Part shown: positions 1 through 64,000 of the stretch, piece after piece
Layout of the letters: every line of letters starts with the position of its first letter
How positions within the stretch are numbered: the first letter of the stretch is position 1
Assembly (NCBI GenBank): GCA_964247055.1
Contig: OZ176055.1
Span: 3,348,001-3,412,000, forward strand
DNA: 64,000 nt
Direction of reading: 5' to 3'
Origin: Paragordius varius
Lineage: Eukaryota > Animalia > Nematomorpha
Notes under the pieces: generated by a model
Told to the model about the DNA's origin: nothing
The model's input: only the letters and a program-made list of their open reading frames with translations
The model's database searches: none
Position numbers and translations under genes: made by a program

Positions 1-129
1 CGGACTAAACAATCTTTTTTTAATATTAGTTAATAACCGCTAAATGCGTTTCTATCATTCCATAAATGGCTTATAATTAACTATTAACCCTTTTAAACCC
101 AATGAATATCTAATCAATTTTATTTATTT

Positions 130-3100
130 TTAAAGTTCATGATCATTATCAATTACCTTATTGCTTGATACTGACTTGCAAGATAAAATGGAGGAAATTG
201 AAAACCGTTTCATATAAGTCGCCCATTTATTGGCTAAAGTAGCTTCCCTTTTGTTGTTTTCAAATATGGTTCCTAATTTATTATTATTATTCTCACACAG
301 TGTGTAATTATGATTAAAATTTTTAGCTTCGTTATTATTGTTTGCGTTTATGGTATCATGGTAAAGTTTATATTTATTGATAACATTATTAACTTTTATC
401 GGATTTTCATCATCAGTGGTGTGATAAATATTTTGATTTGCGTTATGTAATTTGAATGAAACATTCAAACTTTTACGTTGTTTCATCGTTTGTTGATGTT
501 TTGATTTGTTTGTTTTCGTAACTTTGCTAAATTGAGGTGATGATTCTACATGTGCTAGGAATGAAGACTTTGACATGTTCTTCAAGTTTTTATCATAATG
601 TTTATTATTACATTGCCGAGTAAGTGACACATTTTGACACATGGGTTCATGGTGTTTCGTCGCACAATTATCTTTTGTATGCGGTGAAGCCTTGAAAAAA
701 TTAGTTAATTTATATCGTTTGTGGGATTTGCCACTATTCTTATCATAATTATCATCGGCACTTATGTTATTATTGTCATTGCTAACATTATCAATATTAT
801 CGAACATGAGTGAATCGAGTTTATTGGGCTTATTCGTTACGCCTGAGGTCATACTCATAAATGAATCGTTTGGACCATACGTATTTCCTCCCCCGGTATC
901 AGTTAACAGTAAATCATTACGGATTTTCGCTACGCGCTGTAACTTCCCCACTATGAGTACATTAGCTATGACGACAAAAATTACGGGTATTATGCGTGTG
1001 AGAAAGACCCAAGACCATTTATAAAGTACGCGGTAAGCGAAACTTTTATCAAGTACATCATTGTGTTCCCGGTAATAATTAACTATTGATGTAATTAACG
1101 TTACAGCAGTTATACGGTCTGTAAATACCAAGGGTAACCGTATGAGACGTTGTTTATAATTTAAAATATAGGAGTTTTTGAATATGCTCGTATTCCGATT
1201 ATTTACAACCGTTTTCACAGGGTATGAACAGGCAGTTTCAAGCGAAAAATTGTACGTTAACATAAGTTTACTAATGAATAATTTGTGATTTTGTTTGGTT
1301 GAAATGGTGTTACTAAGGGGTATCAAACTAACGTCAAAGCTTGAATCTACTTTATCTCCTATTTTTTCTGGCGTATCTTGATTCACTAGCTCCGAAAGGT
1401 TTGTTTTTGAAAGAGATACGTTTAAATTATCTGCGAGGATTTGAGCAATAGTATGACTATAGTTTTTGTCTTTCCCATTTAGCAACGTTGTTTCAAAATT
1501 TCTCAGAGTAAAGTAAGACCTATTTGCGTGACATTTATCAAGTTTGATGGCATCAACAAAGTTGTGTGAGGTATGATTCGATATATACAATTTTTTGACC
1601 AATAGCTCCCGTTTGGATATTACGACGTAATCTTGAGTCAGAGGAAGAGATATTATAAGTGCTACAAAGAACGATGTAAAAACCATAAGGCGAGTTCGAC
1701 TCCTGCTACACCATCGATGACATTTTAAAGGCCAATACACGGTTATCAACCTTTCAATCGCCATACTCATTGTGACAAAAGTAGATGCTGCAAATACTGT
1801 ATTAACCAAAAAGTACATGCCATACAAACGATAATATGCCCAAAATTTGGTGTTCAAGTTGAAAGTGTGTCTATCATGCTTGTAGAGACTTCGTTTCTTA
1901 TGCGTTTCCCCTAAATACTTTAGTTTTTTGCAGTAAAGTATGACGGGTGAAAGGGTTGACTCACGGCACACCAAGCTAAATATGGCGGTAAATCGGGTAT
2001 TATTGAGTTGATAAAGCGTATTTAAACGTGGTAACTTGTCTATCAAAATCTTAGCCTCGTTAATATCCTTCCCAAAGGATTTAGAATCATTCAAAGTCGT
2101 TTTTTCTGTCATGGGATCTTTTTTTGCTTTGATAGATGTAGTAGTAGGAGGAATTTTCATAGTATTATTTCGTTTCTGCCACCACCATTGCCACCAAGTA
2201 CTCAACGTTGGTTTATTACTATTACTTAAGGTGAAGTGTTCTTGGAATTCGCTTGTAGTCATATTGAGATCAAACGTATCAAATGTATAATTTTTATAGT
2301 ATGGTTTGAGATCTTCAATAGATTTAATATCCTCAGATCGAAAAGCTACAACTTTATCGAATAGGGCTCGCTTCCGTTTTCGATTGTGATGATGTGACCT
2401 GCCAAATGAAGAGTGAAAATGTATTGGGTCATGCATTTTCAAGAGTCGAGATATGAATCCTGCCCTATTGTTATGTAGAATGGATGGATCATATGGGTGA
2501 GATATGTGATATACGGATAATTGGGTTCCATTATACTTTTGCTTGACATTGCTCCCGCCCCTCATAGTAATTATGGAGAGAAAATCTTTAGGCAGTTCTG
2601 GAAGGGTTGTAGAAGAACTCCCGTCTGTTTTGAGGTACATAAGTATAGGGGATGTCGGGAATTGGTCGTTAGAGACCACCGTTGGTCTGACATCATCTTT
2701 TCCCCACAACAGCGTGGTATTATCGATAATTGTGTCATTTGTTTTACCCTTTGCTTTTTTTTCATACAGCAGTACGGGGAACGGGACGATATTTGAATTT
2801 TGAAATATACTTTCGTAAGCCGTCAAAGTGTCCTCCGAGGATTGAGTCAACGTTCGATTGAAATAATCAGTACTCACGGTTAAGCGATTGTAGTACGTCA
2901 TATGTCGATAATATATGATGGGTATAAGGGTATAAACAGTTATAGTATCTGCTATCGACATACCCCTAGAATAAAAAAATTATAAAATAGAATTTGCGTT
3001 AAAGAATAAAAATAGTTTATTGGTTTATATAACTGTAAATCTTGTTTGCCCTGACAGATATATATACCATTTACAGTTAAAATTCACCCTTAAAATTCAA

Positions 3101-3764
3101 TTCACCCTTAAACAATTCAAATTCACCCTCAGACAATTTAAATTCACCCTCAAATTAACATGTTTTTAATATTAAAAATTCTATATATTAATATATTTAA
3201 AAAATAAAATTTTGTTTTAAATTAAAATAATACTGAAAAAATAATAAATTATGCCATAAAATATTTTATATTAATAATGAGTTATATTAGTTCGAAAACA
3301 CATAATTTATTTTTAGGGTGAATTTGAATTGTTCGAGGGTGAATTTGAATTGTTCAAGGGTGAATTCGAATTGTTCGAGGGTGAATTTGAATTGTTTAAG
3401 GGTGAATTTTAACTGTAAATAGTATATTTTATAATCATGGGTGAACACAGTTAACTCTGCCAAAAAGTTAAAATTTTTTTGTTTAAAACTTTTGTGAATA
3501 ATTTTTTTACCTCATGAGAATATGGGTGACATGACGTCTCCGTGGATTGAGTAAGACACAAAGATTAAGGGTATTGCCTATCAGACCCAATAAAAGGATA
3601 AATGGTTGAACCCATCCATATGCAATGTAATATAGGTATTCGATTTGTGGCGTCCTAACCAATATACCATGAGCCTGATCTGATTGAACGATATCGGAAT
3701 ACAGGAGTTTCGGATCATTCTTAATTAAAGTTTCATTTTTAAGTAACAGGGTGGTGGCATCCAT
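130..3764 (-). CDS. Class A (rhodopsin-like) peptide GPCR, FMRFamide/myosuppressin-receptor-like; TM1-TM5 present, TM6-7 presumably beyond the left edge
   Basis: Exon 1 (3764-3511) encodes TM1 (YGWVQPFILLLGLIGNTLNLCVLL). It splices by a phase-2 GT-AG intron (3510-2966) to exon 2, giving HILMRGMSIADTITVYTLIPII (TM2). TM3 is FWAYYRLYGMYFLVNTVFAASTFVTMSMAIERL (DRY-like ERL); TM4 is LMVFTSFFVALIISLP; TM5 is VLYKWSWVFLTRIIPVIFVVIANVLIV. A good donor AAG|GTAATT at 157/156 suggests splicing before the ORF stop at 130. Confidence 0.85.
3065..3424. mobile_element. MITE family A (TA-flanked, TIR TACCATTTACA, 21-bp subterminal repeats GGGTGAATTTGAATTGTT), copy in GPCR intron 1
   Basis: TA|TACCATTTACAGTTAAAATTCACCCTT at the left and AAGGGTGAATTTTAACTGTAAATAGTA|TA at the right are inverted repeats. 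Each arm carries 4-5 tandem AATTCACCCT-containing units. Confidence 0.85.
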
Positions 3765-5569
3765 AGTTAAATTTTAATTATATCTGATTGTGGAGATTAA
3801 ATTTGGTAAATTTTTTGAGATTGTCAAAAAAAGATAATTTGAGGATCAGATAGAAATCATCAAAATTTTTAAATTTTATTATAATATGTCACGCATGATG
3901 GTGATAGTTGGGAGGACCCATTGTGTGCTACATTTCGCGTTTTTCAATTTTTGATGCTAAAAATATCCCTAAAACGTGTGAATAATTATGTTTTTCTGGA
4001 CGAATTTTCAATTAATTAAATAAAAAAATAAATAGTATTATGAAAAGTCTGTATCACACGATATAAACGAAATTGCATGCTTTAATATTCCACCCCCGAA
4101 TTAATGAGCATCATTGCAAAAATTAAGGAATCTATTATTATTTATAAAACGAAAAAATATAATAAAATAAAATTAGCTAAGTAATATAATAAAATAATTA
4201 AAAAATTAAACTTAATAAGGAACGAGCGTAGAAAAGGGATATAAAAAATTAATTAAAAACTTTACCAATCGCAATAAATAATTTGAATACTATACATACA
4301 TATATATATGTAATTTGAAATTTAATATTGGTAATAAGAATCATGGTAATCCCTCGAAAATTGATAATATATAAAATTATTTGTTTAATTTACAGAAACT
4401 TTTTAATATATCGATGATTGATGGATGTTGTTAAATTGTTAGATAATGTTGATTTAAGGATTTACTCGGGCCAGAAATATAAATGAAAAAATCATTATTT
4501 TCATAAAATTTATTGCAGTTGTACCACACAATGTAATTGTTATACAGAGTAATCTGATATATTATTTATATTTATTGTCAGTTTTTTTTATTAAAATATA
4601 ACAATAATTGATGGGGTTGACACTAGCTGTTTTTACTATCGCGACAATTAATTATTATTTATGTATATAAACAAATATCACAGAGCATTGGTTATAAAAA
4701 TGAAAATTAAAAAAATGAAAAATAATGTAAAAATCAATATAATATATATACGTACGTATATTAATATACTGATTAATTTACAAATTATTTCCGTTACTTA
4801 GGCTATTATAAATTATGAAATCATCACAAGCAAGCTTAAATTCCCAAAGGTGTCATAGTAATTCGAATTTTCGTTATAATAAAAAACCTTTTACTAAGTT
4901 AAACTTAATTCGAAATTTAACTTTGCGATCTGGAACTTCGCAACTTTATAGAAAATGATTTGATATACAAGTAAAACAAACAATCAATTCGAATTAATAT
5001 CTTTTAGTAATTTAGAAATTTTAGCCAAATAATAGGTTTTTTTTATATTTTGTTATAATTAACCAAAAAATATATTTAATATTGAACCTAAAACATGATC
5101 GCTACTGTTTTCTCTGTATCTAACTATTTTTCGTAAGATAAGGTGTTTTATATTTAATAAATTTGTAGTGTTTTCTGAGTTTAATAATATAATTTTAATT
5201 GCTCCTCCAGAATGACTGAGAGAATTTTTTTAAAATCATTCCCTCGGATCATACTCACTAGTGTGAAAATGGTTCTTATTAAAATATTTGGGGTTTTACC
5301 AAAAACGGGTACACCTATTTGATCCCCCGAGAGTTACAGAACAAATGTTTTGAATCAATAATTTTTAGTCGCTCCTTTCGAATCACGTCTGCAAAACTTT
5401 CTTCCAAAAAAATATTGTATTTTGAGATTTATTTGACTTATGAAAAGCTTGTTAGTAAGTCCTTGTTATATCTCCACGTAGGGCTTCTCTGTAAAATGCG
5501 GTTTGAAATATTTATAATCGGGTACTATACTCATTTCATATAAAATTCATTGCTGGGTAGATACTACTC

Positions 5570-5836
5570 CAGAGGCGTAGCTAGGGGGGAGGAACGGGGG
5601 TCTGATGCACCAGGCGCCATAGTTGAAGGGGCGCCGGATTTGAATATTTTTTGATTTTATTTAAAAAAAAATAGGCATTTAAAAGTTATTTTTTTGATAT
5701 AATACATAAAATACTCATTTATGAGTGGTCATGTCCGCTTGAATTTGATAATTTTTTTAAAATGCGAAGGGTTGCATGAAGAAGGATGGGGCGCTATCAC
5801 GGATTCATGCACCGAGAAGTGCAAGCTAAGCCTCTG
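5570..5836. mobile_element. hAT-like non-autonomous element (267 bp)
   Basis: Termini CAGAGGCGTAGCTAG and GCAAGCTAAGCCTCTG form an imperfect TIR. Flanks TACTACTC and TATTACTC are a 7/8 match to an 8-bp TSD, the hAT signature. Confidence 0.75.
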
Positions 5837-6607
5837 TATTACTCCGGTAGTTTAAGTGATATTGTTTTGTAGTATTATTGAGGGAACAAGTTGTATGCTT
5901 TGATTGTGTCTAAAAATATCTAAATTCTATATAAATCAATGGTTCAAAATGTTTTATTAATAATATATAAATTAGATTCATTATTTATCATCATCATTAA
6001 TCACAAAAGCTAGTAAGGCTTATAATGTATTTTTACACTTTATTACAATTTCATTTTGTATGCGCGATCATATTTCGGGTTAGTATTCTACCCCAGAGTT
6101 TGGAGTAAACGAACTGTTTTGAAATTTATTTGGATTAAAATTTAACGAACCCTCCCTGTATTATATAAAAAATACTTGTACAGTTTTAACATCTAGAGTT
6201 CCAAATCAAATATCAAAACACGATTTAAACAAACAGCTGATTAAAAATCACATAAAAATTGTTGCGAATTATAAATTAGAATATTTATGCTCTTGACCCA
6301 ATTTAAGTTTGCCTGTAAAATTAAGAAACAATAATGCGAGAAAGTTTAAATTGAATTTTTTTTGCAATACAACTACATTTTGTTTGTGCTTTATAGCTAA
6401 AAAAGCCTATAAATTTGGCCCAATTTTAATTTTTTTTTGAGATATTTTAATTTCAAACGGTCCTAGGGTATAAAACTATCCCAAAAGGTAATGATGTATT
6501 TTAAAACTTAGGGTATTATATATATTTTTTTTATATTATCTTATTTTAATATGTTATTATTATTTTATTTATTTTAAAATTACATATAGAACCCCTAATT
6601 TGATTAA

Positions 6608-7177
6608 CACTTCGATTCAAATTGGGGTATCTAAATACCCCAGACAAAATGTGATCTATATATTTTTATAAAACTACTGAAGGAAACGGACCCAATTTAA
6701 ATTTTTGCTTCTATCCTAATAAAAATTATATAAATTTATCAAAACATTTAAATAAAATTTGGTATTGAAAAAAAAAGTTCCATGTCAAACTACTTCGCCG
6801 CCATTTTTATTTTACAAAGTTTTTGCAAAAAATCGTCTTCATTTAATTTTAAGGGTAAAATTAAAGCTAATTTTTATTTATATTACATCTAGCATTGAGA
6901 GAAATAGAAAACGCGATTTATTTTGTATTTTTTTCAATTTTATCATATGTCACGTTGAGTAAATTTTTACCTTTCGGTTTTAGGTTAAAACAAGTAATAT
7001 CAAGTTTTTGAATTAATTTTTTTATATATTTCGGTTTATTAATGTTATATAAGTTCAAGATTTAGCCATTTCGATTCCTTCCATATTTTTTAAAGAATTG
7101 AATTTTTAACAGGAGTGGGGTTTTTAACTACCCCGATTTGAATCGAATGACTAAAATGAATGTGTTGTATCCAAGTG
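6608..7177 (+). mobile_element. piggyBac-like MITE, copy 1 (570 bp)
   Basis: TTAA|CACTTCGATTCAAATTGGGG ... CCCCGATTTGAATCGAA-spacer-ATCCAAGTG|TTAA. TTAA on both sides and asymmetric subterminal inverted repeats. Confidence 0.85.
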
Positions 7178-7181
7178 TTAA

Positions 7182-8335
7182 CACTTCGATTCAAATTGGG
7201 GTAGCTAAATACTCCAGACTAAATTAGATTTAGGATTACAAAAAAACTAATGAAGGAAACGGTCCCAATTAAAATTTATGCTTCTATCCTAATTCAAATT
7301 ATATAAATATGCCAAAATATCTAAATAAAATTTTGTTTTTAAAAAAATATCCATATCAAACTACTTCGACGCCATTATTATTTTACAAAATTTTGCAAAA
7401 TATCGTCTTCATTTAATTTTAACACTTGGATACAATACACTAATTTTAGTCATTCGATTCAAATTGGGGTAGTTGGATACCCCAGGCCTGTTTAAAATCA
7501 AATATTTTAAAAAGTATGGAAGGAATCGAAACCATGGCAAAATTTTGCACTTATATAACATTAATAAACCTAAATATATAAAAAATTTTATTCAAAAATA
7601 TTTGATATTAAATATTTTTAGCTAAAACCCAAAGGTAAAAATTTCGTCAACGTCACATGTTTCAAATGGTAAAATAAAAAAATAATACAGAAGAGGCGCT
7701 TTTTCTATTTCTATCAATGTTAGATGTAATTTATATTACAATTTAGCTAATCCTTGAAATTAAATGAAAGCGATATTTTGCAAAAATTTTGCAAAATAAA
7801 AATGGCGTCGAAGTAGTTTGAGATGGAACTTTTTTTTCAAAACAAAATTTTATCAAGATATTTTGGCATATTTATATAATTTTTATCAGGATAGAAGCAT
7901 AAATTTAAATTGGGACTGTTCTTCAGTAGTTTTTTAAAAATCCTAACTTAAATTTAGTCTGGGGTATTTAGATACCCCAATTTGAATCGAAGTGTTAAGG
8001 GTAAAATTAAAGCTAATTTTTTATTTAAATTACATCTAACATTGATAGAAATAGAAAAAGCGGTTCATTCTGTATTATTTTTCAATTTTACCATTGCACA
8101 CATGTCACGTTGACTAAATTTCTACTCTCGGTTTTAGCTTAAAATAAGTAATATCAAGTATTTTTGAATAAATTTTTGAATATTTTTTGGTTTATTAATG
8201 TTATATAAGTGCCCAATTTTGCCATGGTTTCGATTCCTTCCAAATATTTTAAAGTATTCAATTTTAAACAGGCCTGGGGTATTTAACTACCCCAATTTTA
8301 ATCGAAGGACAAAAATGAATGTGTTGTATCCAAGT
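7182..8335 (+). mobile_element. piggyBac-like MITE, copy 2, interrupted at an internal TTAA by copy 3
   Basis: 7182-7418 matches the first part of copy 1 and 7999-8335 matches the rest. The internal TTAA is duplicated at 7419-7422 and 7995-7998. The right end reads ATCCAAGT|AAAGG, so the terminal G and TTAA are lost. Confidence 0.85.
7423..7994 (-). mobile_element. piggyBac-like MITE, copy 3 (572 bp, inverted, nested in copy 2)
   Basis: TTAA|CACTTGGATACAATACAC ... CCCCAATTTGAATCGAAGTG|TTAA is the reverse complement of copy 1 along its length. Confidence 0.85.
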
Positions 8336-8393
8336 AAAGGAAATTTATTTCGCACCTAAATCAATCAATCAGCACATTTTTGAGTTTGTCAAT

Positions 8394-11300
8394 ATGGCGG
8401 AAAAATATTCCTCACTTGGATGGTATTTTACCAAAGATGAGTTAAACGCTACCCCTAGTATCAAGGCTGGAATGAATTATGAAAAGGAATTAATGTATAG
8501 GCAACAGTGTGCAAATCTTATTCAAGACATGGGCCAAAAATTATCCGTGTAATACATTATTTTTTGTGTCTTTATTGAATTGCTATTATCTTTATATGCG
8601 AATATTTTAGGAATCAATTGTGTATAAGCACTGCCATTGTTTATATGCATCGATTTTATATGATTCATTCTTTCACGAATTTTTCTAGACACGTAATAGT
8701 CACTTTATAAAGTTTTAGAGCATAGCCGCATGTTCCATATTTTTGGCTGCTAAAGTGGAAGAACAATTCCGTAAAGTTGAACATGTCGTTAAAGTTTTAT
8801 ATGCGTGCCAATTCAAGGAAAAAGTACAGCCGATTGATGTACATAGCGATTTATATCAATCTCTTAGTTCTGAGTTGATATTCAATGAAAGCATTTTGCT
8901 TCAAACACTTGGTAAGTAATTTTTATATATTATCTCTAAAACATATTTGTAAGTTAAAACCAAAATAAACTACTCATAATAAGGGACATGTCCATAAACC
9001 CAAAATACCTTTATATTTTTTTTTCTAGTTTAGGTTTAATAAGCTATAAAATTGATAGCTTATAATTTTTACATCTAAACTTTTCTTGGATATGAGCCAT
9101 TCACTTCATTTTTTTCAGCCGGTTTATTCACACGGCTTGGCTTAATCTAATATTTTTAATAATTTATCCAGGATTTGATATAACAATCGATCATCCGCAC
9201 TCTCACGTCGTCAAATGTTGTCAACTCATCCGGGCTCCCAAAGATTTGGCTCAAGTCAGTTACATTATGGCAACGAATAGTTTACATCTTACGCTACATT
9301 GTCTACAGTATCGTCCTTCGGTCGTTGCGTGTATTTGCATTTATATAGCTTGTAAATGGTCCAATTGGGAGGTAGTTATTTATAAAACTTTTTATTTAGG
9401 GTATATGATGGTGTGTATTAAAGTTTTTTAGACAATAGTGTAAGTTCAAAGATAAGTTGCGTTTAAGGTTTTTTTTATATAGGCGGTTTCAAAGATATGT
9501 GGCGTAAAAATTTAATTCTCGTATTTTAAGGGTAGCGGTTTAACGAAAATTTTAAAGGGCACTTTGTAAATTTTAACGCAAGATGTTAAATGTTTTGACT
9601 ATTCTCTAGTAGTCAAAAAGTAAATTGATAAGTTTTGTACAGACAGTATTTATTACTCTTTTTTTCACACATTTGTGTTGATTAAATTCAGATCCCTCGT
9701 TCGACAGAGGGCAAAGAATGGTTCTGGTACATCGATAAAGATGTCACCCTTGATGTCATACAAGGTACGTTACATTACGTTACTACATTGCTATACTGCA
9801 TCGTATTACACAATAGCCTTTAGCCATTTTCACACACTACATACACACATTTATTTTCATATTTTTTTTATAAAATACTTGAAAAGTGTTGTAAATTAAT
9901 TATTTTTTAACCAAATAGGGTAAATTATTTTAGTGAAATAATTAAAGAATGTACATCTAGTGATATTTATATGATAGAAATTTAATTGTATATGGAAAAA
10001 AAGCATGAACATCAATTGAGCATTTAAACTGGTATTAATTCAGTAAAATTATATAAAAAATAAATTTTTTATCTCAATAATCGCACAAAATTTCTAATTA
10101 TTGAAGTTTTGGGCATTGGATTGGTCGAACAATCAAATGCAGCCGTTTATAGAGTAATAAGCAGTCTTCTTTAAAACAAATTAAAAAATTTTTGTAATAA
10201 TAAATAAAGCTTACCTTTAAAAATATTTGGTGTAGAATGCTTAAAATTTTATTTTTAAAATATATCATTATTTTTTTATTCACTTTGTATGTTTTTGACT
10301 GGTTGATTTGAAAGCGCTCACATGCATCATAGTCTAAAATGCCATTAATCCTAATATTTATATAATTATTTTTGATGACATATATTTAAATGTTTAATGT
10401 TTATAAATAAATTAGGCGCTATGGAAGAATTCATGAACATTTATGCTAAAAGCCCCCACAAGCTAAAAATGAAATTGTTCAAAAAGGTATGATTAATATA
10501 TTATACAGTTTTGAGTCTCTTTTTTAAATTTAATCCGGACATGTGAAAGCTTTAACGATTAATTAATATAACAAATTTGTATTTTATACTAATTACCCTT
10601 TTTACAACAATTTTAACATTTTATTTTATTTTAACCATTTTATAAAGTCTTGTATATTTTTTGTTTTTGATAATAATTAAAATTTATATAATTATGAACT
10701 ATTTAGTCGTCGTCCCCACCCCCTAGTATCTCAGGAAATCTTTCGGGGGGAAATGCAACAAACAACTCCACCATTGCTCAAAACGATGATACGGACAATA
10801 TTTTTGATAATAATGATGAGAAATCTGCGCTAACTTCTTTTGAAGATACTACATCAACTTCAGAGTTATTAAATGAAAAACCCAATTCCAAACATACAAC
10901 CAAAACGACAGAAAAGGCGGTTGTAAATGATGACACAAGTCCTGTTAAAAACACTAATAATAATGAAAATGAGAATGAGACACAACATTCTAACTCACTT
11001 TTATTTGGGAAATTGGATGAGTTTGAAAAAATTTTACATGGGTCTTCAACTACGTCGAAATCATCATATTTGGACAAAGACATTTGTACTACAAGTGCTG
11101 CTGCTGCTGCTTATCTCAAAATGAGTAAAGATGTGCTAGGGTACACTTCAAGCCCGATAAAACCTTTTTTGTCTCACAATCATAAAGAACAATCTGGAAA
11201 AACGATTGGTGAATCCGAAAGTATAAAAAACACTAATAGTAGTCCACCATTAAAAGGCGTGAAACGTCCACACCCTAACATTATAAATAATAATAATAAC

Positions 11301-13780
11301 AACAATAATACGGCATTTATTAGTAGTGGTGATCCACAAGATCGCCAACATTTTTTACCATTACCACCAAAAACACAGCAAAAACCTGTTGGAAATACTG
11401 ATAAATTAACAACTAATATTAATTATAAAAATTTAAATCAATCAATAACGTGCCATAAAGAAGAATGTAGTCTAATGAATGTAACACCGTCTAAACGAAC
11501 CAAACTGCAAAGCGATGATAACCGTACAACAACACCCTTTTTACCAAGCAATTCGTTTTTCAAAGGTATTTTTATTTATTATTATATTGCAATTATAATT
11601 CTTCAGCTAAAATTATATAAGTTTGTTATGAATTTTCGATTATTACAAGTAATCTTTGTCAAACGTAAAAAAATTAAAATATAAACTATTAAATATAAAA
11701 TAAAAATATTTAATGAGATATGAAACTAAAAAACATGTGTTTATTGTTATTTAGAAAAGAGGTTGTAATGTTATTTATATTGTTGAGATCTTTTTTTCTG
11801 TTCATTATATTTTCTTCTTTGTTAATATAACTATTTCATTATTTGATGCGTAAATTTTTGGAATAGAATCTTAGTTGCCAAATTTATATTTATTTTAGAC
11901 TGTAAATGCCTATTTTTGAATTCATTTTTTTTATAAATAGGGACTAGATATGTAATTTGGGAACCTAAATAAACGTAATAGTTAAATACTCTTTTATATT
12001 TTTAATTTGTAATTATCTCACTACAAATATAATCATTTTATGTTTTTGTCCTAAATCAAATAAAATTATTAAATCGATTCTCTTTAATACACCCCAAATA
12101 AGATATTCAATCCACTTCAATAACCTTAACAACCAATAACATTTCAAACAATATGAATCTCAAAAGTGTGCCAGCAAGTAACGATACTAAAAATACACAA
12201 AAAGCTGAATATTATCGTTCTTCTAACACTACTAAACATCAACACATTGGTGTTTCATCACAGATCAATAACACAATTTTAGCTCAAAATACCATTAATT
12301 CCACTGAAGAATATAAACCAAATAAGAAATGGTATGTTTTTTATTATTACATTAGCGGATTCTTTAATTTTTTGTTAATTTAAAGTAAAAAACCCAACAA
12401 TACATAAGGTTGAACTTTGAGAGTGTTTTTGAACACTTTAAGTTGGTCTATAAACATTTCAAATTGGTCCTTGATCTATTCACATTGGTCTTACAAAATT
12501 TGTAAAGCACAATTTTACCATTTATTATTATCTTTAAATGGAAAATGCTGGCTTTGTGATCTGTTTTCCGAAAAACCAGTAGACCCATTCTAATCCAAAT
12601 GTCGGAAAAATATAATCAATAAATGCCCCGGAAACTTTGCCCTTTTTTGAATTAGGCCCCCAGTTAGGGCCTACCCCGTGTAAAAAACGTTTTTTTTTGA
12701 AAACAATCATGTCTTTGTGACAATTTTTCGGAAAACGGTTGGACCATTCGAATTCTAATAGAAATTTTTTTACTTATTTTCGATTGCGCCGAACATTGTT
12801 GGCTAGCTTTTTTAATTTAGGCCCTCTTTTTAGCTTCCTCTGTAAAATAAAGTCCACATAAATAATTTTTTGAATTTGTTTTTCGCCCAAAGTATGAGAC
12901 CGTAAAATTTTAATAAGGATTCCAGGTATACCCTCTTAAAAGGCAAAAACTTAATTCAGCGTTTCTTTTATATTGGCTCCCGGGTAAGGAGCTACTTGCA
13001 TCGAAAAAGCGTGCCTTTGGGGCTAAATTTCGGTAAACTATCAGGCCATATGAGTTCAAATATTACCCGTAACAAGGCAAAAACTTAGGTCGTGCTGTTT
13101 TTTAAATTAGCCCTCAATGAGGCCCTTCAGGCCCTAAAAAATGCGCTATCATTGAACTATTATTTAGTTTTAACTGCGTCACCATATCGATGCAGCATGC
13201 CTTTGAATCTAAATTTCAGAAAACCTATGATAGGAATATATGAAATCCATGATATTCCCCATATAAAGGCAAAAATTTTACCCAACGCTTTTTTTATATA
13301 TGTGCACGCCACAAACTGCGCACTATATATTGGATTTGTTTATCATACGTATTAATAATTTATCCATTTCACAACCAACACATGATGATCTTTCCCTTAA
13401 AAATTTTTGTATATCATAATTTAATTGGTACTTGTTTCAAACTTTCAAAAATCTTATAAATGTAAATAATATTTTAAAGGGAATTTCTATAAATTTTAAA
13501 GGGCTGTATCCAAAGTCGAGTGTTAAACATTTTTTTATTAAGGAATTAAACCAATCTTTTTTCTTACATATTTATTAGGCCACCCCAAGATACTAATCTT
13601 AATTATCAATCATTCGAGGATCGATCCAAACCGCGGCTAATTACAAATATTAATAACAACAATAATAATGATAGCAATCAAAAATTTCAACAGCGCATAC
13701 TTCCTAAATCTCCTACATTAGAATCACTCGAAGAAGAAAAAGCACGGTTAGTTCATAATTTAAATCAACTTACTGGATGA
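8394..13780 (+). CDS. CCNT: Cyclin T (P-TEFb regulatory subunit), 9 exons, 687 aa model
   Basis: Exons 8394-8548, 8611-8692, 8719-8911, 9172-9371, 9692-9764, 10416-10486, 10707-11565, 12103-12331, 13579-13780; all GT-AG and phase-consistent. Motifs [61 protein letters not shown] and [10 protein letters not shown] match cyclin T. The three C-terminal exons are low-complexity and less certain. Confidence 0.92.
12531..13330 (+). repeat. Dispersed ~800-bp repeat, copy A (cyclin T intron); possibly Helitron-like
   Basis: Colinear similarity to 25330-26125, e.g. AAATGGAAAATGCTGGCTTTGTG, TAGGCCCCCAGTT, AAGTCCACA, GTATGAGACCGTAAAA, CTTTTGGGGCTAAATTTC. Both copies begin A|TC; no 3' CTRR was found. 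Confidence 0.8.
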
Positions 13781-14039
13781 TAAAATTTAAAAAAATGGAT
13801 TATAAAAATGATTGCTTTCCATGACAAAATATCATATCAGCATTTATTACTCCTCACAATTCAGAAAATGACTCAATACCATATATTCATTTTTATTTAG
13901 AATTCATATATTTCATATATATATACATATATTGTGATATTATATTAGTGTAGTATACCACCATATATGTAATAACATAACATATGGTGAATGTAATAAA
14001 AAATATTTATTAACTCTTTTTCTATGTGTACGTGACGGA

Positions 14040-16359
14040 TCAGGAATTAATGTTGACTTTTGAGATAATGGAATAACCTCTAAAGAAAAAATTAAAACAT
14101 ATAATAATAAAACATCATGCATTTTTAAACAAATTTCAAATAGAGCCATTTTAAATAATATCAAATGTATTTTAACATGTTAAGTTTACATGTTTTATTA
14201 AACCATTATAATTCACGGTTTAACATTTCGCTTAGAAAATTCAATATAAATATTTTTGTTTACATTACGCAAAAAACCCTTACTCAATATTTTTTGATAA
14301 TCGGTAATATTGTTCAACGTAATCGGCTTTGGACAACAAATTAATAAAATCTTCATCATGTGTTATGATTATGAGTTGAAAATTCCGTTGTGCACTTCTA
14401 TCATTTACAATCCTAAAAAACATGTTATAAAGAAAATTGTTTTATTAATACTTAATGACCTTTGAAAATTATCCCAAGGCCATTTAAAATCAAATTAGCA
14501 ATGAGCCAAATTTAAAAATGTGCTTTATTTATTCAGCCTTTTAGGCGCATGCTACCAAAAAATATTTTTTAATGTAAAATTGTAAAAAATACTCATCTCA
14601 AACTTTTGCGCCGCCATTTTTTTTCGCGAACACAACATGCAAATAGATGGATATTATGGTTATAAATAATTAATTTTAGAAAGCTTTTAATTCATTATTT
14701 ACAGGCCTATTTTTATATCTATATCAGCTGTTAGTTTTAATCGTATTACGATGATATCTGAATCTGGGATAGTTAAACTACTGTTCTAAGTTTTTTTAAT
14801 ACAGGAGCAGAGGGTTTGAAATCTAGATTTTAATTAAAACTACTTTAACTTTTTTCACAGATGCACAAAATTTTCAATAGTATAATATTAAGGACAACTC
14901 CAAGTCTAACCTCGTAAGTTCTGATAGGAACGAGATTAGTTTACCAATTATTATTGACGAGAGAATTCAACACATTTTAAAAATATATTTAGTTTTTCTT
15001 AAAATTCGTTTTTTATTATAATTTACCAAATTTCAGAAAAAACTTTAAACAATAATTATATAAATTTTTCAAATTAACAACATACTGAATAAGAGCGTAA
15101 GCCAGACTCTCAATATTTTCAGCATCAAGATTGGTGGTCGGTTCATCTAAAGCCAAAATGCCACAATTAAGACAAAACGTTTCGGCTAATGCTAAGCGTA
15201 TGATTAGAGAAGCTAAAACCTAATGTTACATATAATTGGAAAATCGTATTAAAATTTGATCATGTATAATACAGTAAAAATTAACGAAATGTAAAAACAT
15301 ATAAAGATAAACATATTTTTCAAAGGACCGTATTCTTTTAAATATAGCTTAATATTTTTAAATTGCAAAATATGGAATAATAATACAAAATGGTAATTAA
15401 ATCAATTAGATACATCTCAATTGTAATTAAATGGTTAATATAGAAATAATTTCTCAAAAATATAAAATGATGCCTTTTTCAGCCAACAGATTGAGATAGG
15501 TTACTTTATTATCGTTATATTCAGATTAAACAACAGTTTTCTTTTCAATCGCTCAAAAAACAATAACCGGCTTGAATGCTTTTAAAATGCAGTTATTAAC
15601 AGTAAAAGGTAATTAATTAAACTACAAATGCAAATTTAAGCAGTTGATATATGATGTTATTAAATTAACATTAAATAATAAAAAATTTAAATGCACAATT
15701 GAGAAAAAGCGTTTATTAATGCATTCATATTCGAGTTTATGATAGCTTATAAAAAATTTAGAACTTTCAAACATAGGATTATCAGTTTTTTTCTTGTTTG
15801 ATTATTCCATTTACATATTTTCAAAAAAAATTAATGTTTTATAATTCTCAAAAAATAATGTTTTTTTCGAATAAGATTTGTGAGATATTACCTTTTGACC
15901 AGCACTACATCGGCTACGCATATCAAGTTCAACATCATCCTTTACCATAACAACCCGATAATTATACACGGCCCGTTGGGGTCCACCTTACATTATTACA
16001 ATAAAATAAAATGACTTTATCATAAAAATTTGATATAATTTGTACATAATCACGATTTTATGAATAAAATAATAAATAATAGCGCTATATAATGGTTAAA
16101 AAATCTGTGATTTCAAAATGCATTGAATTTATATGGTATATTGGGTATGAAATTCGCATTTTAAAAAACCTCAAAAAAGGTAAAATCCATAGGATAAAGT
16201 GTAAATATAAGTTATGTAAAGTCAAACTTCTTAAAAAACTGCAATATAAAATGAAAATGGTACCATATTTAATAATCATTTTCAATCAAATAAAAGTGGA
16301 TTGTTAAATATGGAATTGTAAAACATTAGAATAATATATTTAACAACCCTACTCATATC

Positions 16360-16407
<48 letters not shown>

Positions 16408-19400
16408 ATATACACTAAAAACATCTTAAACAAGGTTTAAGCTTATTTTTAATGGTAATTATACAACTTACTTTTAACTAACTTAAACTTAGATATTTAC
16501 CAATTATCTTTTTCAAATTCACCATAAAATACCATAGAAAAAATAAAATATTTTTAACTTATAAATCTTTGTACACCAATTTACCTAAAGATGCATCTAA
16601 ATGTTGTATTGGGACTTCGTTTCCCTTCAATTTTTTGGCCATTGATTTTGCATTCGTAGTTCGGCCTCTTCCACGCCCACGTTTATTGCCAGTATTTATG
16701 CTCGATCGATTTGAAACTAAAATAAAAAATGAAATGCATATATATATCGTTAATTATTAATTAAGGGTTTTGTTTATCGAGAAAATGGGCGTTTACTAAA
16801 TTTTAACTTTCTTATATTTAGCAAATTTAATACATTTTCGGATACTTGTTTAATTAATAAATTTACGAAACATCCAAATATTTTACTTGTGAACAAAAAA
16901 AATTGATTAAATATTTATTGATTGTCAAAACTTAAAACCCAAATTTTAAAAACACAAATTTTAAAGCATAAAAACTTAATGCTAATTACTAGATTCCTCA
17001 TAATCAGAATCTGAAACATTATTATTATTAGAATTCATATTGAATGGGGTATTATTTGAAGGGGTGTTGTTCATGTTAAACAAAGTGTCATCTAAATCCG
17101 AACGAATTTCAATGTAATCAATATCATTGCCACGATACGTCGTTTTCCATAATTGACGGATAATTTTGTTTATCTCATTCATTTTAAGGGCATGAAAAGT
17201 CATTATTGCTCTAAAATTATTTATAAAATTATAATTCAAATGGACTACTCCATAATGTCAATTGTGGGAAATATATAGCTTATATAATGATGCTTTTATA
17301 AAAATAATTGATTAAATTTAAACTCAAAAACTACCTTATATGAAATCCGAAAATATAATATTTTGTGAATTTAAATTAATTTTATAAGCGTTGTTTATTC
17401 AGTTTTACAAAAACATTATAAAAGAAAAAGGACAAAAAATACTAAACATTCAACGATAGTACCTGTCAAAAGCTTTGTGATAAATGGTGAGATCTTTTAA
17501 CGCTAATTGCGTAGTTCGATACTTTATTAAAGCTGATTTATACCGCTCCTTGCTATACTTGTACGTTTCATTTTGATTAAGTGTGTTCTAAAGTAAATAC
17601 ACAATTTACACTTCAAATTGACCTTGAACAATTCAAATTGACCCTAAAATATTATGTGTTTTTTGTAAATACCTGTATTTTTATATATTTTTTAAAAAAT
17701 TAAATTTAGTTTAAAATTAAAATTATACTGAAAAATAAATAAACTAAGCCATATAAATATAATACATATTAATAATGAGTTATATTAGCTCAAAAACCCA
17801 TCATTTATTTTTAGTGAATTGTGTTTAAGAGTGAATTTGAATTGTAAATGGTATATAGGCAAATGTATTAAGGGTATAAATATTTATAATGCATCTTTGA
17901 TGAACAAAAAATTAAAATAAAACCTTACATTTAAAACATCACCATAGGCAAATTATTAACAAAATTTATTTAACATGATATATTTGAAATCCAAAAACCA
18001 TGCATAAACAAATGATCAATAGTATAAATATAATTTTAAAAATACCTTTAATTTTGAATAAAATCATAAAACACCTTTATTAATAAATTTTCATTGGATA
18101 AAAAAAATCACTTTTAATCTCGCTATTTCACGGGCTAATTCGCTTTGCATTCCAGCCAATTGATGCGATTCTTGGATTAATTTATCCTTTTTGACTTTCA
18201 TTTCAGATATTTGTCTATGTTTGATTTTGAATTATAAATATAATATGATGATAAAAAAGATTGTGACCTATACTGAAAATTATAAATAATTTTAAAAACA
18301 AATTTTTTTTATAAATAAACCACATTTCTTTGGTTCTTGATTCGTTCTTAGCTAAACTATAATATAAAATTCTGGTTTAAATAATGGTAGCTATTTAAAT
18401 CACTATCCTCATTCTGCCACCCTAAATGATGGTTTAGGACAAAAAATTAGAATATAATAATTTTAGTTTATCCTATAAAAAATATCTTTCATTTACTTTT
18501 TTTGAATTGTCATTAAAATTTAAGTATTTACGGTATTTCGCAAAATTGATTAAATATTAATACCTTGTTATTTCTGAAACATTTAAGGCTTTATATTCGT
18601 CCTCGTATTCCTGCATATTTTCAATTTTTAGGATCATCTCTTTTTTCCAAGCCAACACCTGCAAAATTTCTTTGAGTGTTCGATTAAGGTTCTAATATAT
18701 AATTTTTAAAACAAACTTACAGATAATTAAATTGTAATTTATTAAAAATATGCGTTCAGCAATAATCGAACTATTTAAACGTCAATTTTTTTGGTTATAA
18801 GTTAAATAATAAAACAAAATATGAAAAACATTCCAATTTAATTAATAAATACATATATGTAATAAATTTTTAAAAAATAGGTTTTAAATTTAATTTATTA
18901 AAAATTTCATAAACACATATAAAACAAAGACATACCACATCTTTTAAATATCCAAATATAATGTTATTCTAAAACTTTTAATGTTTTAGAAATAATTTCG
19001 CTAATATCCAGTCAAGATTTCAGATAAAATATATTATAACATAGTGAGACCTCAGCATTAGATATTTGATCCTTAATAGAATCCATTTGCATTTGAATTT
19101 GTGTCCTTTGGTTTTTTATAGTTTCATCTTGATCTTCGAGACCTTTTAATTCAATTTCCAAATCAAGCAGGGCTTGCTGACCCTTGTGAATTGTGGTTGA
19201 ATGGCAGGGGTGTCTATAAAGTATTGATTGCTTAAATATATTGATTGATTTATAATTAACATTTTTTGCAGTTAATATGGAGATACACATTGAATTGTCA
19301 TAGGGTATTTAATTGTCGATAATAGGAAGCTTTTACTAAGAAGAATTAATAAATATTTAAACCGATTATACAAGTTCCAAATTTTTAAATTTAGTTTTTG

Positions 19401-19666
19401 GATTTGATATAATTACATAGCAGTTGAATTATTAGTTAGTAAATACCTAAAATACTATTTAATATAAAACTTTACACCTTTTGTTGTAAAAATAAGCTGA
19501 CATATAATTGATAAATAATAACTTTTCAATATTATCCATCATTAAGGTCAATTGTTTAGCATTTGATTCGGTCGATTCCACTTTTTCCCAAAGTTCTCGC
19601 CTATTTTCTTCCAATTCTTCATTTAAAAGAAGCAACTCGTTTTCTAAATCACTTATTTTATCCTGT

Positions 19667-19741
<75 letters not shown>

Positions 19742-22700
19742 GAAAAGATATGTATAAAATTATTAAATTCTAATAATTAATATTTTAATAACCCAAAGCG
19801 CTAATTAAAATATAACAATAAATATAAGCAGTTAATCATTATATTATAAAATAAAATATTTTAATGTTGAAAAACCAGTGTAATGTTTTTTAAATAAATT
19901 TTGTAAAACGGTAAAATTTTATAGTTGATTCCTACTGAATTTAGCATAGGAGGCTAAGACTCATTCCTTAATTATAATAAAGTTAAAATTTCTTAAAATC
20001 TTATCAAAAATTATAAACTAAACAACAAATTAGTTGAAAATATGGATAGGGTGCTTCAATTTAATATACCAAAAAAGAAAGAAAAAAACTCAGAAAATAA
20101 CCTGTAATGGCTTAATTTTTGGTGTTAATTCACCAATCATTCTTTCATGTTCGCCCTTTTGTTTAGTTAGCTCTTTCCGTTTTTCCTCCAATTGTACCAT
20201 ATTTTGGGATTCCCTTATATAGAATAGGGGGATGTATTTTAAAATAAACTACACACGGATATACCATTCATTTTTGGTGAAAAAACACTTTTACAAATGA
20301 AAAAAAAACCATTTTTTATTATAATATACTTATTATTTTCAATCAAAACACAAAATCTTTTCATCCTAAAACGCCGCTATGCAAGCATTGATTTTACAAA
20401 ACTATATAAATTTTTTCCTATAATATAGTTTTTTTATAAAAAAATTTGTCTTTAAATTTATCATAAATATATATAGTACCCTTGTAACTTTAATTTATCG
20501 GCTTGGAGCGTGTTTAATTGTTGACCCAAAGTGTGAAGTCTATCTTTGTGATTTATAAGTTTCTGTTTTTGAAAATCAATTTCCTTATTCAAACTTTCTA
20601 ATCTAAGATCCAATTCCTCCTTTTCCTCCAATAGCACGTTTAAACCTTTCCCCTCTAAAGAATATATATATTAATTTTTTTAAATCCGAAAAAAAAATTT
20701 CAAAATTGGTTTTAAACAATTTTATTTAAAATATACGGTTTAAATTTATACAATTTAAACAATTTGTTTTTTTTTAAAAAATAAAAATATATTTAAACGC
20801 AAATAAAAGTTTTGTTACATTTATGGCAAAACTAACCGTAACAAAAGGTAAACAATATCTAGATTATATAAAATAATTATGCAAAGATTAAAATTGAAAA
20901 ATTTTAGGTTGTTTTGCAATCCAGATATTACAAAAAACAAACCCTTATAGTGTGATCTTAATAAAAAATAATATTTAGAATTGTCATAAATTGGTATTCG
21001 GTATTAAATTAAATATTAAAGGATTTAAAGTTTTTAGTTCCTTGCCTCATGTTAAATATTGGGAAAATTGGAAAAATTAAACTATTATTCAATTAATACT
21101 TTATTAAAAAGGTACCATGACAATGGATAATCAAAATTAATTTTTACATTTTAACAAAAAAAATTTAAGGAAAACGAAATATCTTAAAATGATTTAAATA
21201 TACATTTTTTTACAAAGCCGTAAAAAATTAAATTAAGATTTAATTTAAAAATTAATTTTTTATATCTAGAAATTAAATAAACACGAAACAAACAAGCTTA
21301 CCGTAATGGTGTGAGGTTATTTTTGATTTTTCCTCCTCAATTTTACGCGTTAATTCGCTACATTCTCCAATCAATTTATCATGTAAAATGGCATCTTTAA
21401 CCAGCGATTTCAATTGGTTTTCAGCCTCTAACAATGATGTTTGATGTTTTTGTTCCTTTGATAAATGCGTTAAAATATTAAGAGTTATTGGCACAAATTA
21501 ATAAAAAAATTATAAAAATAATTTAACTTTTTTTTAGAAATAATACTTTTAAATTGTTGCGTGAAATTTAAGTTAAAAAGTTAACCGATGATTTACGAAT
21601 AACTGAATAGTAAATATTGAAATACAGAAAAAACGGAAAAATATAAAGACAAAATTTTTTTCTAAAGACAGCAACCATACTTTTCAAACCTTTATTCTAT
21701 TTATGTCATTCAATAACAATCGTAAAATATGTAATTTATGGTGTTACCAATATACATCTCTATTTAATATTTTAAAGTTTAAGTTATATATTTAAAGAAA
21801 TCAAGATTTAAAAAGTAGAGTTGTCTATAGAAAAAAATATTTGTCTTTATCTTATTACGTTTTGTCCGTATAATTTAAATTTTTATCTGCAAAATAAGAA
21901 AACCTCTGCTATTTTATATTTCGTGTCTGCCAGATTTTCATTGATGTTTTCAAGGGTCTTTTCCATGTCTGGTATTTCTTTTTGTTTAATCTTTTCTATC
22001 TAAGGCACAAAAATAGTTGATTAATATATTTTTGGGTTAAAATCTACATTTAGATAGCGAATTTATATAAAATTTACAAAAAAATAATCAAATATTTAAT
22101 ATGAACCGCATTCGATTTGGGTTTGTAACACATTAGTTTATCGTATTGAGGTGTAAGGCTTTCAATTTCTTTATCTAACTGTTGAATTTTGGCAGGGATA
22201 AGGCCTAATTTATGCTTCAAATCTTCTTTGAGCTTTGCTACATAATATAATAATAATAGTATTAACATTAGGATTAAATATAAAATTATGAAAATAGGTA
22301 CCGTTTTCGTTCCTACATATTTATTTTATAAAAATTTGGTACAAATTAATTTCCAGTTGCAAAAAAAATATTTATTTACAAAAAATTTTGGGTTTTCCGC
22401 TTAGCTTGATGATCTGGAACCGATTAAATATTTTGATATGCGAATTAGACAAAATATGTAAAACAGATAAATTCTTTGAAAAATTAAAATTAACACTTTT
22501 TATTTAAAATAAAATAAAAAAATTATATCTATATCATTTACAATTTAAATTCACCCTTAAACAATTCAAATTCACCCTTGAACAATTTAAATTCATCCTT
22601 AAATAAAATATATGTTTTTTAAGATTATGAAAAAATAATAAACTATGCCATAAATATATATTAAATTAATAATGAGTTATATTGGTTTAAAAACACATAA

Positions 22701-25700
22701 TTTATTTTTAGGGTGAATTTGAATTGTTCAAGGGTTTTGAATTGTTCGAGGGTAAATTTGTGTAAATAGTATATATATAGAACATTTTGACAATAAAATT
22801 GGCCTAGAATTTAGTAACACAAAATAACCAGTTCATTACAAATATTATTATTATTTACAATAATTGAAGTTTTCAGCAGCCTTGGTGGTTGAAGTGGAAA
22901 AATTGCGATCACAAACAGGACAACAATGTTTTTGTTCCACGCGTTCCAAAAATTTCTCATAGATAGTTTGACTACCAGCTAAAGCACCACGACGTCTACA
23001 CATTTAAAGTTTTTTGTTATGTAAAAAATGTTTTTTTACCATATTATTAAAAGAAAAAAAAAACCGATTCTTTTTCGTAAAATTTGACTTACTCATATAA
23101 TTCTTGTAGTTTTGTTTCCACATCTCTAATCTGAGAGCTCATTTCTTCCGTATTGTTAAACTATATAATAAGCAAAATAAAATATTTTAAATAATATATA
23201 TATATATACCATTTATAGTTTTAATTCATCCTTTCACTATTCAAATTTACCCTCGAACAAATCAAATTCACCCTTGAACAATTCAAATTCCCCTCTAAAA
23301 ATAAATTATGTGTTTTCCAACTAATATAATTCATTATTGATATAAAATATATCTTTATGACATATTTATTATATTTTCAGTATTTTATTTTAATATAAAA
23401 ATTTTATTTTTTAAAAATAATAAATATAGGTAAATTTTTATCTAAAAAAAACATATAATTTATTTGAGGATGAATTTGAATTGTTCAAGGGTAAATTGAA
23501 TTGTTCGAGGGTGAACTGAATTGTAAATGGTATATTTGTATATAAAACCTCATTTTGGCTATTAGCGATCTCTAGAAGTTCCTTTTTCAGTTCCTTAATT
23601 TTTGTTCGTAAATGCAATTTCTCACTTTCTAAGCCATAACTTTTTTGTTTCAATTCGGTAATGATATCCGTCGTTTTTTGTGTAATTTTAGTTGCACGGC
23701 TATGTAAGCAAAATAATAATGGAAATTTTTTTTTAAAATTTTAATAACCTATTAAAGTTATATCAAATAATTATTAAATATGAATAGGCATTAAACAATA
23801 TTTCGATATTCCATTTATGGTTAAAAATAATCAAAAATGTGAAAATATTATGACAACTTATATTTTAAAAACTAAATAAAATCATATACAATATCCGATT
23901 TATTTTAACAAAAGTTATATATGTTTTAAAGATTGTAACCAATATATCGTTAAATAATCTGAAAAAACCGCCAATTAATTATGTTTAAAGTTTCAGGTTT
24001 AAATAGCGTCATCAATTTATATAATTTCCATAAAACAAACTAAGACATCTTACAATTTTAATTTAAATTCCATACATAATACTTTGCAAGGAGAGTATTG
24101 TCCATTTAATTGCATATATATGTACTCCAATTTTAACAACATAAAAAAGCAAATTTTTTTTACAAATTATATACCTTCCAAGTTTGTCCAACACATCATG
24201 GGCTTGACCTGCATCAATTTTCGATTCCTCAAAACCGATTTCATTTTCATCATCATTTTTGTGTTTGTGAATCAAATTTTTTAGCGTTTCTGCACGCATC
24301 CTTATACGTTGGGGAAGGGTTAGGCATGTTATGGCATTTTGTTTTTCCGTTAAATCTGATTGAAACATACGTATCCTATTATCAATCTCAGCAGCGCCAT
24401 GTAAAACAGCAATTTGTGCATTTAATTTGGATGCCTGCACGTCTAAACGTGATTTTTGGCCCATGGATGCCGCTATTTCTCGTTTAAGTCTAAATAAATA
24501 GTGAAAAATCAATCAAAATCTTTTTTTAAAGGATAAAATATACCATTTACACCTCAAATTCACGCTCGTATAATTCGAATTCACCCTTAAATAATTCAAA
24601 TTTACCCTCTAAAATTTACCCTGGAACAATCGAATTCACAATCTATATTTTTTGGTATTTATAGAAATATGAATTGTATAAAATGATACTAAAAAAGAGA
24701 ATAAACTATGCCATTAAAGATATATAAATGATATTAAAGATGAGTCATAATAGCCGGAAAACACATCATTTAGTTTTAGATTTGGATAAGGGTGTATTTG
24801 AATTATAAATGTATATTTGTAAGTTTTTGATAAAAATATAAACTGGGTGTAAATGAGTTTCGCCTATTTTTTGTTTTAATCTAAATTTTGAGCACGAAAA
24901 AATACGCTTTTATATATATAAATTATTTCATTTATATTAGTTCTTGACGAATAAAGCTTTTTATATATTCCATAGATGCAGATTTTTAACGTTTTAGTCA
25001 AAATAAATTTGGAGCATAAAAAAATAAATTGCTTTTTTAAGGGAAAACAATATTCATTAAAATTAGATTTTTAACCGGTCAAAAAATAAAAACTTGGATA
25101 TTTACACGGGTTTTTTGCCCCAAAGATCTGCTATTTCACGTTTTAATCGAATTAATTTTGAACATAATTTAATCGCTTTTTAAAGGATATATGATTTGAG
25201 TTTTTGACCAATAATTATAAAACTGGCCTGACCTCTTATGAATGCAATCATCATAATAACCATAAATATAATATATATATTGTTACTAAACTAAACATAA
25301 ATAAGTTAAATAGTTTGTTTCATTAATAATCTATATATTTACAAAAATGGAAAATGCTGGCTTTGTGGTCTGTTTCCACCGGTAAACCCATTCAAATCGA
25401 AAATATCGAAAAAATATAATCATTAATAAATGTCCCGACAATAGCTTCGCCCTTTTTTTGAAATAGGCCCCCAGTTCGGACCCTAAGTAAGAACGGTTTT
25501 TCAAAACAGAAGTCCACAAAAATCGTGTCTTTGAGACAATTTTCCGGAGAACGTGTTAAACCATTCAATTTCAAATATGATTTTTGTTTACTTATTTTCA
25601 ATTGCGCCGAACATAGTCGGCTCGCTTTTTTAATTTAGGCGCTCTTTTTACCCGCTCCCTCCGTAAAATGCCATTTTTTTTAAAAAAACAAAGTCCACAA

Positions 25701-28700
25701 AAATAATTTTTCTAATCTATTTTTCGCCCAAGGTATGAGACCGTAAAAATTCAATAAGGATTCTACATATTCCCTGTTAAAAGGCAAAAATTTTAGTCAG
25801 GCATTTCTTTGATGATAACTGCTGAGTAAGGAGCTACCCGCGAAAAACTGACCTGTCATATCGAAATAGCGTGCTTTTGGGGCTAAATTTCAGAAAACAG
25901 GCCATATGAGTTCAATAGCTGCTTAAATTATTATTCGTAAAAAGTCAAAAATTTAAGTCGAGCGGATTTTTAGAATTAGCCGTTAAATAGGCTGAAGCCA
26001 TTCCTCCATAAACTATTAGGAATAAACAAACGATGATTCCAGGTATAAAGGCAAAATTTTTTATCTAACTACATTTTTATATTGACCTCTGGGTAGTGGG
26101 CTACCCACCTACAACTGCGCCATTGATTTGATATAATACAATCAAATTTTAAAATTTGGTAAAAACTAAACTAAAACAATTACTTTGTTTCATGAGTTGT
26201 AAGATTTTGTTGATTAGTATCCCCACCAAATGATAAATCTGTCGAAAGGTTAGAATCTAATGTTGTGCTCTCCGGTGATAAACTATTTAGCATTGTATCT
26301 TCTAATTTTTGATGATTTTAAAAACGCAAAAAATTATATAACATTATTTTGGTTTAATTTAATCGATTAAAATTGGATATTAAAATAAATTATAAAACGT
26401 GAAGTTAAAACTAATGAAAAACGGATATTTAAACCATAAAAATTGAAAAAAAAGATTTGATAAAAGGTAGAATATATATACAATGCCATATATCGCTTTA
26501 AAAACTTTATACGCTTGATATTTTTTAATTTTATTTCTCACTCAAAAAAAATATTTTTTCCCAAAAACCGTAAATAATATTTTTTTAGTAAAGATATTTT
26601 GTAATACTTGATGATTTAGTGGAGGCCGGCGAAGATATATTAGCTGCGGTATTACCATACTTTTCTCTTTTCAAATTTATTTCCTAAAAACAAAAAAATA
26701 ATACCAAATTTAAATTATGCATTTGATTTTAAATTTCCGTTCGGGAATATTATTTACCATATTATATTTATCATATAAAAGTGTGAATAATTTATAGTGT
26801 TTGTCGTAATAATTTTTTTTTAATCTAAAGGTATAAAAAAATACGGAATACTTATGTCAGTTTATTAACATAGAGGCTTAGTTATTCATTATATTTCTGA
26901 AGGTTTCCTTAGTAAAGCTATACATGGAATTTAGGGTTAAACACATTAGAGTTATGTTTAAATTTTCTGTTTTACATTTGTTGAAAGTAAATTTGGTTTA
27001 ATTTTTTATTGACAATTGTATTTATCAAAGTTGGATATAATTATATAATAAGAATTTGATATGTGAAAGCCGCAAATTTATTTTATACCGATGAGTGGGA
27101 AAAAACACAATGTATCCTACGATTACTTATAATGTAATGAGCAGGGCTTGAAACTGGTTCAAAAAAATTGAAACCGGAACCGCAATAATTCTTAAGAATT
27201 TAAAAATAGAACCGGGGTGGATCTTGAACAAGTGGAACCGGAACCCCGTAGGTTCTTTAAAAATTTAACGGTTCCGGAACCGGTTCTTTACATTTAGAAC
27301 CGGTTCCATTTTCGGTTCCTGACTTTTGATTATATGATTTTTTAACAAAATTATCATAATAATAATAATCCAACCAAAATATTAACAATTATATAAATTG
27401 CCAAATGTATAGTGAAAGAAATATAGTGTAACATAATAAATGAAACAAATTATAAAAAAATAATAGGAAAATGTATAAGAGGTATATAATGCGCGATTAA
27501 AGTATGCCATCCAAAAATTCTTTATTTAACTTTAAAAATTATTGCACCAAGCAATACGCTGGTCCAACTGCTTCCCTGGTGTCTTTCTATATAAGGGTGA
27601 AAAAACTCCTTTCAACGGAGACCAGTATATACTTACATGTGTATCATTAAACTTGAATGAATATTAGTTTTTTTAGAACAGCCGAATCACACCCAAAATT
27701 GAGAGAGTATCGCTAATATAATATTAGGCGTTTAGTTTTAGGTTTGAAATTTGAAGTATTTATTATGTAGTGGTACAATCAAATTTAAAAAATTTTTTAT
27801 AATAAAAATCATATGGGAACCAGTAATTAAGGGGATGGAACCGGTACCGGATTGGTTCCATTTCAATGGAACCGGTTCTTGTTAAAATCCCAGGTTCCGG
27901 ATTCGAGTTCTGGTTCCAAGCCGTGGTATTAAGGTATGACATACAAAAGTTTCCATTTCAAAAACATTTTCTCCTTACAGTTTTTTTAATTTCAGCATCC
28001 AGTTCATTGATACGAAATTGGTATTTGGAAAGTGTGTCTATATTGCGATCTAAATTGGTTATAGCCTTTTCATTGCCTATTAGTGTTTGACGATAAAGGT
28101 CAATGTCACGTTGTATGTTTGATTTTTCTCCCTTGCATTGATCTAATTGGTGTCGCGTTTTACCAATTTTTGCCTCTAATTGTTCCTGAATGCAAATATA
28201 AAAAAGTTTTGTAAAATAATCATACATATATGAAAAATAAACTAACAGATTTAAAAATTAAAATGCATATATGGCAAAAATGATGGAGGAATAAAAACCT
28301 TTTCTAAATTGTATCGACTTTCCAATTCTTTTTTCTGTTTTTGTACCGTATCCATTAAATTGTTGAAAAACTTTTTTTGTTGTGGTTCAAAGGTTGTTAT
28401 ATTGTTTCGTTCTTTGTCTTTATCTATACAATAGATTTATTAGTCTTTAAGAGCACACCTATAAACGTTTACTCAAAAAAGGTATGTGGCAAAAATTAGG
28501 ATATTGCTTAAATACGTTTTATCTTATATTGTTTTAAACGAAATCTCAAGTTGCAAAATTTTTTAATGACATAAATCCACCTTAATTAAATTTTAACGAG
28601 ATGCTGAAAAAAAGTAACATCAAAAAAAACATCAAACTAAAATATAAATATATGCACCAAGGGAATTGTTTAAGAAAGTTTTGTAGTAATCAGAATCAAT

Positions 28701-31700
28701 TTGCGGATAAGAGCTTTTATCAATAATATCCTTCATGTATTCATTCAAGCTAACTAGTGCTGTATGATAAGCTTCCTGATCCTTTATGTATAGGGCCTGT
28801 TTCAATTTTCTTTCAGCAATTTCTTCATGGATTTTTCGTTGTTTCTCATTTAATTTTTCGCCATTTGCCTCAAGCTATTATTAATATTGTCAACAAGGTT
28901 AAAAAAATGATTTTATTAATTAAATAGATATTTGTTTAATAGGTAGATTTTGGGGTTAAACTGGGTTCACATACAAAGTTTATTCTTTATACTAAATAAA
29001 CTAAAATGTTGTAGAAAAATATTTGTTTTAATAATGTTTTATGCATGCAAATTTTAGTAATAAATGGCTGAATGTATTTCCCAAATTTAGTAAATAGGAG
29101 TTTTAATAACCTAAATACATAATATTTTGAATGACACCTTATTACACCATAAATCAATTGAATGAAAAAGATATCGTGATTTTAATCATTTTTTTCAAAC
29201 ATCAATTGATAAATAAAACAAACATCATATATGCAACAGATAAAGTCAAGCGACACAATTTTTAGATAAAAATCGGTAAAATATATACTAGATTTCAAAA
29301 ATTTCAAACCTTTTCAAAAAATACTATTTTTTTTAAATTATACAAACAGGCAATATAAAATTAAACTTGTTTCAATTTTTGTCCATAATTGTCGGTATCG
29401 GTTCCTCGTTCTTCAATCAATTCTTCTGCATTTTTTGTTAAATGTTTGGTTTGAGATTTCAAGCTTTTAAGCGTATTGCCATCAAAGTTTTTAGTTATAT
29501 CAGGATTAGCCATGCAAAATGTTTTAACGTTCGTAAGCAATTGTTTAATTGAATTAACATTATAATCTTTGCCATAATCTGTTGTTAATATTTAATGAAA
29601 ATTGAGGATTTTAGGTGTGAAATTTATACTATTTCGCATGATTGATTTTATAAATGTAACTTTGTTAATAGGATAATATTTCAAAATATAAAAATACGTT
29701 TCTTTTACAGGCTAAAAACTAATATAAGAAAAGCGAAATTTTATGTATTTTATAATTAATTTATAGCATTAAGGATATATGAAAATAAGCAAGGAACTTT
29801 TAAAAAGGTAAACAGGCAATTTTTCTTTAGCCCTCTTAGCATATATTTCTGTTACTTTGAACCATAATTTAAACAATTTTTATTACATATGTCGTCTTTG
29901 AAAGAAAATGTCATCCATATTTCCAAACATAAACAAAAAATTTGTTATTTGAAAATAATGATAGACTTGAATTTTAACCATGTTTAATTAATCTCTCAAT
30001 TTCTTACTGTAATTTTCCATAGTCCATTGTTTCAACGTATTTTGTATAAAAGTATCAAGTTTATCACAATCATTCGTCAGCGCTGAGATTTGTGATTTTA
30101 ATTCGGTTGATTTAGTTAACCGCTCATTAAGTTTGGTAAATGATGCCTAAAATATTTCAAAAAACATTATTTGTGCGCAATGAAACCGTTTTTTAAAGAA
30201 ATCTAGGGTTATATTCAATTATATGATAATAATAATAATAATAGTATCAAATGTTATTTAAAAACATTATTTGTAAGAAGTTTCAAGCATTTTTAAATGG
30301 TTGAATCTAAAATATTAAATTTTAAAAGTGGTCTATCGGGTATATATATTAGGACTAATTTCAAAAATGAAAAACTTTTTATAAAAGATTGTATTTGATG
30401 ATACAGTTTAATTTTAAACTCACGTTTTACCTTAACATTGTATAATATTTATGAAAAAAGGTTGATAGAAAATAGGGTGTTGCAATGTTTTATGGTTAAA
30501 AATATAAAATAACTGGTAAAATAAATATATGTATAATTTTTCAATAAATTATGTAATAAATAATAAAAAAAATTGTTGATCCCAAAACCAATGCTCAAAG
30601 ATACTACCTTTTTCTCATTTACTTGATAAAATATGTCATATTTTAGGTGTGTGATCCGATAATTCAAAATTCGATCAATATTAAATTTTTTCGTTTACCC
30701 AATAATCGAATCTTATATAATATAAGACAGAAATAATTTGTAATAATGTGGCAATAATAAATTTATTAGTGTTAAAGTATTGAATTGTTTTTGCAAAATT
30801 TATCATTCACACCATAAGAAATAGGAGGATTTTAATATCATTTTAACATCGATTCCATGTAAAATAAAATTAATTTTAGGTTAATGTATACCCGTAGATT
30901 ACTTTAACAACAAAACCCAATACATTTTCAGCTTATAAAAAACAAATATTCTTATGGGCCAATTCACCTTAAATAACATCAAATTTTTCTAAAATAACTA
31001 TTGATTTTAGCTTCATTCAAATTTTTGATTTTTTTTATAAAAAAAATTATACATTGATTGGTTCAAGCGAACTTTCAAGCGAAACGATTTTATCTTTTGC
31101 GGCAACGAATCGAGATTCAGATTTTTTCAAATTGTCCTCCAATTCTTCGGCTATTTCTTTATTCTCTTTAAGGTATTTAAGTTCGGCATGGTAAACTTTA
31201 ATTTCATTTTTCTGCATACAGGTAATGTATATATAGCACTTTTTCAACAGAAACTCAATACTTTTTACTCATTGTTTTATTAATAAGATATTTTTTAAAT
31301 TTAATAACAAATATCTTAATGTGATTTTGTAAGCAAAATATTTAATTTAAAATCGCTTCAAAAGCATAATTTTAACGACGCATTTTTGAACTGAACTTAA
31401 ACATTTATGAAATTTAGCGTATTTAAATCAAGATAAAATCGTTTAACATTTTTTATAAAGTTTTAGTTATCAAAAAAATGTTAAATAAGGGTATATTTTA
31501 ACAATTACTTGATTCTTTTTTATATCATTGATGGCGTTTAAAGCTTTAATATATTTCGTGGCAGCAAATATATTATCAAATTTTTGTTTCAAAATTTTTC
31601 CCTCATTCAATGGCCTAAAATAATATTAAAAATTTAACCATAAAGATTCCTCTTGATGGCAAAATATGACATTGTTTAGGATGCTTTTAGAAACACCTAA

Positions 31701-32187
31701 AGCACTACCCACTTCGGCGTCTAATTCGACGCATCTTGAACTGTTACTAACCTTTTCACCGTTTGGTTTCCATCGGGTAATTACCCCGTCTAATGTTTGA
31801 AACTCTAATTTTTTGGCTTTTTGAGTTGTTTTAATCGAACGTTGAACTACGACTGTTTGGTTTTGGAGATCTTTGATTTGCAATCGGACTTGACCCTTAA
31901 CCTCCATTTCATGGGCTAACTAAACAATCAAACATAAAATTTGTAACTTTTGGATCATGAACAAATGCAGATCCTTTGTTAGTTCCTGGAGGCATTTCAC
32001 CCGTCGTCAAATAATTAAGACATTCGATAATTGTCTATTAATTTTTACGAAAAAATACTGTTTTTCCTGTCCCATTTGGACCTAAAATCAGAGTTAAGGG
32101 TTTGAAAAATTTGATAATTTGTTTGTCAGAATCATTTGGTCCGAAACTTCGGATACCCAAAATACTCATCTGCTCAATCGATGACAT
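14040..32187 (-). CDS. RAD50: DNA repair protein RAD50 (MRN complex), multi-exon
   Basis: N-terminus [16 protein letters not shown], Walker A GPNGTGKT|[18 protein letters not shown], zinc hook CCPVC (22911-22925), signature CSAGQK (exon 15986-15892), Walker B/D-loop [11 protein letters not shown] (exon 15219-15086), H-loop [10 protein letters not shown]. Last exon 14079-14040 encodes [12 protein letters not shown]. Some coiled-coil exon boundaries were not fully resolved. Confidence 0.96.
16362..16402. repeat. (TA)n microsatellite
   Basis: Perfect AT dinucleotide run in a RAD50 intron. Confidence 0.95.
17598..17853. mobile_element. MITE family A copy (RAD50 intron)
   Basis: Degenerate left TIR (TACACAATTTACA), right end TGTAAATGGTA|TA, and the shared core AAACTAAGCCATATAA...ATAATGAGTTATATTAG. 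Confidence 0.75.
19669..19739. repeat. (TA)~35 microsatellite abutting a RAD50 3' splice site
   Basis: Perfect AT run; the minus strand reads (TA)n-TCCACAG|GATAAAATA. Confidence 0.95.
22532..22771. mobile_element. MITE family A copy (RAD50 intron)
   Basis: TATCATTTACAATTTAAATTCACCCTT ... GGGTGAATTTGAATTGTTCAAGGG ... TGTAAATAGTA|TA. Confidence 0.85.
23207..23532. mobile_element. MITE family A copy (RAD50 intron)
   Basis: TA|TACCATTTATAG ... TTGTAAATGGTA|TA with subterminal AATTCACCC units on both arms. Confidence 0.85.
24541..24813. mobile_element. MITE family A copy (RAD50 intron)
   Basis: TA|TACCATTTACACCTCAAATTCAC ... GGGTGTATTTGAATTATAAATGTA|TA, with the shared core. Confidence 0.8.
25330..26125 (+). 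repeat. Dispersed ~800-bp repeat, copy B (RAD50 intron); possibly Helitron-like
   Basis: Colinear with 12531-13330. Begins A|TCTATATATTTACAAAAATGG; hairpin GGGTAG-TGGG-CTACCC near the 3' end. Confidence 0.8.
27142..27925 (-). mobile_element. Internally deleted hAT element (784 bp) with transposase C-terminal remnant
   Basis: Termini CAGGGCTTGAAAC and GGTTCCAAGCCGTG; flanks GTAATGAG and GTATTAAG (6/8 match, 8-bp TSD). Many subterminal GAACCGG/CCGGTTC motifs. The minus strand near 27580-27630 reads LVSVERSF, resembling the hAT dimerisation-domain motif, followed by a frameshift/stop. Confidence 0.7.
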
Positions 32188-32255
32188 AAGAAAATTTGAA
32201 TTTTGTACGACCGAACTAAATAGCGGTAATTGCCTGTTTTAATCGCTTGTTCGAA
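32188..32255. promoter_or_regulatory. 68-bp bidirectional promoter/5'UTR region between RAD50 and EXOC8
   Basis: RAD50 ATG at 32187 (-) and EXOC8 ATG at 32256 (+). Both N-termini match the conserved protein starts. Confidence 0.8.
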
Positions 32256-34868
32256 ATGAATTTAGAAGCACGTCTTATTCGTGTTCTTGCGAATCCCGAT
32301 TGCGATGTCGAAGCTTTATCGAAACAAATTTATCAAACTGGGGATCAAGATGATATCATTGAAGCCAAAAGTAAAGTCAATGATTTTCACGACGATATTG
32401 CACAACAAATGAAGAAAAATGTATATAAAAATAATTCTATATTCATTGATACGGCCAGGGATATCTCCTATCTAGAGAGTGAAATGTTTATCTTAAATCA
32501 AAAAATAAATGAACAAAAAGCGTTAATAAACATGTTGCAATCCTTAGTATTGGCTGGAAATAAAAATCTAGCCAACGAAAATAACGAAGACGCTAATAAA
32601 TCTAGCGTATTCTTTTCTGACATTTCGCACGAAATCGAGAATGACGGCATTTTGAATCAGTATTGTGAGGAAATAATCGTTCATCAAGGAAATTTATATC
32701 AAATGGATGAAAATGATCTTGGAATATTTAATGTTGTACGTAAATGCCATTGCTTTTTACTTGAATCCACCTTTTTAATTTGTTCCATAAAAGAGGATGT
32801 GGATGACACATTCAAATCAAACGATATCTATCGTCAACGAAGATTGGAGCCAAAATTGAAAATAAAATCGTATAAATACAGATTGTTGTTTAATTTACTC
32901 TTACAATCTTTGGCCGTTATAAATGTTAAAGAACCTAAACATTCCCTATCATCCCCAAAATACTTGATTAAATTACTTGTATTCCCAGAAAACATAATTT
33001 TGAAGTGTAATTCGGAGGAAAATAAAAATATATGGTTAACAGCAATCGATGAAACTAAACGAGGAGTTCGAAAACCTATTGTTCCACAATCTAGACCGGT
33101 TAAGAAACAGCTCACGAATGAAAAATTGTTGGACAAAAACCTATCAAACAAAGCTGAAATCCAAAATGAACCATTAATTTTACCGGATTGGATAAATGAT
33201 TTTACGGATGAAATCGATTTGTTGGTTGCACAAAAGCAATATGATCGAGCTGTCATACACTTGGATGAGGTTAAGGGATGGATCAAAGATTTCCGTAGTT
33301 CCCAATCATTCAATAATAGTGTCAAAAATGATTCAGATAACTCGTCCAAGATGCTAGATGAATTAATTATTCGATGCAATGATACGCATCGCATGTTAGT
33401 ACAATCCATCTGCGATGAAATTATGAGCTTCGAAGGTTCCGCCGAATTCGAACAAGTTTATATGGCGGTACCGCAATCACTTTCAACAACAACTGATCCA
33501 TGGAAATCAACAGTGAAATTAAATGATACTATCACAAATTTATCAGATAGCAGTGATGAGGGGAAAAAGAGTACGGCACATCATGCAACATATCATGTAA
33601 ACTTTAGTTATGAAACAATCATGTACCAAAATATGCGCCCCATAAACATAACACTTTTACGAGCCCTCGCCTCGTTGGGTCAGCCTGAGTTAGCTCTTAA
33701 CCTATATTTGAATTACCATGTCTCAGCTTACTTGATTGGTAAGCAAATTGCTTCATTGACATACGGCAAATCTGGGGAGGGTGATACATTGGCTTACGTT
33801 AGGAGGTGTGGTACAATATTTTGGGGTTGCATTGCTCAAACAGCTTGGTTTTTGAGGTATGGTACGCATGAAAAGACAGGTTTTTTGCAAGGAATCCCAG
33901 ATGTTAATCAAATGGAAAATGAGGGAGAAAATATGTTAGCTCCTACATTTGATCAAACCAAAAAAGAAGCTTTAGCCTTTTTTCTTATATGGCTCATTAA
34001 GTATGAGATTAAACGATTCACCGGCCATATAGTCAAATTGATTAAGTGTGTGTTGCATAAATTTATTGAATTTTCACAACACATGGCTATTCTTAGGGAT
34101 CAGTGTAGAATGTTATCTAAACCACAATACAAATTGGATATCGATGTGCTTTATGCCTTAGATATGTGCTTTAATCCATGGATCAAAAAGTCTTTGGATG
34201 AACACGTGGAAATCATTTGTGAACTAAGTAGAGAAAAGGTGTATGAGGATAGGTTTGATATGCCCTTTTCTCAGTTGTCCGATAAAAACGCAGTTCAACA
34301 ATATATTTCGAATGTGCAAAATATGTTGAGCAAATCAACTCTTGCCAACAATACATTTGATTGGAATTTAAATTCCCTTATTGTAGCAGAAGAAAAAGCT
34401 AAGCTCGATACCGAAACTGCTTGCAATTTTCTCGTATATATAGCTCCTAGTACATTATCGTTTGCTCAACATTTTATTGAGTTGGTCATAAGTATGGGCC
34501 TCATTTATACCAATGATCGACATAAACTTTTCAAGGATGCCATTATACATACATTTCTTAATCACATACAGTATCTAACTATGATTCCACGAGCTACGCG
34601 TTATAAAAATTCTCCGACTGCCATGCTCTCGATAAAAATGAATATTCAATATCTATTGAATTATTTGGTTAAATGGTTAAACCTGCATTGGTCCACACAT
34701 ATTTCATCCCAAGCAAACGATGATTTTAAAACTTTGTCAAACATAACCTTAGATGACATATTGCAAATCAATCAAAGCGACATGAAAATTGAGAAGGCCG
34801 GACTTACTAATAAGCCAAAACAAGATGAAGATGTACAAGCAGCTAAAAGCAATATCAATTTTATTTAA
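32256..34868 (+). CDS. EXOC8: Exocyst complex component 8 (Exo84), single exon, 870 aa
   Basis: MKKNVYKNNSIFIDTARDISYLESEMFIL matches the Exo84 N-terminal coiled coil (KRNVYxNYxxFIETAREISYLESEM). It is followed by a PH-like region and PDWINDFTDEIDLLVAQKQYDRAV (cf. PEWIQELPEDLDVCIAQRDFEGAV). The first ATG is at 32256; the ORF track starts at an upstream TTG. Confidence 0.93.
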   Translation: MNLEARLIRVLANPDCDVEALSKQIYQTGDQDDIIEAKSKVNDFHDDIAQQMKKNVYKNNSIFIDTARDISYLESEMFILNQKINEQKALINMLQSLVLAGNKNLANENNEDANKSSVFFSDISHEIENDGILNQYCEEIIVHQGNLYQMDENDLGIFNVVRKCHCFLLESTFLICSIKEDVDDTFKSNDIYRQRRLEPKLKIKSYKYRLLFNLLLQSLAVINVKEPKHSLSSPKYLIKLLVFPENIILKCNSEENKNIWLTAIDETKRGVRKPIVPQSRPVKKQLTNEKLLDKNLSNKAEIQNEPLILPDWINDFTDEIDLLVAQKQYDRAVIHLDEVKGWIKDFRSSQSFNNSVKNDSDNSSKMLDELIIRCNDTHRMLVQSICDEIMSFEGSAEFEQVYMAVPQSLSTTTDPWKSTVKLNDTITNLSDSSDEGKKSTAHHATYHVNFSYETIMYQNMRPINITLLRALASLGQPELALNLYLNYHVSAYLIGKQIASLTYGKSGEGDTLAYVRRCGTIFWGCIAQTAWFLRYGTHEKTGFLQGIPDVNQMENEGENMLAPTFDQTKKEALAFFLIWLIKYEIKRFTGHIVKLIKCVLHKFIEFSQHMAILRDQCRMLSKPQYKLDIDVLYALDMCFNPWIKKSLDEHVEIICELSREKVYEDRFDMPFSQLSDKNAVQQYISNVQNMLSKSTLANNTFDWNLNSLIVAEEKAKLDTETACNFLVYIAPSTLSFAQHFIELVISMGLIYTNDRHKLFKDAIIHTFLNHIQYLTMIPRATRYKNSPTAMLSIKMNIQYLLNYLVKWLNLHWSTHISSQANDDFKTLSNITLDDILQINQSDMKIEKAGLTNKPKQDEDVQAAKSNINFI

Positions 34869-35233
34869 ATGTATAACCAATGTGTTTAACTAAATCTATA
34901 ATTTATTGTTAAATTATTATTTATATAATAAATTGTTTCTAAACTTTAATAATTCTAATTATCACTTATATATGACTCAGTTTTACCTTGAATTGACATT
35001 TTATAGCCATTTACATGTGATTAGTTTAGTTTTTGATTGATATTTGGGGGCTTACTAGCTTATTTTCATATGAAACACAACAAGGCAAATTGAGTAAACA
35101 AATATTTATTTTATTTGGGTTATATATTTGAATTTGTATGCACAAGGGTAGGGGGGATATTGGGCCTTAAAAACGCGTAGCCTTTGTAGACCCAATCATT
35201 TTATTTGTTTTTTTGTTGCGAATCTGTCATTGG

Positions 35234-38200
35234 ATGATTATACCTAAAAAATTAAAAGGTTGTAACCACCATTATGAATTTACATTTTGGATTAGATTCT
35301 TAACTGTTTTCATAATATTTGTATTCAATGTCCCCGCTTATTGCAAAGGTTTGTTTGATTAATCTTTAACAATTATTATTTTTAATTTGAATGTATAGTT
35401 TTTATTTTATTTTCAATACTTTCACGATTAATCGGAAATTTTTGTAAACCTATTCAAATGATCAAGTCTTTAATTTTCTTTTGTATATATAAAACCAATA
35501 TATATACTTTATATCTAATAACCTTATGCCAATTCTCTTATGAGGTGTTTTTCTTAATAATATTTTAATTTAAATTAAATTAATTTAATATTTTTCCTAA
35601 ATGTTGGTGAGAGAATATAAAATTATATAGTTTAATCAATTTATGTTCATATAAAAGATTTCATTCAATAATGAATGGTATTGAGCTTATTATTTTAAAA
35701 ATAAAGAATGATAACAGTTTTAATTGATGTAATATAATCATGCAAATTATCAAAACTAAAATATTATCCATTTTGTCTGTTAAAATTACTTTTTTACAGG
35801 ATGTATATTAGTGTTGGTCAATAGAAAATACAGTAGCGTATGATATGAAAGTATTATTATAATAAAATTTAATGTTGTAAGATGGGTAAAAATTGTAATT
35901 TCAACCGTTTGTTGTTTTATTACCCATACGCTACTATATTGCCAATTGGCCAAAAATAATGTAAATTGACCACCATTAATGTGCATACTCTAATAATAGA
36001 TAACAAAAAAGCAAATGTAGCAGAGTATACAATCGTGATACCAAGGTTTATTTCTTCCCCCAAAGCATATCGAAATCATCATTTCACTCATGAACGATGG
36101 AAAAGAACGTTAGAATCTGAAGACCATGAATTTATTAATTTTCCATTCGAATTTCAAGAGTCCATTCAACAACAAGATTATCCTTCAGAACCTCTATCTA
36201 ATGATTATGATGACACAGCTAATGAGATTGTAGAACGAATAGAAACCACTAAAAATAATACTATACCGACCCCAAAAGATCCAAGAAATAGCAAAAAAAG
36301 TGCCTTATTGTGCTTTAAAAAAGTCAAAAATTTGTTATCACCCCATTTTGAGACAGATTTTAGGCATGTTGATTTCCACAAAATTGCAGATGAAATACAT
36401 GAGGGCGTCATAATTATCAAGGATAAATTAACCCATTTGAGTCATCCCTATATGAATGATAAAACAAATAAAAAACATTCGCATACAAAATCATACCCAT
36501 TGACAGTTCAAACCGATGGCGATAAATTGGTAAATATTAAATGTTTGCTTGTATGTTATTGTAGATGTAAAATATACCAAATATATATGTCAAAGGTCTT
36601 TTGCCAAACAACTTGGCTATGTTTAAGGGTTGCCGCTAGGTCAAAGAGCTAGAATCAGAATTTGGGTTATTCCCAAAAGGGAACTGGAACAGGTTAGTTT
36701 ATACAAATCTAAGAAGGGAATCGGACGTTTTAAAATATTGGAACCCAATTCAGGGTAAATGATTTGGAACTAAAACCAGTTTGGTTTAATCAACCAAACC
36801 CGTTCCTTATAAATATTTGAAACGAGGAGTTGTTCCATGCGGTGTTTAAGGGATTGAAAAAATTAGCATTGTATATAAAAACTTTCAAGAGGTTTTTGCT
36901 CGCTAAACCTTATATTTGGCTAATTTTGTTGATTATGCGACAATCTTGTCCAGCCCATATAACATTTTCATTGCCATTTCAACAATAACTTTTTACAATC
37001 AAAATTTTATATATCTATACAAAACATAAAAAGTAAAAAAACTCATATTATTACAACCATATTTTTTTAAACCTTAAATTTGGGTCGCGTAATCGAAAGT
37101 TAACACACTCAATTTTATATTGCCCAATTGTAATTATATGGCTTTTATAAAAAAAAATGGATGATTAAAAAATATGGTTTCCCTATCGGAAAACGGCCAT
37201 GTGAATGAAATGTGAGCCATGCCTTTCAATAAATGACCCGATTCAAAACTTAAGCTTTAAAATTTAGAATTGGGTGGTCAAAAATTTTTTAGAACCTTAT
37301 AATTAAATATAGGAGGAAAACATGTTTTTCATATTGTATATTGAACCGCCTTCTTATTCAAATAGCGCTTGTAGGTTTTTTACTTTGGATGTTTTATCTT
37401 TATATGTAAAACAAAAAAAATTATAATTGAGATAAAAATTACGATCCCAACCCTTTTATACAATAATTTTGAGTGAAGGGTTAGTTGTTAGTGTATTTTC
37501 ATTTTTTACCAAAGATTTCCGACGCCCTTCTCCCACACTTCTTGTACTTTTTTAATGAATATCATATGGTTAATACCATAGAGCTCTTGTTTTTCCATTC
37601 TTTACCAAATATTTTTACCCATTTAACGAAAAAAAGTAAATTTTAGATAAAATAAAGTATACATGACTGTAATTGTTATTTTTATAAAATTTTATTGTTG
37701 TCGATTTTAGCATGCAATATTTCATACGGATGATTATGCGTATAGGCTTATGCCAGTCAGTGATATAAATGATGACCATCTCGTAGCCATCATTGATGAA
37801 AGTGGAAATAACAATGTTACCACCAGATTAATTAATACACAAAACTTGTATAACAAATATCAAATCAATCGACGCAAATATTTTGCACCACATTTACTTA
37901 AACGTGTTAAAATACATTCAAATGAAATTATGTCAGCTTTTAACGAGGATTTTGAACATTATCAACCGGGTAAAATCTATAATTTTCTATCATTGATTCC
38001 ATTAGTTTAAACTGAATGAATAAGGTTATAAAAATTCAGAGACAAATTTTTTTTGCTATAAAACACACATTTATAAATATAAAGGGTTTTCGCAAATTTT
38101 CTATAAAAATATTATCTTCTATGCTATACTCATTAAACAGCAATCATATAACTTATCCTTTTAAAATATTTATAATAATCCGAAATATCTACAAAAAAAT

Positions 38201-38539
38201 ATGTATTCCTCCAAATGGGAATAAAGGAGCAACCTTGTGACTATTTTTCGCAAAATTTGAAAATAAAATTATTTTTTAAATTAATATTTTAAGTACTTTC
38301 AACAAAAAAAATTTCCTTACGAACCACAATTTTGTTACATATATAATACGCTTGATGTTAAAATTAGGCGAACACCTGTTTTTGTCCAAAGATAAGTTTT
38401 TGCATATGAGGAACAGCGTTCATACAATTTATTCCATTTAAATTTATGAACCATATTTTATTCAGTAAAACCTTTTATATGGTCGGTAGAAAGGGTGTAG
38501 TCCAAAGATTATGGTAAACCCTAATTCAAGAAAATATAA

Positions 38540-38574
<35 letters not shown>

Positions 38575-41500
38575 GCGTGCCATTTTACGCTGTTCTTTTT
38601 TGCACATAATAATAAAATTTTTGCGATATAAATGTAGATTCAGAAACTGGACCTTCAAATTCGGATGGGTTATCGTTAAGTGCAAATAATCTCATGTCAG
38701 GACCTTATGTTATCGAAACGGTTTTTTATGCCCCGAAAGGGGAAGTATCTCTATCAAATCGTAATATTCCATTTCTAATTGCGCAGGTTTTAACTCTTTT
38801 TATTTGATTGCGTAAATATCATTAAATTTGCCATTTTTGATATAAAATATAGGCAAATAAAAAGACTCAACAGTTTTTTTAACTTATAGAATTAAAAATA
38901 ATCATTTTGTATTCTTTATTTTTATAGGTCAATAATATCTTGCATCATCCATCCATTAAAGCTGACATTAGCGTAGTTTTACGATCTATCCGTGATTATC
39001 CAGTAAATATATTATATTATTCTCATTAAAAACAGCGATTAATAATTGTATATGCAAAATTTTTGAATTTTTAATGGATAATAAAAATATCTGCTTAAAT
39101 TGGTTTTATCTGGTAGGGATTAACCCAAAAGTTTAAAAATTTTTAAGTTTCCGTGTATAGATAGTAAACGTCCTAAATCCAACCAAATAGTATGCCAGAA
39201 ATTTAATTATAGTAGAGAATATACACATTACGATTTTTAGTAAAATTACTTGCTCTAAAGGTTCCTACGTATTTAACTTACTTGAATATTTGCTAAAATT
39301 TTAAATTTCATGAGTATTCACGTGAATTTTTATTTAACAACCTTTCCTATTTGTAAGAACACAATGACATTGGATAATTTAAACTGATTCAAACATAAGT
39401 TGAAAACACTAAATGGTTTGCTTTATAATATCACCCAATATAGCATTACAACATTATTCCTGATAATCCACAAGAAACTATGTCATATCTGAAGAAATAT
39501 AAATACACCAATGCCCCTACAATCGATGCTGCCATTTTGATGTCAAAGTAATATTTTTTTTCTAATTTAAATTTATTTGTTCATTAAAATTATATTTTCA
39601 AATTAGTCACATTGCATCTCCCGATGGTGGAACGATTGGTATTTACTAGAATATTTGATAATTATTATAATTTCAAAATTCTGTAGTATAAATTTATGCT
39701 TTTTGGTTCCTAGGATATGCTATCGTTAAAGCTATCTGTACCAAAGATGCCAGTGCATTATTGGTTCAGGATCGAGGATTTGATACCGCTCACATAATTG
39801 GTCATGAAATGGGCCATTTGTAAGTAATTAGCGAAAAAAATTTAAAATTTTTTTTAGACCCAATTGAGTAATTCAAAGTTAGATAAATTATATTAAAATT
39901 TTTACTATGATAAATCAACTTGACTATGTTTATATTAATTATAACATAATATCCATACTATTATCAAAATTTAAAACCAAATTTACTTTATAAATTATAT
40001 ACATATCTGTCTCCTTTGTAGATTAGGGGCTATTCATGATATGAAAACTGAATGTAATACCTCTGAAACCAGTGGAATAATGCATTATGAACCATTGCCA
40101 TTTCGTAGGACTGTTTGGTCGGAATGCAGTGCCACCGCAATCAATAATGTATTAAGGTAGTTAATTTATTTTGTTTAATACGCGGTTAATTTACACTATA
40201 TGTTTGAAAAGTAAAATATATGATTTAGATTAAGTTTATTAATTATATGTCAAAATTTATCACCCTGTAAATTATTCCCAAATTAAGGTTGGCCACTTAG
40301 GAGAAAAAATGGCAAAAACAAAATGTGTTAAACAGCTGACTATTTGTATATATTCTTTTAAATAACCTATTCGCTGATTTATTAAATAATATATCGGTGA
40401 TGTAAAAATTATAACACTAAATGTAACTCCATTCCAGGTACGGAACGGTTTAACTATAAAAGTAGCTGTGCGCAAAACCGTGTTTATGCATATCCACAAA
40501 TTATGACCCCCATAAATATGAAATTTATTTTTATAAAAGAAAATCTTATTTTTAGCATTTTAGACGTTGTACTTATACTTTCCAAGCCTTTTAAACCACA
40601 ACTTTCCCATTATTATTTTCAAGATTTAACAATTTTTATTCACAATAAAAAATGTTTGAGCAAAAATTTTTAAACAGCTACCTACGAAATCATATATATT
40701 GTGTAGTTTATTTATATTATTTACATGAATGTTGCCAGGTCGGGGCGAGCAGATTGTTTATTGGATGGTTATGCGGAACCGTATGAAAGGCATGAACTTC
40801 CAGGGGCTACGATGTTTTCCGATGAACAATGTCAAAAAAATTGGAATCTAAATTACAAAACTTATTATAAGGTCCTAATTTATTATAATATTTAATTTTT
40901 TATTAACTGTATATTTGGCGGTATTTAAGATAAATAATATTATAGGGGCAGTTAAAATATTGAAAAAAATGTATTTTAAATATTTAATTAATTTGTAATT
41001 TTAGGATTTTATTTATCCAAAATATATTTTTGCATTACACGATAATTTTTTGGATTAGGGTTCAAACTGCACCATACTTAAATGTATAAAGAAAGAAATT
41101 AAAACACGAAATGAACAACCGTTGGATGGTACACCATGCAAAAATCACAAGGATGGCACACATGAATTAACCGATGAAAAAAGTTCCGAAGTATATTTAA
41201 ACAAACTAATTTCAAATAAGTTTTAGATTTCAAAAAAAACTTTTTTTCTGCTAGATATGTTTTAGAGGCAAATGCGTCGATAAATCAATCATATATGGTT
41301 CTAAACGTGGGATGTGGACCAATTGGTCTGAATGGTCCCCCTGTAAAGGATTTTGTCCACTTGGCTATAAACAGAGAACTCGTACTTGTAAATATTCCAG
41401 GTAAGTCGTTTTCCAGCAAAAATTGAATTTATATGGACAAAAGTAAAATATGAAAATATAAAGACAAATATTTTTTTTAAAAGACCGCTGTACTTTTTAA

Positions 41501-42445
41501 ACTTAATTATTGTTATAAATATCACAATATGAATAGAAATAGATGGTAACAGAATCAATTATGTATTTTACAATTGAAATTAAATAATTATAATATAGGA
41601 AACCTTAAGGTTTAAAATATGGTGGTCTTTTTAATTTGTCTGTAGGTTTTAACGTTTTTGTCTGTATAATCGAAAATTTTACTGTTATAATATTTTTTAA
41701 GATATGTTTTTCTCTAGTGAAATCAAGGGCATGTATTGTGATGGTGACTCTCAAATGACCAAATTATGCAAATTGGTAATCATATACGGTGTTGAAACAG
41801 TTTTTTATAAATTTTGCTAAATTTAAAACTATATATACTGTATTTTATGATAGGATTGTTCAAATGCCATTCAAATGAATTACAAGGACGTTAATCAACA
41901 ACTATGTGATAAAGAAAAATCTGGAGCCCGTTTTAAACAAAGTAAACTTAAATCTCACTTATTCATTCATGTTTAAAGTTAACATTAATTTTAACATGGA
42001 GGTAAATGGTTCTAAAAACGGACCAGTTGTTAATGTGGAAATAAGATTTCAATCTTGAAGGTTTACCTAATCATGATTCTAATCCTATATTATTGAATAA
42101 ATTTATAATTTAAAAAAAATAATTTTTTTAAAACAGAGGGCACAAATAAATTATTTAAGCCGTTGATATATCGGTTATTATTTTTGTAGAATGGGGAAAA
42201 ACGTTTCAAAAAGAAAACTTAAAAGCTTAAAACTGTTTTAACCCTGTTCAAATTTATTCTTAACATAAACCGTTAAATAATTATTAAAGATATATGTTTG
42301 ATGTTTTGTTGCAGATGCGCAATACCCTTGTCTCATTGGGTGCTTAAAGGATTCCAACCTTTTCATATTTGAAACAAGTGTGGTAGATGGAACTCCATAC
42401 AATGGTACGGCGGTATGTGTTAAAGGACTAGTTTATGCCTTATGA
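35234..42445 (+). CDS. ADAMTS-type secreted zinc metalloprotease (signal, pro, M12B catalytic, disintegrin-like, one TSR1, partial Cys-rich domain)
   Basis: Exon 35234-35348 gives a hydrophobic signal (FWIRFLTVFIIFVFNVPAYC), spliced in phase 1 to AEYTIVIP (36021). Catalytic motifs: YVIETVFY, DAAILMS, HEMGHLLGAIHD (split by intron 39820-40021), Met-turn GIMHY, WSECS. Then LPGATMFSDEQC, PLDGTPC, TSR WTNWSEWSPC...RTRTC, and VVDGTPY...VCVKG before the stop at 42445. Confidence 0.88.
38545..38570. repeat. (TA)n microsatellite
   Basis: AT run in an ADAMTS intron. Confidence 0.9.
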
Positions 42446-42609
42446 GAAAAATGTTAGCCAATCAACTACTTATCTTTTTACCACATCGAAAGAAAACAAA
42501 ATTATTTTTCAATCATTTGAATACGTTTTAATAGGAATAAATTTTACAATTTTGGCGAAATAATCATATGTACTTTATTTGTTTCGATTTTATATTTAAG
42601 CGGTTAGAT

Positions 42610-42660
42610 CAGTGTTCTCAACTTAGAGGCGTGAAAAATATATTTTGCGCCTCGCCTCCA
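42610..42660 (+). mobile_element. Possible hAT/Charlie-type left terminus (right end not found)
   Basis: CAGTGTTCTCAAC resembles Charlie-group TIRs and is followed by GC-rich GAGGCG/GCGCCTC motifs. Confidence 0.3.
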
Positions 42661-43489
42661 AGGAAGCTTCTATCAAATACATGAGTGAATATCCATGATT
42701 ATCAATTTTAAAAATTATTTTTTTAGGCCGCCTGAAATTTCGGAAAAATAAGTCGGGCCCACAATTTTAAATTATATGCTAATTTTAGCTTAACCAATTA
42801 TATATGGAACTTATTTTTAAGGCTCATGTGTGATTTTACTGTTTTGTGATGCCATGTTAGGGGACCTCCAAAGCCTGTTTTAAAACGCATTAATACGCAG
42901 ATCCAATATTTTTGCAATTGATTTACAAGTTCCTTTACTTTGATTTAAATTTCTTGTTCAAATAAAAATGTTTATTTTAATTATTTCCGAATAGCAAAAT
43001 TTAAACTTTTTGATTTCGCTCAAATGCTCCGTCTCACGTCTTGTGAAAATACAGATATTCTAAAAAATATAAGTCCCTAAATTTATGTTTAATTTTTCAA
43101 ATAAACAGATTTTAATTACAATAAATAATTACGAAAGCGCAGAACATATTCTAACCACAATTAAATTAGCACCTCAGTTTGAGTTTTCTACCTGTAAAAT
43201 TAAAAAAAATTAAACCATTTTTTGTGAAAAGAAAATACATGAATATATTAATAATCTGTTATGATAAAGGTTTGGTGCCCCTTTTAAAAAAATAGTTTCC
43301 CCAGAAATGTAGACAAATTGGTGTTATTATTTAGAATTTAAACTGCGTAAGTTTCAAACAGGTATCCAATATTTTTCGGTTATATATGGTATACGGCTAT
43401 TAAAAGAAATATTTATTTCCGTCAAAATCTTATGTTACACCTAGTTTTTATAAATAACATACAAAAAATATACAAAAGCAGTAGTATGA

Positions 43490-44660
43490 GCTCGAAAGAG
43501 AAGTTCTAAGTTACGCCAATTTATCAGGGGGAAAAGTCAAATTGTTTGCTAATTGTTTTAGTGTACCAAGAAAACTAATACCATGAGTTTTAAGGAGGAA
43601 AGGGTGCAAAGAATGAAATTATTCAAGCTATAAGGATTCTCTACCACAATAAAATACCAAGGTAACAACTGCCTATGGCTTTACTCAAAAATTCAAATGG
43701 ATTCCGGTTGCATCAAAACTCCGTTATTTATAAGCCCTATACTTTTAAGACCACAGATGAAATTACAGGCAACATTAGAATAGGGTAACCGTGGCAGAAA
43801 TTGTTGGCCGACGATATGAGACTTATTTCTACAAAGAAGACCTTGTACACAATTTGGAAATCGACTCTCGAAGGTTTTGGCCTTTAAGTAAATTTACCAA
43901 TCTAATTTTGTGACAGACGTTATTAATAAAAACACAAAGTGTCCCTGTATTGTTTCTAACAAAGATGTTGAATCTAACTCCTTGCACATGTTGCAATTTG
44001 TGGTTAGACAAAAAGTGTTCTGGCCCCCAATCCTTGGACATGCCAAACTTTGTATGCAAACCATGTATTTTAAAACCTAATAAAATTAACCATCTATTAG
44101 CAACCCCCATGCAATTGAAACAGAAGATTCCCTTAAATACCTCGGCCACGTTATCCGCTGGAGGAGGTAGAGAAAATGCAATAAAACACCCATCCAGCCA
44201 AGCATGGAAAAAATATCATTCCATCAAGCATTATATAAACAAAAAATTTATAAACATTACGATCAAAGCAAAAATATACACTAGAGCGATACGGTTGGCC
44301 CTTACATACGGTGCAGAAAACTGGCCGTTGACAAAACTAATAAATATAAAATCTTACGAACAGAAATTAAAATCCTAAGACAATTTTTTTATGCATTAAA
44401 CCCAATATTATATTGACGCTGACTCAAATAGGCCTAATTGATCATATAATCCAAACCACAAGACTAAGCTGGTTAGGAAACATGATAATATTTTGAAAAA
44501 GATGCATCATTATAAATTGGATATAAAAGCTCTACCAGGTCGTCCCTTTCATGGCACAACAATCACAGAAGATCTAGAAGAACGAAAAATTGATGTTAAA
44601 GACGAGAACGCAACCCATGGAATAACAGACACTTGCTATTGACCCTGATCAAAAATGGTG
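43490..44660 (+). mobile_element. 5'-truncated, decayed non-LTR retrotransposon (RTE-like RT fragment)
   Basis: LLADDM (43801-43818) is a YADD-like RT motif. A Cys-rich C..C..W..KKCSG...FVCKPC segment follows, then ENAIKHPSSQAWKKY...KAKIYTRAIRLALTYGAENWPLTK, typical of the RTE post-RT region. Multiple frameshifts and stops. Confidence 0.8.
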
Positions 44661-44734
44661 AGTTGTTAAAAAAATAAATATATTAATAATATTTCTAATA
44701 TCATCGGTATACGTATAGCATAAATATATGAATT

Positions 44735-45464
44735 TTATTTATAATTGTTAAATATGGGTTCTAATGCTTCATTTAATATATCAAGTATAAGGGAAGATTT
44801 TTCACTGGTGTCGTCATTTTGTTTAATTAATTTATGGTCAACGATAGGTTCGAAAACAATAGATCCCCCTCCATCATCAGGGATTTCTGTTGTGTTGCTT
44901 TTATCATCATTTTCAGAAGTTTTGGACGAAGCATCAGAAGTAAGAGGAATAAGGTTGCGTAAATTACGTACAATAAAATTCTGTTGTTCGCTATGATATT
45001 GTCCCAGAGTTCGTTCAAGTTCACGAATTTTGAAATTTTGCTTCTCCACCAGGAATCCCAACTCATGGATTTGAGCACCAATCGATTTAAACTTGTAGGC
45101 AAGTTCATCGTCTTTTGCTGCTTGACTTTTGGCAGAACGAAAGTATTCTAAAGTTAAAGTCCCAGCCGCAATTAAAAAAATTAACGCTTCACCCAAAAGA
45201 TCGGCCCCTAAATCAATGGCCATTGCTTCATTAAGTTTCTCCACACGATTAGGAGTACCCAATCCAAGAACGTGCATTTTGGTTACGGTTTCGATCTTGT
45301 GATAAACTAAAAAATATTAAAGAAAATGTACTTTGAGCAGGTGGTATGACTATATAAGTACGAAAGAATGGACTTGTTTTTGCCTTTTCCCGTAAAACCC
45401 TAACTAGTGGTTTGCTTAATTGTTTTACCGCAAGGTATCCAAGTTTCACAAGTGGAAAAACCAT
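44735..45464 (-). CDS. OPA3: OPA3 mitochondrial outer-membrane lipid metabolism regulator, 2 exons, 234 aa
   Basis: Exons 45464-45332 and 45306-44735 give MVFPLVKLGYLAVKQLSKPLV...SPFFRTYIVIPPAQ|IYHKIE...KLNEAMAIDLGADLLGEALIF, the OPA3 family motif. Confidence 0.92.
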
Positions 45465-45608
45465 ATAACTTTAATAAGAACCATAAAATTGTTATACAAT
45501 TTTTGGCTATAGAGTATTTTTACATCATCTGTGTGATTACAATGAAGAGTGTTTAAGGCATGTGTTTTTTTTCAAAAATCAATGTGCTGAAAAATATTTA
45601 AATTTGCC
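45465..45608. promoter_or_regulatory. 144-bp bidirectional promoter/5'UTR region between OPA3 and the zinc-finger gene
   Basis: OPA3 ATG at 45464 (-) and predicted ZF ATG at 45609 (+). Confidence 0.6.
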
Positions 45609-47755
45609 ATGGATCTTGAAAATCAAAGGAGAAAAAGTTTATTATATTAATAAACGTTAGGCGAAAGAAGTTTTAAACCTTCAGCTGCTGTTCAACAGCT
45701 TATAAATGATTTGTATATATCAAATGACGCCAAGAATACTTTGACCACAGTGTATATTTCAAATTTAACTCGGCAATCGAATGAAAACATGGGCAACAAT
45801 CCTACAGCTATGAGAAATGACAATATTTTTTCTTCGTTAGAAAGTTTTTTTAGATTTAATTTAAAAACAGTAACGAACGGGACACTCACCGAAAATATTT
45901 TGTGTCCATATTGTGACTTTTCATCTGAATCTAAATCCTCTATGTATTCTCATATTTCAAGCAGACATAATAATAAACTTGAAAAATTTGATGATAAAAT
46001 TCGTATTTACTTTGTTTTAATAGCTCTAGCTTTTAAGGATTACATGATATTAGAAAATAATAAATTCAAATGTTTAGCCAAAAATTGTGGTTATGAAACC
46101 AATTATAAAACTACGTTTTGTGTACATTTTAAACGTTCCCACAGATATACAAGTATTTTCAAATTTAACTTTAGATAGCGATCGCCCAATTTCAGAAAAG
46201 TATGATATTCCAGCAAAAAATAGAATTAAAATAGATAAAACTGTTGCCGCTAATAATATTTTACCAGGAAATTTCAAAGCAAATCCGAAAGTATCTGTTA
46301 AGAAAGAACCACGCGTAAAATATGTTTCTAGGCGACGTGAAACCGTTTATCCGCTTGCTACATTTCCTGATCGAAATTCCAATTATTATCAAGCCTTTAG
46401 CTATTTTAATGGTGGTTCCCATGGTAACGGAGAACCAGACAGCCATTTTTTTCAAGATATTTCAAACATTTCCTACCATAAAAATGATAGTATTTATCAT
46501 AATTGTGATTCACCATCAAACTTTTTTTCAACACATACTGGTTTTGATTTTAGTTTAAGCGCCCTGCCAGAATCTGAGAAAAAACCGATCATACATAAAT
46601 GGGAAAAGGAAAATGGTTTGTATATGAGGATTATTTAATTTTAAACTGTGTTTTTGAATTTTAAAACTTTCCTATAAATAAAATTGTTTTTATATTTTTG
46701 GCTTCTTAAATTGGTTAGATTTCGTAAAAGATTTATTATTTTTATTTAATATTGTTTTTGATTTTTATATATAGTATATTAATTATATAGCAATATAGTA
46801 TTTACTGTAAAAGTTATTTTTATATATTTATAATAGGTGGTAACCTGGCCCTACCCAAAAATCCGAGAATAAGATATGGAGGTTATATATTCATTTTTTT
46901 ATTTTTACGAATTAGAATATGTTTTTATATTTTAAAAAGTTAAATTATACAATAAAGTTATAAAATATTCTGTGTTATTAGTTGTAATAATCAATCCACA
47001 TTTAAGTTAATTTCTTAAACATAATCCTTTGTATGAAATTATTGAAAAAATCCCAATTATAACTATTTAAAAAATGGGATTTTAAGGCGATTATTAAAAA
47101 CAAATTTGTTTAACTTAAGATCGGTATTGGTTCATTAATTTTTTGTTCAAGCTCTGTTTTCATATAAACTCCGGTCAATTCTGGATAAAAGCTATTTATA
47201 TATCATTATAATAATACTAAAATTAGAAGAAAGTGTCAGTTTGCTCATTCAATAATGAAAACTTTCTATTTTGTCTATTAATTCATATATCATGCTCATT
47301 AATTATTAATAATTTCTTGATAACTATATAAATATATGCTACTTATGAAAAATATCCTTAAAGAGCATTGATTTGGAAGTTTCTAATGATATAGTTATCA
47401 AGGATCGGATTCGGAGATTTCGCACCACGAAGTAATTCATATTCATAATATTTATACTTCGTGGTAATCTGAAATGATTTTATTTTACGTAACACATGCC
47501 CTTGTGTACAACTAATGATTTTACAGATCATTAGAAACTGGCCTTTGCCGATAGCGCATTTTCATTCTTTAGCCTACACCACGGGGAGGTTATAGGGCTG
47601 ATTTTATTATTTAAATTTATCTTAATGCTTAGAATATTAACTATATTGAAAATTATCGTAAGCATGTCATTTAATTTCTTGTTATTAGTCGTCAATTTAC
47701 TTTTACGGGTCATAAAAATCGTGTTTCGAACCGCGATTTGTGGGCAGCAGTTTAA
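45609..47755 (+). CDS. C2H2 zinc-finger protein of unknown family (387 aa model; 327 aa if it ends at 46638)
   Basis: Exons 45609-45636, 45661-46152, 46175-46615, then phase-compatible small exons 46837-46881, 47403-47431, 47527-47588, 47689-47755. Fingers CPYCDFSSESKSSMYSHISSRH and CLAKNCGYETNYKTTFCVHFKRSH. The distal exons rest on splice-phase fit only. Confidence 0.55.
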
Positions 47756-48158
47756 GTAATCAGTGAATGATATAAATACAAGCATATATTGATAAATTTG
47801 CTGATTAATTACACAAAATTATTATTTGGTTGTTTATGATCGGAATAATTTTTAAATTAATAATAAAGATCCATTAATTATTTAAAATAAAAAAATTATC
47901 AACAACTAAGAAATTATTGTCACATCTGAGTGTAATATTTTCCAAGTGTCTTATTCTTTTTTTAATCAAAACTTTCCTTTTTGGGATTGATCGTATCCAA
48001 GTTATATTAATTTATGATATTATGTTAAATTTAAATATATGCATTCTATTGATATTATTTTAAAAAAAATTCAGAAAAAAATATGCAACATTATTAAAAT
48101 ATAGCTTATATTTTCAGAAATATAAATTTGCAATTATATTATATATAAATTATCAAAG

Positions 48159-51100
48159 AAAAAAGGCCAATAGCAGGGTCAAACAAAAGATCAACTACAC
48201 CTATTCGCTACAGTTTAGTCGAAACTGTTAACAATAATGAATCTCATGCTTCTAGTCCAAAAATCGAGCCAAATTCTTGTACAAATAATGCGTCAGAAAT
48301 TTTGTCACAAATCAAACCTCCTTCCCCCCTTGGAGAAAAGCACAAAAATGTTTATTCTAAACGGTCATATTGTAATAAAATCAACACCAACAATAAAATA
48401 AAAAAATGTAATGAAATACCCTTATCTCCTTCCAAGTGCAATTTCAAAAATTATAATGATGGCGAAAAGCTACAAAAATTCCTTAAACCATTAAAACATG
48501 ATACTGGAAAGAAACAAGATCAATTGCCCAGTAAAAAGTCCAAGGAAAAATCTGCGTTACTTAATAATAGTAATACTCCTTTGCAACAAAATTATCCGAC
48601 AAAAATTGAACCACCTTCGTTTACACCCGTAGGTGTGGACGAAACTACATTTAATCAAACATTAGCTTCAATTGTACCCTTAAATAAAAGTTTTGTTGGG
48701 GATAATTTAATGGCTAAAACTGAAATAATTACCCCTCTAAGTTCTAATCAAGGTTCTGAACAGAGCTGGAAGAAAAAATCTAAATGTCGATATCGGAAAA
48801 AACGGAAAAAACAACGCTACACCAAAAGTGAGAAATGGTATAGAGTACGTGCACCTCAACACTTAAAAACAAATTTGATAGAAAACTTTAATGATGACAC
48901 AATATCAAATGATAGACCTATTTTGGATGAAATAGCCAAAGTATATCTTTAGTTATATAATTTTATGATAATTTCTGTTTCTTTAATTGGATTAAAAGAA
49001 AAATTAAAACTAAGACTTTCGAAAAATATGAAAACCCTAGACTCGTAAAAGTAGGAGCCAGACTGGTTTGAAAAAATGGTCAAATCGGTTTCAGTTTTTG
49101 TTCGATTAATTATAAATAGAAGGTTACAGGCGTTTCCTATTTGAGTTTTTAGAAATTTTTTACCTTTTGTGTGACGTAATATTAATTTACAGTAAAAATT
49201 GAAATTACACGGACAACACGTAAAAATATAAAGGCAAATATTTTTCTAGACAACTATACTTTTATCTTGATTAATATAAATTATTGTATTTTACATAAAG
49301 AATAAAATAGAGATGTATATTGGTACACTCAATTATGTATTTAACGAATGTAATTAAATAATTTATAAAAGAATTGAGAATTAAAAATGTTTGGTTGTCT
49401 TTTAAAACACACCTGTCTTTATTTTTTACATTTCGTCCATATAATTTAAATTTATACTGTACATCTTAATTTTGTATTTTTCATTTTGTTTGATTTAGAT
49501 AAATTTAGATGTTTCTAACGCAAATTCATTAATAAGTTTATTATAATTTTGTATGCATCAATCAATTCAAAAAAAAACAACAATATTTTTGTTCAGTCCA
49601 AAAAATACCAAGAGCTCCTTATTTTGACAATCTTAAAATATTAAAAAATCAAAATATACCATAATACATCATATCAATACCTAGTGATAAAAAATTTGTT
49701 TAGAATAATACATTAGATACAATAAAAAACCATTTTTAATTTTTCCTTTAAAACTTTTTTGTGGGAATTAATAAATATATAGATTTTTTTATTATATTCA
49801 ACTTTAATCAATAGGACGTGAAAGAATGCTTAAGTTATGTGGTTGATTGTGTCAATATAGCTAATAATACAAATTATACTCATGCCCTTAATGCATACTA
49901 CAATCGAGTCTATAGCTCAGAACGATTAAAACTTCAACATGTATTCTATTTTCTTTTTGTTTAAAATTTAACCGTTTTTAATTATTGGGGTATATTAAAT
50001 AATATTTTTAACATTATAAAACGTGTGTAGATTACAATTGCCAACATAATATATGAACCGCTTACAAAAGATAATATACCAACGGATAAAGACAAAAAAA
50101 TGGCACAAGATCAACCAAATAATACATCATGTGTACCATACTTTATTCCTGTAAGTAACTTTTTAGTTAAGATATTATCATTACATATTGCAAAATTTTG
50201 ATTTTTTTGTCATAAAAATTTATTTCAGTTTCTTAATAATTATCATTAACCGTTTTAAAATAACAAATTATTTTAGCATTAAAATCTGTTGTTTTTTCTT
50301 TATTCATTTAATTTTTTTCCATCCAAAATAAGCAAGGTTACAACCTAAACCAATACGGATTCCCCATCAATCAACTCATATCTGGATCACAAAACCATTC
50401 CATTCCCAAAAATACTGAATTACATAATAATAATAATAATAATTCAAATTTATCTATAAAACACTGTATTGATGAAATTGACTTTGAAAACGATAAAAAT
50501 TTTACTATATATTGTTTTTATTGCGGTATACCTCTTTCAATGCATACAATTTACGAATTTTTGCAAAGTTATCAAAAGTTAATACTCTGTGATCAAATTT
50601 TAATGTCCCAACCAAATTCTATTACGACAATTAATAATTGTAATTCAAATTTTTCATTAAATTTCAAGGGAATATACACACCCTTAAAAGTCATTATGTG
50701 TTTGAAATGTTGTCAATTTTATCACACCAATTGCTTTTATTTAGCCAAAAATATGCATAATTCATCTCACTCTGTAATAATGGCTCCTATTCAATTTAAT
50801 GATATTTTGCAAAAATTAATATTCAATATTAAACGTTTTTTTGTTCAATTCCACGATAGCAAGAACAGTAATGAAAATAATAATGATAAATTACATAGTA
50901 TTTATGTTACATTGGTACAAAATATATATACCTGTCAAAACTGTGCTATATATTGTGCTTCCTGTCACCACAAAATGGGCAAAAGGGTTAGAAAATTTTC
51001 ATATAAATTATTTTTTTTAAAAAAAAGTATTTAAATTATTTTCAAAAATCTTGTTGTATACCCTATGTTTGTTTAAAAAGCACTTTAAAAAATTTTTTTA

Positions 51101-54100
51101 TGACTAATGTTTATTTTTATTTTAGCCCATATTATGTAATATTTGTTACACACCATATCACTCTCAATGCATTTCACACAATATGAAACATGATGAAGCT
51201 AGCAAAAAATTGGTGAATGCTGATTGGGTATGAAACTATTTATATCAATCCTTAGTTTTTTTTATTTTATTAGATTTTATACGTTAATTCATTTTATACA
51301 TATATCTTTTTTAATAGATTTGTCCAACTTGTCAATTATGTTTGTATTCCTTATCAAACAAGTCTTCAACCGAAACAATAAGGTCATTTATAATAATTAA
51401 ACAATTTTTTAACGCAATCTGATATTGCTGCTCAACGCTTTTTATTTTAATTTTTTTAGGTGCAAAAGCGGATCATCAAGAATTTGTTTTAAATATTTTA
51501 CTGTTTTTATTAAATTTTTATGGAGGTTACTCCATTATTTGCTTTGTTGAGTTATAGTTTAAGCAAATATTTTTAATTGTGTTGTTAAGGACATCAATAT
51601 ATATATATATACATATATGGCCATTGAGGCATTTGTTAAGTATATATTATTTAGTGTAACGCATAAAATTATTATAATAAATCCAATATTGTTTTAATTG
51701 CACCATTTTTGTGATCCTTTTTATTAAAGAATAATATTGGCGGATTGATCCCAAAATGGATTTTTTCCATTTTGTATCGAGATTAAACATGTATATATTT
51801 TATGTTTAAGGCATTCTTCATTGCTATTAATTTTATTGTAAACTTTTATAATATTATGTTAAAGTTTTTTTTTGATTTTGTGAAACTGGGCCTAATTCAT
51901 TTATGGATTTGTCATAGGATTTCAAAATGATTTTACAAAAAACAAATTTACAATTTATGGAACTATTCGTTAGTTTAATATTTTGGTGTCCATTTTTTGC
52001 AGATCAGAACTTTATTGGCTAGTGAGTACGCAATATGTATTACGTTTCCTTATAACAAATCATCTGGCTAAGCATTATAAAAAGCTAAGAATAACTTCAA
52101 TTTAATATTATTGGGAATATCCTTTCCCTAAATCTATCAAAAACTTTATAAATAAAACTACAAACTTACCATTAAAACGATATCATCAAAAATTTAAATT
52201 TTGACAAACCCTTAAGACTTGTCGGTAAATGGTTTTAATTTATATTTCAATGACTTACAATGAAATGTCCATAATATAAATGTGGGCAATACTAAATTAT
52301 GGATATGTTTTTTAAAAATATTTTTTTATTTTTATTATCGATATATTCTTATAAATATTTAGATATGTTAAACCACTAGAAGATCACAATTATAGTCTCA
52401 TGCCTAACAATGAAACTAAAACTCTTGCTACGAATCTCAACCATAATCAAAGCTTATACAAACAAAACTTATATTATCAAAACTATTCCAAGTTTAAATG
52501 CATAATCTGCCAAAGAGAGTTAAATGTATATATTTTGACACACTTTAAATTTCATTTTTTGTATCAATTTTTTGTTTTTAAAATTAAAATATAAATATAT
52601 CAATTAAGGATATATTTTTGAATATTTTTAAAATGTTTTGAGCAACTCCCATCATTCATTCATTTACGAGTTTATATAAAAACTTTATTTTTTTAATAAT
52701 TTAAAAAAAATGTGTGAATTTTTCTAATTTTATTAGATAGTGTTTATACCAATTTATTCCAAAAAATCAAAAATGTGTTAATTTTTCCAATTTTATTAGA
52801 TACTGGTTGTACCAATAAATTATTCCACTACTGACTCTACAATTACTTTGTGGATTCATCCTATGTGTTTAATCGGTCTCCCAATCAATGATATTTCAAA
52901 CGCTTTAGTATATGAAAATTTAAATTTCAACGCTGAAAATTTTTATAATGATTATACTCCTCAAAGTTTATATAAAAATATTAACAACTTAAACATATCA
53001 AACTTATCCTTGAATGTTAATTGGAGAGATATTAGCAAATATTTGAGCTGGAATTGCATTTTTTGCAAAGAGCCTGGTGCGACACTTCACTGTTCGCTAG
53101 AGGGCTGTTTTAATTCCATGCATTTTCTCTGTTTTGCATTACAAAAAACAAATACTTCCAAACTATCTTGTAATATTGGTGATGAGGATAATATGGAAAT
53201 ATTTGGAACCGATTCTCAATTTTCAGAAGAATATTTTTGCCCTCAACATCAAGTAAATATAATCAATTTGGACATTTGTTTTTTAGCTTTTTCTTTTAAA
53301 ATATGCTTAAATTGATGTTTAGATTTTTTATTTTCAAAAAATGAATTTGAATTACTAAAATGATGGCAAATTATTTGTTTCCATTTTTTTATTATTTTAG
53401 GATTTAATTTAAATAATATAATATATATTATTTAAATATATAGACTCGAGAAAATCATCATAAGTTTGCAAGAAACACTTTTAACGTCAATGAAGAATTC
53501 AATAATTTTCCATATTTTCTTACATCGCAAATTACTCCTCTCAAGCACATCGTTAAAAAAAGGGGTCGACGCCACAATGTGACCTTAAATTTAGAAATTT
53601 CATGGCAAAAATTTTGTTCCCTTAGTTTACGAAATAAAGTTGTCAACCACAAAACGAACTTTCAAAATAATTTACACAACAAAAATACGAAAAATAATAG
53701 TGTTTCAAGAATACCACGTCAACGGAGAAATGGCTTGTTTAAAAATGCTATAGCAAACGATACTGATTACAATATTATCAACAATAATAATCTTGATATT
53801 AATTCCAATAGTTTAAACCATAATTACGCAATAAATCTCAATTTATCTGCAAACACGGTGGCTAACAAATTTTATAATGCCATTACGCCATCAATTTTTG
53901 AAAACAATTTTCATTCAAATATCTCGATTGGTGCTTGGACACTTTTATGCGTTGGGACTTGGGATTATAAATTATTGTTTCGTCAACAATATAAATTTCA
54001 GCAATCATACTATTTGGCAGATCAGTTTTTAAAGTTACCTTTAGAATCAGTAAAAGAGTTTTGTTCAAAATCTTTTCAATATTATCCTTTGGGTTATAGG

Positions 54101-57100
54101 TAATATAATTTTTAGTTTTGTGTTAGTTTTGTGAATGACTTTATATATGTATAGAAAATTAATTCGTGACTTATAAAAATATTAAACTTTGTTAAGAAAA
54201 AGTTATATATGGAATATATATATTATATGATAATAATTTTTACCCCATCGAGTGATAATAATAACATATGGGTATAAATCCAAAGAAAATCTAAGGAAGT
54301 ACCCTTGGTTACAGAAGGAAAATACTATACTTTTTTTTTAACTATAAAATATCTTATAAATTGGTCTAATTATTAAGTTATCATTAATAGATTTCGAGAT
54401 CTATGGTGATCCCTGAATCGCTAAGGGGAATTAACTACTATAAAATAACTAGATAATTCCCTAATAGCATCATATATGAAGTTAATTTCAAAATAAATGA
54501 CACAACTCAAAAAATAATGAGTGATATGTAACTAAGCGTAATCTTTCTACCCTTTGGCATTTCTTAGATACTGCACATATTATAATTATAACTTATCACC
54601 TAATAGTGTAAAAATATCACATATGTTTATGTATAAATAATTTAAAATTATATAGCTATAATATTTAATTAGTATTATGTATGATTAACAGTTATGGATT
54701 AAAACCGAATTTTATGGAAAACCATATTTTTTATTGTATTAAGTTTACCATTTAACAACCCAATTAATTCATTTATTTACCCCAAAACCAGTAAAATAGA
54801 GATACAATAGAAAATTATTCTTATGATGTTTAAAGTATTTAAACATTATTTTATTTGAAGGTGTTATCGATACATGTGGAATTCTCAACATCGATTTAGC
54901 CTATCACTTTATGAAGTTGAGGTGCTCTACTATTTTCCACTACCATTAGACACAGAAAATGATCTCAGTACTACATTTATCAATGGAATAGCTCTATCAT
55001 TTTCACATGAATTACAGCGTCTTTTAGTAAATTTTGTAATCTTTGAAAACGAAAATTATGCAAATAAAATGCAACAATTGCCTAATTCTTCACAAATGAT
55101 TAATGTGGAACATATTATACATAATGTTAAACCAATCACTTTGTTCCGGATAAGGAATTGTGATGAGGATGGTTGGTATCGATACGATTTTACTTTAAAG
55201 GGTGAATTATATTAACCTAATATTTATTAATAGTTTTTGGCTAATGTAGTAAATTTATTACAAACTATTTAAGTTTTTGGTAATGCAGATAGGCAATAAG
55301 ATTGGGCGATGCGAACAATTTTTTGAGATTTATTAGTATTAATCTGACCTTTAAAATGAAATTGTTACCATACCTATTTATTAAAATTTTTGTTAAACAT
55401 TAAATAAACCTTGGAAAATAAATATTAATGTTTTAAAAATATGTATGGTTGATTTATCCATTTAAATACTTTCTAATTGGAAAAATCTTTATATATGATC
55501 ATAATTTTCCAGATTTGTGGTCAAACTTCCTAAATGATTGTGATAATGCAGAATTGTCTTCTATTAATTCAAGCAGCTTTAATATGTTGTTTGGTTTTGA
55601 ACATCCGATTACTAAATCTCTTTTACACGGTTTAAATCACCTTCAACCACAAGCAAAAACGGATTTAACAAATAATTTTACCAATAGCAATAATATTAGG
55701 GTAAGTTGTTAATTTTTAAATACAATATATATTTTTGAAATGGATATTCATATATAATTAATTAAATTAATATTTATTAAATTTTACCTTCTTTTTCTAT
55801 TGTGTTAGTTATTGAAAAGATTACGAATTTAATAATTTTCAACCTTTTAAATCTATGTTTCCTATTTTTATTGCAATGATAGGAAAAACTTACATGTGCC
55901 AGATGTCAACCCTATTCACCCGGCAAATTCCGAAAAATTAAACAAAAAAATAAATCCAACACAAATTTTATTTTACAGAGAAGGCCTGACACCACCAACA
56001 TCAATTCCAATACCAATAAATTTATTAGAAAGCGATATGAACATATGAAACACTATTTCCCAACCAATTTTTGCGTTAAACGGTAATTACTTACGTAAAT
56101 TAAAATTATTATTTTTGACAGTTGCAATTGGTTTTTAGTTGGATAAGATTTTAATAAATTTTTTGCTCCTGTGTTTTTATAAATAGTAAAATATGTAAAT
56201 TGCTATATGAATTTTTTTAAACGAAAATTTTTTTTGTTCAGAGAAAAATAGTAGATAAAAAAATTTATTGGCAATTATTTGGTAAGTTAATTAAAGGCTT
56301 CATTTCGTCGTAACATTTTGCTGCCACTTACAGAATTCACATTAATATCGGTCAATTCACATTATAGTTGGTCAGTTTCTAATACAGTAACGAATGTATG
56401 ATATAAAACAAATTTTATTATATATGCAATTATAATTCAGCTAAAATTGTATAAATTTATTATGATATTTCGATTACTAAAAGTAATCTTTGTCAAACGT
56501 AAAAAATAAAATTAAAATATAAACTAAAATTTAAATTATAAAGTAAGTTCATAAATCAATAAAATTTAATATTGTAAGTTGGAAAAAAATTATAATTTCA
56601 ATCATTTGTTGTTTTTTTACCCATACGCTACTTGTATTTCCAATTGATCGAAATGTATATTTTTCAACATTACTGTATATATATTACATTAACTTATTAT
56701 ATTCAGTTCACAGATACATGGGTTTGGACTATTTGCTCGGCAAACTTTTTGCAAAGACACTATACTTTGTGAGTACACAGGAGAGGCAATACGTGATTCG
56801 ATTGGAGAAATAAGGGAGCAATCTTTAAATTATCATCATAATTTTTCTATAAGCACCAAAAAGAGTTTTCGTCATTTAGATAAGTCTAAAACTACTCTGT
56901 CCTCCTGTTTTTTATTTCGATTGAATGACAAAGTCATAATAGATGCAACTAGGGGTGGAAATATGAGTCGATACATTAATCATTCTTGTCAGGTTTTTTG
57001 TTTTGTTTTTTTTAACCTTTTCTGCAAAATATATGGTATCTTTTTGATTAAATTTCTTATTTAACCTGCATTAAAATAATTTTTAATAACTTCAATGTTA

Positions 57101-57485
57101 TAATATTTATTAGTTGGTATTTCTTTTACACGGAAAATGTTTTATATTTTTTAATTTTTTCATACTATAAATCTTAAAGCCAAACTGTTATGCTAAAATC
57201 CTTCGTATTTTTGGAGCACCACGCATTATATTGTTCGCTAAAACCATAATTTATCAATCGGAAGAATTAACTTATGATTATAAATTTCCGCTTGTGGAAT
57301 CAATTAGAAGAGAAAATCAACCTGATTCTAATCACAATAATGAAAATATCGATTTTGAATTGGAAAACTTCACAAAATTATCCGAAAATTTTGCACCCTT
57401 AAATAATTCTTACAGCAATGCATCAAATAATCTCGTAAAATGTCGATGCAAGTCAAAAACATGCACAGGATATATGAATTTATAA
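48159..57485 (+). CDS. trx: Trithorax/KMT2-type H3K4 methyltransferase (PHD fingers, ePHD, FYRN, FYRC, WIN, SET, post-SET); 5' end unresolved
   Basis: PHD fragments (YCFYCG...CLKCCQFYHTNC; CNICYTPYHSQC), ePHD (WIHPMC; CIFCKEPGATLHCSLEGCFNSMHFLC; FCPQH), FYRN (ISIGAW...YPLGYR|CYRYMWNS), FYRC (LFGFEHPI). WIN-like TCARCQPYS resembles insect Trx. SET: RSQIHGFGLF, EYTGEAIR, DATRGGNMSRYINHSCQ|PNC, ELTYDYKFP. Post-SET CRCKSKTCTGYMNL*. Confidence 0.85.
56418..56650 (+). repeat. Composite dispersed repeat; left part also at ~11581-11700, right part at ~35860-35960
   Basis: Shared strings GCAATTATAATT..CAGCTAAAATT and AAGTAATCTTTGTCAAACGTAAAAAA (with 11.6 kb), and TTTGTTGTTTT..TACCCATACGCTAC (with 35.9 kb). 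Confidence 0.7.
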
Positions 57486-58112
57486 AAAAGCACAAAGCAT
57501 TTTATTTAAAATTTGGATAGAAATATAAATTTTTTTTTCAACGTTTTTGCATTTTAGAGCCTTGTACCTTGTCTTTAATATTAATACACACATATATATA
57601 TATATTTTTTATAATTTTCAATAGTTGTATAAATATAAATCTACGTTTCATATGTACATTTAAGTAAAATAAATTTTTTATACCTTGATAAATAAATTAG
57701 AGTTTTAATTTTTTTTGTTACCGTTAATAGTATATTGAATATTGTTAGCTTTCAACAAATTTAAAATGTTATGTAATATATAATTTTATAAATATATTTT
57801 TTCAGAGTGTAATGACATTTTTAATGTTTGAAAATTAGATATGCGTTTATTGGATACCTGTATGGCCTTAAAAAACGTCAAAATTTACATATTTAAATAT
57901 TTTTAAATTATATAAACAAGGTATTTATTTTCAACAGGTGTGCTTTTAACCCAATTTAATTTTGTTAATATGTAAGATACGATGAATCAAAAATCTAAAT
58001 TTAATTTATGTTTAATATCAATTAAAGTAATTTCAAAAAATTCTTTTTAGTTTTCTGTTCCATAATTTAGGGATATATAATTTCCTTCCTTTATTATGGA
58101 AATTTACAGCAA

Positions 58113-58220
58113 TATACCGGCCATTTTTTGCTAAAATGAAATGGTTTTTTTACCATACTAAACACATTTTCTTTATAATGAATATAAGTTCATTTTTTAG
58201 CTAAAAAACACCGGATATAT
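58113..58220. mobile_element. Small palindromic, Tc1/mariner-like MITE candidate
   Basis: TATACCGGCCATTTTTTGCTAAAATGAA versus TTCATTTTTTAGCTAAAAAACACCGGATATA form an imperfect inverted repeat with TA flanks. Confidence 0.35.
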
Positions 58221-59384
58221 TATAAGTAACATTTATTCCCTTTCTTGTTTATATTTTTTTCACAGTTTCAAACGAAAACGTAATAATAATAATAATTAAT
58301 GGTTATGGTAGGATAATGGAGTATGGTTTTTCCTGTCTCATTCTGCTCCTACATAAATGACTTCCTTCTTAAATGGAAATAATAAGAAATTTGGTGGTAT
58401 TTTAGCCATTTTTTTTACCTTTTACAAAGGTAAAAGATACATTCTCAAAAATGTAACTAGGAATGATATTTTTAGGCAGTAGCGTTCGTTACCTTAAGTG
58501 ATCTAATTATTTCCTGTGCTAAAGATTTTTTAACAAAATAGAAACTGCACATAAAAAACCCATGTTTTATTTTGAAAACCTAAACATTTGGGTTCATTTT
58601 AGTCATAAAATAAAATGGAAATCTTGAAAATTTGAGGTTGTTAAAAATTTGTAGAGTCCTCAAAATATCCTTATTTTTGGAAAAACTGTGTATAAATATT
58701 GTTACCTATGCATATACAAGTATAAATTTGCGTAATTTTCCTAAAACATGGCACGCGCCCATTATTGCGTGACCCCAATGCAGATTTTTTATGCAGACGA
58801 CCCTTGAATTTTTTTAAAAAAGGTAAATTTCCAAGTAGCTTATTTTTAATTTAGACCACTATACTTTACATAGTTTTATAAAAGCCTATAAAAAATTATG
58901 GTTAAATTGGTATATGAAACCAATATCGTTATATAATTTGGTTGGAGATTAATAAGAAATAAAACAAAGGACAGAAAATTTTAATGTTTTGTAATAATAT
59001 ATTGCAATTTTAGAAAGGCATGCGATATTAGTTCAAATTTACTTCAATATTTAAATTTTTTATAATTCTTTGCAATTAATATTTATTGTGGCAAAAATGT
59101 AACTAACTATTGGTGTTTAGGTCGTTGGATTGCCTTAAATGTGAGTAATAATTTATAAGGCTATATTAAATGAACAAACATAAAGAAAAATATATAAATT
59201 ATGTTTAAATATATTAATGTAGCTATTTAAAACAATTAATTAACATATTTATTAAAATATTAAATAAATTTTAGCATAATAATATTTACTTTACTCACTA
59301 ATTCTATCAAGGCTCTTATTTTAGTTTAGTAGTTAAGTTCTCCAAAATTGTTGCGAACCCAATTTCGATTATCCGTTAATATAA

Positions 59385-59640
59385 CGTTTCCACTACAAAT
59401 CCACCCTCAAACAATTCCAATTCACCCTAAAATAATTATTTTTTCAAAATTAAAAAAAACTTATATTACTAATTTTAAAAAAATAAAATTTTGTTTAAAA
59501 TTAACTGAAAAAATAATAGCCATAACGATATTTGTATTAATGATGATTTATATTTACCCAAAACCACATGTATTATTAGGTAGGTTTTAAATTTAAATTG
59601 TTCAAGGGTCAAAGGATGAATTTGAATTGTATAGGTAAAC
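59385..59640. mobile_element. Degenerate MITE family A copy
   Basis: AAATCCACCCTCAAACAATTCCAATTCACCCT left arm, TGTTCAAGGG...GATGAATTTGAATTGT right arm, and the core GCCATA...TAATGA; termini decayed. Confidence 0.6.
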
Positions 59641-59689
59641 ATCTGAATTTGAGTTAAAGTATGTAAGCACCTATTCATAATAACCGTTA

Positions 59690-59846
59690 TACCTACACTA
59701 TAATTCGCCCTTAAACACTTTAAATTCATCCTAAAACATTTCAAATTCTAAATAAAATTATGTGTTTTTTCATATCAACCCATTATTTATTGATATTTTT
59801 AAACGAAATGACATTTCATAATAAAAAATTATACACTATGCCATGA

Positions 59847-59883
<37 letters not shown>

Positions 59884-60163
59884 TAGCGTATGCAGTAAAA
59901 GATTATTAGTGCAAAATAATCTTAATGAGGGGGATATTATGGATATGTTTATAAATAGGACTGAATGATAATTAATATATGAAAATTGTCCCCCTGTTTA
60001 AGATTATTTTGCACTAACAATCTTTTACTGCATACGCCACTGTATATATATATATATATATCAACAATGAGTTATAATAGTTCGAAAAGGCATAACTTTT
60101 TTTAAGGTTAATAAGAAATGTATAAGGGTGTTGAAGTGTTCAAGATATGAGGTGTAAATGGTA
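59690..60163. mobile_element. MITE family A copy carrying a nested insertion
   Basis: Left arm TACC...AATTCGCCCTT...AAATTATGTGTTTT and right end GGTGTAAATGGTA|TA. The core CTATGCCAT...AATGAGTTATA is split by 59881-60042. Confidence 0.7.
59881..60042. mobile_element. 162-bp palindromic MITE with ~45-bp TIRs, inserted in a TA run
   Basis: The left end CAGTAGCGTATGCAGTAAAAGATTATTAGTGCAAAATAATCTTAA differs from the reverse complement of the right end at only 2 positions. Flanked by (TA)n on both sides. Confidence 0.9.
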
Positions 60164-61961
60164 TACATATACTTAAATTATTTTTAATTATTATCCTATA
60201 TGTCGCTAGATATTGGATTTAAATTCCTTGTTTATTTTATTTTTTTATTTTATTGTGTGTTTATAAAAAATTTATATTTTTATTCGTTAAAACGTATATT
60301 TTTCAATTTATTACACATATGTCAATCATTGATGAATGACATTTTAATATTGAAACGGGAAAATGATTTTCTATCATCATTTATGTAATATTTGATGCAA
60401 CAAATTTCTATTTATTAATTTAATTTTTTCATAATTAAAAAAAGAATCTATGACCTTGAATTGGTTTAATTTATTATTTTCTCGTTTAAAGAATTATGTT
60501 CATTAGTAAATGGAACCTTTTTGAATCAAATTATAATGTAAATTCCACATTTGGGATTTCGGATATCCTAAAATCTGTATATCCCTTTTCTTTGATCAAT
60601 ATCGAAATAATTTACTAATCGCTTAGTAATTTGAAAAATGACTCAAAATGAACCCATTCAAATCTATGGTAATTAATTATATGATCACCCATAAAAATAT
60701 ATTGTAATGTTTGACCTGTTAGTATTCTTATAGTTTATTTTTATATACTCTGAATGTAGAATCGTAATTATCACAAAATAATATAATTATATCAGAAAAC
60801 ATCCTCTGCTAACATTATATTTAAACAAGGAAAAATAATTCGTTTAAAATAGCGAAAATATAATTACATAACCCTAAACGTATCGCATACCTTTATAATT
60901 AAATATTTTACAAATTTTAGCTTGCATTGTACGATATCCTTAACGATTAATCAGTATTAAAAGGGGACATTTACCTGTATACATATTAATTATTTTTAGT
61001 ATTTCATATTAAATTAATGTAATTATAATTTTACCTAAAAAAAGACCAGGTTTTCATTGTATTTACAATTTATATACATAATATCAGTGTAATTAATTAT
61101 TTTACATGATTTTGAAACAATGATTTATAAAATATTCTGGGTTATAATTCAATTTATTTAACAAAATTAAACCATTTTTAATGCATCTGATTTGAGCAGA
61201 GGGTTAGCATTTTTCAAAACAATTAAAGGTTTAAGAACCTGTATATTATTTTTTGCAATTTATTTGTTGAAAAGGAAATCAAAGATAGGAAATGGTTTAA
61301 AAGCCTTTTTATACGTTTCCTTTATTTAGGATAGATTGATTCATATCGATATATCAAATGAATTTATAAGCATAATAGATTAAAAATTTTATCCCATAGT
61401 ATGCACACTAAAAAATTAGCAATTTTTTCGCACACTTGTAAAATGTGTATAATCAATAAATGGAAATAATCTATACTTGAAAGAAATGATATTTATTAAT
61501 ATATCCTATTTATAAAATTTATATATGAATTAAACACAAAAAATTATTCGTCTATATTTTAGAACTAAATATATTCTAATGTATTTGAAATCATGAGATG
61601 CAAATAATAGGATTAAGATGGAAATATCGGAAGGAAAATTCCAATTAAAAACTAATTATAAGTAACACAACACATTTTGTAAGATATATGAGTGTATTTT
61701 AGAAAACACAGGTGAATTTGATTTTTAATCAAGACCATTGCCTAATTTAATAAAAAATAATTTCCGTTAATGAATAATAATGGTAGATTGTACCTATATC
61801 ATACTATTTTATTGGAAAATTTGTGATTTTTAAATTATTAAACGCACTAAACATCCATAATATCAATGAAAAATTTTCATTATTATTTAGTATCCAAAAA
61901 ACATTTTTTAATAGTTCCGAAACTCATGTGCGTTAATTGTAATAATATACCATTTTTTTAG

Positions 61962-64000
61962 ATCATTCTATCTCTTTAATGTTTTCAAATAATTCTGGCA
62001 CCGTATCTAACCATCAAACATCCTTATCTAACAATAATAATCACAATATAGCTGCTGATAACAATAATAATGATTATTTTAACAATTATAACAATTATTA
62101 TTTAAGCCATTTTTTCCCGACCACAATTAACCTTGACAACAATGGATGTGCAACAAATCCCATATCAAATTTTGTGGGTTCGTTTGATGGGAGAACAACC
62201 AATGCATGCCTCAGTACATTACTGGCAAACATGAGTAACAATGTTTCCAATAATTGTCCATTATTAACTGGTAATCCTAACGGAGGAGGTCAAATTCAAC
62301 TTTGGCAGTTTTTGTTGGAACTTTTGAGTGATGAACGGAATGCCGACTGTATAGCATGGGAACCGGAAGGCCTCCCTGGAGAATTTAAGCTCTCCGACCC
62401 TGACAAAGTAGCCTGTAAATGGGGTAAACGCAAATCAAAACCCAACATGAATTATGATAAAATGTCACGTGCTCTTAGATACTACTATGATAAACGGATT
62501 ATGACTAAGGTTCATGGAAAACGTTATACATATAAATTCGATTTTTTCGCTCTTGCAGCCAATCAAGCTGCCCACTATCATAATCACAGCAGCACGAATC
62601 AGCATACCAATGCCACGAATAATGGTTTCGTGTTTAATAACAATAACGGTCAACAACATGTAAAAAATAATAATGGCTCCAACTGTTATTACTATAGTAA
62701 TGGTTGTACGGGAAATCCGTACCCGACATGTATTGATCCAATCACTGATGCATACTTTCCACATTTACCGAATTCTTACAAAGACCAAAATAATTATCCT
62801 TGGTGTTTGTGCCGAGCCAGTTCCACTTTTGAGAATGGCCTTTATGATCCAATCAAATTTTTACGCAACGCTGAGAATCAAGTATCGAAAAAACCGGCCA
62901 GTAATATTAATGAAAATACTGCAACTCCGAAACATGAAATAACATTTGCATCACTCGGTCATAAAAGTCCAAATTATAATGATACTATTGGAGATACGCG
63001 ACAGGTTCATGGAATAGAAAGAATGCTAGAGAAAATGAAAAAAGCAACCTACGAAAAGGTAAATAACGGGTCGAAGTTTGATGCAAAAAAAGAATTTTTG
63101 GCTAAAGGAGAAAAACATTCACTAAATGATGAACAAGATGAAGAAACTTCTATACAATTACGACATAATTACCGTAGAGACCAACAGAATCAAACTAAGC
63201 GACATAACAAGCGAATCAATCGTAATGAGGAAAGCCTTTTAAAGAATAATTTATGTAATATGTCCCCAGTAAAATCTGTTGCACAATCTAATAAACTGGA
63301 TGAACGCGTGATCCCAACAAAAAATTATACAAGGGAAGAATTAAGCCCAACTACGGCGATAAATACTGAAGATTCCCGTCCCACATATTATCCAACCGTA
63401 AAAGCCAATGAAACCATTGCATTCCTAAATAAATTGGGATGGAGAGAAACGTTTGATGTGTTTAACAGTTTGCAAAACTATCAGCCATCAACGGTACCTA
63501 AAGGGTTCACAACGCAGTATAGAAATTGGCAATTCAATGATTTGCACCTGGACACGGAAAACAATATAAATACGTTCGAGAGCGATGATGCGACAAAAAC
63601 AACTCGTTCTCGAAAGGATTTTACTATATCATCAACAGCATTATCTAACATAAATGATCGGAGTCAAAATAATAAAATTGTCTCAAATATAACCAATGCC
63701 GAAGAAACCAAGATATCTCTATCGACTTCAATGCCTAAATTCACAAATTCCACGTTAATGAATGGCGGAAACAACAGAACTGAAACCGAATCGCAAACTG
63801 GGCATTATAATTTTAACCTTAACACGGGTGGTAAGACTTACAATTACATCTACAATAACTTTGGGGGTCAAGGAAACAACAATTTTTACAGCATAAACAT
63901 CAACACAGTAATTAATCATGCCGGAGTTATCGAAGGGGTAGGCGGTTATTCTGGCACTTCACCTCATGTGCCGACATACGCGCCTACAACGCCTATCTAT
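61962..64000 (+). CDS. ETS transcription factor, ERG/FLI1/FEV subfamily; large exon open to the window end
   Basis: [17 protein letters not shown]...GEFKLSDPD...[40 protein letters not shown] (about 62291-62545). The frame is open from 61964 to 64000; it is missing from the ORF track because it has no stop. Possible first exon 60638-60668 (MTQNEPIQIY, phase 1) or in-frame ATG at 61979. Confidence 0.93.

What the first reader, a model, noticed from the sequence alone, without database searches (positions are those of the whole stretch)
8693..46174. Seven 22-28-nt spliceosomal micro-introns, all among the first introns of genes whose later introns are long
Seen: GT-AG introns of 26 nt (cyclin T intron 2), 24/28/24 nt (RAD50 introns 1-3), 25 nt (OPA3 intron 1) and 24/22 nt (ZF introns 1-2). 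All end in TAG and have no clear branch or polypyrimidine module. Downstream introns of RAD50, cyclin T and trx that I resolved are about 60 bp to 2 kb, and many hold MITEs. Known: most animal spliceosomes have a lower limit well above 25 nt; introns this short are reported mainly in ciliates, nucleomorphs and dicyemid-type parasites, where essentially all introns are tiny. Inference: this animal has a bimodal, position-dependent intron system, with micro-introns confined to promoter-proximal regions. That implies either a spliceosome that handles both classes or strong local selection against insertions near the TSS.
Basis: partly seen in the sequence, partly recalled or inferred. Interest (0 to 1): 0.88.

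Follow-up and report, generated by a model that had tools for sequence, protein, structure and literature searches.

The report
Tiny introns at gene starts
Four ordinary genes of this AT-rich, repeat-rich worm genome (closest known relative: a horsehair worm) carry introns of only 22-28 bases, all within the first ~520 coding bases. In RAD50 these sit exactly where other animals have introns of 0.7-4.7 kb, while the same gene's later introns stay normal-sized.

Summary
All seven GT-AG segments exist at the stated sizes: 26 nt; 24, 28 and 24 nt; 25 nt; 24 and 22 nt.

- **Shown by homology (five):** removing RAD50 i1-3, OPA3 i1 and cyclin T i2 gives gap-free matches to family profiles or solved chains.
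- **Ancient positions (four):** these lie at the same codon and phase as introns of 0.7-12.9 kb in an annelid and in spiders.
- **Weaker (two):** ZF i2 rests on reading-frame logic. ZF i1 is only probable.

Three independent DNA data sets hold the OPA3 and ZF segments, so those three are not assembly indels. One haplotype has a 22-nt OPA3 intron. No RNA could be laid, so splicing itself is not shown here.

The 5' polarity holds in this window. RAD50 has 24/28/24 nt at the 5' end and then about 25 introns of 97-3,489 nt. Its C-terminal introns, also orthologous to annelid ones, are 252-673 nt. The polarity is not absolute: cyclin T i1 is 62 nt and GPCR i1 about 550 nt.

Sub-30-nt animal introns are published for dicyemids and myxobolids, and short introns at ordinal positions 1-2 for Gyrodactylus. 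The scan has already noted both this class and this polarity elsewhere in this genome.

The parts
8693..8718 (+). cyclin T intron 2, 26 nt, phase 0, GTAATA...TTTTAG
   Evidence: Exons 2 and 3 abut on cyclin T1/T2 PDB chains. Coordinates.
8549..8610 (+). cyclin T intron 1, 62 nt. A first intron that is short but not micro.
   Evidence: Sequence read. Coordinates.
32035..32058 (-). RAD50 intron 1, 24 nt, phase 0 after GPNGTGKT; carries in-frame TAA and TAG
   Evidence: TIGR00606 42|43. 8-codon gap with stops in tblastn. Same codon and phase as the 713-nt Owenia intron.
31920..31947 (-). RAD50 intron 2, 28 nt, phase 0 after VHDPK
   Evidence: TIGR00606 70|72. Same position as the 1,614-nt Owenia intron.
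31615..31638 (-). RAD50 intron 3, 24 nt, phase 2 inside the Trp codon of ESxWPL
   Evidence: TIGR00606 161|164. tblastn gap. Same codon and phase in Owenia (4,697 nt) and in the spider Parasteatoda (about 1,175 nt).
31212..31508 (-). RAD50 intron 4, 297 nt: the first long intron, at CDS position 603
   Evidence: Exon chain model. Spider has an intron at the same site.
14283..32187 (-). RAD50 gene, about 29 exons. Introns 4-28 are 97 to about 3,489 nt. The C-terminal introns orthologous to Owenia's are 252, 672 and 673 nt.
32256..34868 (+). EXOC8/Exo84, a single 870-codon exon, head-to-head with RAD50 (68 nt between the two ATGs)
   Evidence: Pfam VPS51_Exo84_N and Exo84_C. Coordinates.
45307..45331 (-). 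OPA3 intron 1, 25 nt, phase 1 after PPAQ. A 22-nt allele exists in run X5.
   Evidence: PF07047 38|40. Same codon and phase as the roughly 12.9-kb intron of Stegodyphus OPA3. Deletions at 45316 and 45318 in one X5 contig.
44738..45464 (-). OPA3 coding region (two exons, 233 aa)
   Evidence: All 6 listed SNPs are synonymous, in both exons.
45637..45660 (+). ZF intron 1 (probable), 24 nt, phase 1, after a 28-nt first coding exon
   Evidence: Reading-frame logic only. Present unchanged in DNA runs X1 and X5.
46153..46174 (+). ZF intron 2, 22 nt, phase 1; joins open frames of 174 and 186 codons
   Evidence: Identical in X1 and X3 contigs.
23195..23544 (.). MITE with long terminal inverted repeats inside RAD50 intron 12. 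The intron was about 60 nt before the insertion.
   Evidence: Self-BLAST and sequence.

Best explanation
These are genuine U2-type GT-AG spliceosomal introns that have shrunk to near the physical minimum (22-28 nt) in this lineage. At least four of them descend from ancient introns that are 0.7-13 kb in other animals.

**Signals (shown in the sequence).**
- A reduced 5' site, GTA or GTT, with no G at +5.
- A branch-like YTRAY element whose A lies 7-12 nt before the 3' end.
- A run of 3-6 T followed by AG.

**Inferred mechanism.** Recognition is by intron definition across the whole segment, with only 12-20 nt between the 5' site and the branch.

**Placement.** In this window they occur only in the first ~520 nt of the coding sequence. 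Downstream introns of the same genes fall into a 'short' class of about 60-110 nt or are enlarged by transposons. Miniaturisation has therefore acted, or been tolerated, only near the 5' end.

**Why (inferred, not shown).** The cause is probably a combination of two things. First, splicing of such weak, tiny introns may work efficiently only close to the cap or promoter. Second, selection may keep the very compact promoter-proximal block free of insertions; the RAD50-EXOC8 and OPA3-ZF start codons are only 68 and 144 nt apart.
For: - **Exon continuity after removal:**
- **Same codon and phase as introns in Owenia, Parasteatoda and Stegodyphus:**
- **GT-AG at all seven.** The chance of GT...AG at one fixed pair of boundaries is 0.0024.
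- **Real DNA in independent samples:** the OPA3 and ZF segments are present in X1, X5 and X3, with no joints across them.
- **Length variation:** the OPA3 intron has a 3-nt shorter allele that keeps the CTTAAT motif.
- **Purifying selection on both OPA3 exons:** 6 of 6 listed SNPs are synonymous.
- **Signals above background:** YTRAY with the A at -7 to -12 in 5 of 7, versus 16% of 122 background look-alikes (P=0.002). TTTAG ends in 5 of 7 versus 28% (P=0.02).
- **Polarity:** RAD50 sizes are 24/28/24, then 297, then 97-3,489 nt. Orthologous C-terminal introns are 252-673 nt. Owenia shows the opposite trend, with its longest introns first. For homology-anchored introns, Fisher P=0.0028.
Against: - No RNA evidence for any of the seven. 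RNA-labelled run X6 laid nothing, and the RNA-labelled runs X6-X10 held none of the sampled words.
- ZF evolves fast (7 of 10 listed SNPs are non-synonymous) and has no homologue to anchor its junctions. ZF i1 could instead lie behind a short upstream ORF.
- The sample is four genes in one window.
- In-frame, stop-free micro-introns hidden inside poorly conserved downstream exons cannot be excluded without RNA.
- Polarity is not absolute: cyclin T i1 is 62 nt, and GPCR i1 is about 550 nt at about +250.
- The cap- or promoter-proximal mechanism is pure inference.
Confidence: 0.78

Rival explanations
1. The micro-introns are real, but the 5' polarity is a sampling or ascertainment effect. They are easiest to see in conserved N-terminal domains and short genes, and genome-wide they occur anywhere along genes.
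For: Only four genes were sampled, and OPA3 and ZF are short genes in which every intron is 'early'. Other first-reader notes on this genome speak of micro-introns 'throughout' genes, and of a Tc1 transposase with four of them. Stop-free, in-frame micro-introns in the RAD50 coiled coil would escape my models.
Against: The conserved RAD50 C-terminal ATPase lobe and hook region align without gaps. Their introns, orthologous to Owenia's, are 97-673 nt, so conservation-based ascertainment would have found micro-introns there. The chance that RAD50's three fall on ordinal positions 1-3 of 28 is 1/3276. Four other independent notes in the scan report the same polarity (not checked by me).
Confidence: 0.17
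2. Polarity comes only from a gradient in insertion tolerance. All introns were once micro, and transposons later inflated every intron except those next to promoters, where insertions are selected against.
For: Several long introns hold repeats. In RAD50 i12, 350 of 388 nt are one MITE, and i14, i16 and i23 are 40-65% repeat by self-BLAST alone. The start codons of the two gene pairs are only 68 and 144 nt apart.
Against: Downstream introns without detectable repeats are 97, 107 and 113 nt. Removing the MITE from i12 leaves about 60 nt, not 22-28 nt. GPCR intron 1, at about +250 nt, does hold a 375-nt repeat. Repeat detection within one window is weak: only 9% of the window was flagged.
Confidence: 0.12
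3. The segments are not spliceosomal introns. They are assembly indels, lesions in decaying genes, DNA segments excised in somatic cells (like ciliate IESs), or sites of translational bypass.
For: No RNA shows the cut. ZF shows no purifying selection.
Against: All seven are GT-AG, and four lie at ancient intron positions with the same phase. Three DNA data sets hold the OPA3 and ZF segments at full depth with no joint across them. OPA3 is under purifying selection on both sides of its intron. RAD50 is otherwise intact over about 1,300 codons.
Confidence: 0.03

Closest known systems
Ultra-short introns of myxobolid myxozoans and Dicyema japonicum (Hadjez et al. 2026, PMC13644364; read)
   Same: GT-AG introns of 20-30 nt in an animal. 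They lie at conserved positions between conserved exons. The 5' site is reduced to 'GTa'. Weakly conserved A residues lie a few bases before the AG. Short introns cluster next to other short introns. All are parasitic lineages.
   Different: In those animals the median intron is 22-27 nt and the genomes are compact. Here most introns are 60 nt to several kb, the genome is rich in repeats, and the tiny class lies only near gene starts. The 3' end here keeps a T-run (TTTAG). That paper surveyed 51 metazoans and does not mention Nematomorpha.
Bimodal intron lengths of neodermatan flatworms, especially Gyrodactylus salaris (Hahn et al. 2014, PMC4040987; read)
   Same: There are two discrete short modes. 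The shorter mode dominates ordinal positions 1 and 2 and the longer one positions 3 and above, alongside many introns over 100 bp.
   Different: The modes there are about 32 and 58 bp (about 36 bp in tapeworms, from memory). Here they are 22-28 nt and about 60-110 nt. [quoted passage not shown]
Tiny introns of ciliates and chlorarachniophyte nucleomorphs (Paramecium about 25 nt, Stentor 15-16 nt, nucleomorph 18-21 nt; partly from memory, Stentor as cited in PMC13644364)
   Same: Size range, extreme AT-richness, and a 5' site-to-branch distance far below the roughly 40 nt thought necessary in yeast and mammals.
   Different: Those are protists in which essentially all introns are tiny. No positional rule is known for them.
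General eukaryotic rule that the first intron is the longest (abstract of PMC6424223, listed)
   Same: Intron length depends on ordinal position.
   Different: The direction is opposite. Owenia RAD50 follows the usual rule (713, 1614, 731, 4697, then mostly 200-700 nt). This genome inverts it.

Membership tests
U2-type GT-AG spliceosomal intron | GT at the 5' end and AG at the 3' end | tested here: met
   7 of 7. Chance per fixed boundary pair is 0.0024.
U2-type GT-AG spliceosomal intron | Removal restores an uninterrupted reading frame that is colinear with homologues | tested here: met
   Five of seven by profile or PDB-chain continuity. The two ZF segments are supported by reading frame only.
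U2-type GT-AG spliceosomal intron | Position and phase shared with introns of orthologous genes | tested here: met
   RAD50 i1-i3 match Owenia, i3 also matches Parasteatoda, and OPA3 i1 matches Stegodyphus. Cyclin T i2 and the ZF introns were not tested.
U2-type GT-AG spliceosomal intron | Absent from mature mRNA; lariat formed at a branch adenosine | not testable with these tools
   RNA-labelled run X6 laid nothing, and the RNA-labelled runs X6-X10 held none of the sampled words. A branch-like YTRAY motif is enriched, but that is a sequence signal only.
Genome-wide ultra-short-intron architecture (dicyemid / myxobolid type) | Median intron length under 30 nt in a compact genome | tested here: not met
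   In this window 7 introns are 22-28 nt and about 35 are 62-3,489 nt. The sequence is rich in repeats.
Neodermatan-type bimodal, position-biased short introns | Two discrete short modes, with the shorter one enriched at ordinal positions 1-2 | tested here: met
   Sizes are 22-28 nt versus 62 nt and more. Micro-introns sit at ordinal positions 1-3 only. The sample is small, and the mode sizes differ from the published 32/58 bp.
Internal eliminated sequences (DNA-level excision) | TA-bounded segments that are missing from somatic DNA | tested here: not met
   The boundaries are GT...AG. Three DNA runs hold the OPA3 and ZF segments with no joints across them.

The most novel reading that the evidence does not exclude
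This animal may run two splicing regimes in one nucleus. The first would be a cap- or promoter-proximal mode that removes sub-30-nt introns with only 12-20 nt between 5' site and branch, and that works only within roughly the first 0.5 kb of a transcript. The second would be an ordinary mode for introns of 60 nt and more further downstream. Intron size would then be set by distance from the transcription start. If so, micro-introns moved downstream would fail to splice. Many of the 'lost' universal genes reported for Nematomorpha would then be annotation failures at such introns.
Probability: 0.2. Interest if true: 0.85.

Novelty: new variant of a known kind. Interest (0 to 1): 0.62.

Why it matters
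**A third animal lineage.** Introns under 30 nt were long thought absent from animals and are published only for dicyemids and myxobolid myxozoans, both with compact genomes. Finding them in an ecdysozoan related to horsehair worms shows that genome compaction is not required. They stand beside kilobase introns filled with transposons, and they are orthologous to kilobase introns elsewhere.

**A natural experiment.** The inverted length polarity within single genes allows a test of what limits minimal intron size, and of whether splicing efficiency depends on distance from the cap.

**A practical consequence.** Gene finders that impose a minimum intron length will truncate or break such genes. 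The deposited Gordionus OPA3 model (161 aa) starts at an internal Met and lacks the whole first exon. BUSCO completeness of about 72% for Gordionus, and the claim in the title of Cunha et al. 2023 of rampant loss of universal genes in Nematomorpha (cited), should be re-examined with micro-introns allowed.

Tried and rejected
- **RNA.** Both sequencing-run searches listed the RNA-labelled runs X6-X10 with a 0.00 share. The single read-laying run laid nothing from X6. X1, X5 and X3 turned out to be DNA.
- **Hairworm DNA.** The look-up of encoding contigs found no record for the window's EXOC8, nor for the Gordionus EXOC8 and OPA3 proteins. Intron sizes in the nearest relative could therefore not be read.
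- **RAD50 exon 3 search.** A word-index search gave only 3 fragments and no relative.
- **RAD50 coiled-coil exons.** Mapping them to TIGR00606 failed because they are too divergent. Their boundaries come from a simple splice-site score and are approximate.
- **A false lead.** The top hit P0009 looked like a truncated hairworm model but is a clam protein. I dropped it.
- **Other RAD50 loci.** Tachypleus RAD50 is intronless. The gene for P0012 was too long to fetch. The Parasteatoda locus lacks the first 127 codons.
- **Rfam.** No match in the window.
- **Repeats.** Self-BLAST flags only 9% of the window, so the transposon content of long introns is underestimated.
- **Permissive scan.** A scan for ORF-bridging GT...AG segments gave many chance hits in MITE and junk frames. 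Only the seven, plus an unconvincing 30-nt candidate at 61932-61961, look like the class.
- **Rejected alternative splice choices.** The 20-nt (8699-8718) and 33-nt versions of cyclin T i2 would add or drop residues relative to cyclin T1. Alternatives to ZF i2 at 46120-46144, 46120-46153 and 46135-46153 would delete the His residues of the second zinc finger.
- **Literature.** Searches on Nematomorpha or hairworm introns found no report of short introns.
Full report
**What the window is.** The window has 22-37% GC. Genes were identified with Pfam and NCBIfam.

| Gene | Strand | Coordinates |
|---|---|---|
| Rhodopsin-type GPCR | - | 133-3773 |
| Cyclin T | + | from about 8394 |
| RAD50 | - | 32187 down to 14283 |
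| EXOC8/Exo84 (one 870-codon exon) | + | 32256-34868 |
| ADAMTS-like gene | + | about 36-42.5 kb |
| OPA3 | - | 45464-44738 |
| C2H2 zinc-finger gene 'ZF' | + | 45609-46638 |
| Trithorax-type SET/PHD gene | + | 48.1-57.5 kb |
| ETS gene | + | from 61.9 kb |

The long ORF at 32247-34868 is EXOC8, not RAD50. RAD50 lies on the other strand, and its ATG is 68 nt from the EXOC8 ATG.

The closest proteins in the large database are from Gordionus sp. m RMFG-2023, the Montseny horsehair worm. EXOC8 is 30% identical (E=1.6e-69) and OPA3 is 61% identical (E=1.7e-51). Each is far ahead of the next hit. The animal is therefore very probably a nematomorph or close ally, but not that species. Its GC and repeat load resemble the published Gordionus genome, which has 26.9% GC and 63.8% repeats. 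That paper never mentions introns.

**The seven segments exist as described.** Exact coordinates and lengths are.

| Intron | Coordinates | Strand | Length |
|---|---|---|---|
| cyclin T i2 | 8693-8718 | + | 26 |
| RAD50 i1 | 32035-32058 | - | 24 |
| RAD50 i2 | 31920-31947 | - | 28 |
| RAD50 i3 | 31615-31638 | - | 24 |
| OPA3 i1 | 45307-45331 | - | 25 |
| ZF i1 | 45637-45660 | + | 24 |
| ZF i2 | 46153-46174 | + | 22 |

All begin GTA or GTT and end TAG, with 8-23% GC. Every one either shifts the frame (22, 25, 26 and 28 nt) or carries an in-frame stop (the three 24-nt ones). Retention would therefore truncate each protein.

**Five are required by homology.**
- The four N-terminal RAD50 exons hit the full-length RAD50 model TIGR00606 at positions 2-42, 43-70, 72-161 and 164-198. 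They are contiguous across all three micro-introns.
- tblastn with full-length RAD50 from a horseshoe crab and from a vertebrate-like RAD50 representative (P0012, source not looked up) shows gaps of exactly eight codons, containing stops, at i1 and i3. It shows a frame change at i2.
- OPA3 exon 1 covers PF07047 positions 1-38 and exon 2 covers positions 40-121. The split codon is position 39.
- Cyclin T exon 2 ends at the residue aligned to position 81 of cyclin T1 chain 3tnh_B, and exon 3 starts at position 82. This rules out the alternative 20-nt and 33-nt splice choices listed.

**Four sit at ancient intron positions.** I fetched annotated loci for orthologues and mapped their exons exactly.
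- **RAD50 i1 and i2.** In the annelid Owenia fusiformis, RAD50 has introns after ...GPNGTGKT (phase 0, 713 nt) and after ...FVHDPK (phase 0, 1,614 nt). These are the same codons and phases as i1 and i2 here.
- **RAD50 i3.** Owenia also has an intron inside the Trp codon of ESNW|PL (TG|G, phase 2, 4,697 nt), as here. The spider Parasteatoda has the same Trp-codon intron, about 1,175 nt.
- **OPA3 i1.** The spider Stegodyphus has an OPA3 intron in phase 1 directly after PPAQ, about 12.9 kb, exactly where the 25-nt intron lies here. From memory, human OPA3 intron 1 (the c.143-1 site) is also there.

These are therefore old introns shrunk by 30- to 500-fold, not new insertions or artefacts.

**The two ZF segments are weaker.** ZF has no detectable homologue beyond its C2H2 fingers.
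- **ZF i2.** It joins two open frames of 174 and 186 codons. The chance of 174 open codons in this base composition is 2.5e-7. Among the four frame-correcting GT...AG choices in the 98-nt overlap, it is the only one that keeps the His residues of the second finger and looks like the class. I rate it about 0.85.
- **ZF i1.** It follows a 28-nt first coding exon. Support is that 45 codons stay open upstream of the first internal Met (P=0.02), that this stretch has no in-frame ATG, and that a GCCATGG start lies just upstream. Without splicing, that ATG opens only a 13-codon ORF. I rate it about 0.65.

- **RNA.** Run X6, labelled RNA, laid nothing. No transcript evidence exists for these seven.
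- **DNA.** Runs X1, X5 and X3 (a differently labelled organism) are DNA. They cover the intergenic sequence and show no joints at the micro-introns.
- **Contig coverage.** X1 and X5 contigs span ZF i1. X1 and X3 contigs span ZF i2 without any difference. X5 contigs cover OPA3 i1. For these three introns the 'assembly indel' rival and any DNA-excision idea are excluded.
- **Length polymorphism.** One X5 haplotype lacks 45316 and 45318-19, giving a 22-nt OPA3 intron (GTACATTTTCTTAATTTTTTAG). It still carries the CTTAAT motif and the T-run. Length thus varies within the class range.
- **Selection.** All six listed SNPs in OPA3 are synonymous third positions: one in exon 1 and five in exon 2. In ZF, three are synonymous and seven are not. 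OPA3 is under purifying selection in the proposed frame on both sides of its intron. ZF evolves fast, so this test cannot support its model.
- **Not checked.** RAD50 and cyclin T were not checked against reads.

**Splice signals.** I compared the seven with all 122 other GTW...TAG segments of 22-28 nt and at most 25% GC on both strands of the window.

| Feature | Seven micro-introns | Background | P |
|---|---|---|---|
| Any YTRAY (mostly TTAAT, TTGAT, TTAAC) | 6 of 7 | 33% | 0.006 |
| YTRAY with its A 7-12 nt before the 3' end | 5 of 7 | 16% | 0.002 |
| TTTAG end | 5 of 7 | 28% | 0.02 |

None of the seven has G at +5. The numbers are small. They point to an ordinary U2-type branch and a nematode-like short U-run plus AG, with only 12-20 nt between 5' site and branch. 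This resembles the reduced 'GTa' 5' site and the A-stretch before the AG described for myxobolids and Dicyema. Unlike those, the T-run is kept here.

**Polarity.**
- **Where the micro-introns lie.** They lie at CDS positions 129, 216 and 497 (RAD50), 237 (cyclin T), 133 (OPA3), and 28 and 520 (ZF).
- **RAD50 downstream.** RAD50 then has about 25 further introns. From an exon chain built on open frames, splice scores and tblastn anchors, they measure 297, about 909, 429, about 491, 234, 113, about 3,489, 475, 388, 97, 621, 107, 448, 647, 266, 439, 309, about 349, 349, 524, 252, 273, 598, 672 and 673 nt. Sizes in the coiled coil are approximate, but every pair of exons there is separated by far more than 35 nt.
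- **The decisive control.** This control uses orthologous introns in the conserved parts (this genome / Owenia). N-terminal: 24/713, 28/1614 and 24/4697. Hook region: 97/485, 621/578, 107/553 and 448/1119. C-terminal, with phases checked: 252/641, 672/439 and 673/715.
- **What the control shows.** Only the 5' introns are miniaturised. Neither intron age nor ease of recognition explains this. Owenia's own series follows the usual rule of longest introns first (PMC6424223 abstract).
- **Cyclin T.** Its introns run 62, 26, about 260, about 320, and then about 1 kb.
- **Statistics.** Among homology-anchored introns, 5 of 8 within the first 520 nt of CDS are micro, against 0 of 13 beyond (Fisher P=0.0028). 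The chance that RAD50's three occupy ordinal positions 1-3 of 28 is 1/3276.
- **Limits.** The evidence comes from four genes, and RAD50's three introns are not independent. OPA3 and ZF have no later introns. Cyclin T i1 (62 nt) and GPCR i1 (about 550 nt, mostly a 375-nt repeat, at about +250) show that early introns need not be micro. The 5' ends of the trx, ADAMTS-like and ETS genes could not be defined.

**Why the polarity?** This was not resolved.
- **Pure insertion model.** This model holds that all introns were once tiny and transposons later inflated those away from promoters. It is only partly supported. Some long introns are mostly repeat: RAD50 i12 has 350 of 388 nt in one MITE with long inverted ends. 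But removing that MITE leaves about 60 nt, and repeat-free downstream introns are 97-113 nt.
- **Three tiers.** There seem to be three tiers: micro (22-28 nt), short (about 60-110 nt) and transposon-enlarged.
- **Preferred reading (inferred).** The weak, tiny introns may be spliced efficiently only near the cap or promoter, so deletion bias can drive them to the minimum there. Further downstream a 60-nt floor would hold.
- **Compact start regions.** The extreme compaction around the two start-codon pairs (68 and 144 nt apart) fits selection for a tight 5' block. It does not prove it.

**What is known.**
- Hadjez et al. 2026 (PMC13644364) surveyed 51 metazoans. They found introns under 30 bp only in myxobolid myxozoans and Dicyema japonicum, and predicted further lineages. 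Nematomorpha are not mentioned.
- Hahn et al. 2014 (PMC4040987) found intron modes of about 32 and about 58 bp in Gyrodactylus salaris. The short mode dominates ordinal positions 1-2. This is a clear precedent for position-biased short introns in another parasitic phylum.
- My literature searches found no report of such introns in hairworms.

**Earlier notes of this scan.** The scan itself has noted the micro-intron class many times on other DNA of this genome. One follow-up claims RNA confirmation at other genes. At least four first-reader notes describe the same 5' polarity. I did not check those notes.

**Consequence for annotation.** The deposited Gordionus OPA3 model is 161 aa and begins MSKMHLLGLG.... 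That is an internal Met of exon 2, so the model lacks the conserved 45-residue first exon that the spider and this genome have. This is what a gene finder would produce if it could not model a tiny intron there. I could not fetch the Gordionus DNA to verify it.

**Verdict.** Polarity is real in this window and well controlled in RAD50, but it is not absolute, not shown genome-wide, and its cause is open. It is a new variant of known kinds, not a new category.

Noticed in passing
window 32188-32255 and 45465-45608: Two head-to-head gene pairs have start codons that are very close together. RAD50 and EXOC8 ATGs are 68 nt apart, and OPA3 and ZF ATGs are 144 nt apart. Six of the seven micro-introns belong to genes of these pairs. 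EXOC8 itself is a single 870-codon exon.
   Followed up: partly
protein P0006 (Gordionus sp. m RMFG-2023 OPA3 model): The deposited 161-aa model starts at an internal Met (MSKMHLLGLG...) and lacks the conserved first exon. This is consistent with an unmodelled tiny 5' intron in that published annotation. The DNA could not be fetched.
   Followed up: partly
window 23195-23544 (also 3058-3432, 22525-22779, 17595-17857, 24533-24618, 59396-59554): A MITE family with long terminal inverted repeats that read as '[13 protein letters not shown]' in open frames. One copy fills RAD50 intron 12, flanked by TA/TATA. Copies or fragments lie in several other introns.
   Followed up: partly
window 47326-47633 and 44400-44707: Word depth in the DNA runs jumps from about 350 to 13,000-95,000, and to 1,000-2,600. 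These are very high-copy and moderate-copy repeats in the intergenic DNA beside ZF and OPA3.
   Followed up: no
window 44400-49000: The best-matching DNA run, X1, is heterozygous at many sites (about half depth). The alternative alleles equal those fixed in X5, a different sample with the same species label. About 1 SNP per 100 nt is listed, so diversity is high or the label covers cryptic lineages. X3 carries a different organism label yet is equally close.
   Followed up: no
window 46003-46023 (+): An in-frame, stop-free GT...AG segment of 21 nt (GTATTTACTTTGTTTTAATAG) lies inside ZF exon 2 between the two fingers. It could be a further micro-intron or coding sequence, and only RNA can tell.
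   Followed up: no
window 25105-25179 (-) versus 24450-24512 (-): A short open frame inside the 3.5-kb RAD50 intron reads ...[13 protein letters not shown]. This resembles the start of the next exon (...[13 protein letters not shown]). It is a possible exon-edge duplicate of the kind another note of this scan describes for SPT16.
   Followed up: no
window 56830-56915 (+): The SET domain of the trithorax-like gene has a 28-residue, stop-free insert (SLNYHHNFS...TTLSS) where relatives have about 10 residues. It is either a real loop insertion or an unrecognised in-frame intron without clear GT...AG ends.
   Followed up: no
locus L001 (Tachypleus tridentatus RAD50): The horseshoe-crab RAD50 gene returned as the closest full-length homologue is a single 3,948-nt exon, so it looks like a retrocopy.
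   Followed up: no
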